Source: an uncultured Chloroflexia bacterium (GTDB lineage: Bacteria > Chloroflexota > Limnocylindria > Limnocylindrales > CSP1-4). Taken from it: a stretch of DNA of 64,000 nucleotides. The position numbers were made by a program, and so were the translations under genes. The notes under the pieces were generated by a model. The model did no database searches and was not told where the DNA came from. It was given only the letters and a program-made list of their open reading frames with translations. The stretch's first letter is position 1. The number at the start of each line of letters is the position of its first letter. This document shows, piece by piece, positions 1 through 64,000 of the stretch. Location: positions 128,846 through 192,845 of the forward strand of contig CAVVDB010000007.1 in NCBI GenBank assembly GCA_963746865.1, written 5' to 3'.

Positions 1-1
1 C

Positions 2-787
2 ACCGACGACGGCGTCATCGAGTTGCGCGCGACAGGCATGCCGCTGGGTCTCATGCCGGGGGTCCGCTACGAGGAGACCGAGGGAGTCATCGCCCCCGGC
101 AGCAACGTCCTGCTGTATTCGGACGGGCTCGTCGAGGCACACGACCCGAACCAGGAGATGTACGGCTTCCCGCGCCTGCGCGAGGAGATGACCGTCGACG
201 ATGCCGGCAGCGAGCTTCTCGATCGATTGCTCGACACCCTCCACCGGTTCACCGGCCCCGACTGGGAGCAGGAGGACGACATCACGCTGGTGACCCTCCG
301 GCGCGCTTCCGGGGTCGCCGACGAGCCGTCGGACGATGCCGCGTCCGGCCCGTCCCTGGTCACCGCCTTCTCGATCCCCGGCGAGGAAGGCAACGAGCGC
401 ATGGCGATGGACCGCGTGGCGGCCTCGATCGCCGACCTCGGGCTCCCGCCGGCACGTCTCGAACGCCTCAAGACGGCGGTCAGCGAGGCGGCCATGAACG
501 CGATCGAGTACGGCAGCCAGGGCCAGCCCGAGATCCCCGTCGACATCGTCGTCGAGACGACGACCGACGCGATCGTGGTTCGCATCACCGATCGCGCCCT
601 GTCCGGCGCCATCCCTGACGACGCCGAGGCACCCGATATCGAGCTGAAGCTCGCCGGCCAGCAGAAGCCGCGCGGCTGGGGGCTGTTCCTGATCAAGAGC
701 ATGGTCGATTCGATGGACGTGACCAGCGACGGGTCGAGCCAGACGGTGACCCTGACGATGGCGCGCGAGGAGCGTAGTGATGGATGA
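2..787 (+). CDS. SpoIIE/PP2C phosphatase C-terminal region fused to an RsbW-like HATPase (anti-sigma kinase) domain; 5' end outside window
   Basis: Frame of ORF 23..787 stays open to base 2. LLYSDGLVEA...DDITLVTLRR resembles a SpoIIE C-terminus. AVSEAAMNAIEYG...GWGLFLIKSMVDSMD resembles the RsbW/SpoIIAB ATPase. Followed by two STAS genes. Confidence 0.75.
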   Translation, partial: TDDGVIELRATGMPLGLMPGVRYEETEGVIAPGSNVLLYSDGLVEAHDPNQEMYGFPRLREEMTVDDAGSELLDRLLDTLHRFTGPDWEQEDDITLVTLRRASGVADEPSDDAASGPSLVTAFSIPGEEGNERMAMDRVAASIADLGLPPARLERLKTAVSEAAMNAIEYGSQGQPEIPVDIVVETTTDAIVVRITDRALSGAIPDDAEAPDIELKLAGQQKPRGWGLFLIKSMVDSMDVTSDGSSQTVTLTMAREERSDG

Positions 788-1112
788 GCGGCAGTTTGGA
801 GCAGAGGTCACCGAGGTCCCCGACGAGGTGCGGCTGCGCCTCAGCGGCGACCTGAACGCCCGCGCGGACGAGACGCTCGCCGACGCCTACGCCCAGGTCG
901 CGGCCCTCGGGCCCCGGCGGGTCAGTCTCGACTTCGGGCATGTGGGCTACATCAACAGCACCGGCATCGCACTCGTCGTTCGGCTGCTGGCCGACGCCCG
1001 CCGCGACGGCCGGACCGTCCGGGCGGTCGGCCTGACCGCCCACTACCAGGAGATCTTCCGGATCACCCGACTGTCGGACTTCATGGAGATCGTCGAAGGA
1101 GATGCCGCATGA
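777..1112 (+). CDS. STAS-domain anti-sigma-factor antagonist
   Basis: 111 aa. LDFGHVGYINSTGIALVVRLL and HYQEIFRITRL are typical of RsbV/SpoIIAA. Start overlaps the upstream gene end. Confidence 0.8.
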   Translation: MMDERQFGAEVTEVPDEVRLRLSGDLNARADETLADAYAQVAALGPRRVSLDFGHVGYINSTGIALVVRLLADARRDGRTVRAVGLTAHYQEIFRITRLSDFMEIVEGDAA

Positions 1113-1456
1113 GCGCCACCGTCATCGAGCTGGATCAGGAAGGCCCCGCGTCCATCCTGCGGATCGAGGGCGATGTCACCTCCGGCAGCGAGGACGACCT
1201 CACCGCGGCCTACGGCCTGGCGGTCGCCAACGGGGCGACGGCGGTCGTCCTCGACTTCAGCAAGCTCGCCTACATGAACAGCGGTGGCATCGGACTGCTC
1301 GTGACGCTGCTCGTCCGGGCCCAGCGCGGCGGCGTCCGGCTGGTCGCGACCGGGCTGTCCGACCACTACCGCCAGATCTTCGAGCTGACCCGCCTCGACG
1401 AGGCGATCGAGATCCACGCCGACGAGCCGGCGGCCGTGGCCGCCGCGACCGCCTGA
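1109..1456 (+). CDS. STAS-domain anti-sigma-factor antagonist (second copy)
   Basis: 115 aa. LDFSKLAYMNSGGIGLLVTLL, DHYRQIFELTRL. 4-bp ATGA overlap with the upstream STAS gene. Confidence 0.8.
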   Translation: MSATVIELDQEGPASILRIEGDVTSGSEDDLTAAYGLAVANGATAVVLDFSKLAYMNSGGIGLLVTLLVRAQRGGVRLVATGLSDHYRQIFELTRLDEAIEIHADEPAAVAAATA

Positions 1457-1625
1457 CGACCAGGAGGAGGTCGAGATGACCGACACCGAGACCATGACCG
1501 ACAGGGGACCGAGACCGGCACCGAGCCCGGCACCGAGCCGGCCGCCGCAACCGAAGCGCCGGCGAATCGCGATGCCGCCAACTGGGCCAAGCCGGTCGAC
1601 CGGCTGACATGCCGGGACCTCGGCG

Positions 1626-2276
1626 ATGAAGGACGACGCCGTCACCGGCAAGCGCGTCCGGGGGCCGCTCCAGGGCTTCGGCCAGCTGTGGCAGAAGTCG
1701 TTCACCGTCCGGCTGGACGGGGTCGACACGACGCCCGAGGCGGTCATCGCGACCTGGAAGGAGCACTTCGCCGAGTTCTGGCCGAGGGGCCAGCGGTTCT
1801 ACGCCCCGTTGTCCGGGATCAAGCCGGGCGAGGTCGGCCTGCTCGAGATCGAGCCACTGCCGGGCGCCCCGGTGCGGCTGTCGACCGGCGTGCTCGTCCT
1901 GTATGCCGATGCCGAGTCGTTCACGTTCATGACCCCGGAAGGCCATACCCTGTCGGCGTGGATCACCTTCTCCGCCCGCCGCGACGGCGACGTGACGATC
2001 GCCGAGGCGCAGGCCCTGGAGCGGCCGTCGGACCCGTTCGACGAGATCGCCTACAAGTTCGGCGGCAATCGGCAGAACAACAAGTTCTGGCAGGGGACCC
2101 TGCGCAACCTGGCCGGGTTCGTCGGCGTCGCCGAACCGGTCGTCGTCACCCAGGTCACGTGCATCGACAAGAACCGCCAGTGGCGGCATTGGCGGAACGT
2201 CAGCAACAGCGCGACCCTGCATTCCGCTCGGCGGACGCTGACCGCCCCGTTCCGCAAGCTGACCGGCCGGGGCTGA
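1626..2276 (+). CDS. conserved hypothetical protein, function unknown
   Basis: 216-aa ORF with unbiased composition (GPLQGFGQLWQKSF...). A GGAGG-preceded ATG at 1476 and an ANWAKPVDRL stretch in another frame suggest the real gene may start at 1476 and be frame-broken twice. Confidence 0.5.
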   Translation: MKDDAVTGKRVRGPLQGFGQLWQKSFTVRLDGVDTTPEAVIATWKEHFAEFWPRGQRFYAPLSGIKPGEVGLLEIEPLPGAPVRLSTGVLVLYADAESFTFMTPEGHTLSAWITFSARRDGDVTIAEAQALERPSDPFDEIAYKFGGNRQNNKFWQGTLRNLAGFVGVAEPVVVTQVTCIDKNRQWRHWRNVSNSATLHSARRTLTAPFRKLTGRG

Positions 2277-2384
2277 GGCCGCTCCGTCGGGCGCGTCCCG
2301 ACGGGCTGTCAAGGCGATGACGAGGACGGCGGCGGTGGCTCCGGCGTCCATGTCAGTCTGGCTGCGATCGGGTCACCCGACCTC

Positions 2385-3825
2385 ATGACGGCGCTCGACG
2401 GCCCGCTCGACGCGATCGTCGTCGGGGCCGGGCCGAACGGGCTGGCCGCCGCGATCACGCTGGCCCGTGCCGGGCGCTCGGTCCGGGTCTACGAGGCGGC
2501 CCCGACGGCGGGCGGCGGGGCACGGACCGCGGAACTGACCCTCCCCGGGTTCCGCCACGACGTCTGCTCGACGATCGTGCCGCTGGCGGGCGCCTCCGCG
2601 TTCTTCGCCACGATCGACCTGGCCGCCCGCGGCGTGGAACTGATCCATCCCGATGCACCGGTCGCGCATCCGCTCGATGGCGGCCGCGCCGCGGTCCTCG
2701 AGCGGTCGGTGGCGGCCACGGCAGAGGGCCTGGGCGAGACGGACGGCCGTGCCTGGCGACGGACTGTTCGGGCCGCTCGTGCGCGACGCCGCGAAGCTCG
2801 GGGCGGAGGTCCTCCGGCCGGTCATCCACCTGCCGCGGCACCCGTGGACGATGGCCCGCTTCGGGCTGCCGGCGCTGCGCTCGACCCGCGGGCTGGCCGA
2901 GAGCCGGTTCGAGGGGGACGCGGCGCGCGCGCTGTTCGCCGGGATCTCGGCGCATTCGATGCTGCGGCTCGAGCGACCGATGAGCGCCGTCGTTCGGGTT
3001 GGTCCTCGCGACTTACGCCCATGCCGTCGGCTGGCCGATGGTCCGCGGCGGCGTCGCGGGCGTGACCGATGCGCTCGTCGCGGAACTGGAGGCGGCCGGT
3101 GGCGAACTGGTGACCGGCCAACGGGTCGGGTCGCTCGCCGAGCTGCCGAAGGCGCGTGCCGTCGTCCTCGACGTGACGCCCCGCCAGCTCGTCGCGATCG
3201 CCGGCGACCGCCTGTCGTCATTCGAACGACGGCGTGCCGAGCGGTTCCGCTACGGCCCGGGCGTCTTCAAGGTGGACTGGGCACTGGACGGTCCCGTGCC
3301 CTGGACAGCCGACGGCGTGCGTCGCGCGGCGACCGTCCACCTCGGCGGGACCCTCGACGAGATCGCCTTCGCCGAGGCGCGAGGTCGGCCGCCGGCCGAC
3401 ACCCGGATCGGCCGTACATCCTGTTCGTCCAGTACGCCCCGTGGGACACGACCCGGGCGCCGGCCGGGAAGACCACGGCCTGGGCGTACTGCCACGTGCC
3501 GGCGGGGTCCGACGTCGACATGACCGACCGGATCGAGGCGCAGGTCGAGCGCTTCGCCCCCGGCTTCCGCGACCGGATCCTGGCGCGCTCGACGCGCGGG
3601 CCGGCCGCCATGGAGGCCTACGACGAGAACTACATCGGGGGCGACATCAACGGCGGCGTCGAGGACATCCGCCAGCTCATCTTCCGGCCGTGGCCGTCGC
3701 GCGATCCGTATCACGTCGGGCGAGGGCTCTACCTGTGCTCGTCATCGACCCCGCCTGGCGGCGGCGTCCACGGCATGAGCGGGCTGCACGCCGCGCGGTC
3801 GGCCCTCCGCCACGACCTGCGCTGA
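2385..3825 (+). pseudogene. FAD/NAD(P)-binding oxidoreductase of the phytoene-desaturase (CrtI)-like family, split over 4 frame segments
   Basis: N-terminal dinucleotide fold DAIVVGAGPNGLAAAITLARAG (frame of 2385). Middle parts lie in ORFs 2653.. and 2999..3523. C-terminus YCHVPAGS...GGDINGG...LYLCSSSTPPGGGVHGMSG ends at 3825. Frame changes near 2755, 2995 and 3380. Confidence 0.75.
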
Positions 3826-3838
3826 ACGGCCGCGCCAT

Positions 3839-3980
3839 CCCCGTCCCGCCGCATGCATCCCAGGCATCAGATTCGCCTGTTGTGAGCGTGGCCACCCCCG
3901 AGTTTCGTCAGAATCGGGCCATGGCCAAGCGCGTACGAGCCGATTCGCATGAGCAGGATGCATACGGGGGCGCGACGGGG
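3839..3980 (-). repeat. family A palindromic repeat, copy 1 (core ATGCAT..ATGCAT 3853-3963, 111 bp)
   Basis: Direct comparison with 9 other copies. Flanks extend the palindrome (CCCCGTCCCGCCGC / GGGGGCGCGACGGGG). Lies between convergent 3' ends. Confidence 0.9.
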
Positions 3981-4041
3981 CGCTGGGGCGGGCGCGGCGC
4001 GGGGGCGCGGGCGCGGGCGCGCGGGGACGCGGGCTGACCGG

Positions 4042-4825
4042 CTACGGCGACCGGCCCAGCTCCCGGCGCAGCCAGATCCCGAACACGAGGGCCCCGATCG
4101 CCGGCACGGCCGTCCAGGCCGTCAACACCAGCAGGACCACGATGAGCACCGCGTGGATGTCGTCGAGCGAGGCCTCGATCACCCCGGACCGGAGGCGCTC
4201 GGCGGCCGCGGCCGTGCTGTCGGCGAGCCGTTCGAGCGACGTCGCGTTGGCCGCCAGGGCATCGCTGTTCCCCTCCAGGCTGTCGCCGATGGCCGACAGC
4301 CGGGTATCGAGCCCCTCGATGCCATTGGCGATCGCGCCGACGGCGTCGGCGGCCGGGCCGAGCGGCGTCACGCCCAGGATGTTGACCGCCCGCAGGACGC
4401 CCTCGAGCGTTTCGAGGCTGGTCCGCACGCCGGCGATCGCGTCGGCGGCGGCGTTGACCCCCTCGGCGGTCTTGTCGATGGTGACGGTGAAGCTCTCGGC
4501 GGTCGCCGACGCGTCGTCGAGCGCGACCGCGGTCCGGTCGAGGATGGTCGCCAGTCTCGTCCACGCTCGTCTCGACGCGAGCGGCCAGCGAGTCGATCCG
4601 GCCGTTGACCCAGACGAGCGCACCGAGCCCGATGACGCAGACGACGAGCCCGATGACCCCGTAGGCGATGAGCCCGCTGCTCAGCCGATGCAGGCCGCCG
4701 CGCAGCCCGAGCGCGTGAGGCTCGTCCGCGCCCGGCGCCCCGGCGCGCCCGGCCGTCCCGGGTCCGCCCGGCTCCCCCTGCCCCGCCGGGCGGGGCTCGT
4801 ACGATTGCGTCTGGTCGTCCGTCAT
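4042..4825 (-). pseudogene. membrane-anchored hypothetical protein with one apparent frameshift near 4556
   Basis: N-terminus with TM helix LIAYGVIGLVVCVIGLGALVWV in the frame of ORF 3908..4825. Continuation LATILDRTAVALDDASATAESF... and C-terminal TM LIVVLLVLTAWTAVPAIGALVFGIWL in ORF 4042..4623. Confidence 0.5.
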
Positions 4826-5586
4826 GGCACCCAGCCCACCATGTCGCCCACCGCGGTCGGCACCGTCTGGACATCCGGCGCCAGTTCCGCAGCGTACTCG
4901 ACGAACGCCGCCGGCGGCTCGACCAATCGCTCGGGGAAGACCCGCCCGAGCGCGTGCGGCCAGTAGGTCCCCCAGTGGATCGGGACTGCCGCCCGGGGCC
5001 GGATCAGCCGCAGCGCCTGGGCCGCCCGGAGCGGATCGAGATGGAGCCCGCGGCCGAGCGTCGGCCCCCAGCCCCAGACGGGGATGAGCGCCATGTCGAT
5101 CGGTTCGTCGAGCTCGCCCATCCCGTCGAACAGGTCCGTGTCACCGGCGAAGTAGACGGTCTGGCTGCCGCGCACGACGTAGCCCAGCGGCGGCGCCGTC
5201 GGACCGAGCGGCGGCCGGTAGCCGGAGTGGACGGCCGGTACCGCCCGGACGACCACGCCGCCGACTTCGGCCGTGTCACCGACCGCCAGCTCGCGGACAT
5301 CGCGGAACCCGGCGCCACGCATCCACGAACCAGCCCCGGCCGGGACGAAGATCGGGGTCTCGCGGCCCAGGTCCCGCAGCGACGGCACGTCGAGGTGGTC
5401 CCAGTGGAGGTGCGAGATCAGCACCGCGTCGATGTCGCGCAGCCGATCGCGGGCCGGGACCGGCTCGACGCGTCGGAGCGGGCCCACCCGCCCGCGGGTG
5501 ACCGGGTCGGTCAGGACGCGCACCCCGTCCATCGCCACGACCACCGCCGAGTGGCCGATGAAGTCGAGCGTGAGGCGTTCGCTCAC
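4822..5586 (-). CDS. MBL-fold metallo-hydrolase
   Basis: Last 254 aa of ORF 4822..6216: HLHWDHLD metal motif, FAGDTD, IPIHWGTY. GTG at 5586 gives a GTGA overlap with the upstream stop at 5583. Confidence 0.8.
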
Positions 5587-7700
5587 CGCCAGCTGCTGCG
5601 GGCCGCGTCGGGGTAGAGCCGGACCCGTCGATACGGCTCGCGGCCGCGCGACCGCGAGACGAGGTTGGCTCGCTCGGCCATCTGGTGCTGGAGCCGTCGG
5701 ATATAGGCGTTCTGCGGCGAGAGCTCGACCGCCTCCGACGATGACAGGACCGATTCGATGGCGTCCTCGGTCTCGCGCATGGCGGCCTCGCGCGGGTCGA
5801 TCTCGAGCGAGAAGATGGAGGTCAGGCTCGACTGCATCTGCGGGATGGTGTTGCTCTTGAGGACGTAGATCGGGACCGCCCGGTCCTCCGCGTCGCGGAG
5901 CATCGGCGTCTTCTGCTTGTACTCGTTGCGCAGGGTCATGACCACGTCGGCTTCGTCGACGTCCCGGGCGATGACCACGGGGAGTTGCAGGTCGCGGACG
6001 GCCTGCTCGAGCCGCTTCCGGCTGATCCCCTGGGGCAGGACCCGCAGGGTCGGCAGCGGCGAGCCGCCGGGCACCAACACCAGCCCGCCGTCGGGGCCTT
6101 CCTCGGCCCCCAGCGGCAGCTGGTCCAGGTCGTCGTCGAGGTCGTCGGCGTTGACCGGGCCGGTCCCGTCCTCCGCCTTCATGGCACTCAGCGCCCGGCT
6201 CGCCTGGTCGCTCCACGCCTTCTGGCGCTGGAGTTCGCGGGCCTCTCGCGCACGGGTCTCGGCCGCGCTCAGGGCGCCGCGCTCGAGTGGACCGCGGTCG
6301 GCGATCTCGCCGGCCACGAACGGTGCTTCGCCGAGCGCGCCCGGCCCACCGGACCCACCCGCGCCGCCCGCCGCGCCGGCACCCCGGCCGCCCGCCGGCG
6401 GCGAGGCGAACCGCTCACCCGGGAGCGTGCCGGCCCAGCCACCCTCCGATGCGGGACCGCGGGTCGCGGGCTCCCGGCCGGACCCGCCACGCGACGCGCG
6501 CCAGCCGCCGGTCGCGCCGGGGCGATAGCCCGGGCGAACGCTGGAGCCGCGTTCGGCCTCGCGGTAGCCGCCGCTTCGATAGGCGCCGTCGCCGCGCCAG
6601 CCCGGTTCCATCCGCCACGGCGACCCCGCCCCGACCAGCCCGGCGAAGCGCTCAGCGCCCAGTTGCTCGCGTGGCGACGGCCGCGGCCGGCCCTGCGAGC
6701 GGTGGACCCCTTCCTCATCGCGCCAGCGCAGTTCGGGGGCGACCGGATCGCCGCGCAGCATGGCGTCGACCGTGTCGGCAACGTCGGAATGGACGGTCAC
6801 CCGCTCGCGATCGACGATCTCGACGATGACGTCGAAGGTCGGCGGCGCCTTGCGCTCCAGCACGCTCTTCTGGGTCCGCCGCCGGCGTGCCTCCTCGTCG
6901 CCCAAGGTGACGCTCTGGATCCCGCCGATGAGGTCGGACAGGGTCGGGTTGAGCATCAGGTTGTCGAGGTTGTTGCCGTGCGCGGTGCCGATCAGCTGGA
7001 CGCCGCGTTCGGCGATCGTCCGGGCGGCGGCCGCCTCCAGCTCGGTCCCGATCTCGTCGATGATGATGACCTGGGGCATGTGGTTCTCGACCGCCTCGAT
7101 CATCACCTCGTGCTGGAGCGACGGGGTGCGGACCTGCATCCGGCGGGCCTTGCCGATCGCCGGGTGCGGGATGTCGCCGTCACCGGCGATCTCGTTGGAG
7201 GTGTCGACCACGACGACCCGCTTGCCCATGTCGTCGGCCAGGACGCGGGCGGCCTCGCGCAGCATCGTCGTCTTGCCGATCCCCGGCCGACCCATGATCA
7301 GGATCGACTTCCCGGTCTCCACGAAGTCGTTGATGATCTCGATCGTCCCGAACACCGCCCGCCCGATCCGGCAGGTCAGCCCGACGATCTTGCCGTTGCG
7401 ATTGCGGATGGCGCTGATGCGGTGGAGCGTCCGTTCGATGCCTGCCCGGTTGTCGTCGCCGAACGACCCGATGTGCTCGACCACGAAGGCGATGTCGCCC
7501 TCGTCGATCTCGCGATCGAGCAGACTCACCTCCGAGTCCGGGAAGCGCGCCTCGGGCCGACGGCCCAGGTCCATGACGACCTCGATCAGCGCCGAGCGAT
7601 CGGGCAGGGCGTTGACCGCCGCCACGATCTCGGGCGGCAGCGATGTGAGGAGGGCATCGAGGTCGTCGATCAATTCACGGGGGCGCTCACCGGATGGCAT
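5583..7700 (-). CDS. AAA ATPase with C-terminal R3H nucleic-acid-binding domain (SpoIIIAA/Ycf45-like)
   Basis: Walker [10 protein letters not shown], Walker [10 protein letters not shown]-terminal [16 protein letters not shown] region. ATG at 7700 is preceded by GGAGG. The ORF-track start 7712 is an upstream GTG. Confidence 0.85.
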
Positions 7701-7711
7701 GCGGGCCTCCA

Positions 7712-8776
7712 CTAGCGGACGCCGGCCGGCACGAGGGCCGGTTCGGCGACACGGACGAGGGTTTCCTTCATCAGCAGGTTGACGCTGGCGATCGAATCGA
7801 AGCCGGCCTCCTCCAGGCGTCGGTCGATCGGCGCCTCATAGGTTCGCACGGGAGCGATCACCCCGTGGTTGAACCGATGATCGCCCTTGGCGGTCCGCGC
7901 GCCGATCACCCCGAGACCGAAGTCGATCAGGTCGGACACGTCGGCCTCTGGCCGGGCGATGATCTTGAGGTAGTGCGGCTGGTCCTCCTTGGCGACGCCG
8001 ATCTGGAGGAAGCCGTCGAGCTGCGTGCCGTCCTTGCCGCCACCGTCCGAGGCCTGGACGAAGCCCTCGACATCGGCGAAGCGGAGGAGCGGTGTCAGGC
8101 TCGACCGCGGGACCCGCCAGTGCGATCCCTGGCGCTCCCAGTCCGCCAGCCGGATCGCCTCGAGGCGGGCGACCGGGGCCGGCGTCGCGAGCGCGTACAG
8201 CCGCGACAGCGGGAGCGCGTCGAGCGAGGTCGCCGGGCGGATCCGGCAGCCGGCAGCTCGATCGTCCGGCCACGCGTCCGGAAGCGCCTTGCCCGCGGCG
8301 CGGACCAGGACGTGCTCCTCGCCGTAGCGCATGAAACCCGCCTGCATCAGCAGCTCGACGTTGCCGTCGACGTCGGCGCAGGCGACGTGGAAGCGGGCGG
8401 CGGCGCGTTTGGCGCCCTCGCGCAGGAGCTGCTGGACGAGGCGGTAGCGGATGTCGCCGGCGTTGGCCATCCCGACCGCATCCAGCTCCACGATCGTCCA
8501 CTCGTCGCGGACCGTCTCGCGCTCCACCCGGACGAGCCCGGCGATCCGGCCCTCCTCCTCGTACACGAACATCAGGTCGTTCGGGCGGAAGGCGCCCAGC
8601 GGCAGGCGGAAGAGGCTGAACACGCCGATCGGGGGGCCGTTGACCGGCAGGCCGAGCGAGCGCGTGTCGGCGGAGTCGGACTGGCACAGGCGCGACAGCT
8701 CCCCGAGCGCGGCGAGGTCGGTCAGGCGCGCCGCCCGGACCTTGCCGGTGCTGCGCGGGCTCCGCATGGCGCTCAC
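7712..8776 (-). CDS. GNAT-family acetyltransferase-like protein
   Basis: 354 aa. [11 protein letters not shown]...[24 protein letters not shown] resembles a GNAT acetyl-CoA site. Alternative ATG start at 8767. Confidence 0.6.
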
Positions 8777-8783
8777 GTGGCGC

Positions 8784-9440
8784 TCACGTCGCGGCCCCGT
8801 CGTGGCGGCCCGCGGCTGAGCGGCGGGTGGGGTGCGGCCGTCGGCCGGAGCCCTCGCCCGGGTCGTCGTGCTCCGAGGCCATCGTCGCCACCAGCCGGTG
8901 GAAGCGGGTCTCGCCGGCGAGTTCGGGGTGGAACGCGGTGGCGATCACGTTGCGCTGGCGGACCGCGACGATCCGACCGTCGTCGAGTCGGGCCAGCACG
9001 TCCACATCAGGCCCGGTCCGCTCGATGATCGGGGCGCGGATGAAGACGGCATGGACCGGGGTGCTGCCCAGGACCGGCACGTCAAGCTCCGCCTCGAACG
9101 AGTCCAGCTGGCGCCCGAACGCGTTGCGCTCGACGGTCACGTCGAGGAGCGGCAGGATCGGTGGCTCGCCACCGGCGATCTCGGTCGCGAGGACGATCAT
9201 CCCGGCGCATGTGCCGAAGACGGGCGCGCCACGGGCGGCCAGCTCGAGGATCGGGTCGTGCAGCCCCCAGCGCTCGATGAGCTGGCGCATCGTGGTGCTC
9301 TCGCCGCCCGGCAGGATCAGCCCGCTGACGTCGGCCAGGTCGGCCGGCTCGCGCACGCGGACGCCCTCCACGCCGATCGCATGGAGCGTGTCGAGGTGCT
9401 CGCGGAACGCCCCCTGCAGGGCGAGGACGCCGATCCTCAT
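8784..9440 (-). CDS. pdxT: pyridoxal 5'-phosphate synthase glutaminase subunit
   Basis: 218 aa in the tail of ORF 8784..10358: [38 protein letters not shown]. Directly downstream of pdxS. Confidence 0.9.
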
Positions 9441-9469
9441 GTCGCGGTCGCCGTGTGGGTCGTGTCGCC

Positions 9470-10358
9470 CTACCAGCCCCGGACGGCGAGTCGCTCCTGG
9501 TCGGGGATCTCCTCGAGGGCGATCCCGCGCATCGGCGCACCCAGCCCCTTGCTGACCTCGGCGATCTTCTTGGGATCGTCGAAGAAGGTCGTCGCCTGGA
9601 CGATCGCGTTGGCCATCCGGGCCGGGTCCTCGCTCTTGAAGATGCCCGATCCGACGAAGACGCCCTCCGCGCCGAGCTGCATGACCAGCGCAGCGTCGGA
9701 CGGTGTGCTGATCCCGCCCGCGACGAAATTCACGACCGGCAGCTTGCCGTTGGTCGCGATGTCCTTGACCAGCTCGTACGGCGCGCCGAGCTCCTTGGCC
9801 GCGACGAACAGCTCGTCCTCGCGCATGCCCTGCAGGCGGCGGATCTCGGCCAGCACGTCGCGCAGCTGGTGGACCGCCTCGACGATGTTGCCGGTCCCGG
9901 CCTCGCCCTTGGTCCGCATCATCGCGGCGCCCTCGTTGATCCGGCGGATGCGCCTCGCCGAGGTTCCGGCAGCCGCACACGAACGGCACCTTGAAGGCGT
10001 GCTTGTCGATGTGGTTCCGCTCGTCGGCCGGGGTGAGGACCTCGGATTCGTCGATGTAGTCGACACCGAGCGCCTCGAGGACCTGCGCCTCGACGAAGTG
10101 GCCGATGCGCGCCTTGGCCATGACCGGGATGGTCACCGCGTCCATGATCCCGACGATCATCTCGGGATCGGACATGCGGGCGACGCCGCCGGCCTTGCGG
10201 ATGTCGGCCGGGACGCGCTCGAGCGCCATGACGGCGACCGCGCCGGCGTCCTCGGCGACCTTGGCCTGATCGGGCGTGACGACGTCCATGATGACGCCGC
10301 CCTTGAGCATCTGGGCGAGGCCCTTCTTGGTCGCCCAGGTGGACGTTTCGAGGGTCAT
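9470..10358 (-). pseudogene. pdxS: pyridoxal 5'-phosphate synthase lyase subunit, single apparent 1-nt insertion near 9951
   Basis: N-terminus [15 protein letters not shown]...[14 protein letters not shown] in the ORF starting at 10358. C-terminus [25 protein letters not shown]...FVGSGIF in ORF 9470..10066. Confidence 0.9.
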
Positions 10359-10503
10359 GTCAGCGGAGTCCCTTTGGTTGCCGCGCTCGGGTCGCCGGCC
10401 GGGTCTGGCCCCGGGGTCGTCGCCCGTTCGAGTCGGCCGAGCCCCTCGCGCGTCGGGATTATCGCACGGGCGCGCACGAGGGCTCTCGCGAGGCGGGACG
10501 GGC

Positions 10504-10553
10504 GGCCCGCGTAGGCCCGCGAAGGCCCGCGATGGCCGGCGTGGGCCCGCGTA
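10504..10553. repeat. 10-bp tandem repeat x5 (GGCCCGCGNN)
   Basis: GGCCCGCGTA GGCCCGCGAA GGCCCGCGAT GGCCGGCGTG GGCCCGCGTA read directly. Abuts family A copy 2. Confidence 0.8.
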
Positions 10554-10665
10554 TGCATCTCACTCATGAGATTCGAGCCGGACACGCTTGGCCATGCCCC
10601 GATTCGGACAGAAGTCGGCCATGGCCACGCTCACTGATCGCGATTCGCATGAGTGGGATGCATAC
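10551..10665 (+). repeat. family A palindromic repeat, copy 2 (core 10553-10663, 111 bp)
   Basis: ATGCATCTCACTCATGAGATTCG...CGATTCGCATGAGTGGGATGCAT. Lies between the PNPOx-like 3' end and the pdxS 5' end. Confidence 0.9.
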
Positions 10666-10707
10666 GACCCATCACGACGGCACGTGGCGGCGGCGCCGGG
10701 CCTCGGC

Positions 10708-11191
10708 CTAGAACCGGAACCGTGTCATGTCGGTCGGGAAGACCGACCACGCGAAGGCCTTGACCGGCCGAAGCTCCCAGAGGCCGCCCTCGGCCCAGTT
10801 CTCGGCATCGGCGACGTACCCGGGCTGGTACTTGGCATACCCCGCCAGGATCGCGCCGGACAGCGGCTCCCCCGGCGCGACCAGCTCGACCGCGGACCCC
10901 TCGACGATCACGACCTCGTCGCCGATCTCGATGTGGATCGCGAGCTGCGGGTTCTCACGGAGATTGCGCTGCCAGCGCGTCGGACCACCTTCCACGTACC
11001 AACGTCCGTCGACCCACGCCCCCCAGATCGGGATGAGGTGTGGCGCGCCGATCCGAGCCCGCGGTGGCCAGCCAGTAGATGAGCGCGCGCTCGAGGCGCT
11101 CGAGCGCCCACGACCACGGCAGCACGCCCTCGAGCGTTTCGGGGATGCCGTAGCCCGGGACATGCGGGCGGTCGGCGCGGGGCTCGGCCAT
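10708..11191 (-). pseudogene. pyridoxamine 5'-phosphate oxidase-family (PNPOx-like) protein, one apparent frameshift near 11055
   Basis: N-terminus MAEPRADRPHVPGYGIPE...ERALIYWLATA in ORF 10955..11191. Continuation GAPHLIPIWGAWVDGRWYVEGGPTRWQRNL... in ORF 10708..11391. Confidence 0.7.
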
Positions 11192-11381
11192 GTCCTCGAT
11201 GTTAGCGGGCGCCCTTGTCGGCCTTGAGGCGACGAAACCTGCATCGCGGGCCTTTGCTTCGCGCTCGAACCGTGGTCCAGAGCCTTCAGGCCCGAATTCG
11301 TCGCTTGGGGCGCGACGATGACGCGTTTCCGTCGGCGCGGCGCGACATGGCGCACGTTTTCGACGCCTGGTATGCGACGAG

Positions 11382-11519
11382 CGCGACTCACAGTCTCGTT
11401 TTCGGCCGGAGCGGCGGGTCTGAGGCCTCTAGGCCACGCGAACGTGACCCAGAGTCGCGGATTCGCGCCGAGCAGGCCGAATCCACTGCTTCGACCCGGA
11501 AAACGCGACCCACAGTCGC
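11382..11519. promoter_or_regulatory. three 16-bp palindromic boxes (GCGAC-N5-GTCGC type) at an exact 61-bp period
   Basis: GCGACTCACAGTCTCG at 11382, GTGACCCAGAGTCGCG at 11443, GCGACCCACAGTCGCG at 11504. Located in the 350-bp gap upstream of the PNPOx-like gene and downstream of the wHTH regulator. Confidence 0.4.
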
Positions 11520-11540
11520 GCCGGCCCGCCGGGGAGACCG

Positions 11541-12341
11541 CTAGCGGGCGACCGTCCGGACGACCCCCGACATCAATTTCGTTGCGCGTCGGGCCGCTCC
11601 CGGTGACAGCCGCGAGAGCGCCTCGACCAGGTCGATGACGTCCTGGTCCGGCAGCCCGGCCAGGAGGTCGAACAAGCGAAGGATCGTCGTATCCGGAACG
11701 CGGCCCAGGAGCTGCAACGATCGCTCGAGTTCGCGCGGCTCGACCTGCGGCACGAGCCCGACCGCCCGATCGAACAACCGGACGAACACGAGGAACGCCG
11801 CCAGCCAGTCGCGCAGCGCAGCCAGTTCGGTGTCGCCCGGGTTGGCGGCCAGCGCGGCCGTCGCCTCGCGTTCCTTCTCCTCGAGGACCGCGACGATCGG
11901 ATCACCTTCGCGGACCTTCCGCTCGGCGATGACCCGGCCGAACCACTGCCAGTGGTCCCCGACCGCCAGGTACGCCGCCCCGGCCGGGCCGCGCCGACCC
12001 ACCCGGCGTGGTTCCGGGACCCGCTCCACGATCCCCCACGACTCCGCCTCGGCGAGGGCCAGGCTGGCGGCCCGGTGGCTGAGCCCCAGCGCCTCGCGCA
12101 CTTCGCGCTCGGTCAGCGGCTCCTGGCGGGCCATGAGATAGGCCTGGACGCGGGCGATAGCCGGGGCCACGCCCCACGCCGCGCCCATCTCGCCCCATGC
12201 CTCGGCCAGCTCGATCCGGATCGTCTCGGCCGTCTGACTGGGCAGCGGGCCGTCGACGTCGTCGGCGTGACCGTTCGAGCCGTGCGATTCCGCACCGGCA
12301 GCCATAACGTGCGACTTGACAGTAGCCTGTTTAGCGCTCAT
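11541..12341 (-). CDS. winged-helix (MarR/GbsR-like) transcriptional regulator
   Basis: 266 aa. ARVQAYLMARQEPLTEREVREALGLSHRAASLALAEAESWGIVERV resembles a wHTH. The start may be the second Met (12305), because the first codons lie in a low-GC promoter-like stretch. Confidence 0.55.
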   Translation of the reverse strand: MSAKQATVKSHVMAAGAESHGSNGHADDVDGPLPSQTAETIRIELAEAWGEMGAAWGVAPAIARVQAYLMARQEPLTEREVREALGLSHRAASLALAEAESWGIVERVPEPRRVGRRGPAGAAYLAVGDHWQWFGRVIAERKVREGDPIVAVLEEKEREATAALAANPGDTELAALRDWLAAFLVFVRLFDRAVGLVPQVEPRELERSLQLLGRVPDTTILRLFDLLAGLPDQDVIDLVEALSRLSPGAARRATKLMSGVVRTVAR

Positions 12342-12344
12342 AAC
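12316..12344 (+). promoter_or_regulatory. candidate sigma70-type promoter (TTGACA-N17-CATAAC) for the 12377 gene
   Basis: TTGACA at 12316 with 17-bp spacer, in a locally AT-richer divergent region. Imperfect inverted repeat TGACAGTAGC...GCTATGTCA spans it. Confidence 0.3.
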
Positions 12345-12376
12345 TTGCTATGTCAGAGTAGCACGGAGGATCGGCC

Positions 12377-12943
12377 ATGATCACCGCCAACAGCGTCGAA
12401 CGCTCCTCGCCATCTACGTCACCGGTGGTCTCGTGGGCGACCCGAGCGGATCTGGCCGAGTCCGAGCCTCACGCCTCCAACCCACGCGCATCGTTCCTCG
12501 GGGCGGTGGTCGCTTTGGCGATCTGTGTTGCGATCGGCATCCACGGCGCTCTCGAGGCGTCCGCCGGCTGGCTCGCTGCGGTGATGGGACTTCCGGGTGC
12601 GGTGTTGGGGGGCTGGTACCTCGCACCGCGGGTCGTCAAGGCGAGCCGATGGGGTGCGATCCGAGCCGCAGGCTGGTTGGCGGTGGTCGCTGTCGTGATC
12701 GGGGACGCCGTCACATCGGTGGTCATAGCAGCTTCGATCGTCGCGGGCAGCCTGGCCGACCCGGTGGACTCGTCCGCTGGCCCAGCGACGCCCCTCCTCG
12801 TCTTCGGCACGATCCCGCTGGCGTTCATGCTGTTTGTTGTCGGGCTGGTGGTCTCCGGTTTCGCGCTGGTCATCGCATTCCCGGCTGCGCTCGTCTGGGC
12901 CGTGATCGTTCGGCGGCTCGCCGGGCGCGGATGGGCGCGGTGA
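12377..12943 (+). CDS. hypothetical polytopic membrane protein
   Basis: 188 aa with several hydrophobic helices. GGAGGA lies 6 nt upstream of the ATG. Confidence 0.5.
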   Translation: MITANSVERSSPSTSPVVSWATRADLAESEPHASNPRASFLGAVVALAICVAIGIHGALEASAGWLAAVMGLPGAVLGGWYLAPRVVKASRWGAIRAAGWLAVVAVVIGDAVTSVVIAASIVAGSLADPVDSSAGPATPLLVFGTIPLAFMLFVVGLVVSGFALVIAFPAALVWAVIVRRLAGRGWAR

Positions 12944-13401
12944 CCGCTCGCTGGCGGGGCGCGTTGGCCGGCCTCGTGCCGATGCTGGCGATCGCCCTGC
13001 TGTTCGTCGTCAGCGGCACCGGGGCATCGCCGCTCCAGCTCGCAGGTTCGTTCACGTTGGTGACCGTCGGAACCACGGCCGCCGGTTGGCTCGCCGGACC
13101 CCTTGCCGCGTCGGAACCGCGCAGAATGCTCATCGCCACCCTCGGGTATGCCATCGCCCTCATCGGAGCGATGGTTGCCGGCTCGGTGGTCCAGGGGATC
13201 GTCGAGGTGATCTCCACCGATGGACCCGACCCCGTCGCGATCATCTTCGCGATCATCTTCGGCGTCATCGTCAGGCTCACATACGCGGTCGCTGGGATCC
13301 TCTACTTGATGGGTCCGGCGCTCGCTCTGGGGGCTGCCTGGACCGTGGCGGCACGCGGCCTGATCCAGATCGCCGACAAACGGACAGCATCGAGCGCCTG
13401 A
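12931..13401 (+). CDS. hypothetical polytopic membrane protein
   Basis: C-terminal 156 aa of ORF 12316..13401 from ATG 12931 (MGAVTARWRGALAGLVPMLAIALLFVV...). The upstream part of that ORF overlaps the 12377 gene out of frame. Confidence 0.5.
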   Translation: MGAVTARWRGALAGLVPMLAIALLFVVSGTGASPLQLAGSFTLVTVGTTAAGWLAGPLAASEPRRMLIATLGYAIALIGAMVAGSVVQGIVEVISTDGPDPVAIIFAIIFGVIVRLTYAVAGILYLMGPALALGAAWTVAARGLIQIADKRTASSA

Positions 13402-13404
13402 CGC

Positions 13405-13908
13405 TCACCCGTCGCGGCGGTCGAGCTCCTCGCGGAGGGCGCCCAGGATCTCCAGCTCGATCCGGTCTTTGGGTCGGCCGGCGGCTCGCTTCATGTCCAT
13501 GAGGTCGCCGAGGCCAGCTACGCGAACCTCGATGCCGAAGATCGTGGCGGCGATCGACCGGCTCCGAAGCGTCTCGAAGTCGAGGTGTGGGTCCGGATGG
13601 GCGAGGAGATCGAGATCGCCGAACCGAGTGGACAGCGTGAACACGTCCCCGGCGCGCAGCGCTCGGTGATCGATCGGCGCGACGATGCCGGGCTCGAGGT
13701 TGCGGCGGATCGCCGCGAGGGACTCGAGGGCGTTGCTCAAGCGTTGGAGGTTCTCCCCATCGAGAGCGAAACAGATGTCCACATCACCGGTCAGCGACGG
13801 TGATCCGTGGACCTGCGATGCCAGACCGCCGATCAGGACGAAACGGACGCCGGTCTCATGCAAGGTCCGCAGGATCTCGCCCGCCTGGAGTAGCGGATGC
13901 TCGCTCAT
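13405..13908 (-). CDS. nucleotidyltransferase-fold protein (putative toxin-like partner of the upstream HTH)
   Basis: 167 aa. FVLIGGLASQVHGSPSLTGDVDICF is a minimal NTase G[SG]...D.D-type motif. 4-bp overlap with the HTH gene. Confidence 0.6.
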   Translation of the reverse strand: MSEHPLLQAGEILRTLHETGVRFVLIGGLASQVHGSPSLTGDVDICFALDGENLQRLSNALESLAAIRRNLEPGIVAPIDHRALRAGDVFTLSTRFGDLDLLAHPDPHLDFETLRSRSIAATIFGIEVRVAGLGDLMDMKRAAGRPKDRIELEILGALREELDRRDG

Positions 13909-14231
13909 TCGGCGACTCGCCGGATCGACCGGCGGAGTTCAACGAAGTGCTGGTCGTTCGCGATCGCGACGGCGAGGCGTTCGGACGGTGTCAGCCGGAG
14001 TAGGGCCTGTATCTGCGTGCGATCGATACCGATGCCTAGACGCGGCATCGACTCCAGCCCGTAGCCGCACGCCTCCAGCAACCGATCCAGCGTCCCGGCC
14101 CGCGGGTCGACCCGGCCGCGCTCGATGCGGGCGATCGTCTCCTGCGGGATCCCGGCCTTCGCCGAAAGCTGGCGCTGGGTCAGCTTGGCGCGACCGCGCG
14201 CCTCGCGGACCATTCGACCGGCCATCGACAT
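13905..14231 (-). CDS. XRE-family helix-turn-helix protein (putative antitoxin)
   Basis: 108 aa. LTQRQLSAKAGIPQETIARIERG is a classic XRE HTH. Confidence 0.8.
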   Translation of the reverse strand: MSMAGRMVREARGRAKLTQRQLSAKAGIPQETIARIERGRVDPRAGTLDRLLEACGYGLESMPRLGIGIDRTQIQALLRLTPSERLAVAIANDQHFVELRRSIRRVAE

Positions 14232-14320
14232 CGCAACCTCCTTGATGACGTAAACATCATCAGACCGGCGACGACGAACGTCAAGGCCACCCGCACGTCC
14301 GCGGACCTATCATCGGAACC

Positions 14321-15937
14321 ATGTCCGTCCTGCGCAGCCGGCTCGACCCAACGGCGCCCGAGACGCGCGCGAACCACGACGCCCTGGCCGCCCTGGTCGC
14401 CGACCTTCGCGACCGCCAGACGGCGATCGCCGGCCGCGGCGCCGCGGGCGATGACCGCTCCATCGAACGCCACCGCGAGCGCGGCAAGCTCCCCGTCCGC
14501 GAACGGATCGAACGCCTCCTTGACCCGGGCTACGCCTTCCTGGAACTCAGTCCCCTCGCCGCCACCGGCCTCTACGACGACGATGCCCCGGGCGCCGGGA
14601 TCGTGACCGGCGTCGGCCGGGTGGAGGGCACGACCTGCGTCGTCGTCGCCAATGACGCCACGGTCAAGGGCGGCACCTACTACCCGATGACCGTCAAGAA
14701 GCACCTCCGCGCCCAGGAGATCGCGCTCGAGAACCGGCTGCCATGCATCTACCTGGTCGACAGCGGCGGCGCCTTTCTCCCGCTCCAGGCCGACGTCTTC
14801 CCCGACCGCGACCATTTCGGCCGCATCTTCTACAACCAGGCCCGGATGTCGGCCGCCGGGATCCCGCAGGTGGCCCTGGTCATGGGCTCCTGCACCGCCG
14901 GCGGCGCCTATGTCCCGGCGATGAGCGACGAGACCGTCATCGTCCGCGGCACCGGCACGATCTTCCTCGGCGGACCGCCACTGGTGAAGGCGGCCACCGG
15001 CGAGGACGTGACCCCGGAGGAACTCGGTGGCGCCGAGGTCCACACCAGACGATCTGGCGTCGCCGATCACGAGGCGCTCGACGACGAGCACGCCCTCGCC
15101 CTCGGGCGATCGATCATCTCGAACCTCAACCGCCGAACCCCCGAACCGCCATGGGACCGCCGCACCCCGGAACCGCCCGCGGTCAACCCCGAGGGCGACG
15201 ACGCCACCGCCTCCCTCTATGGCGCCGTCTCGCTCGACTCACGCCGCCCCGTCCCGGTCCGCGAACTCATCGCCCGACTCGTCGACGGCAGCCGTTTCCA
15301 CGAGTTCAAGCCGGTCTACGGCGAGACGCTCGTGACCGGCTTCGCCCACCTCGCCGGCTACCCGGTCGCTATCCTCGCCAACGACGGGATCCTGTTCAGC
15401 CAGTCGGCGCTCAAGGGCGCCCACTTCATCGAGCTTGCCTGCCAGCGCCGGATCCCGCTCGTCTTCCTCCAGAACATCACCGGGTTCATGGTCGGGCGCG
15501 AATACGAGGAGGCCGGCATCGCCAAGGACGGCGCCAAGCTGGTCACCGCCGTCGCCTCCGCCGAGGTCCCGAAGTTCACCGTCCTCATCGGTGGGTCGTT
15601 CGGGGCCGGCAACTACGCGATGGCCGGCCGCGCATACCAGCCGCGCTTCCTGTGGTCGTGGCCCAACGCCCGGATCTCGGTCATGGGCGGGTCCCAGGCG
15701 GCCCGCGTCCTGTCCACGGTCCGCGGCGGCTTCGAGACCGACGACGAGCGCGACGCCTTCGAGGCGCCGATCCTCGAGACCTACGAGCGCGAGGGGTCAC
15801 CCTACTTCGCGACGGCCCGGCTCTGGGACGATGGGGTCATCGACCCGCTCGACACGCGGCGCATCCTGTCGATGGGCATCGAGGCGGCGCTCCATGCGCC
15901 GATCCCCGAGACCCGCTTCGGAGTCTTCCGGATGTGA
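14321..15937 (+). CDS. acyl-CoA carboxylase carboxyltransferase (beta) subunit, methylcrotonoyl-CoA carboxylase type
   Basis: 538 aa. [55 protein letters not shown]. Context includes enoyl-CoA hydratase, biotin carboxylase and HMG-CoA lyase. Confidence 0.9.
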
Positions 15938-16914
15938 CCGGGGTGGCGCGCCAGCTTCGGAACCTCGCCCTGCGCCGTGATGTCGACTGGTCGCCGTTGA
16001 GACGCGACGAGACTGTCGTCCGTCTCGATATCGACGGGGACGATGACTACCACCGGCGGGCCTCTGCGATGATCGGCGGCCGCATCGATGTCAGGGCGAG
16101 CGTCGGCGACAAGTACGGTCGATCTGGTCCGCGGGACCTCGAGTTCCTCCGTTTCTATCCGCACCTTCGCCAGCTCGACGTGGGTGAGGGCGCGCTGACC
16201 TCGCTGGACGGCCTACGGCACCTGCCCGACGACGTCACCGAGATCTGGATCGGCGCGACGGACAAGCGCATCTCGTTGTCGCCGCTACGCCGGTTCCACA
16301 GCCTGCGGACGCTGTACCTGGAACGACAGCACCGGGACATCGAGGTGATCGGCGAGCTGGCCGCTCTCGAGGACCTGACGCTACGCTCGATCACACTGTC
16401 GGACCTCTCCATCCTGGTGCCGTTGGCTCGGCTTCGGTCACTCGATATCAAGCTGGGCGGAACGACGGACCTTCGACTGTTGCCGAGGATCGGACGGCTT
16501 GCGTACCTGGAGCTCTGGATGATCCGCGGTCTCGAGGACGTCGACGCCATCGGCGAGGTCGTGACCCTGGAGGAGCTCTACCTTCAGGCGTTGAAACGGG
16601 TCACCCGTCTGCCATCGTTTCGCCGCCTGGACCGGCTGCGCAAGGTGACGCTCGAAAGCATGCGCGGGTTGACCGATCTCCGGCCGGTCGCCGAGGCGCC
16701 GAACCTCGAGACGCTCTGGCTGATCGACTTCCGACACGCTGCGCCAGAGGTCATCCGTCCGTTCATCGGGCATCCGGCATTGCGGGAGGGCACCTGGGGG
16801 TTCGGCAGCACCCGGAAGAACTTCGCGGCGCAGGACCTGCTTCCGATCGACCCGGAACTGACCGATCGCGCGGAGTACGAGCGGTTCCTGCGGGAGTTTC
16901 GGAGCCGCGGCTGA
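15934..16914 (+). CDS. leucine-rich-repeat (LRR) protein
   Basis: C-terminal about 326 aa of ORF 14743..16914, from GTG 15934 overlapping the upstream stop. Repeated L..L..L.L units ([64 protein letters not shown]). Confidence 0.7.
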
Positions 16915-16960
16915 CGGCTCGCACAGCATGGGAGGGTCATGGCTCGGGTAGCATCGGGGC

Positions 16961-17726
16961 ATGCCTCGCGTTAGTCGCCTGAACATCGCGCCGGTCCGGA
17001 GTCTCGGCCTCGAATCGCGCGACGAGATCCTCGTGACCCCCGACGGCGTCGCGGAGGACCGCCGGTTCTTCGTCATCGACGGGGGCAACCGGTTGGTCGA
17101 CCAGCTGATCGCCGGGCCGATGGTCCGCGTCTCGGCCTGGACGAACCCCGAGGCCACGCGCCTGCGGCTGACCTTCCCCGACTTGACCGTCATCGACGAC
17201 GAGGTCCGCCTCGACGGCCCGATCGAGACGCCGATCCACGGCCGGACCGGGGTCGGGCACATCGTCGAGGGACCGTGGGGCGAGGCGCTCGGCGCCTTCA
17301 TCGGCAGGCCGGTCCGCATCGTCCGCTGTGACCGGATCGGCGGGACGCGCGTCGCGAACCCGGCGACCCTTGTCAGCGATGGCTCGCTCGACGCGCTCGG
17401 CGCCGTGCTCGGCGTCGGTGACGTCGACGCGCGCCGGTTCCGGATGCTGATCGAGCTCGAGGGTGGCGGGCCACACGAGGAGGACACCTGGGTCGGTGGC
17501 CGGATCGGCCTCGGCGAGACCGTCCTCGAGATCAGCGCCCCGGTCGCCCGCTGCGCGATGACGACCCACGACCCCGACACGGGACATGCGCGACTACGAC
17601 ACGCTGCGCGCGATCAAGGGCTACCGCGGCCAGGTCGATGGCAAGGACATCATGTTCGGGGTCAAGGCCCAGGTCGTGACCCCGGGCGTCATCCGCCTGG
17701 GCGACGAGGTTCGGGTTCTGGGCTGA
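16961..17726 (+). pseudogene. MOSC-domain protein, one apparent frameshift near 17584
   Basis: MPRVSRLNIAPVRSLG...ISAPVARCAMTTHDPDTG in ORF 16961... The conserved tail RDYDTLRAIKGYRGQVDGKDIMFGVKAQVVTPGVIRLGDEVRVLG is in the next frame and ends with TGA at 17724-17726. Confidence 0.75.
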
Positions 17727-18225
17727 CAGCGAGGGCCGCCCGACCGAGCCGCCGAACGAACACGACCCAGGCGACCGACCCGACCGCGATCAGCGGCGCG
17801 ATCCGGACGGCGGCGGTCACGCCGGCCCGCAGGATGTCGCCGGCCGCCTTCGACCCCTGACCCGGATCACCGGCGAGTTCGACGACGAAGAATGCCCCGA
17901 TCATGGCCGAAGTGACGGCCGCGACCGGGACACCGACGCCGACGGCGAGTCCCGCGCCGGCCGCCGAGGTCCGGGTCCCGAGTGCCGCCGGTGTCAAGCC
18001 GGCCCCGAGCAGTGCGAGCCCGGGCAGGCTGAACAGGGCGATCACGATGCCGTCGACCAGCTCGGCACCCCGGAAGGCGGACGCTAGCGGGGTCACGACG
18101 GTCGCGACGACGACGAGGGCACCGAAGATGATGGCCGAGGCCAGGGCGCCCCAGCGCGCGGCCCGGATCACGAGCAGCCGTCGGCCACTCGGGTCGGGTC
18201 GCCAATTCGGATCCCACGGGCCCAT
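17689..18225 (-). CDS. hypothetical membrane protein
   Basis: 178 aa with 4 hydrophobic segments. Convergent with the MOSC gene and slightly overlapping it. Confidence 0.45.
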   Translation of the reverse strand: MGPWDPNWRPDPSGRRLLVIRAARWGALASAIIFGALVVVATVVTPLASAFRGAELVDGIVIALFSLPGLALLGAGLTPAALGTRTSAAGAGLAVGVGVPVAAVTSAMIGAFFVVELAGDPGQGSKAAGDILRAGVTAAVRIAPLIAVGSVAWVVFVRRLGRAALAVSPEPEPRRPGG

Positions 18226-18326
18226 GGCTCAGCCGTCCGAGAGTGGCTGGCGATCGTCCGCACGCACGACCGGGAGCCTAGCAGAGGATTCCGGGCCATT
18301 CGGCCGGAGCGCGGCCGTAGGATGCG

Positions 18327-19112
18327 GTGGTGAGTGCGCTGCAGCATCAGGCGATCGGGCCGCTGGCGACGTTCGGGGCGGTCCAGCGCGCGGCCGTCCG
18401 GGCCGAGTGGTCCGCCGCCCAGGCTGCCGGGCTCGAGATGCACGTCGTCGACGACGGCCGGATCCTGCTCGGCGCCGCACCGTCCATCGCGGCGAGCCAG
18501 TTCAATCGCGGGCTCGGACTGGCCGAACATCCGGGCCGGGTCGGCGAGGCAGCCGCGTTCTTCGAGGACCACGGCGTCGCCGGTGAGATCGCCGTCGCGC
18601 CGGAGATGGTGCCGAGCGGCGTCGAGCCACGCATCCGACTCGATGTCTACCTTGGCGCCGCGGTCTCGGTGCCGCCTGTCGCCATTGAAGGCTTCGAGAC
18701 GCGGGTCATGGCCGCCGACGAAGCCGGCGCCTGGTTCGATGCCGGGATCGAGGTCTTCGCGCCTGCTCCAGAGGTCGCCACGCTGTGGCGCGCGATGGCC
18801 CCGCACGTGGGCCGAGCTCCGGACTGGCTCCTCCTGGCGGGCGAGCTGGATGGCCGGACGGTGGCCACGGGTTCATTGTTCACGGCGGATGGGGTCGGTT
18901 GGCTGAGCTGGGCATCGGTGGTGCCGGCGGCCCGGGGGCGCGGGATCCAGCGGGCCATGATCGCGGCCAGGGCACGGATGTCAGCCGACCGCGGCTGCGA
19001 ACGCCTCGCCGCCTGGGCGCTCGCCGGCGCGCATTCATCCGACAACCTGGCCCGGGCCGGCCTCGAGCGGATCGGCCAGCGCGTCGTGATCCGGGCGGCG
19101 GATCTCGGTTGA
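18327..19112 (+). CDS. GNAT-family N-acetyltransferase
   Basis: 261 aa. VATGSLFTADGVGWLSWASVVPAARGRGIQRAMIAARA has the Q/R-x-x-G-x-G/A acetyl-CoA motif. Confidence 0.7.
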   Translation: MVSALQHQAIGPLATFGAVQRAAVRAEWSAAQAAGLEMHVVDDGRILLGAAPSIAASQFNRGLGLAEHPGRVGEAAAFFEDHGVAGEIAVAPEMVPSGVEPRIRLDVYLGAAVSVPPVAIEGFETRVMAADEAGAWFDAGIEVFAPAPEVATLWRAMAPHVGRAPDWLLLAGELDGRTVATGSLFTADGVGWLSWASVVPAARGRGIQRAMIAARARMSADRGCERLAAWALAGAHSSDNLARAGLERIGQRVVIRAADLG

Positions 19113-19140
19113 CGGCCCGACGCTGCCGTACGATGCGGTC

Positions 19141-19956
19141 GTGACGCCCTCGTCGGCCACCCTTCGCATCGAGCGCTCCGGGCCGGGCGACGTCGTGGCC
19201 CGCGTGACGCTGTCGCGGCCGGACGTCCACAACGCCTTCGACGCGACGATGATCGCCGACCTCCGGACGACCTTCGCGACGCTTGCCCGGGAGGACCCGA
19301 CCCGGCTCCGGGCGGTCGTGCTGGCCGGCGACGGACCATCGTTCTGTGCCGGCGCGGACCTCGGCTGGATGCGCGCGGCGATGGCCCTCGACACCGAGGG
19401 CAACGAGCAGGACGCGATGGCCATGGCCGACATGTTCGAGACCATCGACACCTGCCCGGTGCCGGTCATCGCGCGGGTCCAGGGCTCGGCGCTTGGTGGC
19501 GGGATGGGCCTGTGCGCGGTCTCGGACCTGGTCATCGCCGAGTCCGGGGCACGGTTCGGGTTCACCGAGACGCGGCTCGGGATCCTGCCGTCGGTCATCA
19601 GCCCGTTCGTGATCGCCAAGATCGGCGAGAGTCACGCCCGGGCGCTGTTCCCCGGTGGCCGGCGCTTCGATGCGACCCGGGCGGCGCGGATCGGGCTGGT
19701 CCACGAGATCGTCGAGGGCGTCGAGGCGCTGGACGCGGCAGTGGAGGTGGCGGTCGCCGACCTGCTCGCGGCGGGCCCGACGGCGGCGCGGGCAGCGAAG
19801 GCGGTCGTCCGCGAGGTGCGCGGGCTGGGCCATGGCTCGGCGAAGTGGCACACGGCGCGCGTCATCGCGAGACAGCGGACGAGCGAGGAGGCCCAGGAGG
19901 GCTTCCGCGCCTTCAGCGAGAAGCGCCGACCGGCCTGGGCCCCCGACCCGGACTAG
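19141..19956 (+). CDS. enoyl-CoA hydratase/isomerase family protein (methylglutaconyl-CoA hydratase by context)
   Basis: 271 aa. RPDVHNAFD, FCAGADLGWM, GSALGGGMGL, FTETRLGILP crotonase signatures. Confidence 0.85.
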   Translation: MTPSSATLRIERSGPGDVVARVTLSRPDVHNAFDATMIADLRTTFATLAREDPTRLRAVVLAGDGPSFCAGADLGWMRAAMALDTEGNEQDAMAMADMFETIDTCPVPVIARVQGSALGGGMGLCAVSDLVIAESGARFGFTETRLGILPSVISPFVIAKIGESHARALFPGGRRFDATRAARIGLVHEIVEGVEALDAAVEVAVADLLAAGPTAARAAKAVVREVRGLGHGSAKWHTARVIARQRTSEEAQEGFRAFSEKRRPAWAPDPD

Positions 19957-19992
19957 GTCGAAGCGGCGGTCACCGACGCCCCGCGACGCCCC

Positions 19993-20107
19993 GCATGCAT
20001 CCTGCTCATGTGAATCGACGTGAACGAGCGTGGCCATCCCCGACTTCTGTCGGAATCGAGGCACCGCCAAGCGTGCAAGACGCCGATCTCATGAGTCAGA
20101 TGCATGT
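19993..20107 (-). repeat. family A palindromic repeat, copy 3 (core 19995-20105, 111 bp)
   Basis: ATGCATCCTGCTCATGTGAATCG...GATCTCATGAGTCAGATGCAT. Lies between the hydratase 3' end and the sigma factor 5' end. Confidence 0.9.
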
Positions 20108-20215
20108 CGCGCTCGCCGGCGGGCATCTTCGGCCGCGACTCACCCGTTTCGCCATCCCCGCGCATCTATCCGGCATGCAGATCTCGAGGGACGCCGAACC
20201 AGTCGAGCGTCGGCC

Positions 20216-20743
20216 GTGACGGTCGAGGCGCTTCGTCGCGGCGAGCCGGATGTCCTGGCCACCCTCCTCGACCAATTCGGCGGGGAGATCCAGGGCGTCG
20301 CCTACCTGATCCTCCGTGACCGAGCCGCCGCCGAGGACGTCCTGAGTGAGACGCTGCTGACCGCCCTGGCCCGCGGCGCCTCGCTTCGCGACCCGGATGC
20401 CCTTCGGCCGTGGCTCCTCCGGATCGCCACGAACATCGCGCTCGGCCAGCGTCGGAAGGGCGGCCGGGTGATCGAGCTGCACCTCGTCGCCGAGCCGACG
20501 GCACCCCGACCCGGCCTCGACCCCGACGACCGCGCAGCCCTCTGGCAGGGCGTGTCGGGCCTGGCCCCGAAGATGCGCGCCGCGGTCGTCCTGCGGTACT
20601 ACGCCGACCTGCCCGTCGAGGAGGTGGCGACGGCCCTCGGCGTCAGCCCCAACACCGTCAAGACCCAGTTGAAGGCCGCCCTCGCCCACCTCCGCACCGC
20701 GCTCTCGGAACCGCCGGCACTCGCGGAGGTGCGACATGCGTGA
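20216..20743 (+). CDS. ECF-type sigma-70 family RNA polymerase sigma factor
   Basis: Region 2 (AEDVLSETLLTAL, RPWLLRIATNIAL) and region 4 (VVLRYYADLPVEEVATALGVSPNTVKTQL). GTG 20216 chosen because the ORF upstream of it is translated from the repeat. Confidence 0.85.
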   Translation: MTVEALRRGEPDVLATLLDQFGGEIQGVAYLILRDRAAAEDVLSETLLTALARGASLRDPDALRPWLLRIATNIALGQRRKGGRVIELHLVAEPTAPRPGLDPDDRAALWQGVSGLAPKMRAAVVLRYYADLPVEEVATALGVSPNTVKTQLKAALAHLRTALSEPPALAEVRHA

Positions 20744-22457
20744 CATCGACGACCTGATGCTGGAGGGCCTCCTCCGGCAGACCCTTATCGCCGAGGCGTC
20801 GACCGTGCCGGTCACGCTTGCCCCGGAGACGCTGCGCGCGCGATGGCAGGATCGCTCGCGGAGGGGACGACGCCGACGCCTGATCCTCCTCGGCATCGCG
20901 GCCGCGCTGGCCATCCCGACCGCGGCGCTCGTGGCGGGAATGCTTCGGCCGCCGACGCCGCCGGTAGCGGAGACTCGATACCAGTCGATCATCGCCCGCT
21001 ACGACTACGAGGCTCCCTCGGCCATGGACGTCATCGCCGTGCGCGCCGATGGCCAGGAGCGCCTGATCGCGACGCTGCCTGTCGGGATCGTCCCGGCGGG
21101 CTACCGGATGAACGGGGGAGTCGTCTCGGAGACGGGCTGGATCGCGGTCGCCTTGTCCCTGCCACCGGGGATCACCGCGACCGACGAGGCCTGGGCACTC
21201 GTCGACCTGCGCGACCCGACCCGCAAGGCTCGACTGATCCAGGAGGCGGTCGGCCTCGGGATCATGGAGGGAACCGGGGTGTGGAGCCCCGACGGGCGGT
21301 TCGCGACATCACTCGCCGACGGCAGCGTGATCGTCGTCGACCCCCGCACAGGGGCCACGCAGCGGATCCCATCCGCCATCGACGAGGGCGGCAGCCTCCA
21401 CTGGACGACCGTCGGATCCGAGTTGATCGCCATCAGCGCGATCGGCGACAAGTCGGTCTGGTCGACCACCTTGACACGGAAGACCGTGCCGCTTGGTGCC
21501 GGCCACGGCGAGAACCTGGCGCTGTCCGTAGACCCCGGTCCGTGGGGCAGGAAGCTGGCGACCAACGGGTCGTGGCTCCAGCGTTGCTCCCGGCTGGCCG
21601 CCGCCGGTTCGTGTCTAGGCCTTCCCGATGGCTCGGTCGTGAGCAAGGACCCGGCCGGCCTCATCACCGTCAGATACAAGAACGAGTCCCGTTCGAACGT
21701 GATGGACGCGAGGATCTCGGCTGATGGCCAGGCGGCTTGGTTGTTGCTTGACACGACCCGCGACGGGCGCTCGTTCGAATTGGTGCGAGCCGATGCCGAA
21801 GCCTCGGCGAAGGTCATGGCCAGCGTCCCGGTCAGAGCGGGTATCCAATCGGCGTCCTTCAGCAATCTGGCCCCGGACGATTCCCTCGCGGCGCTCGTCT
21901 CTTTCGCCGTCCCCGACTACCCGGGATCGATCCTGATCCCGACCGATGGCTCCACGCCGGCCACGTATCACGCGGGTGACCTGGCCGGGTTCATCACTTC
22001 CATCAACGCGGATGCATGGCCCGGCCCGGCCTTCGGGCCGGTCGTGGAGGCCGCGCCACCGCCAGCCGGGCATGTCGTCGAGCTCATGTCTCGCGACGAC
22101 ATGCTCGCCACGTACAGCGACGTCGGTCCGGTCGTCATCGAGGGAGAGCACGAGCCGCAGCCGGGCGAGACGGGGGGACCACAGAGGTTCGTGATCGGAA
22201 CGGCAGCGTTCACGGAGGGGATCGGGTTCGTCGCGATGTGCGTGGGCGATGGGACCATCCGTATCGCGACGAGTATCCGCACGATGGATCCGTGGGAGAT
22301 CGAGTGCACGACCGGCATCCCGATCGGCTTTCCCAGCCGCCGCATCGTGATCAACGCTCCGGTCGAGATCACCGTGACCGCGGAGGCCGGCACCGCCTGG
22401 CGAGTGTTGATCACGGATCCGCCCCCACCAGAGCCGCGTCCGTCGCCGACGCCCTGA
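20736..22457 (+). CDS. membrane-anchored protein with large extracytoplasmic domain (putative anti-sigma factor by position)
   Basis: 573 aa. Start overlaps the sigma gene end. Single TM LILLGIAAALAIPTAALVAGML after a short N-terminal domain. No ZAS motif seen. Confidence 0.5.
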   Translation: MRDIDDLMLEGLLRQTLIAEASTVPVTLAPETLRARWQDRSRRGRRRRLILLGIAAALAIPTAALVAGMLRPPTPPVAETRYQSIIARYDYEAPSAMDVIAVRADGQERLIATLPVGIVPAGYRMNGGVVSETGWIAVALSLPPGITATDEAWALVDLRDPTRKARLIQEAVGLGIMEGTGVWSPDGRFATSLADGSVIVVDPRTGATQRIPSAIDEGGSLHWTTVGSELIAISAIGDKSVWSTTLTRKTVPLGAGHGENLALSVDPGPWGRKLATNGSWLQRCSRLAAAGSCLGLPDGSVVSKDPAGLITVRYKNESRSNVMDARISADGQAAWLLLDTTRDGRSFELVRADAEASAKVMASVPVRAGIQSASFSNLAPDDSLAALVSFAVPDYPGSILIPTDGSTPATYHAGDLAGFITSINADAWPGPAFGPVVEAAPPPAGHVVELMSRDDMLATYSDVGPVVIEGEHEPQPGETGGPQRFVIGTAAFTEGIGFVAMCVGDGTIRIATSIRTMDPWEIECTTGIPIGFPSRRIVINAPVEITVTAEAGTAWRVLITDPPPPEPRPSPTP

Positions 22458-22502
22458 TCCGACTGGCGGTCGCGGCCGTTCTATGCGACGATCGCGACAC
22501 GG

Positions 22503-24524
22503 ATGCCAGACGAACTCAGTCCGAGCCAGGCGGCAGTGCGGATCGGCACGACCACGCGGTCGGTCCAGCGGTGGATCGCTAGCGGTCGGCTGCCGGCGAG
22601 ACGCGTTGGTGGACGGTGGCGCGTCGCAAATGACGCGATTGACGCGTTCATGGCGTCTGGCGAGCCGGTCGGGGCCCTAACGGCGCCGATCCGGACCCTG
22701 TTCATCGCGAACCGCGGTGAGATCGCGGCCCGGATCACCCGCACGTGCGACCGCCTCGGCATCCGGGCGGTCGCGCCCGACACGGAAGGCGCCGACGCGC
22801 TCGACCTCCTCGACATCGACGCGGTCGTCGCAGCCGCCGTCAGCGCCGGTGCCGATGCCGTCCACCCGGGCTTCGGGTTCCTCGCCGAGAACGCGGACTT
22901 CGCCGAGGCCGTCGAGGCTGCCGGGCTCCGCTGGGTCGGCCCGCCGCCGTCGGCCATCCGGGCGATGGGCGACAAGGCCGCAGCCCGCCGACTCGCCGCC
23001 ACGCTCGGCGTCCCGATCCTCCCCGGCTACGACGGCGCCGACCAGTCGGACAAGGCCCTGACGAAGGCGGCAACCACCATCGGCTACCCGGTCCTCGTCA
23101 AGCCGGCGGCCGGTGGCGGCGGCAAGGGGATGCGCACCGTCCGCGAACCCGACCGGCTGCCCGACGCGCTCGCCGCCGCCCGGCGCGAGGCCACCGCGGC
23201 CTTCGGCGACGACCGACTCATCCTCGAACGCTTCGTCGAGGGCGGCCGCCATGTCGAGATCCAGGTCCTGTTCGATGCCCACGGCAATGGCGTCCACCTC
23301 GGCGAACGCGACTGCTCGATCCAGCGACGCCACCAGAAGGTCCTCGAGGAATCGCCCTCCCCAGCCGTCACCCCTGCCTTCCGCGCCCGACTCGGCGACG
23401 CCGCGCTGACCCTGGCCCGCGCGGTCGGCTACGTGAGCGCCGGCACCTGCGAGTTCCTCGTCGACGACAAGGGCACGCCGGCCTTCCTCGAGATGAACAC
23501 CCGCCTCCAGGTCGAGCACCCGGTGACCGAGCTCGTGACCGGCCGCGACCTGGTCGCCGACCAGCTCCGGATCGCGGCCGGCGAGCCGCTGGGATTCGGA
23601 GCCGCTGACGTCCGCTCGACCGGCCACGCCGTCGAGGTCCGTCTCTACGCGGAGGACGCCGAGGACGGGTTCCTGCCCGCGACCGGTCGGATCGAGGCCC
23701 TCCGCTGGCCGGCGGGTGACGGCATCCGGGTCGATGCCGGGGTGGCGCAGGGCAGCGAGATCGGCGCCCGCTTCGATCCGATGCTGGCCAAGATCATCGC
23801 CTGGGGCCCGGACCGTGCGATCGCCTTCGACCGACTCGCGCGAGCCCTCGACGCGACCGTCGTCCTGGGCGTCGTCACGAACCTGCGGTTCCTCCGCTGG
23901 CTCGTTCGCCAGCCGGTCGTCCTCGACGGCGAGGCGCGGACCGACACGCTCGATCGGATCTGGCCGCCCGACGACTGGACGGAGCGGACCACGATCCCCG
24001 ACGACGCCTGGTCGACCGCGGCCGCGCTTCTCGCGAGTGACGACGGCGCGCCCACCGATCCGTGGATGGGCGGGTGGCGGCTCAACGGACCTCGCTCGGT
24101 CACGCTCGAGGCCGACGGCGTGCGCCGCTCCGTGGCGCTCGAGGCCCGGACCGGCGAACCGGCACCGACCGTCGATGCCGTGCGCATCGACGACCTCGTC
24201 CACTTCGACCTCGCCGGGCGCAGCACCACCTTCCGGCTCGCCCCACCGCCCGACGTCGACACCGCGGCGCGGGCCGCCGTCGCACACGGCGGGGCCGGCG
24301 CGACCGGACCGGCCGAGATCGTCGCCCCGATGCCCGGCGCCGTCCTGCGCGTCCACGCCGCGCTCGGCCACCCGGTCGAGGCCGGCGACGCCGTCGTGAC
24401 CCTCGAGGCGATGAAGATGGAGCACGTCGTGGTCGCCTCGATCGCCGGTCGCGTGGCGGACCTCCTTGTCCGCCCTTCCGACCAGGTCAGGCGCGGCCAG
24501 CTGCTCGCCGTCATCGAACCCTGA
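22503..24524 (+). CDS. acyl-CoA carboxylase alpha subunit (biotin carboxylase + biotinyl domain), with an in-frame N-terminal excisionase/MerR-type HTH
   Basis: LFIANRGEIAARI, GYPVLVKPAAGGGGKGM, EMNTRLQVEHPVTE, biotin site EAMKMEH. Residues 1-50 (SPSQAAVRIGTTTRSVQRWIASGRLPARRVGGRWRV) look like an HTH_17 domain. An internal ATG near 22650 is an alternative start. Confidence 0.9.
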   Translation: MPDELSPSQAAVRIGTTTRSVQRWIASGRLPARRVGGRWRVANDAIDAFMASGEPVGALTAPIRTLFIANRGEIAARITRTCDRLGIRAVAPDTEGADALDLLDIDAVVAAAVSAGADAVHPGFGFLAENADFAEAVEAAGLRWVGPPPSAIRAMGDKAAARRLAATLGVPILPGYDGADQSDKALTKAATTIGYPVLVKPAAGGGGKGMRTVREPDRLPDALAAARREATAAFGDDRLILERFVEGGRHVEIQVLFDAHGNGVHLGERDCSIQRRHQKVLEESPSPAVTPAFRARLGDAALTLARAVGYVSAGTCEFLVDDKGTPAFLEMNTRLQVEHPVTELVTGRDLVADQLRIAAGEPLGFGAADVRSTGHAVEVRLYAEDAEDGFLPATGRIEALRWPAGDGIRVDAGVAQGSEIGARFDPMLAKIIAWGPDRAIAFDRLARALDATVVLGVVTNLRFLRWLVRQPVVLDGEARTDTLDRIWPPDDWTERTTIPDDAWSTAAALLASDDGAPTDPWMGGWRLNGPRSVTLEADGVRRSVALEARTGEPAPTVDAVRIDDLVHFDLAGRSTTFRLAPPPDVDTAARAAVAHGGAGATGPAEIVAPMPGAVLRVHAALGHPVEAGDAVVTLEAMKMEHVVVASIAGRVADLLVRPSDQVRRGQLLAVIEP

Positions 24525-24570
24525 CGGACGGGTTCGGGTACGCTCAGCCACGCTTCCACCGGAGGTTCGA

Positions 24571-24777
24571 ATGGCCAAACACGACCCGCAGCCCGCGACG
24601 TCGACGCCGCTGCCGCAGACCCGCGACGAGCTCCTCGCGCTCCATCGCGAGACCCGCCGCCGGCGCAACGCGGCCAAGCACGGCAGCCCCGAACACGTCG
24701 CCGCGATCGACCTGATCGGGCGGATCGAGATCGAAGTCGCTCGCCTGGAGCGGGCGATGGATCCGCCGCTCGTCTGA
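24571..24777 (+). CDS. small hypothetical protein (68 aa)
   Basis: ATG at 24571 with GGAGG at 24561-24565. Helical-looking sequence TRDELLALHRETRRRRNAA...IEIEVARLERAM. Confidence 0.4.
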   Translation: MAKHDPQPATSTPLPQTRDELLALHRETRRRRNAAKHGSPEHVAAIDLIGRIEIEVARLERAMDPPLV

Positions 24778-24778
24778 C

Positions 24779-25873
24779 GTGACCGACCGCGTCCGGATCT
24801 ACGAGGTCGGGCCGCGCGACGGCCTCCAGAACGAGGCCCGGCCGATCCCGACGGCGACCAAGGCGGAGTTCATCTTCCTCCTGGCGAAGGCCGGTCTCCG
24901 CGAGATCGAGGCGACCAGCTTCGTCGCCCCACGCGCCATCCCGCAGCTGGCCGACGCCGACGAGCTGCTGACGGGCCTGGCCCGCTCCCCCGGCGTCCGC
25001 TACCCGGTCCTCGTCCCGAACGACCGCGGGATGGCACGTGCGGAGGCGGCCGGCGCCGACGCGATCGCCGTCTTCACCGCCACGACCGACGCCTTCACGG
25101 GGGCCAATATCGGGATGACCGTCGCCGAGTCGCTCGCGGCGTTCACGTCGGTCCTCGCCCGTGCCGCCGACCTCGGTTGGTGGCGGCGCGGCTATGTCTC
25201 GACCGCGTTCGGGTGCCCGTACACCGGGCGCGTGGAGCCGACCGTCGCCGTGGACGTGGCGCTTCGGCTGCTGGAGCTCGGCGTCGACGAGGTCTGCTTC
25301 GGCGACACGATCGGGGTGGGCGTGCCGGGCCAGGTGGCGGCACTCACCGGGCTGGCCGTGGAGGCCGGGATCCCGCTCGAGCGGATCGCCTTCCATTTCC
25401 ACGACACGCGCGGGACGGCCCTCGCCAACGTCGCCGCCGGGCTGGATGCGGGCGTCCGCTGCTTCGACGCCTCGACCGGCGGGACCGGCGGCTGCCCCTA
25501 CGCCCCGGGCGCCGCCGGCAACCTCGCGACCGAGGACCTGGTCTACTTCCTCGATGCCTCGGGCTGGGAGCACGGTGCCTCGCTCGACGGCGTCCTGACC
25601 GCCGCCCGGTTCATCGCCGATGCCCTCGGACGACCCCTGACCACGAAGGTCGGGCAGGCCGGCGGGTGGGATCCCGGGTCCGGCGCAGGCCGATCGCCGC
25701 GACCGTCCGCCGGACTGAGGGTTCTGGGTCGTTCGAACCAAGCGGAACTACCGTTCGCGTCGAGGACAGCGACGTCTGCCGGAGCGAGGTTTTGGGTCGT
25801 TCGAACCAAGCGGAACTACCGATCGCGTCGAGGCTGGCGTGCGGGGATCGTCACGATGGTTCCGCTTGGTTGA
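24779..25873 (+). CDS. hydroxymethylglutaryl-CoA lyase with a repeat-derived C-terminal extension
   Basis: IYEVGPRDGLQNE, HFHDTRGTALANV, GGCPYAPGAAGN. The last approx 60 codons are translated from the 48-bp repeats at 25717-25873 and are probably not native. Confidence 0.85.
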   Translation: MTDRVRIYEVGPRDGLQNEARPIPTATKAEFIFLLAKAGLREIEATSFVAPRAIPQLADADELLTGLARSPGVRYPVLVPNDRGMARAEAAGADAIAVFTATTDAFTGANIGMTVAESLAAFTSVLARAADLGWWRRGYVSTAFGCPYTGRVEPTVAVDVALRLLELGVDEVCFGDTIGVGVPGQVAALTGLAVEAGIPLERIAFHFHDTRGTALANVAAGLDAGVRCFDASTGGTGGCPYAPGAAGNLATEDLVYFLDASGWEHGASLDGVLTAARFIADALGRPLTTKVGQAGGWDPGSGAGRSPRPSAGLRVLGRSNQAELPFASRTATSAGARFWVVRTKRNYRSRRGWRAGIVTMVPLG

Positions 25874-25900
25874 AATCACCCGAAAATGAGGTTCTGGGGA
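25717..25900. repeat. two 48-49-bp direct repeats, a complementary 13-nt segment and a third partial repeat start
   Basis: 25717-25765 and 25786-25833 are near identical (GAGG[G]TT[C/T]TGGGTCGTTCGAACCAAGCGGAACTACCG[T/A]TCGCGTCGAGG). GTTCCGCTTGGTT at 25859-25871 is complementary to AACCAAGCGGAAC. GAGGTTCTGGGGA recurs at 25888. Confidence 0.75.
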
Positions 25901-25956
25901 GGCCGGGCCGGGCCAGGTCCAAGCACGCGCGCCCTCTTCTGCTATCGTCCCGCCAA

Positions 25957-26472
25957 ATGGACGGTGTCGTACTCGTTCTGAACCAGAATTACGAACCGCT
26001 CAACGTCTGTAACCTGCCTCGCGCCTTCCGCCTCGTGTTCGGCGAAAAGGCCGAAGTGATCGAATACGACCACCAGGTGATCAGGACGCCGCGGACGGAG
26101 TATCGCGCGCCGTCCGTCATCCGCCTCCAGCACCTGATCCGCCGGCCGAGACCCCGGGTCAAGCTGTCCCGCCGCGAGGTCTTCAGCCGCGACCGGCATA
26201 CCTGCCAGTACTGCGGCCGCCAGGCCCACGACATGACCCTCGATCACGTCGTGCCCCGCCACCGCGGCGGCGGCCATACCTGGGAGAACCTCGTGACGGC
26301 ATGCAAGCCGTGCAATCACCGCAAGGGCGGCAAGACGCTCGATGAGGCGCGCCTGCGGCTCCTCCGCGCGCCGTTCGAGCCGCGCAGCGACATCTACTCG
26401 CTGTTCACCCCGTATCTCGCCGACGAGACCAACGAGGCGTGGCGCACGTACCTCTTCCTGGGTCGGAACTGA
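25957..26472 (+). CDS. HNH endonuclease
   Basis: 171 aa from ATG 25957 within ORF 25177..26472. CQYCG...LDHVVPRHRGGGHTWENLVTACKPCNHRKG. Confidence 0.85.
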   Translation: MDGVVLVLNQNYEPLNVCNLPRAFRLVFGEKAEVIEYDHQVIRTPRTEYRAPSVIRLQHLIRRPRPRVKLSRREVFSRDRHTCQYCGRQAHDMTLDHVVPRHRGGGHTWENLVTACKPCNHRKGGKTLDEARLRLLRAPFEPRSDIYSLFTPYLADETNEAWRTYLFLGRN

Positions 26473-27836
26473 CGGGGCTGCCGGCGGCCATCGAAGGCGC
26501 GATCCCGGTCGCCGTCCGCGATCTGCTCGGCACGCTCTGGGCGGACGGCCGCGCCGCGTACGTGGTCGGCGGCTCGCTGCGCGACATCGTCCTCGGGCGC
26601 CAGCCGGTCGACTGGGACCTCGCCTCGGACGCCCTCCCCGAGCGACTCGTCGAGCTGTTCCCGGGCGCCGTCTACGAGAACCGATTCGGGACGGTCGCCG
26701 TCCGCCGCGACGGCGAGGTCTTCGAGATCACGACCTTCCGGACCGACCACGACTACGCCGACTTCCGCCGGCCGCACCGCGTCGAGTTCGGCGAGACGAT
26801 CGAGGTCGACCTGGCCCGCCGCGACCTCACGGTCAACGCGATGGCCTGGGGCGCCCGGCCCGGTGAGTCGCCGACCCTGCTCGACCCGTACGACGGCGCG
26901 TCCGACGCGGCAGCCGGCCAGTTGCGGGCCGTCGGCGACCCACGGGCCCGGTTCGAGGAGGACGCGCTGCGGATGATCCGGACGGTCCGGCTGGCGGCCA
27001 CCCTGGGGTTCGGGGTCGAGGCGGACACCCTGGCCGGGATCGGGGCACGGGCCGAGTTGGTCGCCCACCTGTCGGGCGAGCGGATCGCGGCCGAGCTGGA
27101 CAAGTTGCTCGGCGCGCCCGTGCCGTCGGTCGGGCTGCGGTTGATGAGCGACACGGGCCTGCTCGCGCCGATCTCGGCGGACCTTGCCGCCCAACGGGGC
27201 GTGCCACAGAACAAGGTCCCGGGCGAGGACCTGTGGGACCACACCCTGCGCTCGGTGGATGCGGCGCCGGTCGCGCGACCGGTCGTCCGGCTGGCCGCGC
27301 TGCTCCACGACATCGGCAAGCCATCGACCCTCGCGGACGGTCACTTCCTCGGCCACGACGCGGTCGGGGCGGAGTTGGCCGGCGCCTTCCTGGACCGGCT
27401 GCGGTCACCGCGCGCCGTCCGCGACCGGGTCGTGGAACTGGTTCGCAACCACATGTTCAGCTACGAGCCGAACTGGTCGGACGCCGCGGTCCGGCGGTTC
27501 ATCGGCAAGATGGCGGCGATCGGCGACGGAGCGCTCGACGAGCTGCTCGACCTGCGCGAGGCGGACAACGTCGGGTCTGGGCTGCCGCCGACGGCCGGGC
27601 TGCTCGATGAGCTTCGGGGCCGGATCGCGGCGGAGCTCGAGGCCGAGCTCGTCCTGGATCGGAGCGGGCTCGCGATCGATGGCGCCGACCTCATCGCCGA
27701 CCTGGGCCTCGCCGAGGGTCCCCTTCTTGGCCGGATCCTCGACGAGTTACTCGAGCGGGTCATCGCCGATCCGGGGCTCAACGAGCGACCGACCCTGCTC
27801 TTGCTCGCCCAGGCGATGCTGACGGAGGACCGATGA
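26439..27836 (+). CDS. cca: CCA tRNA nucleotidyltransferase with HD domain
   Basis: YVVGGSLRDIVLG, DWDLAS, RRDLTVNAMAW, HD region LLHDIGKP. 465 aa. Confidence 0.85.
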   Translation: MAHVPLPGSELTGLPAAIEGAIPVAVRDLLGTLWADGRAAYVVGGSLRDIVLGRQPVDWDLASDALPERLVELFPGAVYENRFGTVAVRRDGEVFEITTFRTDHDYADFRRPHRVEFGETIEVDLARRDLTVNAMAWGARPGESPTLLDPYDGASDAAAGQLRAVGDPRARFEEDALRMIRTVRLAATLGFGVEADTLAGIGARAELVAHLSGERIAAELDKLLGAPVPSVGLRLMSDTGLLAPISADLAAQRGVPQNKVPGEDLWDHTLRSVDAAPVARPVVRLAALLHDIGKPSTLADGHFLGHDAVGAELAGAFLDRLRSPRAVRDRVVELVRNHMFSYEPNWSDAAVRRFIGKMAAIGDGALDELLDLREADNVGSGLPPTAGLLDELRGRIAAELEAELVLDRSGLAIDGADLIADLGLAEGPLLGRILDELLERVIADPGLNERPTLLLLAQAMLTEDR

Positions 27837-27911
27837 TCGAGCTGCTGCTCGCAGGCGGAACGGGCGCTCTCGGTCGGGCTGCTCGATCGGGCCGAGACGC
27901 TCTACGGACAG

Positions 27912-29273
27912 GTGGCCGCGGCCGATCCGCGCAACTCGATCGCGGTCGTCGGGCTGGCCCGCGTCGCGCTCGAGCGGGGCGACGAGGCGGGCGCCCTCGA
28001 GACGGCCCGGCGCGCGCTGACGATCGACCCGGAGAACGCCGCCGCCCAACGCATGGTCGCCCGGCTCGAGGAGGTCATCGCGTATCGCGGGGATGTGGTG
28101 GAGGAGGCGACGGCGGAGACCGAGCCGGCGACGGAGCCCGAGCCGGCGACGGAGACCGAGCAGCCCGAGCCCGAGCCCGAGCCCGCGCCCGAGCCCGAAC
28201 CGCGCCCGAGCCCGAGCCGGCGCCCGAGCCCGAGCCGGCGCCCGAGCCCGAGCCGGCGCCCGAGCCCGAGCCGGCGCCCGAGCCCGAGCCGGCGCCCGAG
28301 CCGGCGCCCGAGCCAGCGCCCGAGCCGCGCGATCGCCCCCGCGGCGCAGATCCTGGCTCGCCCGACTCTTCCGACGATCATGACGTCGCCCGCGATCTCG
28401 ATCCGCCGTGCCGAGACCGACGCCGACCTGGAAGCCTGGATGCGGGTCCGACGCATCGTCCTCCCCGACGAACCGATCATGACCCTCGAGCAGCTCCGCG
28501 CCGGCGAGGAACCGAGCCGCCTCCTCATCCTGGCCGAGATCGCCGGCGAGCTGGCCGGCCACGGGTACGCGAGCGACTCAAGCCTGGCCGACGGCTTCGT
28601 CGCCCCCCGTGTCCTCCCGGCGCATCGACGGCGCGGGGTCGGCGCGGCGCTGCTTGCCGTCCTTGTCGAGCACCAGGTCGAGGTCGGGCGTCGATCGCTG
28701 GCCTCCCATGTCCAGGACGACGCTTCGATGGCGTTCGCCACCCGGCACGATTTCGTCGAGGTCGACCGGCAGATCGAGCTGGTCCGCGCGATCTCCCCTG
28801 GTGAACCGGACGCAACGCCGTTTCCCGGCGTCGACTTCACGACCGTTGCCGACGATCCCGACCTGCTCCGTCGCGCCCACCCTCTTGCGCAGCAGGGCTT
28901 CGCCGACATGCCCCTCGCCACCGGGGCCGCGAAGATCTCGCTCGAGGAGTGGCTCCGTGACGAGGCGACGCTGCCCGGCGGTTCGATCGTGGCACTCGTC
29001 GACGGCGAGATCGTCGGCTACTGCGGGTTGATCGCCTGGAACGACGACGACACTCGCGCGGAGAATGGGCTGACGGTCGTGGATCGCGCGTGGCGTGGTC
29101 GCGGCCTGGCGACCGCCCTCAAGCGCCGACAGCTCGCCTGGGCGGCGGCCAACGGATTGCGCGAGATCGTGTCCTGGACCCAGCTCGGCAACGACGCGAT
29201 GCAGCACGTGAACGTCGGCCTTGGCTACGTGACGCGGACCGTCAGCCGGACCGTCCGTCGCGAGCCGCAGTAG
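27912..29273 (+). CDS. TPR-like N-terminus, Pro-rich tandem-repeat linker and tandem GNAT acetyltransferase domains (single ORF as assembled)
   Basis: ORF 27912..29273. An ATG at 27833 (ATGA overlap with the cca stop) followed by ELLLAQAERALSVGLLDRAETLYGQV in the 27912 frame suggests a frameshift near 27850. The GNAT part could instead start at ATG 28380 (MTSPAISIRRAETDADLEAW...). Second GNAT: VVDRAWRGRGLATALKRRQL. Confidence 0.6.
   Translation: MAAADPRNSIAVVGLARVALERGDEAGALETARRALTIDPENAAAQRMVARLEEVIAYRGDVVEEATAETEPATEPEPATETEQPEPEPEPAPEPEPRPSPSRRPSPSRRPSPSRRPSPSRRPSPSRRPSRRPSQRPSRAIAPAAQILARPTLPTIMTSPAISIRRAETDADLEAWMRVRRIVLPDEPIMTLEQLRAGEEPSRLLILAEIAGELAGHGYASDSSLADGFVAPRVLPAHRRRGVGAALLAVLVEHQVEVGRRSLASHVQDDASMAFATRHDFVEVDRQIELVRAISPGEPDATPFPGVDFTTVADDPDLLRRAHPLAQQGFADMPLATGAAKISLEEWLRDEATLPGGSIVALVDGEIVGYCGLIAWNDDDTRAENGLTVVDRAWRGRGLATALKRRQLAWAAANGLREIVSWTQLGNDAMQHVNVGLGYVTRTVSRTVRREPQ
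28163..28326 (+). repeat. 18-bp tandem repeat (GAGCCCGAGCCGGCGCCC) about 9 units, one 17-bp unit near 28190-28206
   Basis: Read directly. Encodes EPEPAP in one frame and SPSRRP in the frame used by the long ORF after the 17-bp unit. Confidence 0.9.
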
Positions 29274-29312
29274 CGCTGGGGCACTGGGCGCGCGGTCACG
29301 TATCGTTCGCGC

Positions 29313-30308
29313 ATGACGAGGATCCTGGTGACCGGCGGTGCCGGCTATGTCGGGGCGGTGTCGGCGGCGGCATTCCTCGACGCCGGGCACGAGGTGGTCG
29401 TCCTCGATGACCTGACGACCGGGCATCGGGCGGCGGTGCCGGAGGGTGCACGCCTCCACGTCGGGTCGTACGGCGACCTCGAGGCGGTCACCCGGCTGCT
29501 CGGATCCGAGCGGATCGAGGCGATCCTCCATTGCGCGGCCCGCTCGTTGGTCGGCGAATCGATCGCCGACCCGTCGCGCTACTACGTCGACAACGTCGCC
29601 GGCGGCGTGGCCCTGTTGCAGGCGGCCCGGGCGGCCGGGGTCGGGCGGCTCGTGTTCTCGTCGACCGCCGCGGTCTATGGCGTTCCCGATGCGACGCCGA
29701 TCCCCGAGGACGCCCCGCTCCGGCCGATCAATCCGTACGGCGAGACCAAGCGCACCTTCGAGGGAGCACTCGCCTGGTACGGCCGGGCCTACGGGTTGCG
29801 CAGCGTCTCGCTCCGCTACTTCAACGTGGCCGGCGCGACCGATGCGCTGGGCGAGGACCACGACCCCGAGACCCACCTCGTGCCCAATGTCCTGGCCGCG
29901 GCCGAGGGTCGTCTCGAGTTGACCGTCTTCGGCGACGACTACCCGACCCCCGACGGCACCTGCATCCGCGACTACATCCACGTCGCCGACCTGGCCGACG
30001 CCCACCTTCGAGCGATCGAGGCGACCGCGCCCGGCGACCCCCGAACCGATGCCGCGCTCGTGTGCAACCTCGGGAACGGCGGCGGGTTCTCGATCCGCGA
30101 GGTGATCGCGGCGGCCGAGTCGGTCGTGGGGCGGCCGATCCCGCGGACCATCGGCCCGCGCCGGGCAGGCGATCCCCCGGTCCTCGTCGCCCGCTCGACC
30201 CGGGCCCTGGAGGTCCTCGGCTGGCGGCCCGCACGACCCACCCTCGAGGAGATCGTCGGCTCAGCCTGGGCCTGGCGCCAGGCCCACCCCGGCGGCTACC
30301 CCGACTGA
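29313..30308 (+). CDS. galE: UDP-glucose 4-epimerase
   Basis: 331 aa. ILVTGGAGYVG, SSTAAVYG, YGETK, RYFNVAG, DGTCIRDYIHVADLA. Confidence 0.9.
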   Translation: MTRILVTGGAGYVGAVSAAAFLDAGHEVVVLDDLTTGHRAAVPEGARLHVGSYGDLEAVTRLLGSERIEAILHCAARSLVGESIADPSRYYVDNVAGGVALLQAARAAGVGRLVFSSTAAVYGVPDATPIPEDAPLRPINPYGETKRTFEGALAWYGRAYGLRSVSLRYFNVAGATDALGEDHDPETHLVPNVLAAAEGRLELTVFGDDYPTPDGTCIRDYIHVADLADAHLRAIEATAPGDPRTDAALVCNLGNGGGFSIREVIAAAESVVGRPIPRTIGPRRAGDPPVLVARSTRALEVLGWRPARPTLEEIVGSAWAWRQAHPGGYPD

Positions 30309-31942
30309 CGGCCTCCGCGGCCGGCCCACCGCCGGCCTGAGCCGCCCGGGGCCCTCGCATGCATCCCACTCATAGGAATCGCCCCGAACGAGCGTGGCCA
30401 CCCCTCATTTCTGTCGATTCGGGGCCATGGCCAAGCGTGCAGAAGCCGAATCTCATGAGTGAGATGCATGCCCGGACGCCCCGGGCCCCCGCGGGTCGAA
30501 CGCACTACCGAGGCGTCCCAGGCCCTCCCGCCGGCGACAGCCGTCTCCGGTGGCGCCACCGGCCCCATCCCCGGCGCCAACATCGTTTCTCCCGACCCCG
30601 CCCAGTCGTCGCGCACCGGCCAGACCAGCCACAACCCGATGAGCATCGTGACGAGCAGGCTCAAGACCGCGACCTGATAGGCGCCGTTGTCGAACGTGTC
30701 GAGCAGCAGGAAGATGATCGCGCCGTACAGCAGCTGGCCGATGACCTGCGAGCCCTTGCCGACCAGCCCATAGATCCCGAAGAACTCGCCGATCTTGTCG
30801 GGCGGCGACAGCCGGACCATCAGCACGCGATCGGCTACGGTGACTCCGCCAAGGCCGCTCCCGAGGATCGCCCCCGCGATCAGGAACGGCACGATCCCGG
30901 CCGACCCGAACCCGATCGCCACGCCGCCGAGCACCAGCCCGACCGCCCACGACAAGAGCACCCAGATGAGCGTCCGCTTGGGTCCCTGCCGGTCGCACAG
31001 CCAGCCCCACACGAAGCTCATGACGATCGCCACCAGCGTCAGCATCAGCAGGATCAGGTTCGCCGAGGACTCGGACATGTCCATCGTCTTCACGACCACG
31101 ACGCTCATCACGATGATCACCGTGTTGACCGCATCGGAGTAGAAGAACCGACCGACCAGGAACCGGATCAATCCCGGGACCTCGCGCGCATGCGCGATCG
31201 ACCGACGCAGCTGCCCGAACGAATCCCGGATCTCGGCCGCGGTGATCGCCGGCTGGTCGGAGATCCGCTTCTCGCGCACGAACAGGAAGATCGGGATCGA
31301 GAAGACCAGGAACAGGATCGCGGTGAGCCGGAACCGATCGACCACCGCGATGTCCAGGAGCGCGATCAACAACCCGACGAAGACCGTCCCGCAGTACCCG
31401 ATCCCGGTCCCGAGACCGGATAACTTGCCCCGGGTCGCCGGCAGGCTGACCGACTTCAACGTCGCGTCGTAATAGATGAGGGCCGCCTGGTACGCGAAGT
31501 TGGCGACGATGAACAGGACGAGGCCGACGATCGGCGCCAGGTCCGCGATGAAGAAGGTCGCGCCGACGCACAGCAGCGTGAAGAACAACAGGAACGGCAT
31601 CCGCCCCGGACCCCGGTCCGAGAAGGCGCCCAGGATCGGTGAGACCAGCGCATTGATCCCGACGCTGATGACGACCGCGATCGACAGGAACAGGTTCCCG
31701 TCGCGCTCGCCGAACTGGTTGTCGTTGACCAGGTAGAGCCCGATCGCTCCCGAAACGACCGCGAACGAGAAGATCGTGTTCGCGAAGTCGTACAGGGCCC
31801 ACGACGCCGGGACGATCGCCCGGCCGCTGGGGGTGAGCCCGGCGAGCCCGCGTGGAGGCGCCGGGGACGCTGGACCGCGGGACGGGGCGGCGCTCGTCAC
31901 CGGCCGATGATAGCCGTCCAGACCGGGGTAGGATTCACCCAT
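30296..31942 (-). CDS. MFS transporter (UMF1/Atg22-like family) whose ORF reads through a family A repeat
   Basis: From Met at 31942 (MGESYPGL...). WALYDFANTIFSFAVV and many TM helices. The last TM ends about 100 codons before the stop, and the tail includes [16 protein letters not shown] translated from the repeat. Confidence 0.8.
   Translation of the reverse strand: MGESYPGLDGYHRPVTSAAPSRGPASPAPPRGLAGLTPSGRAIVPASWALYDFANTIFSFAVVSGAIGLYLVNDNQFGERDGNLFLSIAVVISVGINALVSPILGAFSDRGPGRMPFLLFFTLLCVGATFFIADLAPIVGLVLFIVANFAYQAALIYYDATLKSVSLPATRGKLSGLGTGIGYCGTVFVGLLIALLDIAVVDRFRLTAILFLVFSIPIFLFVREKRISDQPAITAAEIRDSFGQLRRSIAHAREVPGLIRFLVGRFFYSDAVNTVIIVMSVVVVKTMDMSESSANLILLMLTLVAIVMSFVWGWLCDRQGPKRTLIWVLLSWAVGLVLGGVAIGFGSAGIVPFLIAGAILGSGLGGVTVADRVLMVRLSPPDKIGEFFGIYGLVGKGSQVIGQLLYGAIIFLLLDTFDNGAYQVAVLSLLVTMLIGLWLVWPVRDDWAGSGETMLAPGMGPVAPPETAVAGGRAWDASVVRSTRGGPGRPGMHLTHEIRLLHAWPWPRIDRNEGWPRSFGAIPMSGMHARAPGGSGRRWAGRGGRQSG
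30357..30471 (-). repeat. family A palindromic repeat, copy 4 (core 30359-30469, 111 bp)
   Basis: ATGCATCCCACTCATAGGAATCG...GAATCTCATGAGTGAGATGCAT. Lies inside the 3' tail of the MFS ORF. Confidence 0.9.
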
Positions 31943-32648
31943 GACAGAGGGACCCGCACCGACCGCGCCGACCGCCCCGACCGGCCCGCGCCAGCTCCTG
32001 GCCACCCTCCGACCGCAGCGCTTCGGACGCGGCTCCCCGCAGAAGATCGCGGACCCGGTCGTGGAACCCGAATGGATCGGCATCCGCAGCCTCGCCGCGA
32101 TCGACCCTGAAGGCGCCCTGATCATCGACGCCGACGGCGATCACATCGACGAGATGACGGTCGTCATCGACGCCCTCGCCGCCGCCGGCCGAAGCGACGG
32201 CCTCATCCTCGATGGCTTCCTGACCAAGCAGGTCACGATGGCGCGCAGCACCCAGGCCTGGCCGGACGAGATGCCGTCGATGAGCTCGATGTTCATCGGC
32301 CATCGATCCGCGAAGACCGATGCCACCGCCCACAAGGAGGCCTCGATCGAGGCCCGGACCTTCGCACCCGACGACGACATCTGCTTCGTCGCCACCGACC
32401 TCGTCTGGCTCGACGACACGCCGCTCTTCGACATCCCGCTGCTCGAGCGCCGGCGCCTGCTCGAAGGGGTCGTCGTCGAATCGAACGTGGTCAGGATCGG
32501 TGCCTTCGTCCGTCCGCCGCTCGATCGATGGATCACCTCGTGGCGCACCCAGGGCTTCACCGGCCTCACCTTCAAGGCGCCCAACAGCCGCTATACCCCC
32601 GGTGTCGAGAACAAGGATTGGGCCCTGAGCGGGATGCCCCGCCGCTGA
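31941..32648 (+). CDS. ATP-dependent DNA-ligase-like (nucleotidyltransferase-fold) protein with degenerate catalytic motifs
   Basis: 235 aa. EPEWIGIRS aligns to ligase motif I E-P-K-x-D-G-x-R with K to E and D to I. LILDGFL resembles motif III. GLTFKAPNSRYTPG resembles motif IV. Family assignment is from memory of the motifs only. Confidence 0.5.
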   Translation: MTEGPAPTAPTAPTGPRQLLATLRPQRFGRGSPQKIADPVVEPEWIGIRSLAAIDPEGALIIDADGDHIDEMTVVIDALAAAGRSDGLILDGFLTKQVTMARSTQAWPDEMPSMSSMFIGHRSAKTDATAHKEASIEARTFAPDDDICFVATDLVWLDDTPLFDIPLLERRRLLEGVVVESNVVRIGAFVRPPLDRWITSWRTQGFTGLTFKAPNSRYTPGVENKDWALSGMPRR

Positions 32649-32666
32649 CGGTGGTACGGTGGAGCC

Positions 32667-34037
32667 GTGCCCCAGACCGCTCTCACGCCGGCCATCCGCG
32701 ACCAGATCGAGCGGCTCGGCCGGGCCGACATCATGGTCGGGATCCCGAGTTTCAAGAACGCCGCGACGATCGGCTACGTGGTGCGCGCCGCGCAGGCCGG
32801 CCTGGTCCAGTACTTCCCGGATCTCCACCCCGTCGTCGTCAATTCGGACGCAGGGTCGCCCGACGGGACCGGCCGGGTCGTGGTCGAGACCGAGCCGCCC
32901 GACTACATCGAGCAGATCCTGCTCGTCCGCCCGACCAACAAGCTCGAACGCGTCAGCCTGACCTACCCCGAGATCGACGGCGTCGGCGGCAAGGGCGCCG
33001 CGCTGCGCACGATCTTCGAGATCGCCGATGCCCTCCAGGTGCAGGCCCTCGTCGTCGTCGACTCCGACCTGCGGAGCATCGTCCCCGAGTGGATCGAACT
33101 GCTGGCCGGGCCCATCCTCAAGGGCGGCTACGACTTCGTGGCCCCGCTCTATGCCCGCTACAAGTACGACGGCACGATCACCAACACCGTCACCTATCCG
33201 CTGACCCGCGCCCTGTACGGCCACCGGATCCGCCAGCCGATCGGTGGCGACTTCGGCGTGTCGGGCGATCTCGTCCGCCACTACCTCGAACTCGACGACT
33301 GGACCGAGGACATCAGCCGCTTCGGGATCGACATCTGGATGACGACCTCCGCGGTGGCCGGCGGCTTCGCGGTCTGCCAGACCCGGCTCGGCGCCAAGAT
33401 CCACGACCCCAAGGACCCGGGCGCCGACCTCGGTCCGATGTTCCGCCAGGTCGTCGGGACGATCCTGCGCCTCGCCAATCGCTACCCCGAGCACTGGCTC
33501 CCGATCCACGCCAGCCACGACATCCCGGCCTATGGCTTCGAGCGGATCATCGAACCGCCGCCGCTCGAGGTGAACACGCTCCGTCTCCTGTCCGAGTTCC
33601 ATGCCGGCTCGCTGACCCTCGCCGACACGTGGCGGCGGATGCTCGCCCCGGCCACCGCGGACACCGTCCTGGAACTGGCCGTCGAGGCGGGCCGGCTGGG
33701 CGACGCGGCGCGGACGCGACTGGGACTCGGGGGCGACGTGGCGTCCACCACGGCCACGACCCTCCAGATGGCCGACGCCGTGTCGGCCTTCCATTTCCCG
33801 GACGACCTGTGGGCGCGGGTCGTCTACGACCTGATCATCGCGGCCCGCGACCCGCAGCCCTCACTCGAGACGCTGGTCGCGGCGCTCGTGCCGATCTACT
33901 TCGGGCGGGTCGGCAGCTTCGTGATCGAGAACCGGAACGTGACGACCGAGCAGGCCGAGGAACGCGTCGAGCGCCAGGCCCGCGAGTTCGAGTTGCTGAA
34001 GCCGTACCTCGTCGGTCGCTGGAACGAGGCGGCCTGA
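32667..34037 (+). CDS. glycosyltransferase-like protein (GT-A type, DSD motif)
   Basis: 456 aa. IMVGIPSFKNAATIGYVVRAA, VVVDSDLRSI. Immediately upstream of gpgS. Confidence 0.55.
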   Translation: MPQTALTPAIRDQIERLGRADIMVGIPSFKNAATIGYVVRAAQAGLVQYFPDLHPVVVNSDAGSPDGTGRVVVETEPPDYIEQILLVRPTNKLERVSLTYPEIDGVGGKGAALRTIFEIADALQVQALVVVDSDLRSIVPEWIELLAGPILKGGYDFVAPLYARYKYDGTITNTVTYPLTRALYGHRIRQPIGGDFGVSGDLVRHYLELDDWTEDISRFGIDIWMTTSAVAGGFAVCQTRLGAKIHDPKDPGADLGPMFRQVVGTILRLANRYPEHWLPIHASHDIPAYGFERIIEPPPLEVNTLRLLSEFHAGSLTLADTWRRMLAPATADTVLELAVEAGRLGDAARTRLGLGGDVASTTATTLQMADAVSAFHFPDDLWARVVYDLIIAARDPQPSLETLVAALVPIYFGRVGSFVIENRNVTTEQAEERVERQAREFELLKPYLVGRWNEAA

Positions 34038-34053
34038 TGGCGACGGTCGACTG

Positions 34054-36027
34054 ATGGCTGCGCGGACCCCGCTCCCCGGACGGATCCTCATCCCGGTCGC
34101 CAACCCGATGACGGCCGAGGAACTGATCCGCCTCGGCGCGGCGATGCTCGACCGGCGCGCCGGCGAGGTGTCGGCGCTCGGGATCGTCGAGGTCCCCGAG
34201 GGGATGCCGCTGTCCGAGGGCGCGACCCGGGCCCGCCACGCCCGCCGGCTCCTCCAGCGCGTCCTCGACTACGCGCCGGCCGGCACCACCATCCACCCCA
34301 TCGTCCGGATCGGGCGGCACGCGGCCGAGGGGATCATCGAGGCGGCCGCCGAGCAGGAGGCCGACCTCATCATCTTCGGCTGGGGCGGCCGCAACGCCGG
34401 CGGCCGCGACGGCAACGGGCCGACCGTCTTCTCGCCGACGATCGACGAGGTCGTGCGCGAATCGCCGTGCGACATCGCGGTCGTCAAGCAGCGCGGCTCC
34501 AAGACGATCCGCCGGGTGCTGGTCCCGGTCCGCGGCGGACCGCACGCCGAGCTCGCCCTCCAGTACGCCGACGCGATCGCCCGCCATCACGACGCCACGG
34601 TCATCGTCCTCCACCTCGTCCCGCCGGGGATCACGCTGGCGGTCCGGGCCCAGGCGGAACGGGCGCTCGCCGCATTCATCAAGATGCACATCTCCGGGCG
34701 CAGCGAGGCGGTCCTGCGCGAGGCGCCCAACGTCCGCAACGCGATCGTCCGCGAAGCGGAGAAGGCCGACCTGGTCGTGATGGGCGCGTCGGCCCAGCCC
34801 GGCGCCGACGGCGAGACCTACCTGTTCGGCGCGCTGCCGGAGGCGATCGCGGCCCGGTCGCGCGCGTCGGTCATGGTCGTCAAGACCCGGGAGCCGATCG
34901 AGCGGACCACCTTCGACCAACTGGCCGCGCGCGCGGAGACCCTGGCCGCCGCCGATCGCGCGGCCGAGGAGGCCAGGGCCGTCCCGGTCCGGGTCGAGCG
35001 CTGGTTCGGTGAATCGAACTTCCACCACGCCGAGTTCGCCGACCTGCGCCGGCTGACGACCCTCAAGGAGAAGCAGAAGCTGACGGTCAGCCTCGTCCTG
35101 CCGACCCTCAACGAGGAGGAGACGATCGGACCGATCGTCCGCCGGGCGATGCGCGAGATGGTCGGGCGCGTGCCGCTCCTCGACGAGGTCCTGGTCATCG
35201 ATTCCGCGTCGACCGACCGGACCTGCGAGATCGCCGAGGCCGAGGGCGCGCGCGTCGTCCAGCATCCCGACGTCCTGCCGCGCTACGGCTCGTTCGTCGG
35301 CAAGGGCGAGGCGCTCTGGAAGTCGGTCTACGAGGCGACCGGCGACATCATCGTGTGGGCCGACACGGACGTGAAGAACTGGCATCCGCGGATGGTCTAC
35401 GGCACGCTCGGGCCGTTGCTCCACGAGCCGCGGCTCCAGTACGTCAAGGGCTACTACCAGCGACCGATCGTCGAGGGCGGGGTGCTGACCGAGGGCGGCG
35501 GCGGCCGCGTCACGGAACTCGTCGCCCGGCCGCTGATCAACCTGTTCTACCCGGAACTGTCGGGGATGATCCAGCCGCTTGCCGGGGAGTACGCCGGGCG
35601 TCGGGCGCTGCTCGAGACGCTCTCCTTCTTCACCGGCTATGCCGTGGAGATCGGGCATCTCATCGACACCGCGGAGCGGCTCGGGATCGAAGGGCTGGGC
35701 CAGGTGGACCTGGAGCGACGGGTCCATCGCAACCAGGAACTGGAGGGGCTGTCGCGGATGTCGTTCGTCATCCTGCAGGCCGTCATGAAGCGGATCGAAG
35801 AGCGGAACAAGACCAGGCTCTTCGCGGAGATGGGCTCGACCATGAAGCTGCCGCGGTCGGGCAAGGGCCGCCTCTCGCTGGAGGTCCTCGAACTGGCCGA
35901 CCAGGAGCGGCCGCCGCTCATCCGGATCCCCGAGTACCTCGAGCGGCACCACCCGGACGGCCTGCCCGACGCGCCGGCCCCGCCCGCGACACGGACCCGA
36001 CGGCCACGTGCGATCCGCCAGGCGTGA
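34054..36027 (+). CDS. gpgS: two universal-stress-protein domains fused to glucosyl-3-phosphoglycerate synthase
   Basis: 657 aa. Two USP-like units (ILIPVANPMT...DLIIFGWGG and VLVPVRGGPH...DLVVMGAS), then a GT81-like domain: VSLVLPTLNEEETIG, VLVIDSASTDRT, GKGEALWKS, WADTDV, PLAGEYAGRR. Confidence 0.85.
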   Translation: MAARTPLPGRILIPVANPMTAEELIRLGAAMLDRRAGEVSALGIVEVPEGMPLSEGATRARHARRLLQRVLDYAPAGTTIHPIVRIGRHAAEGIIEAAAEQEADLIIFGWGGRNAGGRDGNGPTVFSPTIDEVVRESPCDIAVVKQRGSKTIRRVLVPVRGGPHAELALQYADAIARHHDATVIVLHLVPPGITLAVRAQAERALAAFIKMHISGRSEAVLREAPNVRNAIVREAEKADLVVMGASAQPGADGETYLFGALPEAIAARSRASVMVVKTREPIERTTFDQLAARAETLAAADRAAEEARAVPVRVERWFGESNFHHAEFADLRRLTTLKEKQKLTVSLVLPTLNEEETIGPIVRRAMREMVGRVPLLDEVLVIDSASTDRTCEIAEAEGARVVQHPDVLPRYGSFVGKGEALWKSVYEATGDIIVWADTDVKNWHPRMVYGTLGPLLHEPRLQYVKGYYQRPIVEGGVLTEGGGGRVTELVARPLINLFYPELSGMIQPLAGEYAGRRALLETLSFFTGYAVEIGHLIDTAERLGIEGLGQVDLERRVHRNQELEGLSRMSFVILQAVMKRIEERNKTRLFAEMGSTMKLPRSGKGRLSLEVLELADQERPPLIRIPEYLERHHPDGLPDAPAPPATRTRRPRAIRQA

Positions 36028-36028
36028 G

Positions 36029-37166
36029 ATGGGTGACGGGGCGCTCGCGCGCGCGCGCACGATCCTCATCGCGCCCGGATTCGTTCAAGGGGTCGCTGAC
36101 CTCGGTCCAGGTTGCGCAGGCCCTGGCCACGGGCTGGTCCCGTGCCCGACCCGACGACCGGATCCTCCTCTGCCCGCTCGCCGATGGTGGCGAGGGGACC
36201 CTCGAGGCGGTGGCCGCCGGCCGGCGGTTGGACCTGGCAGCAGACCCCCGCGACCGACCCGCTGGGTCGCCGGATCACGGCCCGCTGGCTCCGGTCGGAG
36301 GACGGCGCCCGGGCCGTCATCGAGATGGCCGAGGCGTCGGGCCTGACGCCGCGTCGCACCCGGCGAGCGCGACGCCGTGGCGGCCACGTCGGTCGGGACC
36401 GGGGAGCTGATCCGGGCCGCGCTGGACGCCGGGGCGACGACCGTGATCCTCGGGATCGGTGGCAGCGCGACGACCGACGGCGGGGCCGGGCTCCTTCGCG
36501 GCATCGGCGCCAAGGCCGACCGCGACGCAGCCGACCGTCGACCTCGCCGGCCTCGACCAACGGCTCGCCGACACCGACCTCGAGGTCGCCTGCGACGTCT
36601 CGAACCCGCTCCTGGGTCCGACCGGCGCGGCCGCCGTCTACGGTCCGCAGAAGGGCGCGTCCCCCACCGACGTCGCCGACCTGGACGGACGCCTGGCCGC
36701 CTTCGCCGACGCGCTCGAAGCGGCCGCGGGCGGGGCCAGCGTCCGCGACACACCGGGCGCCGGAGCCGCGGGCGGCGTCGGGTTCGGCCTCCTCGCGATC
36801 GGGGGCCGCTTCCATGCCTTCGCCCTCCGCCCCGGCGTGGACCTGGTCATGGACGCCACCGACTTCGACGCCCGCCTCGCCACCGCCGACCTCGTCATCA
36901 CCGGCGAGGGGCGGATCGATGCCCAGACCGGGTTCGGCAAGACCGCGCTCGGCGTCGCCCGCCGCGCCGCGGCCGCCGGCGTGCCCTGTATCGCGGTCGG
37001 TGGCGGCGTCGAACCCGACGGGATCGAGGCGCTCAGGGCCGTCGGCGCCATCGCGGTGCCCGTCGTCGAGCGCCCACAGTCGGTGGAAGAAGCCATGGCG
37101 GCCGGCACGGAGCCCGTCGAACGCTGCGGCGAGCGCCTCGCGCGGCTCGCGTCGATCGCCACCTGA
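36029..37166 (+). pseudogene. glycerate kinase, split over 5 frame segments (4 apparent frameshifts)
   Basis: ILIAP[D]SFKGSLTSVQVAQALATGW, LADGGEGTLEAV, VIEMAEASGL, TSVGTGELIRAALDAGATTVILGIGGSATTDGGAG, GPQKGA, ADLVITGEGRIDAQTGFGKT. These lie in different frames, changing near 36075, 36225, 36355 and 36515. Confidence 0.8.
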
Positions 37167-37392
37167 CCGCACCGCACCCCCCCGTTCGGCCCTCCACCCG
37201 GTAGGACCAATGGGCTACGGCTCCGGAAGTGTCGCGGCGACGCACCAGGGGCCCGACAACGCCCTCCCGGACCGTCCGTACGAATCGCTCATTGCCTCCG
37301 CCAACGGTCCTGTCCCAACCTTCCGGCCATCGCCTGCCGACCGATCGGAACGGTCCACCGACGGCAGCGGGCAGCAGTGAAGGTGCCAGATC

Positions 37393-37833
37393 GTGTCGAT
37401 CAAGGGATCGCGCAGGTCAGTTCATCACCCGGATCGCGGACGCGGCCAGGCCCTGGTCGAATTCGCCCTGGTGGTGCCGCTCTTCCTGCTCCTGGTCGCG
37501 GGGATGATCGACTTCGGGATGGGGCTGTCGTCCTCGATCACGGTCACCAACGCCGCCCGCGAGGGCGCCCGACTCGGGATCATCACCCCGAACGCCGCCG
37601 CCATCGAGAGCCGCTCCCGAGCCATCGCCCTCGGCCTCGACCAGACCCGGGTCACCGTCACCAGCTCGTGCAGCCGGCCCGCCGGCTCGACTCCGGCGAC
37701 CTGCACCCTGGGGACCTGGCAGTCCGGCGACTCGGTCGTCGTCCGGGTCGACTACCAGTACCGGATGATCTGGCCGCTGGCCATGGGCAACACGATCAAC
37801 ATGTCGTCGTCCGCCCAGATGCGACTCGAGTAG
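37393..37833 (+). CDS. TadE-like pilus/pseudopilin protein
   Basis: 146 aa. GQALVEFALVVPLFLLLVAGMIDFG is a TadE N-terminal signature. Confidence 0.8.
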   Translation: MSIKGSRRSVHHPDRGRGQALVEFALVVPLFLLLVAGMIDFGMGLSSSITVTNAAREGARLGIITPNAAAIESRSRAIALGLDQTRVTVTSSCSRPAGSTPATCTLGTWQSGDSVVVRVDYQYRMIWPLAMGNTINMSSSAQMRLE

Positions 37834-37842
37834 GCAGGCCGG

Positions 37843-39210
37843 ATGATGCGTCGCTCCGATCGCCAGCAGGGCCAGATCGTCGTCATCTTCGCGCTGATGC
37901 TCGTCGTGCTGATGGGCTTCGCGGCGCTCGTCGTCGATATCGGCGTCCTGCGCCGGGCCAACCAGGAACTGTGGAGCGCCCTCGACGCCGGCGCACTGGC
38001 CGGCGCGTCGCAGCTCCCCGCCAACGGCGCCAACGCCAGCACCCTGGCCCTCAAGTTCGCCCAGGACAACTACCCGGGCCTGCCCACCGGCGACGTCACC
38101 GTCTCGTACCGCTGCCTCGTCGGCGATCGCGACAGCAACAACGTGCCCGACTCGATGGACATCCCGGTCGTGTGCGACCCGGGCGGCAACGTCGCCGGCC
38201 TGTGGGTCTGCGCCAACGGCGTCTGTGCCGCACCATGCGTCCCGGCCGAGGGCGACACCTGCAACACGATCGTCGTCACCTCGCGGGCCACGGTGCCGTT
38301 CAGATTCGGCCCCGCGGTCGGGGTCAACGAGGGCCGGACGCAGATCGTGACGTCGGCCGCCTGCAAGGGACCGTGCGGGGCCGCGCCCAACGTGCCACTC
38401 GATCTCGTGGTCATCGTCGACCGGACCGGCAGCATGAGCGCGGCCGACATGGTCAACGCCAAGGACGCCGCCAAAGGCATCCTGACCCACCTGAATCCGG
38501 CCAGCCAGCACGTCGCCCTGGGCGTCCTCGGCCCGAGCGGCCCCGGCTCGTGCAGCGGCGTCAACTCGCCGGCCAAGGGTGTCGGTGGCACCGCCGCCCA
38601 GTACGGCTCGACCTATCCGACCGACCTCGCCAAGTGGATCCCCGTCGGGTTGACCGGGACCGGCGGCGCGCCCGTCAGCGAGTCGTACCTGACCGGCACC
38701 GCGGTCAACACCAGCAGCCTGATCGTCAAGACCATCAACTGCATGAGCGCATCGAGCACCGGCACGAACCTCTCGACCCCGATCAAGATGGCCCGCCAGT
38801 ACCTCGCCGCCAGCGGCCGGACCGGGGTCAAGAAGGCGATCCTGTTCGAGACCGACGGCTCGCCGAACTTCGGCAGCGCCGGCACCGCGAGCGACTACAC
38901 CTGCCTCGCCGCGAACAACGAGGCGACGACGGCCAAGAACGCCGGGATCGAGATCTTCACCGTCGGCTTCGGGGTCACCGGCAGCGATGCCTGCCCCGAC
39001 ACGACCGGGTTCTACAACGGCAAGTCGGTCACCCGGGCGCTCGCCGACATGGCGACCCTGTCGACCGACGGCGGATGCGTCGCGGCCGAGAACACCGACG
39101 GCGACAACTTCTTCTGCCAGCCACGATCGGAGGACCTCGAGTCGGTCTTCGTCACCGCGGTGACGCAGCTGACCACGGGGACCCGCCTCATCCAGCTCCC
39201 GGGGAGCTGA
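37843..39210 (+). CDS. TadG-like protein with von Willebrand factor A domain
   Basis: 455 aa. QIVVIFALMLVVLMGFAALVVDIG is a Tad N-terminal anchor. vWA MIDAS-like LVVIVDRTGSMS and LFETDGSPN. Confidence 0.8.
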   Translation: MMRRSDRQQGQIVVIFALMLVVLMGFAALVVDIGVLRRANQELWSALDAGALAGASQLPANGANASTLALKFAQDNYPGLPTGDVTVSYRCLVGDRDSNNVPDSMDIPVVCDPGGNVAGLWVCANGVCAAPCVPAEGDTCNTIVVTSRATVPFRFGPAVGVNEGRTQIVTSAACKGPCGAAPNVPLDLVVIVDRTGSMSAADMVNAKDAAKGILTHLNPASQHVALGVLGPSGPGSCSGVNSPAKGVGGTAAQYGSTYPTDLAKWIPVGLTGTGGAPVSESYLTGTAVNTSSLIVKTINCMSASSTGTNLSTPIKMARQYLAASGRTGVKKAILFETDGSPNFGSAGTASDYTCLAANNEATTAKNAGIEIFTVGFGVTGSDACPDTTGFYNGKSVTRALADMATLSTDGGCVAAENTDGDNFFCQPRSEDLESVFVTAVTQLTTGTRLIQLPGS

Positions 39211-39265
39211 CCGCCGACTACGATGGGGTCGTGACGACCCCGACCGAATCAGGATCTCCCGCCGG

Positions 39266-40141
39266 ATGACCGCTCAGGCACCTAGACCAGGCCTGGGCGG
39301 TCTTCCGCATTCCGGGGCGGGCGCGCGGCCGCGGCCCAAGGCCCGACCCAGGAAGCGGCGGTTCTCCGATCCGGGCCGGACCTGGGCGAAGCGCCTCGAG
39401 CGCTACCGGCCAGGCCTCGTGCCGTACGTGCTCGACGAATTGGCCGGGGCCTACGGGCGGCCGACCTGGCAGCGCCGGCTCGATCCGACCAGCGAGCTGA
39501 TCCTGACCATCCTCACCCAGAACAGCGCCGACACCAATGCCGAGGTCGCGTTCGAGGCGTTGCGCGCGCGGTACCCGGGCGACGGCGCGGTCCAGGCCCA
39601 TAACCCGGGCGCCGGCTGGGGCGGCGACGGGCTGCCCGACGGGGTGGCGCCGGACTGGGCCGCGGTCGAGTTCGCGCCACTCCCCGAGCTGGTCGACACG
39701 ATCCGGCCGGGCGGCCTCGCCAACCAGAAGGCGCCCCGGATCCAGGCGACCCTGCGCCACATCCGCGAGCAGCGCGGCGACTACGCCCTCGAATTCCTGG
39801 GCGAGATGACCGCCCTCGACGCCCGCGACTGGCTGGTCGCCATCGACGGCATCGGCAAGAAGACGGCCTCGGTGCTGCTCCTGTTCAGCTTCGGCCTGCC
39901 GCTCATGCCGGTGGATCGGCACGTGGAACGGGTCGCCCATCGGGTCGGGTTGATCGGACCCAAGGTGTCGGCCGATGACGCCCATGATCTGTTCCTCGGG
40001 ATGCTCGAGCCGGACCAGATGTACGAGGCCCACGTGAACCTCATCCAGCACGGACGGGTGGTCTGTCACGCTCGCCGGCCCGACTGCGCCGCCTGTCCGC
40101 TGCGGCCCCGCTGCCGGTTCGTCGACCCCCGGGCGCCCTGA
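39266..40141 (+). CDS. endonuclease III-like HhH-GPD base-excision DNA glycosylase with 4Fe-4S cluster loop
   Basis: LILTILTQNSADTNA, IDGIGKKTASVLLLF, PVDRHVERV, CHARRPDCAACPLRPRC. Confidence 0.8.
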   Translation: MTAQAPRPGLGGLPHSGAGARPRPKARPRKRRFSDPGRTWAKRLERYRPGLVPYVLDELAGAYGRPTWQRRLDPTSELILTILTQNSADTNAEVAFEALRARYPGDGAVQAHNPGAGWGGDGLPDGVAPDWAAVEFAPLPELVDTIRPGGLANQKAPRIQATLRHIREQRGDYALEFLGEMTALDARDWLVAIDGIGKKTASVLLLFSFGLPLMPVDRHVERVAHRVGLIGPKVSADDAHDLFLGMLEPDQMYEAHVNLIQHGRVVCHARRPDCAACPLRPRCRFVDPRAP

Positions 40142-40201
40142 CCCCGCCGAAGGTAGTGGTGCGCGGGTGCCGCATCGTAAGGTGGAATGTAAGGTCGTTG
40201 T

Positions 40202-40906
40202 GTGGTACTGATGCGCCCACCGACCAATGCAACCAGGGGCATGATCATCCGTAACCATCCGCCCGCCCGCTCCGGACCCCACCCCCGACTCTCGTTTCGA
40301 CGCCGTCGCGCGCCCGATGACAAGGGTCAGGTGCTGGTCGAATTCGCCCTCGTCATCCCGATCTTCCTGCTGCTGTTCATGGCCATCGTGGAGTTCGCGT
40401 TCGTCTTCAACGCGATCCTGTCGGTCAACTTCGCGGCCCGCAATGCCGCGCTGATCGCCGCCGAAGCCGGGAACGCGATCAACTCCGACTGCATCATCCT
40501 GGCCAGCGTCGAGAGCGACGTCCAGGCACCGGCGGACCGCGCCCGGATCAACCAGGTCGAGATCTATCGGTCGACCCTGACCGGCGCCGTGTGGGGCGGC
40601 AGCACGCCCACGACCTACGTGCGAAGCGGGAGCAAGACCTGCACCTATCCCGACCGGCCGCCGATCACGGTGCCGTACCAGCTCGCGTCCGGCGGCGGCG
40701 CCGACGGCTATCCCGAGATCGACCGCTGCAACATCCTGAAGGGCTGCAAGCCGGACACCCACGGTGTCACCCACACCGGTGTCGATCACGTCGGCGTGCG
40801 GATCAGCTACAACCACCAGTACAAGACGCCGATCCGGACCCTGTTCAGCGGCCCTAGCCTGAGCTTCGACCGGGCCAACAGCATGCGCATGGAGCCCGTC
40901 CTGTGA
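40202..40906 (+). CDS. TadE-like protein (start uncertain)
   Basis: GQVLVEFALVIPIFLLLFMAIVEFAF signature. Alternative ATG starts at 40211 and 40241. Confidence 0.75.
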   Translation: MVLMRPPTNATRGMIIRNHPPARSGPHPRLSFRRRRAPDDKGQVLVEFALVIPIFLLLFMAIVEFAFVFNAILSVNFAARNAALIAAEAGNAINSDCIILASVESDVQAPADRARINQVEIYRSTLTGAVWGGSTPTTYVRSGSKTCTYPDRPPITVPYQLASGGGADGYPEIDRCNILKGCKPDTHGVTHTGVDHVGVRISYNHQYKTPIRTLFSGPSLSFDRANSMRMEPVL

Positions 40907-41584
40907 GCCGCCTCGGGCAGCTCCGTCGGGCTCGAGCCCAGCGCCGCGAGGAAGGCCAGAGCCTGGTCGAGTTCGCGCTGATCCTGACCGTCCTCCTGCT
41001 CCTCCTGTCGGGGATGCTCGAGTTCGGTCTCATGTTCGACCAGCACCAGACGCTCGAGACCGCGACGCGCGAAGGCGCCCGCGTCGGGATCCGCCCTGAC
41101 GAACGGCGGCGGCGACCTCGGCTGCGACCTCGCCCAGGGCCAGTCGCCCGATCGCGACCTCGTCGACCCGCAGATCATCGCCGCCATCCAGCGCGTGCTC
41201 GTCTCGCCGGGGTCGCGGGTCAAGCCGGACAAGGTCACCGAGATCAAGATCTACAAGGTGCTCCTCGGCTCGAGCGGGAGCCCGAACACGACCGGCAACC
41301 AGGACGGGACCGGCAACACCAACGCCAGCATCTGGGTGTACAGCGCCGGGGGTGGCCCGACGGTCGACGGTGCGAATCTCAACTTCCGGATGAAGCCGGG
41401 AACCTCGGACGGGTATCCGGCCTGCACCCGATCCAACGGCAGCCCAGTGCATTCGATCGGGGTCAGTCTGCAGTACACGTACGACCTGGTCTCGCCGCTG
41501 CCGTCCGTCCTGCGGTTCTTCGGCGGCGGCCCGACATCGATCCAGATCACCGACCGAACCATCATGGCCATGAACCCGAGTTGA
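40903..41584 (+). pseudogene. TadE-like protein, one apparent frameshift near 41090
   Basis: GQSLVEFALILTVLLLLLSGMLEFGL in the frame of 40903 (GTGA overlap with the upstream stop). C-terminal part in ORF 41195..41584. Confidence 0.7.
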
Positions 41585-41589
41585 GTGAG

Positions 41590-44055
41590 ATGCCCACCTC
41601 CGACCAGCCCGTCGTGACCGCCCCGAAGTCGAAGCGTGACAAGCGCGCCCGCGGCCAGATCATCGTCATCTTCGCGGCCTCGATCATCGTGTTCATGGGC
41701 CTGTCGGCCATCGTCATCGACGTGTCGTGGTTCCTGTCGAGCCAGATCCGGATGCAGCGCGCGGCCGATGCCGCGGCGCTCGCCGGCGTCGTCCTGCTGC
41801 CCGGCAACGTGCCCGGCGCGGTGACCCTGGCCCGGACCGAAGCGTCGCGCAACGGCTTCACGTCAGGCGTGAACGGGATCACCGTCACCCCGACCCAGGA
41901 CGCGCAGAGCACCCGCCGGATGCAGGTCGTGATCAACGGCCCGGTGAACACCTACTTCGCGCGCGTCCTCGGATTCACCTCGTTCAACGCCAACGTGATG
42001 TCCAAGGCGGAGTACATCCTGCCGGTGCCGATGGGCAGCCCGGAGAACTACTACGGCGTGTTCGGCTTGACCCGAGGGTTGACCGAGACGACGACCACGA
42101 CCGTCACCACCATCGACCCGAGCACCGACGATTCGGGCTTCCGTGTGGCTACCACGTCACCGCTCACGGCCGGGCCGGCGGTCGGCTGGACCACCGTCAA
42201 CCCCACCCCGCCGCCGGCGCCGCCACCGACCGAGCCGTACCGGGTGACTGCCGTACAGGCGAACGGAAACTCCGGGAGCCCGCACCTGTCCACACCGACA
42301 AACGGAGCGATCCAGGTCTTCGGTGGATTCGACCTGACACCGACCCTCGCGACCGGAGAGGTCGTGACCGGGATCCGTGGTGTGGAGGTTTACCTCGACG
42401 ACGCCTGGATCTCCAATACCTGCAACCCCGGTCCGAACCGGATCCAGGTGCAGGTGTCCGAGAACGCCGGCGCGGCGACGCCGAACTGGACAGGCCCCGT
42501 CAATGACAACGAGACTGGGAACCTGGCCGTGGGCAACCCCGGGAACGACTATATCTTCGGCAGTCCGAACAACTTCGGTGATTGGCTCCTGACCGGCGGC
42601 CGCACGTGGTCACCGGGCGTGGGAGGCGTGGCCGATTTCAGCACGACCAACTTCGCTGTCCGCTTGACCGCCGTGAAGAGTGCATGCGGTGCGGCTCCCG
42701 AGATCCGCCTGGATGAGCTGCGGGTGGTGGCCTACTACAACACGACGATCCCGGTCACGACCACGACCACGACCACCACGCCGGTTGCGGACATCAATCT
42801 CCAGGGACCCGGCACGGCCTGCAATCTTGGCGTCGCGAGCTGCGCGAAGGCGGACGGCGCGATCCTCAACCCGCGCGGGTTCTGGGGCACGCTCAATAGC
42901 CAGGGCGCGGAGAACGTGAACGGCGACGCGCACCAGCCGTACTACGACACGCGCACCGGCCAGGTCTCACCGGGTTGCGGCACGATCACGGCCGTGCGCG
43001 CGTGCTATGACCCCAACGAGTACTACAACTATGCCGTCGAGGTCCCACAGGGGGCGACGGGCAACGTCTGGATCTACGACCCCGGCTTCTGCGACGTCAA
43101 CACGGACCGGGGCACCGGTGACCGCTGGTTCGGCGGGACGGCCGGCGTGACGACGACGTACGAGGTGTGGGACACCAACAACACGCTGTACGACCGGGGC
43201 GACGATGGCGTCGGCTTCGTCGGCACCACGCCGAATGCGACGTCGGGCGGCCTGTTCCGCAACATGAGCGCGGGCGACAGCACGATGGGTGGCGACACGA
43301 GCGTGAATGAATGCCTCTACGAGACTGACGACACCTATGGCGATGGCCGCGACTACCACAACCGCTGGTACCTGCTTGCCTCCGGTCTGCCCGGCGGCGT
43401 CGGCGGGCCGAAGATCTATCGCGTTCACACCACCGCGACGGACCCGGCCAATGTGACCCAGCAGCGCGGCACCAACGCCGAGAACAGCTTCGCGATCTAC
43501 GCGTCGGCGTCGAGTGGCACACCAAGGGTCTACGGCCTGGGTGCCATGCAGGCGTTCACGCCGCTGAAGTCGGCGGGCGGCACCGAGTCGTCCGAGTTCT
43601 ACCTCGCCCAGATCGAGAAGGTCCACGCCGGCAAGACGGTCGAGATCTCGCTCTGGGACCCGGGTGACACGAACCCGCTGACGGCCTCCATCGAGATCCT
43701 GATCCCGAATGGCGCGAGCTCATGGACGGCGACCCCGGTCACCTACACCGCCTCGACGGGGACGAACAACTCGGGTCGGGCCGATGGCACCGGCGGCAAA
43801 CCGAACTGCAACACCAACAGCCGCACCAGCGAGAGCACGACCCCGATCAACACGTTCACCTCGGGTGGCAACACCACCGGCAGGTTCAACGGCTGCTGGC
43901 TGGTGATCCAGGCGGTCATCCCCGACGCCTACCAGGCCCTCGCACAGGGCTGGTGGAAGATCAAGTACACGATGACCGGCAACGGCGTCTCCAACGACGT
44001 CACGACCTGGAAGGTCCAGATCCTCGGCAACCCGGTCCACCTCATCGTCAACTAA
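41590..44055 (+). CDS. large TadG-like surface protein (821 aa) with Thr-rich linkers
   Basis: From ATG 41590 within ORF 40903..44055. QIIVIFAASIIVFMGLSAIVIDVSWF is a Tad N-terminal anchor. TETTTTTVTT and VTTTTTTTTP tracts. The large C-terminal region has no family I can name. Confidence 0.7.
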   Translation: MPTSDQPVVTAPKSKRDKRARGQIIVIFAASIIVFMGLSAIVIDVSWFLSSQIRMQRAADAAALAGVVLLPGNVPGAVTLARTEASRNGFTSGVNGITVTPTQDAQSTRRMQVVINGPVNTYFARVLGFTSFNANVMSKAEYILPVPMGSPENYYGVFGLTRGLTETTTTTVTTIDPSTDDSGFRVATTSPLTAGPAVGWTTVNPTPPPAPPPTEPYRVTAVQANGNSGSPHLSTPTNGAIQVFGGFDLTPTLATGEVVTGIRGVEVYLDDAWISNTCNPGPNRIQVQVSENAGAATPNWTGPVNDNETGNLAVGNPGNDYIFGSPNNFGDWLLTGGRTWSPGVGGVADFSTTNFAVRLTAVKSACGAAPEIRLDELRVVAYYNTTIPVTTTTTTTTPVADINLQGPGTACNLGVASCAKADGAILNPRGFWGTLNSQGAENVNGDAHQPYYDTRTGQVSPGCGTITAVRACYDPNEYYNYAVEVPQGATGNVWIYDPGFCDVNTDRGTGDRWFGGTAGVTTTYEVWDTNNTLYDRGDDGVGFVGTTPNATSGGLFRNMSAGDSTMGGDTSVNECLYETDDTYGDGRDYHNRWYLLASGLPGGVGGPKIYRVHTTATDPANVTQQRGTNAENSFAIYASASSGTPRVYGLGAMQAFTPLKSAGGTESSEFYLAQIEKVHAGKTVEISLWDPGDTNPLTASIEILIPNGASSWTATPVTYTASTGTNNSGRADGTGGKPNCNTNSRTSESTTPINTFTSGGNTTGRFNGCWLVIQAVIPDAYQALAQGWWKIKYTMTGNGVSNDVTTWKVQILGNPVHLIVN

Positions 44056-44067
44056 CGGGGGCGGCCC

Positions 44068-44090
44068 GGGCCGGCACGGGGAGCCGGCCC
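44068..44090 (+). terminator. GC-rich hairpin after the TadG-like gene (no U tract)
   Basis: GGGCCGGC-ACGGGGA-GCCGGCCC, 13 bp after the stop. Confidence 0.3.
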
Positions 44091-44190
44091 CGGCCCGCGC
44101 TCACCCCGCGGCCGGTCCACGGCCCGTGCCGCGGCCGCGACCCCATCTGCATCCCGTCCGCGGCCCCAAGCCCAGTTCCATCGCGGCCGC

Positions 44191-44240
44191 ATGCATCTCA
44201 CTCATGAGATTCGCGTCCTGCACGCTGGACGGTGGGTCGC
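44191..44240 (+). repeat. family A left-arm-only half copy
   Basis: ATGCATCTCACTCATGAGATTCGCGTCCTGCACGCTGGACGGTGGGTCGCC matches the left arm, then diverges. Confidence 0.8.
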
Positions 44241-44260
44241 CGCACACGCCCGCCGCGGCC

Positions 44261-44375
44261 GCATGCATCTCACTCATGAGATTCGCGTCCCACACGCTTG
44301 ACGGTGGGTCGATTCCGACGGAATCGGGGGGTGGCCACGCTCATTCGAGGCGATTCCTATGCCTCAGATGCATGC
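44261..44375 (+). repeat. family A palindromic repeat, copy 5 (core 44263-44373, 111 bp)
   Basis: ATGCATCTCACTCATGAGATTCG...CGATTCCTATGCCTCAGATGCAT. Ends 9 bp before the stop of gene 44382..45179. Confidence 0.9.
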
Positions 44376-44381
44376 GGCCCG

Positions 44382-45179
44382 TCAGCGGGGACGAGATCGA
44401 GTGGCCCGCATGAAGGCGGCATAGTCGGCATAGGGTGCGGCCTGCCGTCGGCCGTCGAGCCGGAGCGGTCGAAGCCAGGCCTGCCGTCGGGACTGCGGGT
44501 CGATCATCGCGACGGCCCGGCCGCGGCCGACCTGTGTGCCCTCGCCGGCGACCAGGGCAGACAGGTCGCGAGCTCGCAGCGGGAATCCGGTGGCGAACGT
44601 CGTCCGGTTCGCGACCACACGGTCATCGTTGGCTTCGGTGGCGAGCAGGAGCAGCGATCCGAGGATGCGACGAGGCTGCCACCCGCGCCGTCGGGCCGCC
44701 GTGACCGCGTCCCGCTCGTACCAGCTCAGCGAGCGCTCGATGGCGCCCAGGTCGTGGATCTCCGTCTTGACCTCGATCACGAGGAGCAGCCCGGTCGGCG
44801 GGTGATAGGCGAGCACATCGATGAATCCACGGGACCGGTTGCCCCCGATCTCGACCTCCGTGTCGACCTCCCAACCGTCGCGACGCAGCCGCCTCGCGAT
44901 GTAGGCCGTACACAGCGCGTGCGCAGGCTCCTTCTGACGCTGCCGATCGCCGAGGAACGGGGCGTCCACGGTGATGACCAGTCGCGCGCCCATCGCGGCG
45001 AGCAGGCGTTCAGCCGTGTCGATGGTCAGGTCGTCCTGACGGCCGTGCTCGATCCGCGAGACGGCCGACTGCGACAGGCCGACTCGCCCACCAAGCTCCC
45101 GCTGAGGCCAGCCGATCGCCCTGCGGATGGTGGCGACGGCATCTCCCACGATCAGGCGGCCAGGTTGGTCGATCGGCAT
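44382..45179 (-). CDS. XRE-family HTH protein with a C-terminal PD-(D/E)xK-like nuclease-fold motif
   Basis: 265 aa. HTH QRELGGRVGLSQSAVSRIEHG. GFIDVLAY...LLLVIEVKTE gives D...E-x-K spacing typical of restriction-endonuclease-like folds. Paralog at 52987..53640. Confidence 0.6.
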   Translation of the reverse strand: MPIDQPGRLIVGDAVATIRRAIGWPQRELGGRVGLSQSAVSRIEHGRQDDLTIDTAERLLAAMGARLVITVDAPFLGDRQRQKEPAHALCTAYIARRLRRDGWEVDTEVEIGGNRSRGFIDVLAYHPPTGLLLVIEVKTEIHDLGAIERSLSWYERDAVTAARRRGWQPRRILGSLLLLATEANDDRVVANRTTFATGFPLRARDLSALVAGEGTQVGRGRAVAMIDPQSRRQAWLRPLRLDGRRQAAPYADYAAFMRATRSRPR

Positions 45180-45258
45180 CGCCGATTCATAGCAAGGGGC
45201 GCTTATCCGGCACGTATCCGGCGCTCACCTCGCCGCCATACCGGTGTCGCGACGGGCG

Positions 45259-45373
45259 GTATGCATCCTGCTCATGAGAATCGGCTCGAACGAGCGTGGC
45301 CACCCCCGACTTCTGACGGAATCGGCACACCGTCAAGCGTGTACGACGTGAATCTCATGAGTGAGATGCATGC
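45259..45373 (-). repeat. family A palindromic repeat, copy 6 (core 45261-45371, 111 bp)
   Basis: ATGCATCCTGCTCATGAGAATCG...GAATCTCATGAGTGAGATGCAT. Centre is inverted relative to copy 5. Confidence 0.9.
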
Positions 45374-45427
45374 GGCGGCGGCGGCGGGCGGGGAGGCGCG
45401 GCGGGCCCGCCCTCGTCACGTTGGGCG

Positions 45428-45542
45428 GTATGCATCCTGCTCATGAGAATCGGCTCGAACGAGCGTGGCCACCCCCGACTTTTGACGGAATCGGCACACC
45501 GTCAAGCGTGTACGACGTGAATCTCATGAGTGAGATGCATGC
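45428..45542 (-). repeat. family A palindromic repeat, copy 7 (core 45430-45540, 111 bp)
   Basis: Differs from copy 6 at one position that I could see (CTTCTGACGG vs CTTTTGACGG). 169-bp period. Confidence 0.9.
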
Positions 45543-45616
45543 GGCGGCGGCGGCGCGCGGCGGCGGCGGCGGGCGACGCGGCGGCGACGGGCGCACGCGG
45601 CGGCGACGGGGGCGGG

Positions 45617-47067
45617 CTACAGATCCGAGGCGGGCTCCCCGGGGAGCGTCAACCGGAACGAGGCGCCACGGTCCACGGCCGCCGGGTCCAGCACCAGGTC
45701 CCCACCCATCCCGCGCATCAACGCCCGAGACACATACAACCCCAGCCCGCTGCCATTCCCGCTCGTCCGGCCCGCGACCCCCCGCTCGAACCGGCCGAAG
45801 AGCCACGCCCGGTCGCTGTCGTCCAGCCCCCGCCCGTGGTCGGTGATGGTCGTCCACAACGACCGCGCCCCCACATCCACCCCGATCTCCACGACCACGA
45901 CCCCCTCGCCGTACTTGACGGCGTTGTCCAGCAGCGCCCACAACACCTGGTCCAGCTGGTCGCCGTCGGCCACGGCCAGCCAGTCGGCGGCCCCGTCACG
46001 CAATTCCATGGCGCGGTCGCCGACCCCCAGCGCCTCCCAGGCCCGCAGGATCCGTGGCGCGATCGCCAGCACGTCGGCATTCGGCCGCGGCGGCTGCGAC
46101 TCCAGCCGGCTCACCAGCAACAGCTGCTGGACCATCCGCGTCAGGCGATCGGTCTGCTCCGAGATCACCGTCAGCCGCGGATCCGCGCCGCGCCACCGCC
46201 ACCGCCACCGCCACCGCCACCGGCGGCCAGCGCCTCGGCATTCGACTTGATCGAGGTCAACGGCGTCTGCAGGTTGTGGCTGACGCCGCGCAGGAAGTCG
46301 TCCTTGACCTCGCTCAGCCGGCGCAACTGGACGTTCTTCTCCTGGACCTGGCCGAACAGCTCCGCATTCCGGATCGCCACGCTGATCTCGATCGCGTAGA
46401 GATCCAGCAGCGCCTGGTCGGCCCGTTCCCAGGTCTGGGTGGCCGGAAGCACGGCCAGCAGCAACCCCATCCGCTCGTCGCCGGCCCGCAGCTCGGACCG
46501 GATCGGCACCGACACGCCCGGGATCCGCTCCTCCTCCTCGACGCTGTCGGGGTCCACGAAGCGCAGCTCGGCCGAGATGAACCCGAACGCCGTCTCGGCG
46601 TCGCGCGCGGCACGCTCGGCCAAGGCAACGGGCCCGTCGCGCGGCTCGGCCGATTCGACCGCCGCCAGGATCAGCCCCAGTTGTCGATTGCGACGCTGGG
46701 TGTCGCCGGCGAGTCGGTTGTGGCTCTCGGCCAGTTGGGCGAGCACGTCGCTGCCCTGGACCGGGATCGGCTGGCTCAGGTCGCCGGCCGAGACCCGCGA
46801 CACCGCACGCGAGATGTCGCGCAGCGGCCTGACGAGATCGAGCCCGATCGCCGCGCCACCCACGATCCCGACCGTCACCGCGATGGCGAACATGAACAGC
46901 AGGAGCCGCGAGCCGACCTGCGCATCGACCGCCCCGGTGGCGATCACCAGGATCCCGAAGATCCCGAGCGGGATGATCGCGGCGGCCAGGATGGTCAGGG
47001 TCAGGCGTGTCTGGAAGGAGAGGACGCGACGCTCGGGGGTGGGCTCGGGGGTCGGCGAGGGGATCAT
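45617..47067 (-). pseudogene. sensor histidine kinase (TM-HAMP-GAF-like-HisKA-HATPase), frame break next to a poly-Gly microsatellite
   Basis: ORF 46171..47067 ends ...FLRGVSHNLQTPLTSIKSNAEALAAGGGGGGGGGGAARIRG. ORF 45617..46168 continues [LT]VISEQTDRLTRMVQQLL...LDNAVKYG...GSGLGLY. A 1-nt indel near 46184-46190 joins them. Confidence 0.85.
46192..46221. repeat. hexanucleotide microsatellite (GCCACC)x5, i.e. (GGTGGC)x5 on the coding strand, encoding Gly10
   Basis: Read directly. Lies between the H-box helix and the following helix of the kinase DHp domain. Confidence 0.9.
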
Positions 47068-47077
47068 CCCTGTCCCG

Positions 47078-47809
47078 TCATGGCTCCGTGGCGGACGACA
47101 CCAGGCGATAGCCGACGCCGCGCACGGTGATCAGGTGGCGCGGGTGGTTCGGGTCGGTCTCGAGCTTCTGGCGGAGGCGCCGCATCGTGACCCAGACATA
47201 GGACGGCTCGGCCTCGTCGGTGACGGCCCAGCCGCGGTTGAGGAGCGTTTCCGTGGTGACCGTCTGGCCGAGGTTGGCGGCCAGGGCGAAGAGCAGCCGC
47301 GACTCCGTGGGGGTCAGCTGGACCGGCTGGCCGGCGACGACCGCCTGGCGTTTATGCAGTTCGAGGGAGAGATCCGGCCCCAGATCGAGCCCCTTGCGGG
47401 GGACGCGCTCGCCGACCCGGCGAAGGACCCGCTGGATTCGAGCCCGCAGCTCTGCATAGTTATACGGTTTGGTGACGTAGTCCTCGGCGAACTCGTCGAG
47501 CAGGTCGGCCTTGTTGTCGCCGGCATCGATGGCCGACAGGACGATGATCGGCAGGTCGGCGCGGGCCTTGACCTCGCGGGCGAGGGTCAGGCCGTCCATC
47601 CGCGGCATCAGCAGGTCGATGATCAGGAGGTCGGGCCAGGCGAGATCGAGCCGGCGGAGGGCCTCGTCGCCGTCGCGGGCCGTGGTGACATCGAAGCCGT
47701 CCAGCCGAAGCTGCTCGGCGAGCGGCACCAGCAGATCGCGGTCGTCGTCCACGAGCAGGATCCTTGGGGCCACAGGCCCGTGGGCCCTCGACGGCGCGCC
47801 GTTGAACAT
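47078..47809 (-). CDS. OmpR/PhoB-family response regulator
   Basis: 243 aa. ILLVDDD, DLLIIDLLMPRMDG, winged-helix LTPTESRLLFAL...ITVRGVGYRL. Confidence 0.9.
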   Translation of the reverse strand: MFNGAPSRAHGPVAPRILLVDDDRDLLVPLAEQLRLDGFDVTTARDGDEALRRLDLAWPDLLIIDLLMPRMDGLTLAREVKARADLPIIVLSAIDAGDNKADLLDEFAEDYVTKPYNYAELRARIQRVLRRVGERVPRKGLDLGPDLSLELHKRQAVVAGQPVQLTPTESRLLFALAANLGQTVTTETLLNRGWAVTDEAEPSYVWVTMRRLRQKLETDPNHPRHLITVRGVGYRLVSSATEP

Positions 47810-47855
47810 GGCCCCGAGTATAGGCGGGCCCCCTCACCCCTCATCGAGGCGCCGG

Positions 47856-48312
47856 GCATGCATCTCACTCATGAGATTCGCGTCCTGGCACGCTTGACGG
47901 TGGCCCCAGATCGACAGAACTCGGGGGGTGGCCACGCTCGTTCGGGGCGATTTGTATGAGCAGGATGCATACCGGGCGCGCGGGAAGGGGCGAGGAGGGG
48001 CGAGGCGCCGGGCATGCATCTCACTCATGAGATTCGCGTCCTGGCACGCTTGGCGGTGGCCCCAGATCGACAGAACTGGGGGGTGGCCACGCTCGTTCGG
48101 GGCGATTCGTATGAGCAGGATGCATACCGGGCGCGCGGGAAGGGGCGAGGCGGGGCGAGGCGCCGGGCATGCATCTCACTCATGAGATTCGCGTCCTGCA
48201 CGCTTGGCGGTGGCCCCAGATCGACAGAACTGGGGGGTGGCCACGCTCGTTCGGGGCGATTCGTATGAGCAGGATGCATACCGGGCGCGCGGGAAGGGTG
48301 AATAGGATGCAT
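47856..48312 (+). repeat. tandem array of three family A copies (cores 47858-47970, 48014-48125, 48169-48279) plus a terminal right-arm fragment (48301-48312)
   Basis: 156/155-bp period. Conserved linker ACCGGGCGCGCGGGAAGGGGCGAGG[A/C]GGGGCGAGGCGCCGGGC between copies. Confidence 0.9.
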
Positions 48313-48323
48313 GTACGGGGGTC

Positions 48324-49037
48324 ATGGCGACCGGCCTGCGCTACTCTGCCACGGCGATGACCACCGAACGACTGCCGCGGGTCCTCGTCGTCGACGACGA
48401 GCTGACGATGCGCGAGTTCCTCGAGATGGGGCTCGGCTACGAGGGCTTCGAGGTGCGCACCGCGCCCGACGGCCCCGATGCCCTCGAGACCGCCCGCGCC
48501 TGGTCGCCCGACCTGGTCATCCTCGACCGCATGCTGCCCGGCCTCGACGGCCTGGAGATCTGCCGGCGACTCAGAGCCGGCGGCGACGTCGGCATCCTGA
48601 TGCTCAGCGCCCGAGGCAACGTCGACGACCGGATCGAAGGCCTCGACGCCGGCGCCGACGACTACCTGCCCAAGCCCTTCACGTTCAAGGAACTCCTCGC
48701 CCGCGTCCGCGCGGTGCTGAGACGCCGCGGCATCGTGCTGGGCCGCGTGATGGCGGTCGGTGACCTGAGCCTGGACCGCGAGACCCGCGAGGTGACCCGC
48801 GGCGAGCGGACCGTCGGCCTCACCCCGCGCGAATTCGAGCTCCTCGAACTGTTCCTCGGCCACCCGCGCCAGGTCTTCTCGCGCGAGGCGATCCTCAACC
48901 GGGTGTGGGGCTACGAATACGACGGCGACGCGAACGTCATCGAGGCCCACGTCAGCGCCCTGCGCGACAAGCTGGGCGACCGCGACCGAACCCTCATCCG
49001 CTCGATCCGCGGCGTCGGGTACACGCTCCGTGGCTAG
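48324..49037 (+). CDS. OmpR/PhoB-family response regulator
   Basis: 237 aa. VLVVDDE, DLVILDRMLPGLDG, LTPREFELLELF...IRGVGYTL. Confidence 0.9.
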   Translation: MATGLRYSATAMTTERLPRVLVVDDELTMREFLEMGLGYEGFEVRTAPDGPDALETARAWSPDLVILDRMLPGLDGLEICRRLRAGGDVGILMLSARGNVDDRIEGLDAGADDYLPKPFTFKELLARVRAVLRRRGIVLGRVMAVGDLSLDRETREVTRGERTVGLTPREFELLELFLGHPRQVFSREAILNRVWGYEYDGDANVIEAHVSALRDKLGDRDRTLIRSIRGVGYTLRG

Positions 49038-50597
49038 GTTCTTCTCCCGCATCTCGATCCGCTGGCGGCTCACCGCGACCTATGTCGCGCTGGTCGTGGC
49101 GATCGTCCTGGTGCTGGGGATCGCCCTCTACCGCGGCCTGGAGAGCTTCCTGCTCGACGACGTCGCGACGCGGACCTCGGCCGATGTCCAGCGGGTCGTC
49201 GATCGCGAACTGGATCGCGGCCGCGGCACCGGCTCCGGTCGGAACAACAACGCGACCCTCGTCCGACTCGCCGTCGCGCGCCTGGGCCGCACCCTTGTCA
49301 CCGAGGTCGGCGGCCGCGACACCTCGGTCGTGGTCCTGTGGCCGGACCACCGCGTCATCGCCTCGTCGGACCCGATCCCCGACGTCGCGCCCTGGCCGGT
49401 CCCGACCGTCACCGAGATGGACCTCGCGTCCGCCGGCACCGAACCCGTCCGGCGCGTCGACAACGGCCGTCAGCCGCGGGCCATGCTCCTGATCCAGCCC
49501 GTCCGAGCCTCCGACGGCACGGTCCTCGCCATCACCGCGGTCTCGACGTCCCTGGAAGGCGGCGATTCGGCCCTCGCCCAGCTGCGGACCGCGCTGATCG
49601 TCGGGGTCCTGGCGGCCATCCTGCTGGGCATCGCCCTCGGCCTGCCGATCACCCGCATCGCCCTCCGGCCGCTGGACCGCGTGGTGGGCGCGGCGCAACG
49701 GATCTCGGCCGGCGAGAGCGGCGTTCGCGTCGGGGCCGCCAACGCGCCCACAGAGATCGCCCGGCTCGGTGTCGCCTTCGACACGATGGTCGACCGGCTG
49801 GAGGCCTCGGCCGAGGCCCAGCGACGGTTCGTGGCCGACGCCTCGCACGAACTGCGCACGCCGCTGGCCGCCCTCGGCGGCATGACCGAGATGCTCCTCC
49901 TCGGCATCGACCAGGGCGACGAGGCGGCCGTGGAGCGGATCCTGACCGCGATGAACCGCGAGATCGGGCGGCTCGGGCGCCTGGCCTCGGACCTGCTGCT
50001 CCTCTCGCAACTGGAGGATCGCGGCGGGCGGCTGCCGCTGACGATCGGCGAGGTGCCGCTGGCCGAAGTGGCCGCCGAGGTCGTCACGGAACTCAACGGG
50101 ATCACCGAGGGCCGGATGGTCTCGCTGGCGATCGCGCCGGGCCTGGTCGTCACGGGCGATCGCGATCGGATCAAGCAGGTCCTGCTCAACCTGGTCGAGA
50201 ACGCGGCACGCCACACCGAGGCGGGCGGCTCGATCGTGATCGCCGCGGCCACGGGCCGAGGAACGGACGACCGGCGACGAGCGCCGACGCCGTCCGGATC
50301 TCCGTCACCGACGACGGCACCGGGCTCGCCCCCGAGGACGTCGATCGCATCTTCGACCGCTTCTATCGAGCCGACCAGGCGCGCGTCCGCGCCGGCGGCG
50401 CAGGGCTCGGCCTGTCGATCGTCAAGGCGATCGCGGAGGCCCACGGCGGCCGCGCCGAGGCCTCCAGCCCGGGTCTCGGACAGGGCACGACGGTGAGCGT
50501 GATCCTCCCGGCGACGCCCGCCCCGGACACGATGCGGGGCGTTTTGGCAACACCTTCAGGAAATCTTCAGGAATCCCCCGCCTTATCTCAAGACTGA
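49030..50597 (+). pseudogene. sensor histidine kinase (TM-sensor-TM-HAMP-HisKA-HATPase), one apparent frameshift near 50265
   Basis: FVADASHELRTPLAAL, NLVENAARHT in ORF 49030... VTDDGTGLAPEDVDRIFDRFYRAD, GGAGLGLSIVKAIAEAHGG in ORF ..50597. GTG start overlaps the RR stop. Confidence 0.85.
50555..50576 (+). promoter_or_regulatory. direct repeat TTCAGGAA-ATC-TTCAGGAA (two 8-mers, 11-bp period), candidate response-regulator box
   Basis: Read directly. Sits in a locally AT-richer stretch at the extreme 3' end of the kinase ORF, about 95 bp upstream of the 50669 gene. Confidence 0.45.
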
Positions 50598-50668
50598 CCC
50601 GGTACGGTGAGGGTCAACACGCCTGCACTCATCCCGCGACTCGTCGCATCCAACCGGAGGATCCACCA

Positions 50669-51880
50669 GTGATCCAGGAACCGATCCAGCCAGTCCAGGC
50701 ACCGCCCACGGCGACCGCCAAGCCCCGCTCGAGCAACACGCTCAAGATCGGGCTCGTGGCCGCGCTGTGCCTCGCGCTGATCGTTCCCGTCGTGATCGCC
50801 ATCGCGGCCAATTCGGCGCCGTCGTCGCAGGACCCGCTCGGGCTCGCCGCGGGCGCCTCGGATGCACCGGCCGCGGCCGGTTCGGCCGCGCCGAACAAGG
50901 TCGATGGCACCGGCGACAAGGGCGACCGGAAGGGCTTCGACTTCGGACGGGGCGGCGCCGGCCGCGGGCCGATCACCATCCGCTCGATCAACGGCAACAG
51001 CCTGGGGCTCGGGACCGACGACGGCTGGACGCGGACGATCGTCGTCGAGTCGACGACCACGATCACCAAGGGCGGGCAGCCGGTCGCGCTGAGCACGCTG
51101 AGCGTCGGTGACGAGATCCGGTTCAGCCAGAAGAAGAACGACGACGGCACCTACACGATCACCGCCATCGTCCTGCCGACCCCGAAGGTCGCCGGCAAGG
51201 TGACCGTGGTGACCGACACGATGATCTCGGTCGACGTCAAGGGCGACACTGACAAGGTCATCACCGTCAACGGCTCCACGGTCTACAAGTTCGGCAAGGA
51301 TGGTGCCGCGAAGAAGGCCGATGTGACCGTCGGCGACCGGATCACCGCGCAGGGCGAGGTGAGCGGCACGACCTTCACCGCCATCACCGTCACGATCGCA
51401 CCCGATGTGGCCGCCGGCAAGGTGACCGCGGTGACCGACACGACCATCACGGTCGATGGCCGGGGCGACACGAACACGGTCATCACCGTCAACGGCTCCA
51501 CGGTCTACAAGCTGGGCACGGATGCCGCGAAGAAGGCCGACGTGACCGTCGGCGACAAGATCGGTGCGCAGGGTGAGCTGAACGGGACGACCTTCACCGC
51601 CAGCACCGTCACGATCGCGCCCGACGTGGCCGGCGGCGTGGTGACCGCCAAGACCGCCGACTCCATCACGGTCAAGGGCCGGGACGACAAGACGACCGTC
51701 ATCCACGTCTCCTCCAAGACGACCTACAAGGTCCACGGCAAGGACGCCGCGACCATCGCCGACATCGCCGTGGGCGACTGGGTCGGGGCGACCGGCGTCT
51801 CGCGCGCCGACGGGTCCCTTGACGCCACGATCGTGGGCGGGATGAACCCGAAGGGCTTCAAGCTGCCGAAGGCCCCGTAG
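50669..51880 (+). CDS. membrane-anchored secreted protein with 4-5 tandem DUF5666-like beta domains
   Basis: 403 aa. GGAGGA before the GTG start. N-terminal TM IGLVAALCLALIVPVVIAIAA. Repeated units ...VAGKVTxVTDTxITVDxxGDTxxVITVNGSTVYKxG...KKADVTVGDxIxAQGE... Confidence 0.65.
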   Translation: MIQEPIQPVQAPPTATAKPRSSNTLKIGLVAALCLALIVPVVIAIAANSAPSSQDPLGLAAGASDAPAAAGSAAPNKVDGTGDKGDRKGFDFGRGGAGRGPITIRSINGNSLGLGTDDGWTRTIVVESTTTITKGGQPVALSTLSVGDEIRFSQKKNDDGTYTITAIVLPTPKVAGKVTVVTDTMISVDVKGDTDKVITVNGSTVYKFGKDGAAKKADVTVGDRITAQGEVSGTTFTAITVTIAPDVAAGKVTAVTDTTITVDGRGDTNTVITVNGSTVYKLGTDAAKKADVTVGDKIGAQGELNGTTFTASTVTIAPDVAGGVVTAKTADSITVKGRDDKTTVIHVSSKTTYKVHGKDAATIADIAVGDWVGATGVSRADGSLDATIVGGMNPKGFKLPKAP

Positions 51881-52001
51881 CCGCGAGTCCCGCCCCGTAG
51901 CTGAACGCGGTCCCGCCCGGCCGGTGCCCAGGCCGGGCGCGCACCGCCCCACCCCGCCCCGCCCCGCCTCGCCCCGCCCCGCCTCGCGCCCCCAGCGCAG
52001 G

Positions 52002-52191
52002 CCCGCCATTCACCCCACGGCTGAACGGACCGACGACCGGCGCGGCGGCGGTCCGGTGAGTCACCCCGCGACTGAACTGACCCCGGCAACCCGTTCGAGG
52101 CGCCCTCGCCGGTCAACTGAGTCGTCCGGTGCATCGTTCCGACCTTGCGCGTCGGCCCGCCGGTCGTAACAGGCGCCCCGTGAATAGGGGG
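52002..52191 (+). repeat. family B imperfect palindrome, copy 1 (190 bp)
   Basis: CCCGCCATTCACCCCACGGCTGAACGGACCGACGACCGG...CCGGTCGTAACAGGCGCCCCGTGAATAGGGGG. Compared directly with copies 2 and 3. Confidence 0.9.
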
Positions 52192-52209
52192 CATGGCAGG
52201 GCCGAGCCT

Positions 52210-52753
52210 TCAGCAGTCGAACACGAACCAGCACAACTCGTTGCGCAGCCGTTGGTCGTCAAGCACGAGTTCCCGGATCTCGTCGGGGAGCTGGGCACGC
52301 TGCCAGTCGCACTCCAGGTGGCCGGCCGCCTCGCCCTCGTCCTCCGGCGCTGCCGCTCGCACCGCCCTGATCGCGTAGGCCGCTGCACCCAGTTCATGGG
52401 CCGCCACATGGCCGACCGCCGCGGCCTGGCCGGCAGCGTACGCGGCATGCCGGGCTGCCCCACGCAGGTCCCTGGCCGCTGCGTTCGCATGGCCGGCCGC
52501 CGAGCGGGCCTCTGCCCACGTGACCTCACCCCGCGCCCAGGCACGCCCGAGCTCGATCGCCCGCCCGTGGACGGTCGTCCTTCGGCCGAGCCTGCTCGAA
52601 GTGGGGCAGCACGTGCTCCGCGCAGTCAGCCGCCCACAGCGCAAGGAGCCGATGATCGTCGTCCTTGAGGGTCCCGCCGCGGCGCACGGTGATGAACCGC
52701 GGATCCCGGATCTTGGGAAGGATCACCTGGTCTGCCCACCTCGCTCGGAACAT
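52210..52753 (-). pseudogene. conserved actinobacterial-type helical protein (family I recall being annotated as putative immunity protein), one apparent frameshift near 52545
   Basis: N-terminus MFRARWADQVILPKIRDPRFITVRRGGTLKDDDHRLLALWAADCAEHVLPHFEQARPKDDRPR in ORF 52526..52753. Continuation RAIELGRAWARGEV...AAHELGAAAYAIRAV...LVLDDQRLRNELCWFVFDC in ORF 52210..52644. Confidence 0.5.
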
Positions 52754-52787
52754 CTCTCGGAATGATGCCCGTCCTCAGCCGACCCGG

Positions 52788-52976
52788 CCCGCCATTCACC
52801 CCACGCCTGAACCGACCGATGACCGACGCGGCGGTGGTCCGTTGAGCCGCCCCACGACTGAACTGACCCCCAGGAGGCCCGTCCAGGCGCGCTCGCCGGT
52901 CAGGTGAGTCGTCGGGTGCATCGTTCCGGCAGGGCACGCCCGTTCGCCGGTCGTAACAGGCGCCCGGTGAATGGCC
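52788..52976 (+). repeat. family B imperfect palindrome, copy 2 (189 bp)
   Basis: CCCGCCATTCACCCCACGCCTGAACCGACCGATGACCG...CCGGTCGTAACAGGCGCCCGGTGAATGGCC. Confidence 0.9.
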
Positions 52977-52986
52977 GACGGGTCCC

Positions 52987-53640
52987 TCACAGCAGGATGA
53001 GCGACCAGCCACCTGGGTCCCTCCCCTCCCTAAGGGCCCGCAACGCATCCCGGGCTGGGACAGGGAACATCTCCCGGAATGACGCCTCCGCGGCCCGGAT
53101 GGCAGCCCGGTTCGCTCGGGTGTCGGAGACGAGCAGGATCACCTGTTCGATGCCGGAGTCCCGCGCCTTGAGTGCGATCCGGCGTTGGAGTGCCTGGCTA
53201 TCCACGATCCGCGTCTCGGCCTCGACGCCGACCAGCTTTGGCGCCCCGATCACGTGGAGGTCCCAAGCTCGCTGATCTCCGGCGATCGGGACCGGAACTT
53301 CGGACCGCAACGCGAGCGGTTTGCCGACATATGGCCGGAACCGGTCGATGAGGTGGGTCTGCCCCTGATCACGCAGCGGAGCTCCGCCCGGATAGAGCTT
53401 GAGCGAGAGGTCCAACCCGAGGACACTCGCGATGCGGCACAGCTGCTCGAGCGACACGGTGGCCAGGACGCCACGCTCGATCCGGCTCACCTGGGACTGT
53501 GACAGATCGCACGCCTTCGCAACGAAGGCCTGGCTTAGACCGAGTCCGATCCTTGTGGTCCGAAACTCCTCCCCGGTCGTCCGACGGATCCGGTGGCAGA
53601 GGCGCAGTCCCCGATCAAGGAGGCGCTGACGAGATGGCAT
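52987..53640 (-). CDS. XRE-family HTH protein with PD-(D/E)xK-like C-terminal domain (paralog of 44382..45179)
   Basis: 217 aa from Met at 53640 within ORF 52987..54501. HTH LSQAFVAKACDLSQSQVSRIERG. RAWDLHVIG...LVGVEAETRI aligns with the D...EVK region of the paralog. Confidence 0.6.
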   Translation of the reverse strand: MPSRQRLLDRGLRLCHRIRRTTGEEFRTTRIGLGLSQAFVAKACDLSQSQVSRIERGVLATVSLEQLCRIASVLGLDLSLKLYPGGAPLRDQGQTHLIDRFRPYVGKPLALRSEVPVPIAGDQRAWDLHVIGAPKLVGVEAETRIVDSQALQRRIALKARDSGIEQVILLVSDTRANRAAIRAAEASFREMFPVPARDALRALREGRDPGGWSLILL

Positions 53641-53693
53641 GAGCGTAGGGTGACGAAGGGCACGTAGCTGCGGCTTACCGAGCCCCGCCAAGG

Positions 53694-53885
53694 CCCGCCA
53701 TTCACTCCACGCCTGAACCGACCGACGACCGACCCGACGGCGGTCCGTTGAGCCACCCGACGACTGAACCGACCCCCGGCAGCCCCTCCAGACGCCCTCG
53801 ACGGTCACCTGAGCCATCGGGTGCATCGTTCCGGCAGGGCACGCCCGCCCGCCGGTCGTAACAGGCGCCCGGTGAATAGCGGGGG
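53694..53885 (+). repeat. family B imperfect palindrome, copy 3 (192 bp)
   Basis: CCCGCCATTCACTCCACGCCTGAACCGACCGACGACCG...CCGGTCGTAACAGGCGCCCGGTGAATAGCGGGGG. Confidence 0.9.
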
Positions 53886-54003
53886 TATGGCACAGGCCCG
53901 GCACGGCCACGCGCCGAGCCGGGACCAACGGGGCAGCGCCGGCAGGCATCGACAAGGACCAACGGCGGGCTTCACGCCCCATCCAGCCGACTACAATCGG
54001 GCC

Positions 54004-54597
54004 ATGACGTGGGACACCAGTTTCGAACCACCGGCGAACCCGCATGACGAGCCGGTCGAGCTGGTCGGCACGCACCTGCGGCTGAAGGGGGTCATCGGTC
54101 TCGGGCGGTTCGGGCGGCTGACCGATCTGATCAATGCCTCGAGCGGCTACGTCCGAGTCCGCGACGTCCAACTCCTCAGGCGCAACGGCGACCCGACCAG
54201 CCTCATCCTCCCCGAGTTGATGGTCGACCAGGACGAGATCTCGTTCATCGCCCAGCACGAGGCACCCGCCCCGGAGCCCGGTGCGGCCGGCGGCTACGTC
54301 GACAGCTTCAGCACTACCGCCGTCGTCTCCCGCAAGGCGCGCGAGTTCGTCATGTTCACGCCCGGGCACACGGTCACCGGCAAGGTCCACATCTTCGGCC
54401 AGACCGACCTGGCCGGGTTCGTCGACTCGTCGGACCCGCGCTTCGTGCCGGTGACCAGCGTCACGACCCGCTCGCTGGCCGACCGGCGGATCATCAGCCA
54501 CTACGAGTTCGTGCTGATCAACCGGACCCAGATGATCGCGGCGTCCGAGATCGGTCGGCAGGGCGACTTCGCGCCCGAGGACGTCCCCGACCTGTAG
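54004..54597 (+). CDS. hypothetical protein with two related small beta-rich domains
   Basis: 197 aa from ATG 54004 within ORF 53821..54597. The ORF part upstream of that is translated from family B copy 3. Internal duplication (LRLKGVIGLGRFGRLTDLIN...ISFIAQ vs TVTGKVHIFGQTDLAGFVDS...QMIAASE). Confidence 0.5.
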   Translation: MTWDTSFEPPANPHDEPVELVGTHLRLKGVIGLGRFGRLTDLINASSGYVRVRDVQLLRRNGDPTSLILPELMVDQDEISFIAQHEAPAPEPGAAGGYVDSFSTTAVVSRKAREFVMFTPGHTVTGKVHIFGQTDLAGFVDSSDPRFVPVTSVTTRSLADRRIISHYEFVLINRTQMIAASEIGRQGDFAPEDVPDL

Positions 54598-54754
54598 GAC
54601 CGAGGTCGGAAACCCCCGCCGACCCCGAAGGTACCGGCTCCGCTAGTCCATTCGTGCCGTCGTGCCTGGGCACGATCCCAAGGACCATCTGGACAGGACT
54701 CTTTGTGCGTCTCTACATCGACGCGAAGCCGGTCCCGAATGGAGACGAAACCAC

Positions 54755-55920
54755 ATGGCCTCATTCCCCAAGCCGACCGGTCGGACCCGGAAGCCGCTCG
54801 TGTTGCTCATGGCAGGGGCGCTTACGCTGACCCTGGCGGGCTCAGTCGGGGCGGCCAATCCTCCGGGCTGGACCAAGATCAACGCCTGCGTCGTCACCAA
54901 GACGAACGTCGTCAAGATCCGCGTCAAGCGCTACTCCGTGGCCAGCCTCTGCGGGCCGGGTGAGCGACAGTTCACGTGGGCCGTCAAGGGTCCGCAGGGC
55001 GCAGCCGGCCCGGCCGGCGCGACGGCGCGAATGGCACCAATGGCACGAACGGATCCAATGGCGCGACCGGCGCCACCGGTCCGGCCGGAGCCACAGGTTC
55101 TGCGGGCGCCGCCGGCGCGGCTGGCGCCGTGGGTCCGACCGGGGCTCAGGGTCCGACCGGACCCCAGGGACCGACCGGTGCTGATGGCGCAGCTGGTGCC
55201 ACGGGCGCCGACGGGGCTGCCGGCGCGACAGGCGCAGACGGCACGAACGGCAGCGATGGTGCTGCCGGTCCGACCGGCGCCCAGGGCCCGAGCGGCGCCG
55301 ATGGCGCGGCCGGGGCGACGGGAGCCGACGGCACGAACGGAACCGACGGGACCAACGGCAGCGACGGCGCTGTCGGCCCGACCGGTGCCGATGGCACGAA
55401 CGGGACCAACGGGACCGACGGGACCAACGGCGCTGATGGCGCCACGGGTCCGACCGGTGCCCCAGGCGCCGACGGAACCAACGGCACGGATGGCGCCGCG
55501 GGTGCCACCGGCCCTGCCGGTGCGACCGGTCCGGCTGGTCCGACCGGTGCCCCAGGCGCTGACGGAACCGACGGAACCAACGGAACCAACGGCGCACCGG
55601 GCGCCACGGGCGCAACCGGTGCCGCGGGCGCGACCTTCAACAGCTGGCGTGCCGGCTCGGCGACCACCGTCGCCGGGACGACCACGACCTTCACGATCGC
55701 CTTCTCGAGCTCGATCGGGACGACGAACTACCAGGTCAACGTCGAGGCCTCTCCGGCTTCGGCCACCGGCCTCGGTGGGACGAGCAGTGGTTGCCAGTAC
55801 AGCATCACCAACAAGACCGTGAACGGGTTCACGTTCTCGTGCCTCAACGTCGGCAGCGGCGTCGCTCTCGACTTCGACACGGGTGTGACCTTCGGTTACA
55901 TCGCGATCCCGAACAACTAA
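54755..55920 (+). pseudogene. secreted collagen-like triple-helix-repeat protein with globular C-terminal domain, one apparent frameshift near 55020
   Basis: Signal-peptide-like N-terminus MASFPKPTGRTRKPLVLLMAGALTLTLAGSVGAA in the frame of ORF 54662... Roughly 65-70 Gly-X-Y triplets (GTNGTDGTNGADGATGPTGAPG...) and a non-repetitive approx 100-aa tail in ORF 54976..55920. Confidence 0.8.
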
Positions 55921-55940
55921 CCCAACCCAGTAGCAGTCAC

Positions 55941-55977
55941 GAACCCCGGCGGTCACACCGCCGGGGTTCTTCGTTGT
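55941..55977. terminator. strong hairpin with T-rich tail, bidirectional position between convergent genes
   Basis: GAACCCCGGCGG-TCACA-CCGCCGGGGTTC followed by TTCGTTGT. Lies 21 bp after the collagen-like stop and 13 bp from the vapC stop. Confidence 0.65.
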
Positions 55978-55989
55978 CCGGGCGCCGAC

Positions 55990-56442
55990 TCAGCCGGCCA
56001 GTCGCCGAACGCCTTCGATCGAGTCCAGGTCGCGGTCGAACGAAGCGACGACTGGTGGGCCAACCTCGATGGCGGCCGCAGCCAGGTATGCGTCTGCGAA
56101 ATCGAGTTTCGAATGGTCGCCGAAGAGGTGAAGCGCCCGCAGCAGGGTCGAACCTTCGACGAGCATCAGCCCATCCGCCTCGAGCATCGCCCCGACACGG
56201 CCGGCCATCGTGGAGCGCGACCACGGGAGCAACGGGCCCAGGACGTACATCACCTCGGCGACGACGACCGGCGTCACCACGAGGACGAGCTCGCCATCGG
56301 CAACGCGTCGAAAGACCCCGAGCACCTTCTCGTGAGTCGGGTGCTCCGGGCCTGCGAGCAGTGCGACGAATAGATTCGTATCCGCGTAGGCGACGTCCGG
56401 TGCCCTGCGCACCGCACGTGGACGTCGCATTGAGCTGGTCAC
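55990..56442 (-). CDS. vapC: PIN-domain ribonuclease toxin
   Basis: 150 aa. VAYADTNLFVALL, LDFADAYLAAAA, FDRDL acidic PIN residues. GTGA overlap with the upstream antitoxin. Confidence 0.85.
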   Translation of the reverse strand: MTSSMRRPRAVRRAPDVAYADTNLFVALLAGPEHPTHEKVLGVFRRVADGELVLVVTPVVVAEVMYVLGPLLPWSRSTMAGRVGAMLEADGLMLVEGSTLLRALHLFGDHSKLDFADAYLAAAAIEVGPPVVASFDRDLDSIEGVRRLAG

Positions 56443-56759
56443 GAAGACCGGTTGGCGTCTCGGCGCACGCGCTCCTCTCGGGCCAGCGCCGCTTTGGTCG
56501 CCGCCTGCTGGATCATCCGATCAAGCCCTTCGGCATCCGACGGGATCAGGTGGGCCACCTCAGCGGCGATCCCTGCGAAATCGAGCACACTCCGCCGCTG
56601 GCGGAGCTCCACGACGAGGACGCCGTCGCGGGGGACGAATTCGATGTCGTCACCGGGCCGGGCGCCCAACGCATCGCGGATCGCCTTCGGAACCGTGATC
56701 TGGCCCTGCCTGGTCAGCCGTGCACGCTGCCGCTTACCTTGCATGATGTCAGTACTCAT
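56439..56759 (-). CDS. vapB: AbrB/SpoVT-type antitoxin
   Basis: 106 aa from Met at 56759 (MSTDIMQGKRQRARLTRQGQITVPKAIRDALGARPGDDIEF). Confidence 0.8.
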   Translation of the reverse strand: MSTDIMQGKRQRARLTRQGQITVPKAIRDALGARPGDDIEFVPRDGVLVVELRQRRSVLDFAGIAAEVAHLIPSDAEGLDRMIQQAATKAALAREERVRRDANRSS

Positions 56760-56766
56760 GGGCCGC

Positions 56767-56795
56767 ACATTACATTTGCGACCGATAATGCGCAA
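56767..56795 (-). promoter_or_regulatory. candidate promoter for vapBC (TTGCGC-N17-TAATGT on minus strand), near-leaderless
   Basis: The -10-like hexamer ends 7 nt before the ATG. Located in a locally AT-richer segment. Confidence 0.4.
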
Positions 56796-56848
56796 GGGCG
56801 GAACCGTCCTCAGACGGCACACACGGCCCCGCCCGTACAATCGCGCCG

Positions 56849-57643
56849 ATGACCCCCGACGAGGCGCCGACCGCCCCCTCCCCTGCCCGCGTCGCCCGCC
56901 TCTCCTACTTCTTCCCCGCCCACAACGAGGAGGCCAACCTGGAGGGCCTGGTCGAGGAAGCCCTCCAGACGCTCCCCAGCCTCGCTGAGACCTTCGAGAT
57001 CATCGCGGTGGACGATGGCTCCAAGGACGCCACACCGGACCTTGCAGACGCCCTGGCGGCCAAGTACCCCGACGTCGTCCGCGCCGTCCACCACCCGACC
57101 AACCTGGGCTACGGCGCCGCCCTTCGCTCCGGCTTCACGGCCGCCCGCTACGACCTCGTCGCCTTCACCGACGGCGACCGCCAGTTCAAGGTCGCCGACA
57201 TCGCCCGCCTGACCGCCCGACTCGCCGAGCCCGACGCCCCCGACGTCGTCGTCGGCTTCCGGATCAAGCGCGCCGACCCGCTCATCCGAACCCTCTACGC
57301 CCGCGCCTACCGCCTCGCCAACCGGATCTTCTTCGGCCTCAAGGTCACCGACGTCGACTGCGCCTGCAAGCTCTTCCGCCGCGAAGCGCTGGAGGGGCTA
57401 CGGGTCGAGTCCGGCGGCGCCTTCTTCTCGGCCGAGATGATCATCAAGCTCCGGGCCGCCGGCAAGACCGTGGTGGAGGTCGGCGTCCCCCACTACCCCC
57501 GCACGGCCGGCTCAGCCACCGGCGCCAAGCCCCAGGTCGTCTTCCGCGCGGTCCGCGACTTCTGGCTCCTGCGCCTGCGCATGTGGGCCAACCGCAAGCG
57601 CGCCCTCCGCCGCGGCGAACCGATGGTCAGCCCCGAGGCCTAG
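56849..57643 (+). CDS. family 2 glycosyltransferase (dolichyl/polyprenyl-phosphate hexosyltransferase-like)
   Basis: 264 aa. LSYFFPAHNEE, IIAVDDGSKD, NLGYGAALRSG, FTDGDRQF. TACAAT lies 7 nt before the ATG. Confidence 0.85.
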   Translation: MTPDEAPTAPSPARVARLSYFFPAHNEEANLEGLVEEALQTLPSLAETFEIIAVDDGSKDATPDLADALAAKYPDVVRAVHHPTNLGYGAALRSGFTAARYDLVAFTDGDRQFKVADIARLTARLAEPDAPDVVVGFRIKRADPLIRTLYARAYRLANRIFFGLKVTDVDCACKLFRREALEGLRVESGGAFFSAEMIIKLRAAGKTVVEVGVPHYPRTAGSATGAKPQVVFRAVRDFWLLRLRMWANRKRALRRGEPMVSPEA

Positions 57644-57677
57644 CGACCGCTCACGACCGCCAGCTTGCCTAATATCG

Positions 57678-57706
57678 TTGACAACATACGCCATGTCGCC
57701 TAGTTT
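57678..57706 (+). promoter_or_regulatory. candidate sigma70-type promoter for hipBA (TTGACA-N17-TAGTTT)
   Basis: Consensus -35 and 17-bp spacer. The -10-like hexamer ends 8 nt before ATG 57715 (leaderless or very short leader). Confidence 0.5.
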
Positions 57707-57714
57707 ATGCGTGC

Positions 57715-58029
57715 ATGTCGAAGGTCACGCGCCCCGTCTTCCCGGCCACGCAACGTCGAGTCGAGGCCCTCGGTGAGCGCATCCAGCTGGCCCGGCTCCG
57801 ACGTCGCATGACCGTGACGGAGATGGCCGCCCGGGTCGACGCTTCCCGAACAACGATCAACCACCTGGAGCGCGGCGATCTGACGGTCAGCCTCGCGATC
57901 CTGGTCCGGGTCCTCGGTGTGCTCGGCCTGGAGGAAGACCTTGACCTCATCGCCGACGATGATCGCCTCGGCCAACGACTCCAGGACATCGCTCTCGGCC
58001 AGCCACGAAAGCGCACGGATCGTGCCTGA
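57715..58029 (+). CDS. hipB: XRE-family HTH antitoxin
   Basis: 104 aa. MTVTEMAARVDASRTTINHLERG. Stop overlaps the hipA GTG start. Confidence 0.8.
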   Translation: MSKVTRPVFPATQRRVEALGERIQLARLRRRMTVTEMAARVDASRTTINHLERGDLTVSLAILVRVLGVLGLEEDLDLIADDDRLGQRLQDIALGQPRKRTDRA

Positions 58030-59535
58030 CCGACCGTCCGAAGTCCGCGTCCACCTCGACGCCGAGGAGATCGGGCCCCAACGCCTCGTCGGGACGCTGC
58101 GTCGTACCGGGACCGGGACGAGACGCGCCATCTCGTTCGCGTACGCCCCGTCCTACGCGGCCGCCACGAACACCTTTCCCATCGATCCAGCGCTGCGCCT
58201 CTACGAAGGCGACCAGTACACCCCCGACGGCGCGATGCCCGCAGCCTTCACGGATGCGGCGCCGGATCGTTGGGGTCGGACCCTGATGGAGCGCAGGGAG
58301 GCTGCCAGCGCCCGTGAGGATCGACGACCGACGCGCACCCTGGACGACTGGGACTTCCTGCTCGGCGTGGACGACACGACGCGGATGGGCGCCCTGCGAC
58401 TCGCGCGACCGGACGATGGCAGCTTCATCGACGACGAGCGCCCCGAAGTCCCGCCGATGGCCCGCCTCCGTGAACTGGAGCACGCCGCGCGCGAACTCGA
58501 GCGCCCATCCGCGGAGTCGCGCCCCGGCGAACTGGACTGGTTGCACCTGCTCCTGGCGCCCGGCAGCTCGCTCGGAGGCGCCCGACCCAAGTCGAATGTC
58601 CTGGACGAGGACGGCACCGCCTGGATCGCCAAGTTCCCATCCCGCGCGGACCGTCACGACGTGGGCGCGTGGGAATCCGTCGTGGCGACACTCGCGGGAT
58701 CGGCCGGCATCACCGTCGCCGACCACCGACTGCTCGATCTCGACGGCGAGTTCCGGACCTTCGCGACGCGCCGGTTCGACCGGACGCCCACAGGCCGACG
58801 CGCCTACGCATCCGCCATGACCCTCGTCGGCAAGCACGATGGCGAACCAGCGAGCTACCTCGACATCGCCCTCGCGATCGCAGACCACGTCGCGCCGAGA
58901 CGCGATCGAGATCGGACCTCGAGCAGCTCTTCCGGCGAGTCGCCTTCAACGTCCTCGTCGCGAACCGCGACGACCACCTCAGGAACCACGGGTTCCTGCG
59001 GACGACCGACGGCTGGCGGCTGGCCCCGGCCTTCGACGTCAACCCGAGCCCCGGCAGCCCCGAGCACACCCTCGCGATCGACGGAACCGTCCGAACGCCG
59101 GATCTCGACCTCGTGGTGGAGACGGCACCCTTCTACCGCCTCACGACAGGACGCGCCGAGGCCATCGTCGACGAGATCCGTGGCGTCGTGGCTGGTTGGC
59201 GTCAAGCCGCGCGGTCAGTCCGGATCGCCATATGGCCTGCAACCCAACGTCGCGCCGAGGCACTTGGTGAGCGAATCGAGCTAGCCCGCCTTCGACGTCG
59301 GATGACGATCACAGAAATGGCCGCGCGGGTCGATTGCTCTCGCACGACGATCAGCCACTTGGAGCGCGGCGACCTGACGGTCAGCCTGGCGATCCTCGCC
59401 CGGGTCCTCGGCGTGCTCGCCCTGGAGGACGACCTCAATCTGATCGCGCGGGACGATCTTCTCGGGCAGCGACTTCAGGACATCGCGCTGCGACGGCCCC
59501 GGGAAGCGCTCATGCCGTGCCTGATCGACCGCTAA
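58022..59535 (+). pseudogene. hipA: HipA-family serine/threonine kinase toxin, frameshift near 58895 and C-terminus running in frame into a second hipB-like segment
   Basis: DRWGRTLM, LAPGSSLGGARPKSNV, GTAWIAKFPS in the frame of GTG 58022. FNVLVANRDDHLRNHGFL, LAPAFDVNPSP in ORF 58669..59535. Confidence 0.8.
59230..59535 (+). other. second hipB-like HTH segment (roughly 80% nt identity to 57740-58029 by eye) lacking its own start, followed by about 15 nt of a hipA-like start
   Basis: PATQRRAEALGERIELARLRRRMTITEMAARVDCSRTTISHLERG parallels hipB. GTGCCTGATCGACCG parallels the hipA start GTGCCTGACCGACCG. Confidence 0.75.
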
Positions 59536-59607
59536 CGGGTTTTTCGATTCATCGCATATCATGACGCGGCCCTCATAGGATTCAGCTCTCTCGTTTGGAG
59601 AACACCG

Positions 59608-60270
59608 ATGATCGCCACAATCGACCGAGCTTCCACCAGATCCAGCGGCCGTGGCCTGCTCGTCCGGGCGTTCGCCGTGGGCCTGCTGATCGTCTCGATC
59701 GCCACCGTCGCGGCTTGCGGCTCGAACACGCCGGCGCAGGAGCTGGAGGCCGGTCTGCAGGCACATGTCGCGGGCAACCTTCCGGAGGCCGCGAAGCACT
59801 ATCAGGAGTGTCTCAAGCTCGAGGCGACCAACAAGCTTTGCCTCTACAACCTGGGCCTCATCGCCCAGACGCAGGGCAACACCACGGAGGCGGAGGGCTT
59901 CTACCGTTCTGCATTGACGCAGGATCCGAACTACGCGCCGGCGCTCTTCAATCTGGCGATCCTGCGGACCGCAGCCGGCTCGACCGACGAAGCCCTCACC
60001 CTCTACCGAAAGTTCGTAGACCTCAACCCGAACGACGCCAACGGCCGCCTCAACTACGGGCTCCTGCTCGTGGCCTCCGGCCAGATCGCAGAGGGCGAAA
60101 TCCAGCTCGCCAAGGCCATCGAGCTGAACCCCGACTTGCGGTCGCGGATCCCGTCCGCGGCGCCGAGTGCATCGCCCAATCCGACCGCGGCGCCCAAGCC
60201 GTCCGTGGCGCCCAAGCCGTCCGCCGCGCCCAAGCCGTCCGCGAAGCCATCCACGAAGCCATCCAACTAG
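59608..60270 (+). CDS. TPR-repeat lipoprotein with Pro/Lys-rich C-terminal tail
   Basis: 220 aa. Lipobox-like IATVAACGS. TPR units (AAKHYQECLKLEATN, AEGFYRSALTQDPNYAPALFNLA, ALTLYRKFVDLNPND). Tail APKPSVAPKPSAAPKPSAKPS from an 18-bp repeat x3. Confidence 0.75.
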   Translation: MIATIDRASTRSSGRGLLVRAFAVGLLIVSIATVAACGSNTPAQELEAGLQAHVAGNLPEAAKHYQECLKLEATNKLCLYNLGLIAQTQGNTTEAEGFYRSALTQDPNYAPALFNLAILRTAAGSTDEALTLYRKFVDLNPNDANGRLNYGLLLVASGQIAEGEIQLAKAIELNPDLRSRIPSAAPSASPNPTAAPKPSVAPKPSAAPKPSAKPSTKPSN

Positions 60271-62509
60271 ACATCGCCTTGAGCGCTTGCGGCACGGCGC
60301 CGCCCCGGGAGTCGTAGGCCCGTCCCGATCCCATCGAGCCGGCCACGCAGCACCAGGAGCATGACCACCGCAAGGATGCCCACGACGAGCAGCGGCATCT
60401 TGCTCGGGGTTGCCCGATAAACGGCATCGACCTGGTGACGCCCCGCAGGCATCGCTAGCCCGATGTATGACGGCGAAACCATGAACGTCGGCACCGGCTG
60501 ACCCGTCCACCGTCACCTGCCAGTTCGGGTGGTACGTCGTCTTGAGGATGAGGGTCGGCGGCCGTCGGGCACTCCACGACCAGATCGATCTTGCCGGCAT
60601 GGAATGTCGCGTACGGGATCTGGGCGCCGCTGTCACAGCCAGGCATCGTAGACGGGCCGATTCCCGGGACCGTGGCCGGGTAGTCGTAGCGGATGTAGGT
60701 CCGTGCTGCTCCCGTCGGGGGGCGGCGCGCCCACGCGATGTTGGAGGTGAACAAGGCGGCCTGGTCGGGGGCTGCGACCCGTGCCTCGATGCGGACGAAT
60801 TCGGCGTATCCCGTCGTCGGTGCCTCGTACAGGGTGTAGCGGTTCGTCCGCAGGATCGGCACCAGGAACGGCGCCGTCGCGTAATCGCTCGGCGCGACCA
60901 TGAACCGGACGTTGAAGGCGTCGAAGGCCCAAGGATCCCTGTCGTTGAACTCCCAGATGTAGTCGGCGTTGAGCGACAGGCTCTCGATCGGGCGCGCCAG
61001 CCCCTCGATGGCCTCGAACGCCAACAGGTTGTAGAAGTGCAAGTCCTCGAACGTCATGCCCGGGCTGTTGCCATAGGTCGCCGGTAGCCCCATGAACACG
61101 CGTCCCGGAGGCAGCGTCCGAAGCCTCGCGAGCACGGCCTGCGCATCTGCGTCTCCGTCGACTGCGCTGATCGATCGCTGCTGCCAAGCCGTGTTGAGGC
61201 GGTAGAACGTCTGCCGCTCGATGATCGCGGGTGCGAGCAGCAGCGCCATCACGATGACCGCCGCTACCAACCGGGGCCGGCTGCGGTCAGGCCTGAACAG
61301 GAACCAGATCACGGCACCGCCAAGGCCCATCAGCAGGATCGCCGCAAGCGTGACCGGGCCGATGAACCGATGGAACAACAGCCCATCGTGGAGCGGGAAC
61401 AGGTCGGTGATCGGGCCCAGCGTCGGCCGCCCGAAGTAGGCGACCAGCCAGACCAGGAAGACCCCAAGGACGACCAGCGCCGCACGGCTTCGCATCAGGA
61501 CCGCGGCGACGACACCAAGAAAGAACAGCACGGTGAGGACGGGCAACCGTCCGTGATCGACGAGATCGCCCGTCACCAGCCAACCCAGGATCGGTCCGGC
61601 GCCGTAGGAGTCGTACTTCGCCTGCTGGAGGTACGGCGTCGCGTTCATGTACGCGATCCCGGTCAGCAGCGGCCACCAGACATACGAACTGATCACCGCG
61701 GCAAACCCACCGACCACCACGCCGCGCCCGAACCGCTCCTTCAGGTTGGTCCGGTTGAGCCCCCAGACGGCGATCACCAGGATGGCCATCGCCGTCATGT
61801 AGGCGTAGATCAGGTGCGTCAGCACGAGGATGCCGAACAAGAGCGCGGCGATCCACACGCCCTTGCCCTTCTGGAACGCCCGGTACGCAGCCGCCAGGGT
61901 CAGGAACGAAAGGTGCATGGCGAACAGCTGCGTCGTCATCCCGAAGCCGCGCCAGATGTAGCTGTCGTAGTCGAAGCCGTAGCGGAAGTCGCCCGACAAC
62001 AGCGTCGAGGCAGCCGCCGCCAGCGCCGCAGCGACGACGGAGAAGCCGAACCAGCGCATCGAGATGAAAACCGACAGCGGCAGTCCGACGAGGAGGAGGT
62101 AGCGAACGAGGTTGAAACTGGTCAGCAGGTCCAGGTTGCCGAAGCTCAGGCGCTCGACCGCGAGCATCACAAGCGTCGGCAGGTGCTGGTAGTACAGGAA
62201 CTGGGGAAAGCCCGCCTCGATCGACGGGACCCAGAAGTCGAAGACGTTCTCGCCGCTGGCCAGGGCGTCAGACGCCCGCTGGAGGAACAGGAAGTGCAGC
62301 TCGTTGTCGTTGAGGGAGGCGACCGGGATCGTGAACTCGGAGGACAGGGCGATCGCGTTCATGATCGTCGGGATCGCGACGAGGACGAAGAGCCCGATCA
62401 TCTCGCCGCGGGTGAGTCGACGTGCGCTGTCGTCGCGCATCGCGGCCCCGAGCCGCCGAAGTTGCGAGGCGGCCCGGTCGAGGGATGACATCGGCGCGAA
62501 TCTAACCAT
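60267..62509 (-). pseudogene. large polytopic GT-C-like membrane glycosyltransferase (YfhO/PTPS-related type), two apparent frameshifts near 60545 and 60490
   Basis: Many TM helices from Met 62509 or 62491 in ORF 60455..62929. The C-terminal pieces LILKTTYHPNWQVTVDG (ORF 59281..60636) and PTFMVSPSYIGLAMPAGRHQVDAVY plus a final TM (ORF 60267..60494) are in other frames. Confidence 0.6.
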
Positions 62510-62563
62510 GCGCCGCGATTCGACGCTGCGCGTCCAGCGTCCCGCCGCGAGTCCCGCTTTCGC

Positions 62564-63574
62564 GTGGCCCGGGAGAACCGCTACATTCAGCACATGAGCG
62601 TCGCGATCTTTCCGCCTCCCTCTGCCGCCCAGACCGCCGAGACCAGGAACCAACGGGTCGCCGTCCTCATCCCGTGCCTCAACGAGGAGCTCACGGTCGG
62701 GACGGTCATCAACGATTTCCATCGCGAACTCCCGGACGCCGAGATCTGGGTCGTCGACAACGGCTCGACGGATAACACGGTCTCGGTCGCCCTCGCAGCA
62801 GGTGCTCACGTCATCCGTGAGGCACGCAAGGGAAAGGGCTTTGCCATCCGCGCGGCGTTCCGCGATATCGAAGCCGACGTGTACGTCCTCGCCGACGGCG
62901 ACAACCAGCTCCCGGCGGAGGCGGTCCACGACTTGATCAGGCCTGTCCTGGAAGGGCAGGCGGACATGGTGGTCGGTTCACGCGCGATGAACGGCCGGAC
63001 GAGCCCGAACGCCGTCAACAACCTCGGCAACATCATCTTCTCGAGGATCCTCCGCTCGGCGCTCTCGGTCCGCGTGACCGACGTGCTCTCCGGGTATCGC
63101 GCCCTGAGCCGGCTGCTGGTCAAGACGCTGCCCTTGTCGTCGCGGAACTTCGAGATCGAGGTCGAGCTGACGATCAAGACCTCCCAACGCAGCTACCGGA
63201 TCCGCGAGATCCCGTACGAGGTCAAGCCGAGGCCTGCCGAGACGGCATCGCACCTGCGCGTCGTCCGCGACGGCGCTCGCATCTCATGGGCGATCCTGCT
63301 GCTGTTTCGCGACTACCGGCCGATGGCCTTCTTCGGGATCGCTGGCACCCTGTGGCTCATCCTGGCCGGCCTCGTGTACTGGCTGACCGATGGGGCCGGC
63401 AAGGTCCTGTTCCTGCCCGTCGACACGGTCGCCACGCTGCTGGCGATCCTCGGGCTGCTGTCATTCACGGTCGGCGCGATCCTCAGCGTGCTCTCCCGCC
63501 GCTTCGCGGAGATCGAGGGAAAGGTGGACATGGTGACCACCATCGGCCTCGCCAGGGATCCTGAAGACCGCTGA
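62564..63574 (+). CDS. family 2 glycosyltransferase with C-terminal TM helices (GtrB/CsbB-like polyprenyl-phosphate glycosyltransferase)
   Basis: VAVLIPCLNEE, VVDNGSTDNT, LADGDNQ, two C-terminal TM helices. ATG at 62594 is an alternative start. Divergent from the GT-C-like gene. Confidence 0.85.
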   Translation: MARENRYIQHMSVAIFPPPSAAQTAETRNQRVAVLIPCLNEELTVGTVINDFHRELPDAEIWVVDNGSTDNTVSVALAAGAHVIREARKGKGFAIRAAFRDIEADVYVLADGDNQLPAEAVHDLIRPVLEGQADMVVGSRAMNGRTSPNAVNNLGNIIFSRILRSALSVRVTDVLSGYRALSRLLVKTLPLSSRNFEIEVELTIKTSQRSYRIREIPYEVKPRPAETASHLRVVRDGARISWAILLLFRDYRPMAFFGIAGTLWLILAGLVYWLTDGAGKVLFLPVDTVATLLAILGLLSFTVGAILSVLSRRFAEIEGKVDMVTTIGLARDPEDR

Positions 63575-63583
63575 CCGACCGGC

Positions 63584-64000
63584 CTACGGCGGGAAGTACT
63601 GACCCTGGATGCCAGCGTTCGTCACCACGATCGAGCCGGGTGGGCAGAGCGACACCTTGGTCCGATCCACGATCGTGTACTCGGTCATGGTGGGCCCAGT
63701 CATCATGATGCCGATCGGCATCATGTCCACGGCGCAGTACATGCGATTCGGATCCAAGAGCGGCCACCATTTCGCAGCACCCCACGCCGCTGCTGCGTAT
63801 CGGTAATCGAGCCTCTCGATCTGGTAGTAGCTCCGGTTCTCGGACACCATATGGCCGAAGAGCACCAGCACAAGCGCGAGCAGACCGAGTCCGGCACGGG
63901 GAATCTGTCCCGGAGGGGTCGGTACGTCATACCGATCGCGGCCGCCCACGTCAACGGGATGAACATGTAGTAGCGGAGCTCATTCGACTGCGGCAGGACT
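63584..64000 (-). CDS. hypothetical membrane-associated protein, 5' end outside window, possible frameshift near 63925
   Basis: ORF 63584..63949 (LGLLALVLVLFGHMV...YYQIERLDYRY...). The upstream reading continues in the frame of ORF 63721..63966 to the window edge. Confidence 0.35.

Follow-up and report, generated by a model that had tools for sequence, protein, structure and literature searches.

The window, by which we mean the whole 64,000-nt stretch of DNA that was analyzed, belongs to the MAG of a soil/freshwater-type bacterium of the Limnocylindria, an abundant and uncultured lineage of Chloroflexota. It carries a dispersed repeat, family A, whose full copies were located with the pattern ATGCAT-N(95-115)-ATGCAT. 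Exactly 10 intervals of the window match this pattern, against 0.01 expected by chance, and all ten full copies reported in the earlier note are thereby recovered at their positions. Eight of the ten are 111 bp long, as had also been reported, and the remaining two are 112 bp (48014) and 113 bp (47858). The copies and the intervals associated with them are listed below, with strands given relative to the asymmetric interior of the repeat.

3853..3963, minus strand: full copy of 111 bp, in the gap where two genes converge (ends at 3825 and 4042)
10553..10663, plus strand: full copy of 111 bp, 45 nt past the stop of a PNPOx-like gene (minus strand) and upstream of pdxS (minus strand)
19995..20105, minus strand: full copy of 111 bp, 39 nt past an enoyl-CoA hydratase stop and upstream of an ECF sigma factor
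30359..30469, minus strand: full copy of 111 bp, between convergent epimerase and MFS genes
36028..36111, no strand: empty intergenic site without a copy in the window; the L015 equivalent holds a 111-bp copy (8100-8210)
44191..44240, plus strand: left-half copy, model positions 1-49
44263..44373, plus strand: full copy of 111 bp, in the gap where a Tad-like and an XRE gene converge, with the XRE stop 9 nt away
45261..45371, minus strand: full copy of 111 bp, unit one of a 169-bp tandem duplication
45430..45540, minus strand: full copy of 111 bp, unit two of the duplication, 99% identical to 45261 and followed by a (GCG)n run
45617..47833, no strand: response-regulator and histidine-kinase segment, with family copies in inverted orientation at both borders
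47858..47970, plus strand: full copy of 113 bp, array unit 1, period 155 bp
48014..48125, plus strand: full copy of 112 bp, array unit 2
48169..48279, plus strand: full copy of 111 bp, array unit 3, the nearest of all copies to the family consensus
48299..48312, plus strand: right-end stub tgaatAGGATGCAT, after the initial 19 nt of the array spacer

Family A is dense, with 7 loci in 45 kb, and its copies are present in both orientations. Their GC content is 0.55-0.61 vs 0.70 for the host. ATGCAT sites are nearly confined to the copies, which hold 22 of the 24 in the window, where base composition would give ~3.8. Searches of the window with two models derived from the copies, a profile HMM and a covariance model, gave zero additional full copies. 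Of the two partial copies that had been proposed, 44191-44239/40 is genuine (model positions 1-49 matched, E = 2e-11); it and the full copy at 44263, which starts 23 nt further on, have a gcggccgc left flank in common. The other, 48301-48312, is reduced to the stub AGGATGCAT, 9 nt of the right end, and at a length too short for testing it is plausibly a family remnant that closes the tandem array. The copy at 3853 is chimeric, its interior fitting the minus orientation and its arms the plus orientation. Two candidate degenerate copies, window 52794-52921 (CM E = 0.06) and 7915-8135 of the syntenic relative L019, were indistinguishable from noise and were set aside.

The ten full copies make up seven loci and hence are not ten independent copies. 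Those at 45261 and 45430 arose as a single 169-bp tandem duplication, and those at 47858, 48014 and 48169 lie in a 155-bp unit repeated 2.9 times. In both cases flanking DNA is included in the unit, and tandem reiteration together with flanking DNA has been described for REP clusters (PMC3733652). All seven loci are intergenic, while ~84% of the window is coding. The earlier statement that the copies fall outside recognizable coding sequence is corrected for copy 30359, which lies inside a publicly called MFS CDS (P0121), within its non-conserved tail. When the copies, translated in six frames, were searched against 5.8 billion proteins to detect spurious ORFs in other genomes, the sole match was the window's own P0121. 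A second family with a homologous interior is found in L015, the closest relative retrieved (~83% nt identity to the window), where five copies, four of them exactly 111 bp, lie in 21 kb.

Five of the seven window loci had been placed at a gene 3′ end; our count is six of seven. With the L015 loci included, a gene 3′ end is adjoined at 10 of 12 loci, five of which lie between convergent genes. This placement favors an account in which family A is a host cis-element, each copy being held by selection at its own locus with mobility ancient or irrelevant, and serving as a bidirectional gene-end hairpin (for termination or mRNA 3′ protection) or as a target to which a regulatory or nucleoid protein binds. 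It is also in keeping with this account that L019 has a terminator-like hairpin of the ordinary type at the epimerase/MFS site, which carries the element in the window and in L015. However, the 47858-48279 array lies between divergent gene starts, and the strand-specific core has no consistent orientation to the upstream gene, the co-directional loci being split 3 to 2. A role as intrinsic terminator is further argued against by the GC-rich flanks and by the lack of a T-run after the hairpin; one weak internal site was flagged in one copy.

Each unit of family A spans 115 bp, GY-ATGCATC...GATGCAT-RC, in which one half is a diverged copy of the other in inverse orientation; each strand is thereby able to fold as one long imperfect hairpin. 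In 15/15 copies of the window and L015, the two arms form inverted repeats over their outer 15-23 bp. Every copy folds as a long hairpin, with z-scores of -0.9 to -6, and RNAalifold, the check suggested at the outset, likewise predicts a nested hairpin. The palindrome was said to continue into the flanks; this is true of the conserved G-Y...R-C, and there is no extension past 2-3 bases. Beyond the two conserved bases, flank complementarity is no better in true left/right pairs than in mismatched ones (p = 0.1-0.67). The apical loop GNCANAA and the core block CCACGCTC are invariant in 15/15 copies and the ends are kept, while the rest drifts to 50-69% identity. Such invariance also speaks for the cis-element account. 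The length constraint that had been claimed is corroborated by the sister family, in which 4/5 copies are 111 bp despite interior identities in this same range.

Upon analysis of both families together, we obtained a covariation score of 0.249 vs 0.148 +/- 0.015 for shuffled alignments, with 0/500 shuffles reaching the score. Compensating changes between the window and L015 were found at columns 11/102, 22/91, 40/73 and 43/70. Inside each genome the ends are uniform; from one genome to the other, 3 paired positions of the ends are changed, in both arms. As judged from these alignments, the inverted symmetry is maintained through changes on both sides. The cross-genome signal is mostly one split into two clades, and the covariation in the window copies alone is not significant (58/500 shuffles reach the score). 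Constraint on a folded structure, as first suggested, is backed by length and cross-genome covariation but not by the window copies taken alone, and the fold is not proven because one protein binding both ends equally predicts symmetric end change.

A stable fold with negative z-scores, pairs that in some cases change compensatingly, and a conserved apical loop and asymmetric core would also be expected of structured ncRNA genes or cis-regulatory RNA motifs (an sRNA, a riboswitch-like element or a ribozyme) of which one strand is transcribed. We consider this very unlikely. The copies occur in both orientations relative to neighbor genes, promoter-like sites are absent, the element is missing at syntenic sites in most relatives, and the tandem duplications and half copies are a better fit to repeat DNA. 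The nonsignificant covariation within the window tells against an RNA as well, as does the Rfam search, which returned 0 matches at gathering thresholds and none overlapping the copies even at E <= 10. An RNA role linked to the neighboring genes is not favored, as the copies at co-directional loci split 3 to 2 in orientation. Copy 3853 contains a hammerhead-like motif (CTGATG...CGAAAC), which we rejected since the other copies are without it and Rfam gives it no support. The left arm of the window copies can form ATCTCA-CTCA-TGAGAT, which the right arm and the L015 copies do not keep.

Comparison with L015 revealed how the two families have diverged. The L015 ends read GAY-ATTCCGC...GCGGAAT-RTC vs ATGCATC...GATGCAT in the window, and their 7-nt termini are identical in 10/10 arms, with interiors 50-69% identical. 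Four intergenic loci are occupied in both genomes. For instance, the epimerase/MFS locus (window 30359) is filled in L015 at 2327-2438, and the Tad-like/XRE locus (window 44263) is filled at 16388-16498 in reversed orientation. The two-gene segment 45617..47833 is inverted in L015 (17568-19852), again with copies at its borders. Four-fold degenerate sites show an identity of 0.70-0.75 between the window and L015. Copies at shared loci are 0.55-0.65 identical across genomes vs 0.53-0.68 for other pairs, with no excess, a comparison that is uninformative because the expected neutral identity, estimated from the four-fold sites, is ~0.64.

The four loci still occupied since a split that left four-fold site identity at only 0.70-0.75 are a further point for selection on a host cis-element at each locus. 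Locus-wise selection cannot, however, explain why all copies of one genome have common ends that are unlike the ends found at matching loci of the other, and three loci are empty in close relatives. On balance, we regard a host cis-element as unlikely.

The family is narrowly distributed. No copies were found in the syntenic relatives L001, L009-L014 and L016-L019, and at three window loci the lack of a copy is seen in relatives other than L015. The site of the 10553 copy is empty in L001, L009 and L010, that of the 19995 copy is empty in L001, and in L019 the terminator-like hairpin stands in place of the element between epimerase and MFS. Exact-pattern scans, two of GTDB species representatives and one of JGI metagenomes, revealed no family members with window-type ends, which the scans required, such that members with other ends would be missed. 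They gave 0, 1 and 6 matches, with no GC-rich family member among them. A Saccharibacteria match was dismissed, being on one strand only and matching the family profile at 20/111 positions (E = 0.63). Matches in the AT-rich L003 and L005-L007, which have GT-ATGCATCnnnCTCATnnGAAT in common, lie in an orthologous 227-bp foldback within ORF-poor DNA of 38% GC and were treated as unrelated. No match to the family was found in phages or plasmids, and blastn detected no ERIC/REP/BIME-like similarity in 5,426 E. coli genomes. Together with the Rfam result, this agrees with the earlier view that family A is not a named repeat family. Our literature search found no published description of Limnocylindria repeat content.

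No target-site duplication of 2 to 10 bp was found at consistent boundaries at the 7 + 5 loci, the most similar and hence youngest copies included, and all that the flanks have in common is a symmetric GY...RC in the window and GAY...RTC in L015. Filled-vs-empty junctions (window vs L001 and L015) were not cleanly alignable because the intergenic DNA is too diverged, so insertion of the copies is putative. The 64-kb window and the 21-kb stretch of L015 showed no transposase, RAYT-like gene or autonomous parent. These observations bear on the possibility that family A is a classical MITE, derived by deletion from a DDE-type IS and moved by cut-and-paste via its terminal inverted repeats. The 15-23 bp terminal inverted repeats, small size and lack of coding capacity would suit a MITE, as would the intergenic placement in both orientations, the restriction to a single lineage and the one filled/empty difference between the genomes. 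Nevertheless, with target-site duplications absent even at the youngest copies, no parent IS in the window or L015 sequence, and a palindrome that goes beyond terminal repeats to span the whole element with conserved inner blocks, we find a MITE quite improbable.

We also considered that the copies might mark gene cassettes as sites of site-specific recombination, integron attC-like or other, since chromosomal attC repeats such as VCRs resemble ~110 bp imperfect palindromes at gene 3′ ends, and a copy-bounded segment is inverted between the genomes. This is effectively refuted: the ends are ATGCAT, the RYYYAAC / GTTRRRY core sites are absent, the copies stand in mixed orientation among syntenic housekeeping genes, and no integrase is found in the window.

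Taken together, we assign a probability of roughly 0.55 to a reading in which family A belongs with the non-coding, non-autonomous repeats of the REPIN / MITE / ERIC kind and is spread by the mechanism outlined below. It is most likely a small non-coding mobile element, a previously undescribed 111-bp repeat, and the best reading of its history is vertical inheritance with end recognition by a putative lineage-specific protein. The sample, 7 + 5 loci in two genomes, is small, and mobility as such, the existence and kind of a protein acting in trans, and any advantage for the host are inferences. In a first step, a protein encoded elsewhere in the genome would recognize the identical 15-17-bp ends, set at a fixed distance and probably presented by the folded hairpin, and the unit would be copied or moved into intergenic DNA, usually within ~110 nt downstream of a stop codon. 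As there is no target-site duplication, an HUH/single-strand (RAYT-like) enzyme would fit better than a DDE transposase. In a second step, the family and its partner protein would pass vertically and diverge along with the host, which would give each lineage its own end sequence. Copies would then persist and turn over at the same favored intergenic sites, and their ends, core block and apical loop (GNCANAA) would stay near a functional consensus. Lastly, as side effects, tandem duplication and inversion of the intervening DNA could both use the copies as substrate, and gene 3′ ends would receive a strong hairpin.

Among known systems, ERIC / IRU elements are 127-bp imperfect palindromes of Enterobacteria, fixed in length, intergenic and probably transcribed, with no known transposase, no clear duplication and a copy number that varies among related species. 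Family A is likewise a long, fixed-length imperfect palindrome in both orientations, and it shares the placement in intergenic, probably transcribed DNA, the lack of a known transposase or clear duplication and the variable copy number, but it has no sequence similarity to ERIC and differs in length and host. Correia/NEMIS (Neisseria), RUP and BOX (Streptococcus) are also small, non-coding, intergenic and hairpin-forming, with terminal inverted repeats, and are capable of affecting neighbor genes; in contrast to family A, for which neither was found, they have regular target-site duplications (Correia: TA) and known or inferred DDE parents.

REPINs are ~100 bp long and extragenic, with two inverted conserved ends and a less conserved middle, and are vertically inherited (bioRxiv 10.1101/2021.07.10.451892). 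Family A resembles the REPIN-RAYT system as an extragenic hairpin of ~100 bp with this same layout, dense and almost solely extragenic, and without target-site duplication. Vertical inheritance, lineage specificity, sequence diversity within one genome and clusters tandemly reiterated with flanking DNA extend the likeness. It differs in that family A has no GTAG or CGTC tag of the known REP superfamilies (CGTC is present only in the variable inner stretch of some copies), its arms do not appear to be individually conserved REP stem-loops, and its middle holds the strongly conserved asymmetric blocks (GNCANAA loop and CCACGCTC). Moreover, no RAYT gene was seen in the 64 + 21 kb around family A, and its host belongs to the class Limnocylindria of the phylum Chloroflexota. 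A Chloroflexi example has been reported by Di Nocera et al. 2013, the GTAG-23 REPs of Thermomicrobium roseum, which are 20-40-bp GTAG-tagged units inside CCGSSCC...GGSSCGG palindromes (PMC3733652). Same phylum, high GC and palindromic extragenic repeats in GC-rich surroundings are common to both, but family A is 111 bp long and untagged, and its flanks lack a locus-specific palindrome. What is new is family A itself; its kind is already known, and it is one more example, with an odd evolutionary pattern.

No decayed copies were found in the window or L015. With ends and core blocks perfect and interiors diverged, this is unlike inert selfish copies and points to locus selection or gene conversion. 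In a related account, which we find rather unlikely, family A would be an intragenomic replicator, vertically inherited in Chloroflexota, whose ends are rewritten across the whole genome because a lineage-specific enzyme goes on converting or replacing resident copies in place. Gene conversion started at the ends is one example of such a process, and the enzyme could be of a new type, not necessarily RAYT. Same-locus copies differ in their genome-specific ends, yet keep the 111 bp, the apical loop and the core block. If true, dispersed bacterial repeats would here be evolving in concert by a mechanism not yet described.

For MAG annotation and for genome rearrangement in Limnocylindria, a repeat this dense is of practical relevance: assemblies break at it, called ORFs are lengthened by it (the MFS gene is a case), tandem duplications start from it and an inversion has it at the borders. 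With their shared loci, identical length and in-step end differences, the two sister families form a compact natural experiment that could reveal how dispersed palindromic repeats co-evolve with a protein that recognizes them.

A search of the window for ATGCAT-N(95-115)-ATGCAT returned ten intervals against a chance expectation of 0.01, and these were the ten full copies of family A described in the earlier note, with no others. Copies are named here by their start; eight of the ten are 111 bp long, copy 48014 is 112 bp and copy 47858 is 113 bp. The window contains 24 ATGCAT sites, of which 22 lie within family A copies, while base composition predicts ∼3.8. A profile HMM built on the ten copies recovered all of them together with a left-half copy at 44191-44239 and found no further copy in the window; the list from a covariance model was identical. 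Of the two partial copies noted previously, the one at 44191 was thereby upheld, and the other is merely a terminal stub. We grouped the copies by position using a codon-usage gene map and Pfam annotation:

3853, 30359 and 44191/44263: loci between convergent genes
10553, 19995 and 45261/45430: loci downstream of one gene and upstream of the next
47858-48279: triple array between divergently transcribed response-regulator genes
48301-48312: right-end stub at the tail of the tandem array, comprising the element's final 9 nt (AGGATGCAT)

Analysis by TRF showed that 45261/45430 is a tandem duplication of a 169-bp unit and that 47858/48014/48169 is a 155-bp unit repeated 2.9 times, with units that contain flanking DNA and are 96 to 98% identical. 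Since half copy 44191 and full copy 44263 also have their left flank in common, we count seven loci rather than ten independent events. The halves of the element are diverged inverted copies of one another, which gives it a polarity, and by this polarity four loci point one way and three the other. Copy 3853-3963 is a chimera, with arms that fit the + orientation of the consensus and an interior that fits the − orientation, as if the middle had been flipped between inverted arms. Very GC-rich simple or short-period repeats, among them a (GCG)n run, a 29-bp-period repeat and four units of GGCCCGCG, lie directly beside several copies (3964-4040, 10508-10552, 44123-44190, and 45541-45615) and may favor local tandem duplication.

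The conserved unit extends two bases past ATGCAT on each side (G-Y-ATGCATC ... GATGCAT-R-C), with G at −2 in 13 of 14 arms. Beyond these bases the flanks are GC-rich, and complementarity between true left and right partners did not exceed that of mismatched pairs (permutation p = 0.1-0.67). Hence, the palindrome, first described as usually continuing into GC-rich flanks, does not run on into locus-specific flanks. The suggested check of the flanks for target-site duplications was negative, as the copies are not flanked by direct repeats with a consistent length and offset. This argues against a classical DDE-type MITE and would favor a single-strand/HUH-type or otherwise duplication-free mechanism. 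Nowhere in the 64-kb window did we find a domain of a transposase, integrase, or HUH nuclease. Each copy forms a single long imperfect hairpin, with RNA fold z-scores of −1.9 to −6.0 and DNA fold z-scores, including those of the related copies in contig L015 described below, of −0.9 to −5.5. Conservation is uneven: little or no variation is seen in the outer 7 nt, CTCATG, the apical loop GNCANAA, and the right-inner block TGGCCACGCTC, and free variation in the left-inner partner as well as in the segments at columns 24-33 and 80-89.

Gene content in the window is that of ordinary bacterial housekeeping genes at ∼70% GC, and the copies have 55 to 61% GC. From the gene map, a gene 3′ end adjoins six of the seven loci, usually with the copy 10 to 110 nt past the stop codon; the 3′-end bias reported earlier therefore stands, with its count of five corrected. 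Such a bias is what one would expect of a host hairpin element, whether terminator, mRNA stabilizer, or protein-binding site, but no U-tract follows the hairpin and one array occupies a divergent promoter region. A strand-specific ncRNA is disfavored, as orientation relative to upstream genes is mixed (3 to 2 at co-directional loci), promoter-like sites are lacking, and Rfam gave no match either at gathering thresholds for the whole window or at E ≤ 10 for 44.1-48.4 kb. The empty Rfam search also agrees with the initial impression that this is not a named repeat family. All copies had been placed outside coding sequence, some with ORFs reading through them. Copy 30359 is in fact inside a public MFS CDS (P0121, 534 aa; 30296-31942, − strand), so that the element would contribute 37 in-frame codons to the translated product, but homology of P0121 to its L015 orthologue stops at residue 439, which puts the copy within a non-conserved read-through tail.

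Seven relatives (L001, L009, and L010-L014) are syntenic with the window over 3 to 27 kb, L001 at ∼85% nucleotide identity, and none has a copy at the 3853, 10553, or 19995 sites. This absence from close relatives also speaks against a host hairpin element. Using a faster-evolving TadG-like protein (85% amino acid identity), we found the closest retrievable relative, L015 (ENA ERZ25039492, a 169.6-kb contig), whose DNA is ∼83% identical over window 27,981-49,565. Despite the presence of zero ATGCAT sites in L015, the family HMM identified five copies there, of 112, 111, 111, 111, and 111 bp. Their ends are G-A-Y-ATTCCGC ... GCGGAAT-R-T-C; in the interior, which is homologous to that of the window family, both the loop and the CCACGCTC block are shared. 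Four of the five lie in intergenic regions occupied in the window as well (epimerase/MFS, Tad/XRE, and both flanks of a response-regulator/kinase pair); the fifth (8100-8210) lies between Usp-glycosyltransferase and glycerate-kinase genes, where the window has a short spacer. At the L015 XRE gene, the called stop codon falls within the end of a copy (L015 16489-16498). The family is dense, with seven loci in 45 kb of the window and five in 21 kb of L015. Because related copies occur at the same loci in two independent assemblies, an assembly artifact is excluded. The more distant relatives L016-L019 contain no family copies. At the epimerase/MFS site, L019 instead has a conventional terminator-like hairpin (AAAGCCCCTCGCC...GGCGAGGGGCTT; 2030-2090), a point in favor of the host hairpin explanation.

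Comparison of the two genomes supports a constraint on both the length and the symmetry of the element. Interior identity is 50 to 69% among L015 copies and 53 to 68% in cross-genome pairs, and despite this divergence nearly all copies of both genomes have a length of exactly 111 bp and can be aligned gap-free, bearing out the length constraint proposed from the window. Both arms changed between families at terminal pairs 3/110 (G-C to T-A), 5/108 (A-T to C-G), and 6/107 (T-A to G-C), with further double changes at pairs 11/102, 22/91, 40/73, 43/70, and 50/65. The covariation score was 0.249 compared with 0.148 ± 0.015 in shuffles, above all 500, although much of this signal comes from one two-clade split. 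None of the 500 shuffles reached the observed fraction of paired cells or the observed count of cells with changes on both sides, and the true register was better than every slid register; a full-palindrome version was run as well. RNAalifold independently predicted the same nested helices, with compensating changes in 8 of 21 pairs. Covariation in the window copies alone was not significant. The cross-genome data thus support the constraint on length and symmetry, but do not demonstrate a folded RNA, one of the structures first proposed.

The ends evolve in concert: each copy bears the ends of its own genome, shared loci included. Independent descent at each locus cannot account for this pattern, which requires family-wide replacement or conversion of copies in one lineage or both; a host hairpin element would not be expected to change its ends in concert. 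Copies at shared loci were no closer than other cross-genome pairs, which says little since identity at four-fold degenerate sites is only 0.70 to 0.75, with saturation at ∼0.48. In L015 the response-regulator and kinase segment (window 45617-47833) lies in the opposite orientation, and in both genomes it has inverted-orientation copies at both ends, which fits recombination between copies. The histidine kinase beside the copies is split by a frameshift in the window (− strand; 46171-47067, HAMP and HisKA start, and 45617-46168, HATPase_c), and its L015 orthologue is a single 493-aa gene; the split is either a pseudogene or an assembly indel error.

Searches for the wider distribution all demanded window-type ends or near-identity, and within that scope 185,579 GTDB species representatives yielded no match in one exact-pattern scan and one match in another (a Saccharibacteria contig, one strand only), and a scan of JGI metagenomes gave six. 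None of the matched contigs scored better than E = 0.63 against the family A profile. Blastn against phage, plasmid, and E. coli collections found no match. Six-frame translations of the copies, aimed at spurious ORFs over copies elsewhere, matched only the window's own MFS ORF among 5.8 billion predicted proteins. We regard the JGI palindromic matches as one AT-rich foldback locus in ORF-poor DNA, unrelated to family A. This 227-bp orthologous foldback (L003 1450-1565; L005 3788-4014; L006 3885-4001; L007 2404-2519) lies on contigs of 38% GC with hardly any ORFs, and its arms hold GT-ATGCATCnnnCTCATnnGAAT, a motif of the window family ends; it is probably eukaryote-like DNA and the likeness coincidental.

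Family A has the hallmarks of small bacterial palindromic repeats, being non-coding, extragenic, dense, present in both orientations, confined to a single lineage, and different in site occupancy between genomes. AttC-type sites are excluded by the missing core sites and the genomic context. Another hallmark is the tendency to local tandem reiteration together with flanking DNA, which has been described for REP clusters (PMC3733652). The description of REPINs fits best: they are ∼100 bp, with two inverted conserved ends and a less conserved middle, lie outside genes, are inherited vertically, and remain diverse in sequence as they persist (bioRxiv 10.1101/2021.07.10.451892). However, known REP superfamilies carry a GTAG/CGTC tag that family A lacks, so it does not belong to them, and no cognate RAYT was found in the 85 kb of sequence examined. 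Family A is a new, lineage-restricted family of the REPIN/ERIC/MITE kind. What stands out most is that, at shared loci, both ends have been rewritten in a genome-specific manner while the length stays strictly at 111 bp. All 15 copies retain perfect ends and core blocks, although their interiors have drifted heavily, and copies with decayed ends were found in neither the window nor L015, a poor fit to inert selfish copies. Across the 12 loci, this retention suggests selection at each locus, end-biased conversion, or rapid turnover at preferred sites.

Two stretches of the window, 12243-14303 and 19953-22484, have no aligned counterpart in L001; one holds an ECF sigma factor gene (20216-20743) and a 573-aa ORF without a clear domain. 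They are lineage-specific gene content, adjoining copy 19995. A ∼240-bp stretch also absent from L001 carries a second repeat, unrelated to family A (25696-25939), in which GGTTYTGGGTCGTTCGAACCAAGCGGAACTACCG.TCGCGTCGAGG occurs in direct order at 25720-25765 and 25789-25834 and inverted at 25854-25900.

Follow-up and report, generated by a model that had tools for sequence, protein, structure and literature searches.

The window, by which we mean the whole 64-kb stretch of DNA analysed here (G+C content 70%), contains at 44382-45179 on the reverse strand a gene for a protein of 265 amino acids, hereafter protA, in which an XRE-type helix-turn-helix (HTH) is connected by a linker to a PD-(D/E)xK domain. 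A first-pass annotation had placed copies of a repeat, family A, on both sides of this gene, and BLASTN and nhmmer recovered them at the same coordinates. Family A is an imperfect palindrome, or hairpin, of 111 nt per full copy. One full copy (44263-44373, minus strand) lies 8-9 nt beyond the stop codon of protA, and a half copy consisting of a single arm is found at 44191-44240 (minus). Another full copy (45261-45371, plus) is located 82 nt upstream of the protA ATG, and its tandem duplicate (45430-45540, plus) is 97-99% identical to it, with a period of 169 nt. The copies to the left and right of protA have opposite orientations: the inverted pair I1 has arms of 134 nt with 84% complementarity, and the best nhmmer strand is minus for the copy at 44263-44373 and plus for the copies that start at 45261 and 45430. 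The segment at 45180-45260 (minus) has a promoter-like appearance, with GATA..GATAAG..GCTATGAAT followed by 5-6 nt and then the ATG. This pattern was read from the sequences and is kept in relatives even where the repeat ends differ, and the segment may function as a promoter. Neither sigma-70 promoters nor intrinsic terminators were identified by scanning.

Beyond the flanks of protA, the window contains seven further family A copies at five sites. Three of these form a tandem array on the minus strand (47858-47970, 48014-48125 and 48169-48279), across the two-component operon from protA and inverted relative to the copies at 45261-45540. The other four are isolated: 3853-3963 (plus) is 79 nt past the stop codon of gene 4042-4623(-), 10553-10663 (minus) is 39 nt past that of gene 8832-10514(+), 19995-20105 (plus) is 39 nt past that of gene 19141-19956(+), and 30359-30469 (plus) is 51 nt past that of gene 29313-30308(+). 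All four are thus situated 39-79 nt beyond stop codons and none in promoters, and the genes that they adjoin are conserved housekeeping genes. Within the 64-kb window, the copies match with BLASTN E-values of 1e-29 to 1e-54. The ends of both arms read ATGCATC-N3-CTCATGAGA(A/T)TCG, and the interior is conserved yet asymmetric (GAGCGTGGCC...CCAAGCGTG). Folding of family A as single-stranded DNA gave z-scores of -3.1 to -3.3 relative to shuffled sequences, and a search of Rfam at both gathering and permissive thresholds returned no relevant match.

In protA, the HTH covers approximately residues 7-62 and the nuclease domain approximately residues 85-180, followed by a conserved extension. The N-terminus matches Pfam HTH_3 (E = 1.3e-8, 35.1 bits; gathering cutoff 23) and is closest to HipB, SinR and controller proteins in both sequence and structure. 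The sole Pfam match of the C-terminus is weak and sub-threshold (REase MTES_1575), and the NCBIfam and PADLOC scans returned the HTH only. Homologues numbered 283 in a single-sequence search and 868 in a profile search using full-length alignment rows; nearly all are unannotated or named XRE regulator, and the named sources are all Chloroflexota or Limnocylindria MAGs. Closed or near-closed Limnocylindria assemblies with family members include CAVPYV010000001 (2.8 Mb, two paralogs) and OY969885.1. Residues E108, E110, D121, E136 and K138 are invariant in 27 homologues with 57-88% identity. The XRE HTH and the nuclease-like motif proposed in the first-pass annotation are thus borne out by the HTH_3 match and by the invariance of D121, E136 and K138.

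The structure was modelled with AlphaFold (AF2), giving a pLDDT of 88.7 for the full-length protein and a pLDDT of 93.1 with a pTM of 0.90 for residues 82-265. The predicted secondary structure consists of a helix at 85-100, strands at 104-112, 117-126 and 131-138, a helix at 144-164 and a strand at 171-179. The PD-(D/E)xK fold is defined by an alpha-beta-beta-beta-alpha-beta core with D...(D/E)xK on strands 2 and 3, and this arrangement was found in protA from the AF2 secondary structure, the invariant residues and Foldseek. The Foldseek matches of the C-terminal domain were mostly PD-(D/E)xK nucleases (probability 1.0, E down to 1.7e-4), including XisH, the R2 restriction-like endonuclease, AF1548, Can2, Hjc and McrC, the best structural matches being XisH and the R2 endonuclease. 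With TM-scores of 0.35-0.39 and sequence identities of 11-18% to these nucleases, the domain is to be regarded as a distant member of the fold. The C-terminal domain is confidently modelled as a PD-(D/E)xK nuclease fold with intact catalytic residues. No HUH/Y1 motif was found in protA by the Pfam, NCBIfam and PADLOC scans or in the predicted structure, as had been expected from the sequence, and protA is therefore not a RAYT; this identity was ruled out since Y1_Tnp is missing and HTH and PD-(D/E)xK domains are found instead.

The surroundings of protA homologues were analyzed in a scan of species-representative genomes, which provided 80 homologue loci, nearly all titled Chloroflexota and mostly Limnocylindria. 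An nhmmer profile iterated from the window copies was used in a blind search over 1.1 Mb of homologue loci. In many loci, among them L002, L003, L005-L009 and L020-L022, the homologue has an element immediately on either side. Outside the window, 34 profile matches fell in the 36.6 kb adjacent to the genes and 7 in the remaining 653 kb, so that the density of elements beside protA homologues is 87-fold that elsewhere in the same loci. As a control, 80 metagenome loci of this bacterial class (328 kb in total) were taken from the surroundings of orthologues of a window gene unrelated to protA, and only one of them gave a match. When the two flanks of each gene were compared with each other, with no use of the profile, 21 of 70 homologues scored above the 99th percentile set by 523 control genes. 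Palindromes identified de novo by self-BLAST were enriched by only 5-7-fold in an analysis that is noisy at 70% GC. The element of ~111 nt, with its asymmetric interior, stays similar on the two sides of the gene. No flanking repeats were seen around the distant relatives L055-L081 (32-39% identity), which were set aside as a separate subfamily.

The flanking copies had been described as inverted, which is true of the window but not of most other genomes. About 18 loci have their best flank-to-flank match in direct orientation and about 5 in inverted orientation, and inverted flanks occur in the window, L001, L010, L017, L021 and L031; the elements are near-palindromic, and these calls rest on their asymmetric centres. 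Dispersed copies are rare in most relatives, where the two that adjoin the protA homologue make up nearly everything that is detectable. Thus, of the REP/RAYT-like layout suggested at first, the association between gene and repeat recurs across genomes and clades, but the abundance of dispersed copies is a feature of the window that most relatives do not share. The window genome may represent an unusual expansion of dispersed copies, and what is conserved may be the pair at the flanks and not a dispersed set of copies. Three short metagenome contigs with close homologues start or stop inside the flanking repeats. Contigs ending in a given sequence are the usual assembly sign of a multi-copy repeat, and such breaks are expected if the repeats are multi-copy in these genomes.

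Flanked paralogs at non-syntenic sites were identified in L017, L032, L037, L044, L046, L047 and L052. Every paralog clade has its own repeat family, and two paralogs of one genome carry different families. Whether each paralog is flanked had been posed as a check at first; flanking was observed for the non-syntenic paralogs, with their clade-specific families, but not for the relatives with 32-39% identity. The ends of the elements often contain local palindromes of 17-21 bp, which is the size of an operator (for example GAGTCGGGAGGCGACTC in L052). We conclude that the association between gene and repeat is real, recurs in dozens of genomes and extends to several paralogous clades.

The window itself contains a distant paralog, protB (52987-53640, minus strand), with an HTH and the same fold. 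The two proteins are homologous over both domains (hhalign 96.7%), the motif being E-x-E in protB and E-x-K in protA. A second repeat, family B, is a long hairpin of ~200 nt with three copies on the plus strand (51991-52191, 52779-52982 and 53683-53885), which bracket an Imm5-like gene and protB, the latter placed between two of the three. The bracketing of protB by family B, as first described, was observed in the window. However, family B is a purely local triplet with no copies elsewhere in the window, its copies are direct and not inverted, and no flanking repeat was detected around the protB counterpart in L001.

The divergence of the repeat ends was compared with that of the proteins in 10 genomes. 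It correlates with the divergence of protA (Mantel r = 0.82, p = 2e-4) and not with that of the neighbouring response regulator (Mantel r = 0.14, not significant), and the partial correlation with protA, controlled for the regulator, is 0.82. The difference is evident from the comparison of the window with its close relative L001, where the backbone is 87-89% identical at the nucleotide level over about 20 kb and the response regulator is 98% identical in amino acids, whereas protA shows only 64% protein and 70% DNA identity and the repeat-bearing intergenic regions do not align. The interiors of the elements are homologous between the two genomes, but the terminal ~15 nt have been switched at every copy (ATGCATCCTGCTCAT in the window and ATTCCGCTCAGTAAT in L001). 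The switch extends to the copy that occupies an orthologous position in both genomes, between the response regulator and the gene after it. The helix of the HTH reads SQSAVSRIEHG in the window protein and TQGWVSRVENG in the L001 protein. When 35 elements were aligned, the terminal stem showed covariation.

Most of the copies compared are physically linked to protA, and exchange of whole cassettes by recombination could for this reason explain much of the co-divergence. Unlinked copies match the end type of their own genome, both for the four dispersed copies of the window and for L099 compared with L021. Of the two domains of protA, the nuclease domain shows the stronger correlation with the divergence of the repeat ends, and either domain may be the one that reads the ends. 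Repeats and protA diverge together, and do so independently of the backbone.

The order response regulator/kinase, protA and HhH-GPD glycosylase is common to about 30 loci, and the neighbours of protA are the repeats, the two-component system, Tad genes and the glycosylase. Viral contigs and plasmids contain no members of the family. We conclude that protA is resident and vertically inherited, and not mobile. At the site corresponding to 19995-20105 in the window, ~60 relatives have sequence that extends far enough downstream, and an element was detected in only one of them: L099 (same contig as L021) has an L021-type element exactly at this site. No precise empty site or target duplication was found downstream of the orthologues of gene 19141-19956, where homology stops at the stop codon everywhere, and neither was readable in L001 around family B. 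The elements have terminal inverted repeats, and these covary. From what the window shows, an ordinary IS was set aside as an unlikely reading of the family A system; no clear target-site duplication was read in the GC-rich flanks of the elements.

The reading that we favour, and to which we assign an even chance of being correct, is that protA is a vertically inherited, single-copy, sequence-specific HTH-nuclease that is functionally coupled to its own hairpin repeats of ~111 nt, in the manner of REPIN/RAYT systems. Under this proposal, protA would bind and cleave the repeats and have a role in copying or mobilising them. Two copies of the element would be present beside the gene and a variable number elsewhere, just past the 3' ends of genes. 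The protein would recognise lineage-specific repeat ends of ~15-20 nt, which would occur as an inverted pair on every element, and the nuclease domain would make a cut in the element or close to it, with duplex DNA or an extruded hairpin or cruciform as substrate. By repair of this break with a second copy as template, elements would be spread, homogenised or replaced, and changes in protein specificity and in repeat ends would as a result be fixed together. Hydrolytic nucleases are themselves unable to join strands, so that a route by homing or gene conversion would be likelier than true transposition. To our knowledge, no enzyme with only a PD-(D/E)xK domain mobilises DNA. We tentatively raise the more far-reaching possibility, somewhat doubtful at present, that this would be the first non-HUH system of the REPIN type, in which a domesticated nuclease spreads or maintains repeats by cleavage and homology-directed copying, with specificity and ends being reprogrammed together quickly and mutually exclusive pairs coexisting in a genome. 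No description of such a system was found in full-text searches of the literature, which agrees with the initial suggestion that it is undescribed.

An unlikely explanation, but the one that has to be taken most seriously, is that protA is an autoregulated XRE transcription factor whose flanking elements act as large modules of the operator or insulator type. The palindromic half-sites at the element ends could then allow looping, the nuclease-like domain would serve in oligomerisation or effector sensing, and the dispersed copies would be regulon sites or decayed duplicates. The similarity of the HTH to the repressors HipB, SinR and controller proteins is consistent with autoregulation, as are the frequent operator-sized palindromes of 17-21 bp in the element ends, the essential restriction of copies to the gene flanks in most genomes and the conserved promoter-like segment that adjoins the upstream element. 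However, the invariance of D121, E136 and K138, together with E108 and E110, in the 27 sequences (57-88% identity) favours catalysis, and it is a whole element of ~111 nt, with a conserved asymmetric interior, that is kept similar on both sides. Autoregulation would also give no reason for the protein and its sites to outpace their neighbours in evolution, and the dispersed copies follow stop codons rather than occupy promoters.

We consider it improbable that the repeat-gene-repeat unit is a mobile or excisable cassette, moved by recombination between direct hairpin copies in a manner similar to integron attC sites or composite elements, with the solo copies as footprints or landing sites and the nuclease as cargo or as part of an addiction or defence function. 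The direct orientation of the flanking copies in most genomes would fit such a cassette, and so would the flanked paralogs at non-syntenic sites and the divergence of gene and flanks as a unit, apart from the backbone. Chromosomal attC/VCR repeats are of comparable size and show genome-specific homogeneity, like the elements of ~111-125 nt described here. On the other hand, the main clade occupies the same chromosomal position in about 30 genomes, near-identical extra copies of the gene were not seen, and the solo copies adjoin conserved housekeeping genes. The absence of the family from viral contigs and plasmids and the lack of RYYYAAC/GTTRRRY core sites at the element ends, and of any Rfam match, also argue against a cassette.

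There is a very small probability that the association is incidental, with REP- or MITE-like hairpins or terminators moved by an enzyme encoded elsewhere, since window copies are located just beyond gene ends in several intergenic regions, like generic REP-like elements, and the view covers 64 kb of a genome that could encode a RAYT or an IS elsewhere, but the 87-fold density at gene flanks across many genomes, the separate family of each paralog clade, the repeat ends that track protA and not the backbone, and the near absence of elements from the control loci (328 kb, of this bacterial class) speak against it.

If the coupling that we propose between protA and its repeats is functional, enzymes of unrelated folds would on at least two occasions have given rise to long-lived, vertically inherited repeat populations, each tied to one resident nuclease, and the REPIN/RAYT relationship would be a general evolutionary outcome and no peculiarity of HUH transposases. 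At least several hundred HTH-nucleases would in this case make up a family that is uncharacterised, diversifies rapidly and is sequence-specific. Their candidate targets can be read from the gene flanks and are therefore testable by binding and cleavage assays. Metagenome assemblies of Limnocylindria, a lineage abundant in soil and freshwater, also appear to be broken by repeats of the family A type, and these repeats may mediate rearrangements, such as inversion of the adjacent two-component operon.

Among known proteins, XisH (the excision factor of the fdxN element), the R2 endonuclease, TnsA of Tn7 and the Hjc resolvase share the catalytic fold of protA. Several PD-(D/E)xK nucleases of this set have branched DNA or the termini of mobile elements as substrates, but we know of none that is fused to an XRE HTH or bracketed by its own dispersed repeats. 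The N-terminal domain resembles HipB, SinR and the controller proteins of restriction-modification systems, which bind palindromic operators as dimers. These proteins differ from protA in having no nuclease domain, and protA is not accompanied by an adjacent partner toxin, methyltransferase or restriction gene; a toxin-antitoxin or restriction-modification controller was rejected on this basis.

With regard to the repeats, IS200/IS605 TnpA and its palindrome-associated elements offer a partial parallel, with subterminal hairpins for recognition and short non-autonomous derivatives. In contrast, the protA system has no Y1 transposase, a fixed chromosomal position and whole palindromic elements on each side instead of half-ends. 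The attC sites of chromosomal integrons (the Vibrio cholerae repeats) and of CALINs are also similar, being imperfect palindromes of ~60-140 nt that are homogeneous within a genome, follow directly after ORFs and have a direct orientation around a gene. Family A differs from them in that it has no R''/R' core motifs, no integrase was seen within the window, synteny is conserved and solo copies are found by housekeeping genes. An identity as attC was rejected from the RYYYAAC/GTTRRRY motifs, which are missing at the ends, and from the Rfam search.

The closest resemblance is to the REP/REPIN-RAYT systems (Nunvar 2010; Bertels & Rainey 2011, PMC3116915; PMC5581495), the unrelated enzyme type for which alone this layout has so far been known. 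In both cases, a single-copy and vertically inherited nuclease gene is flanked by a hairpin repeat that is also dispersed outside genes, one repeat family corresponds to each protein clade with several pairs possible per genome, and the population size differs between genomes. The palindrome of ~111 nt in family A resembles a REPIN, which consists of two inverted REPs. The layout of a flanked gene with dispersed copies is seen in the window, and the flanked gene is found in many other genomes, most of which have few dispersed copies; vertical inheritance and a single family per clade apply to protA as well. The differences are of several kinds. REP units are 20-40 nt long with a GTAG or CGTC head (PMC3733652), whereas the protA-type repeats lack such heads and have ends of the type ATGCATC..., ATTCCGC... 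or GATCGA.... Unlike at RAYT loci, the copies flanking protA homologues are usually direct, and protA and the repeat ends diverge much faster than the neighbouring genes. As an XRE HTH with a PD-(D/E)xK hydrolase domain in place of an HUH/Y1 transposase, protA would not have HUH-style covalent strand transfer available to it. Thus, although the defining feature of the RAYTs is absent, the analogy suggests that protA and its repeats follow the logic of REP/RAYT systems with an enzyme of a different class.

The response-regulator/histidine-kinase operon at 45617-47809, within the compared region 45261-48279, is flipped in orientation in the window and its close relative L001 as compared to most other genomes (L002, L006, L009 and others). 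In both the window and L001, the two edges of the operon carry copies of the 111-nt hairpin repeat, family A, which are mutually inverted. The inversion is the outcome that recombination between inverted copies of the repeat would give. Gene order on the other side of protA, the gene for the XRE HTH and PD-(D/E)xK nuclease protein, was also compared. In the window and L001, protA is separated from a glycosylase gene (39266-40141) by Tad/TadE-like pilus genes (40202-44055, plus strand). Most other genomes have the glycosylase gene directly downstream of the protA homologue.

The tandem copies of family A are separated and followed by GC-rich (GCG)n-like spacers (45372-45429 and 45541-45615), and the unit of duplication is the repeat together with its spacer, with a period of 169 nt here and about 155 nt in the array at 47858-48279. 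Between the upstream repeat and the protA start codon, a segment of the form GATA..GATAAG..GCTATGAAT, with the ATG 5-6 nt further, is kept in the window (45180-45260), in L001 (9941-10012) and upstream of the close homologues on metagenome contigs L162, L163 and L164. The segment is unchanged while the repeat ends vary, and from its sequence it looks like a promoter for a leaderless or near-leaderless mRNA. These three contigs (947-3102 nt) start or stop inside the flanking hairpin repeats and many members of the protA family come from contigs about 0.9-1.5 kb long. It is probable that the repeats break up Limnocylindria assemblies.

The distant protA paralog, protB, too, evolves far faster than its surroundings: the window (52987-53640) and L001 (2652-3362) versions share 71% identity, and adjacent genes 83-87% nucleotide identity. 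Between copies 1 and 2 of the nearby hairpin family B lies a gene for an Imm5-like putative immunity protein (52210-52644, minus strand; Pfam PF21805, E = 5e-20). The interval holding it spans 1,070 nt in the window but only 338 nt in L001, about 700 nt less, and the L001 interval contained no match to the Imm5-like gene. Repeats within coding regions are shared by the two genomes: three units of ~219 nt inside gene 50669-51880 (51082-51730) and a 9-nt-periodic array inside ORF 54662-55822 (55033-55500) have counterparts of the same two kinds in L001, at 3849-4411 and 969-1488.

Follow-up and report, generated by a model that had tools for sequence, protein, structure and literature searches.

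Only one domesticated enzyme that is inherited vertically and lives with its own population of palindromic repeats is, to our knowledge, well described: that of the REP/RAYT system. REPs typically carry a GTAG/CGTC head. In REP/REPIN-RAYT systems, the gene is single-copy per type, vertically inherited, and flanked by a short palindromic non-coding repeat, further copies of which are scattered between genes; every paralog has a repeat family of its own, the size of the repeat population varies between genomes, and inverted pairs of the motif form hairpins (Nunvar 2010; Bertels & Rainey 2011; PMC5581495; PMC8266576). ERIC/IRU sequences, Correia (NEMIS) elements, and bacterial MITEs share a size of 100-200 bp and an imperfectly palindromic sequence; they are intergenic and non-coding, differ in their insertions between strains, and are often transcribed with neighbouring genes. 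None of them, as far as we know, brackets a dedicated cognate gene. Correia elements are flanked by a fixed TA duplication. The attC sites of integrons are also imperfect palindromes 3' of single ORFs; they are 57-141 bp long and conserved in structure only.

The locus described here lies in a 64,000-nucleotide stretch of DNA (the window) from a member of the Limnocylindria (Chloroflexota), a host outside the Proteobacteria to which REP/REPIN-RAYT systems belong. Three direct copies of a ~190-bp imperfect palindrome (family B) adjoin single genes in this window, and the initial annotation proposed either a non-integron cassette-like system or the repeated insertion of a hairpin element into a hot spot. 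We favour, at a probability of roughly 0.6, a partnership like that of REPINs and RAYTs which uses an unrelated nuclease. The proposed cognate protein is the product of the middle gene (gene 2), which combines an XRE-type helix-turn-helix (HTH) with a PD-(D/E)xK-like domain and is not an HUH/Y1 transposase. At 111-190 bp and with four motifs, the elements are also longer than REPs.

Family B in the window and across the genome

Family B copy 1 (52002..52191, + strand; 168 bits by nhmmer) is 18 bp 3' of an Imm5-like gene, in a convergent arrangement with a DUF5666 gene. Copy 2 (52788..52976, +) separates the Imm5-like gene from gene 2, at distances of 34 and 10 bp, respectively. Copy 3 (53694..53885, +; 173.7 bits) is 53 bp 5' of gene 2 and has a DUF6812 gene on its other side. 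The positions, the spacings, and the inverted-repeat pairs reported within each copy all agree with the initial annotation. With copy 2 as the query, identity is 88% for copy 3 (E 3e-63) and 84% for copy 1 (E 1e-50); among the three copies it spans 79-88%. The initial annotation placed one gene at 52210..52753 (-). A gene of the Imm5_like family (PF21805) does occupy these 544 nt, but not as one open frame, being split by a +1 frameshift near 52562 into ORFs 52526-52753 and 52210-52644, which match positions 2-41 and 38-128 of the profile. Relative to two homolog loci of related genomes (L064 and L051), there is an extra base near 52562, and the frameshifted gene is either a pseudogene or the product of an assembly error.

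Iterated nhmmer searches of the whole genome (G000; 3.46 Mb, 85% complete; C1, C4, C7, and C8 below are its contigs) recovered 21 full and 2 partial copies of family B, all of them intergenic. Eighteen copies are solitary and adjoin unrelated genes. The copies lie in DNA adjoining the 3' ends of genes, in both orientations relative to their neighbours. Family B is a non-coding palindromic element of ~190-250 bp with terminal inverted repeats, and its copies of ~190 bp are 77-88% identical in sequence. Each arm contains two copies of a ~26-nt motif (roughly ATKCA-CCCC-ACGRCTGAAC-GACC), and the four motifs of an element thus form two nested inverted pairs. An ATGCA/ATTCA-like terminus is common to family B and to two further hairpin families of this genome, A and C. 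A scan of all species genomes for 18-mers gave only single chance matches in unrelated phyla.

Family B multiplied recently in this lineage, to ~21 copies. At least 18 genomes of the genus lack the copy at C7:113026: at their orthologous junction of convergent genes, the gap is 15-80 bp, compared with ~260-300 bp in G000. Empty sites in relatives were also found for C1:33605, C8:48297, C4:452071, C7:240654, C1:134897, and C1:225230, giving seven dispersed copies with an empty site in a related species; C7:362848 was left out of this comparison, as relatives do not conserve the gene on its left. Copy 2 is polymorphic as well. It is present between gene 2 and the Imm5-like gene in L051, where the gene 2 ortholog is 86% identical (HMM E 6e-41), and absent from L064 (81% ortholog), in which an intact Imm5_like gene of 175 a.a. 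begins 10 bp after the gene 2 ortholog. Since the Imm5-like gene is intact directly after this ortholog, copy 2 is an insertion that splits a gene pair. Copy 1 likewise has no family B counterpart within 95 bp after the Imm5-like gene of L064. Repeated insertion of a hairpin element, the second option of the initial annotation, is therefore borne out by copy 2 and by the seven empty sites. What the initial annotation missed is that the "hot spot" is the gene of the element's own putative partner, which is bracketed in the same way as its paralogs are by families A and C.

The element in L051 is flanked by a direct duplication of ~27 bp, GGTGGCT[G/A]GGCGATCATCATG[C/T]TGTGA. In G000, the 3' end of gene 2 recurs in degenerate form within the spacer between the start of the Imm5-like gene and copy 2 (52754..52787, -). 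This sequence aligns to the L051 duplication in decayed form and is a candidate for what is left of a target duplication. Another possible trace of duplication, a 23-bp similarity of 52747-52769 to 53064-53086, is barely above chance, and a decayed duplication of the L051 type explains it better. Direct repeats at insertion sites measure 7, 13-15, and ~27 bp in three cases and are at chance level in the others, and at one insertion site the element-free relative itself carries a duplicated CTAGCGGA motif. Given these inconsistent repeats and the duplication in an element-free relative, the sites reveal neither a target duplication of fixed length nor, as a consequence, a clear chemistry of transposition.

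Gene 2, its paralogs, and their flanking hairpins

Gene 2 (52987..53640, -) encodes a protein of 217 a.a. with two domains: (i) an XRE-type HTH at residues ~20-80 (HTH_3, E 1.7e-11); and (ii) a C-terminal PD-(D/E)xK-like domain at residues ~90-217, which has no Pfam or NCBIfam match. Structure models (pLDDT 90.5 and 92.9) predict an alpha-beta-beta-beta-alpha-beta core. A fold search with the full-length protein was swamped by the HTH, and the C-terminal domain was therefore modelled separately; its top 7 PDB matches are all PD-(D/E)xK nucleases, although they are weak (E 0.016-0.06, to 0.3 further down; TM ~0.4-0.47). R2 RLE, Hjc, an XisH-like protein, and OkrAI are among the weak fold matches. 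The domain is thus predicted to share its fold class with PD-(D/E)xK nucleases of mobile DNA, such as Tn7 TnsA, the R2 restriction-like endonuclease, XisH, and the Hjc resolvases. It differs from these in showing no relationship to them at the sequence level, in its fusion to an XRE HTH, and in lacking a transposase or reverse transcriptase as a partner. The residues at the catalytic positions (D127, E/D140, and E142) are conserved, and the acidic ones are nearly invariant. In the gene 2 clade, Glu replaces the Lys that is canonical for the (D/E)xK motif, so that nuclease activity is not assured. BamHI-type enzymes use E-x-E.

The initial annotation had described gene 2 as an HTH/nuclease-like paralog, discussed there under family A. 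Gene 2 is 25% identical (E 3e-7 over ~200 a.a.) to gene A (44382-45179, -), which has a canonical D...E-x-K motif. Family A hairpins lie around gene A at 44250-44383, 45251-45384, and 45420-45553 (left vs. right flank, E 9e-26). Gene 2 is flanked on both sides by family B (nhmmer flank comparison, E 1.5e-37), and a third paralog (C4:245493-246248) is bracketed by family C. Each of the three paralogs in the genome (3/3) is therefore enclosed by hairpins of a separate dispersed family.

Gene 2 is a syntenic, vertically inherited gene, and the order DUF6812, gene 2, DUF5666 recurs in four relatives (L047, L048, L049, and L052). A repeat also occupies the place equivalent to copy 3 in the syntenic loci L048, L049, L066, and L067. 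Among the eight orthologs with at least 59% identity and usable flanks, a repeat on both sides is clear in six, weak in one, and missing in one. Against the family B HMM, the flanks of gene 2 itself (100% protein identity) score 171-174 bits and those of orthologs 134 (86%), 73 (62%), 41 (60%), 31 (65%), and 13 (59%); the similarity of the flanking hairpin thus tends to fall with protein identity, but not monotonically. In distant homologs (40-53% identity), a repeat on both sides is detectable in only 4 of ~34 loci. BLAST comparison of left and right flanks at 29 homolog loci found nothing, but this search is insensitive (it misses family C too), and nhmmer was used instead; BLAST of sequences against their own reverse complements and an ungapped palindrome scan were too noisy for use. 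No clear single hairpin emerged when the flanks of L021, L024, and L026 were folded as DNA, and BLAST found few dispersed copies of the flanking repeat in other genomes. The gene 2 family was found only in one class of the phylum, the Limnocylindria, in which at least ~170 genomes have homologs, and no homologs were found in plasmid and phage collections. Many of the homologs sit on contigs of ~1 kb, as would be expected if flanking repeats on both sides break assemblies.

Alternative explanations and the proposed partnership

A cassette system, in which the three copies would be attC-like sites of an integron or of some other kind of cassette array, deserves next to no credence, even though a hairpin follows each ORF at tight spacing. 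As the initial annotation noted for the window, there is no integron integrase, and this holds throughout the genome, where nothing exceeds the cut-off; the best TIGR02249 match (85.8 bits vs. a cut-off of 265) lies on another contig and is a generic tyrosine recombinase. The 18 solitary copies are dispersed rather than gathered in arrays, family B is 190 bp long and conserved in sequence (77-88%) rather than in structure only, and no R''/R' cores were found in it on the first reading of the sequence. The supposed cassette genes, moreover, are residents: gene 2 is syntenic, and the Imm5-like gene is its operon partner, abutting it in L064. Structured non-coding RNA genes are also very improbable. 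The + strand of copy 2 does fold into one long imperfect hairpin (-105 kcal/mol as RNA) that is more stable than any of 200 shuffles (z = -3.6, vs. z = -1.5 for the - strand), but this fold is a simple DNA palindrome. Family B matches no Rfam covariance model, its copies show both orientations with no promoter-like site, and RNAalifold with pair counting found no covariation (74.4% of pairs formed vs. 73.6% in column shuffles); the hairpin is kept by shared sequence.

That the hairpins are cis-regulatory or structural sites (operators, 3'-end mRNA stabilisers, terminators, or nucleoid sites), bound by an HTH protein with an inactive or ligand-sensing nuclease-like domain, with the dispersed copies as a regulon, seems quite improbable. 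In its favour, most XRE-HTH proteins are repressors that act on palindromes, Glu stands in place of the catalytic Lys, and the copies lie at the 3' ends of genes. Against this stand the near-invariance of the acidic residues and the avoidance of divergent promoter regions, since none of the solitary copies (0/18, by crude gene calls) lies between divergent genes. T-tracts are lacking in the copies, which match no terminator or promoter pattern, and the lineage-specific insertions, whose sites are empty in sister species, are unlike a conserved regulon. An ordinary MITE or orphan palindrome, moved by an unrelated transposase (perhaps lost or unassembled) or by recombination or replication errors, with the copies around gene 2 reflecting favoured targets in its flanks or inheritance at that place, is unlikely too. 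Family B has the terminal inverted repeats, small size, and lack of coding capacity of MITEs; it is intergenic and insertion-polymorphic, some insertions have flanking direct repeats, and a transposase could be missing from a genome that is 85% complete. Compared with the fixed TA of Correia elements, its flanking duplications vary or are lacking. A parent IS was not found; within this incomplete genome, no two family B copies have between them a transposase gene or any gene of transposase size. Neither IntI nor a Y1 transposase (PF01797, which does match in control genomes) was found in G000 as an alternative mobilising enzyme. In a single genome, three paralogs of one gene family are each bracketed by a different repeat family, and the bracket persists at a syntenic locus while repeat and protein diverge. 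Targeting by chance leaves this one-to-one pairing unexplained.

The partnership between family B and gene 2 would account for these observations in the following way. The HTH domain would recognise the motif that recurs in the hairpins of its cognate family, and the nuclease domain would nick or cut at or near the ends of the hairpin or cruciform. Once cut, the element could be copied into new intergenic sites or maintained there. We infer that the protein may bind and cleave family B and that the spread of the family may depend on gene 2. Like a RAYT gene, gene 2 is a bracketed, single-copy, vertically inherited gene, but its enzyme differs. The three clustered copies are thus probably the home locus of the element, marking the flanks of gene 2 rather than the boundaries of cassettes.

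For the class as a whole, we put it at about even odds that the Limnocylindria harbour an undescribed class of resident nuclease gene with hairpin repeats, in which each XRE-HTH + PD-(D/E)xK paralog keeps and spreads its own 110-190-bp palindromes. Such a system would be a convergent counterpart of REPIN-RAYT on a fold of the restriction-enzyme type, possibly acting on double-stranded or cruciform DNA and not on single strands. Its specificity could be tested directly on the three co-resident protein-repeat pairs of this genome, which are mutually distinct. If this is true, it would account for the many genes of the family that sit on ~1-kb contigs in soil and freshwater metagenomes, and it would provide a new family of sequence- or structure-specific nucleases with natural, easily read target sites. 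A second, unrelated class of enzyme would then share the RAYT layout, and "intragenomic symbiosis" would have evolved more than once.

Family B repeats in the window and across the genome

The initial annotation had reported three direct copies of an approximately 190-bp imperfect palindrome (family B; 52002-52191, 52788-52976, and 53694-53885). Reading of 51600-54300 and alignment of the three stretches bore this out, and the inverted-repeat pairs it quoted, terminal and inner, were all found in the sequence, as were the spacings that it gave between copies and genes. Against copy 2 as the query, identity is 88% for copy 3 (E 3e-63) and 84% for copy 1 (E 1e-50). Copy 2 is predicted to fold into a single long imperfect hairpin (-105 kcal/mol, z = -3.6 for the + strand; z = -1.5 for the - strand). 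The window copies are 84-88% identical to one another, versus 77-80% to any dispersed copy, and this greater likeness suggests that they may have arisen by local duplication or gene conversion. The stretch between the stop codon of the adjacent DUF5666-domain gene and copy 1 holds a C-rich run of CCCCGCC/CCTCGCC units (51925-51990), and the DUF5666 gene contains three tandem repeats of 219-222 bp (51082-51730; 63-80% identical), which are repeated protein domains.

The assembly holding the window (3.46 Mb, 70% G+C, 85% complete; 9 contigs, designated by C numbers, with the window at C7:128846-192845) contains 21 full-length and 2 partial copies of family B on 6 contigs, as detected by iterated nhmmer. 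All are intergenic, mostly 5-60 bp off a gene 3′ end, and crude GC3-based gene calls place no solitary copy (of 18) between divergent genes. Two subfamilies are present, with termini CCATTCACC...GGTGAATAG and CTAGTCGCC...GGCGACTAG, respectively. A motif of approximately 26 nt, read directly off the consensus, occurs twice in each arm, so that family B consists of two nested inverted pairs. Pairing occupies 74.4% of cells in register, versus 25-41% when the partners are slid, and no compensatory change was found (73.6% paired in column shuffles); the palindrome is thus real, yet inherited as sequence. Family B has no match in Rfam, and no terminator-like or promoter-like site was found in it. 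Another dispersed repeat, family D (approximately 125 bp, core ...AGCGAGCGCACC..GTGCGTGAGCGAGGAGCGCA...), lies outside the window at C1:225455-225589 (L007:1715-1849) and also has no Rfam match; this genome carries at least 10 copies of it and, unlike family B, it is common to several species of the genus, with many copies at 80-90% identity.

Insertion sites in relatives

Other genomes of the genus were searched with sequences flanking dispersed copies. In at least 18 relatives, 15-80 bp separate the convergent genes at C7:113026, versus approximately 260-300 bp in the source genome, and in two of these relatives their stop codons overlap in CCTAGC. Flank-only queries run straight through the junction in relatives at C1:33605, C8:48297, C4:452071, C1:134897, and C1:225230, and the two flanks of C7:240654 are approximately 21-130 bp apart; family B is absent from the relatives at all of these sites. 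Judged from these comparisons, the dispersed copies are evidently recent insertions. BLAST against 40 relatives gave only short marginal matches in three genomes (E 1e-4 to 1e-3), and a scan with an 18-mer core across 185,579 species genomes returned only single chance matches in other phyla. Two orthologous sites carry inserts of approximately 300-360 bp unrelated to family B in other genomes (G352:C30:24225-24588 at C1:33605; G010:C10:185605-185902 at C7:113026), which may be those genomes' own hairpin elements at the same intergenic sites.

The initial annotation had weighed two explanations, a non-integron, cassette-like system and repeated insertion of a hairpin element into a hot spot. 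The position of copies just 3′ of a gene, on which the cassette reading drew, does recur in the genome census, but the 18 solitary copies do not form arrays. Family B is dispersed rather than restricted to an array, and the lack of a visible integrase holds genome-wide, with none above the cut-off, so an attC-type reading finds no support. The empty sites in relatives favor hairpin insertion instead, and family B can be described with high confidence as a palindromic element that is specific to this lineage and was amplified recently, rather than as an attC-type site. As to its mobilization, no Y1/RAYT/IS200-type transposase was found in the source genome, and nowhere do two family B copies enclose a gene of transposase size. 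The direct repeats at the flanks differ from site to site: 7 bp (GCCTAGC) at C7:113026 and 13-15 bp (GCCCGGGCGCTGA) at C7:362848, each of which takes in the stop codon of the upstream gene, and chance level at the remaining sites. Since, in addition, the duplicated CTAGCGGA motif at C7:113026 also occurs in a relative without the element, no defined target duplication is claimed. An extra, non-conserved 20-45 nt accompanies the core on each side at insertion sites; together with the variable duplications, this does not fit a simple fixed-stagger transposase.

The gene 2 bracket in related genomes

Gene 2 (52987-53640, - strand), which lies between copies 2 and 3 and probably accounts for the clustering of three copies in the window, has orthologs on long contigs in the same neighborhood (GT2 ... 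DUF6812 / gene 2 / DUF5666 / histidine kinase). At three such loci, gene 2, DUF6812, and GT2 are 62, 86, and 87-96% identical (L048), 65, 75, and 76% (L047), and 59, 74, and 82% (L049), respectively. The synteny comparison thus places gene 2 as a resident, diverging faster than these neighbors. Among 8 orthologs at ≥59% identity with usable flanks, a clear repeat of approximately 180-200 bp stands on both sides in 6 (L048, L049/50, L066, L067, L068, and L052), is weak in one (L047), and is absent from one (L065). Flank scores against the family B profile tend to fall with protein identity, though not strictly (134 bits at 86%, 73 at 62%, 41 at 60%, 31 at 65%, and 13 at 59%), and wherever family B can be recognized, repeat and gene have the relative orientation seen in the source genome. 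The bracket is therefore old and syntenic. In distant homologs (40-53% identity), a two-sided repeat is detectable at only 4 of approximately 34 loci, and five other genomes hold from zero to approximately five further BLAST-detectable copies of their flank repeat. Sampling of 301 genomes from the class recovered homologs in 172, as many as 10 in a single genome; when 301 genomes were drawn from across the phylum, every one of the 27 that matched was from this class. One homolog is named 'Candidatus Limnocylindrales bacterium' in a source, and none was found in plasmid and phage collections. Many homologs lie on contigs of approximately 1 kb, as would be expected of assemblies interrupted by repeats on either side of the gene.

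The single gene annotated initially at 52210..52753 (- strand), between copies 1 and 2, proved to be an Imm5_like gene (PF21805) and not an uninterrupted ORF. It has a +1 frameshift, an extra base at 52555-52570 relative to two relatives (CCACGGGCGGGC versus CCGCGT-CGGGC), which reflects pseudogenization or an error in the assembly. In one of these (L064, 81% ortholog), an intact 175-aa Imm5_like gene starts 10 bp past the gene 2 ortholog in the same orientation, and the gap contains no repeat. In the other (L051, 86% ortholog), a family B copy separates the two genes (E 6e-41), flanked by an approximately 27-bp duplication of the gene 2 3′ end; copy 2 is the same insertion, with the duplicate decayed. 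This comparison indicates that copy 2 split a pre-existing gene pair and that the frameshift came after. The tight same-strand pairing in the closest relatives (L064:5-1187; window 52210-53640) could represent a nuclease toxin with its immunity gene. More distant syntenic orthologs, including L047, L048, and L049, do not have the Imm5-like gene. Between the gene 2 ortholog and DUF5666, L048 carries approximately 5-6 tandem copies of a unit of approximately 62 bp (3650-4133; GGCCCGTTCAGGCCCCGGGTGCATGAACCGGCC...). The unit is a small hairpin and is related to the family B inner motif; the L048 ortholog also seems to shift frame close to the C-terminus.

Gene 2 protein, its paralogs, and their hairpin families

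Gene 2 encodes an XRE HTH domain and a C-terminal domain that has no sequence match in Pfam, NCBIfam, PADLOC, or PDB. According to confident AlphaFold models (whole protein, pLDDT 90.5; C-terminal domain alone, pLDDT 92.9, pTM 0.87), the latter has an alpha-beta-beta-beta-alpha-beta core, and its best PDB fold matches, although weak (E 0.016-0.3, TM 0.4-0.47), are all PD-(D/E)xK nucleases (DdmD nuclease domain, EcoT38I, Bax1, AF1548, OkrAI, Hjc, and R2 endonuclease). Across 58 homologs, Asp127 and Glu142 are near-invariant, and the sequences shown have Glu or Asp at position 140. Gene 2 has Glu at the usual Lys position; its paralog gene A (44382-45179; 25% identity over approximately 200 aa, E 3e-7) has the canonical D...E-V-K. 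A third paralog was located by tblastn outside the window (C4:245493-246248, - strand).

In this genome, each of the three paralogs is bracketed by a hairpin family of its own. Family A stands on both sides of gene A (flank versus flank, E 9e-26), family B on both sides of gene 2 (E 1.5e-37), and family C, an imperfect palindrome of approximately 180 bp, on both sides of the C4 paralog (C4:245294-245481 and C4:246273-246449); family C has at least four further copies (C1:7005-7197, C3:647724-647916, C3:414964-415137, and C5:346466-346642). An ATGCA/ATTCA-like terminus, read off the sequences, is common to families A, B, and C. At 21 copies per 3.46 Mb, we estimate that any one gene would have family B within 60 bp on each side with a probability of the order of 1e-7. 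In a full-text search, no publication was found that describes a nuclease/hairpin pairing of this kind, and only work on REP/RAYT was returned. Family B and gene 2 are not members of the REP/RAYT family, because its defining enzyme is absent. Gene 2 can be taken with moderate confidence (about 0.6) as the cognate protein of family B, in a REPIN-RAYT-like layout with an HTH and PD-(D/E)xK-like nuclease.
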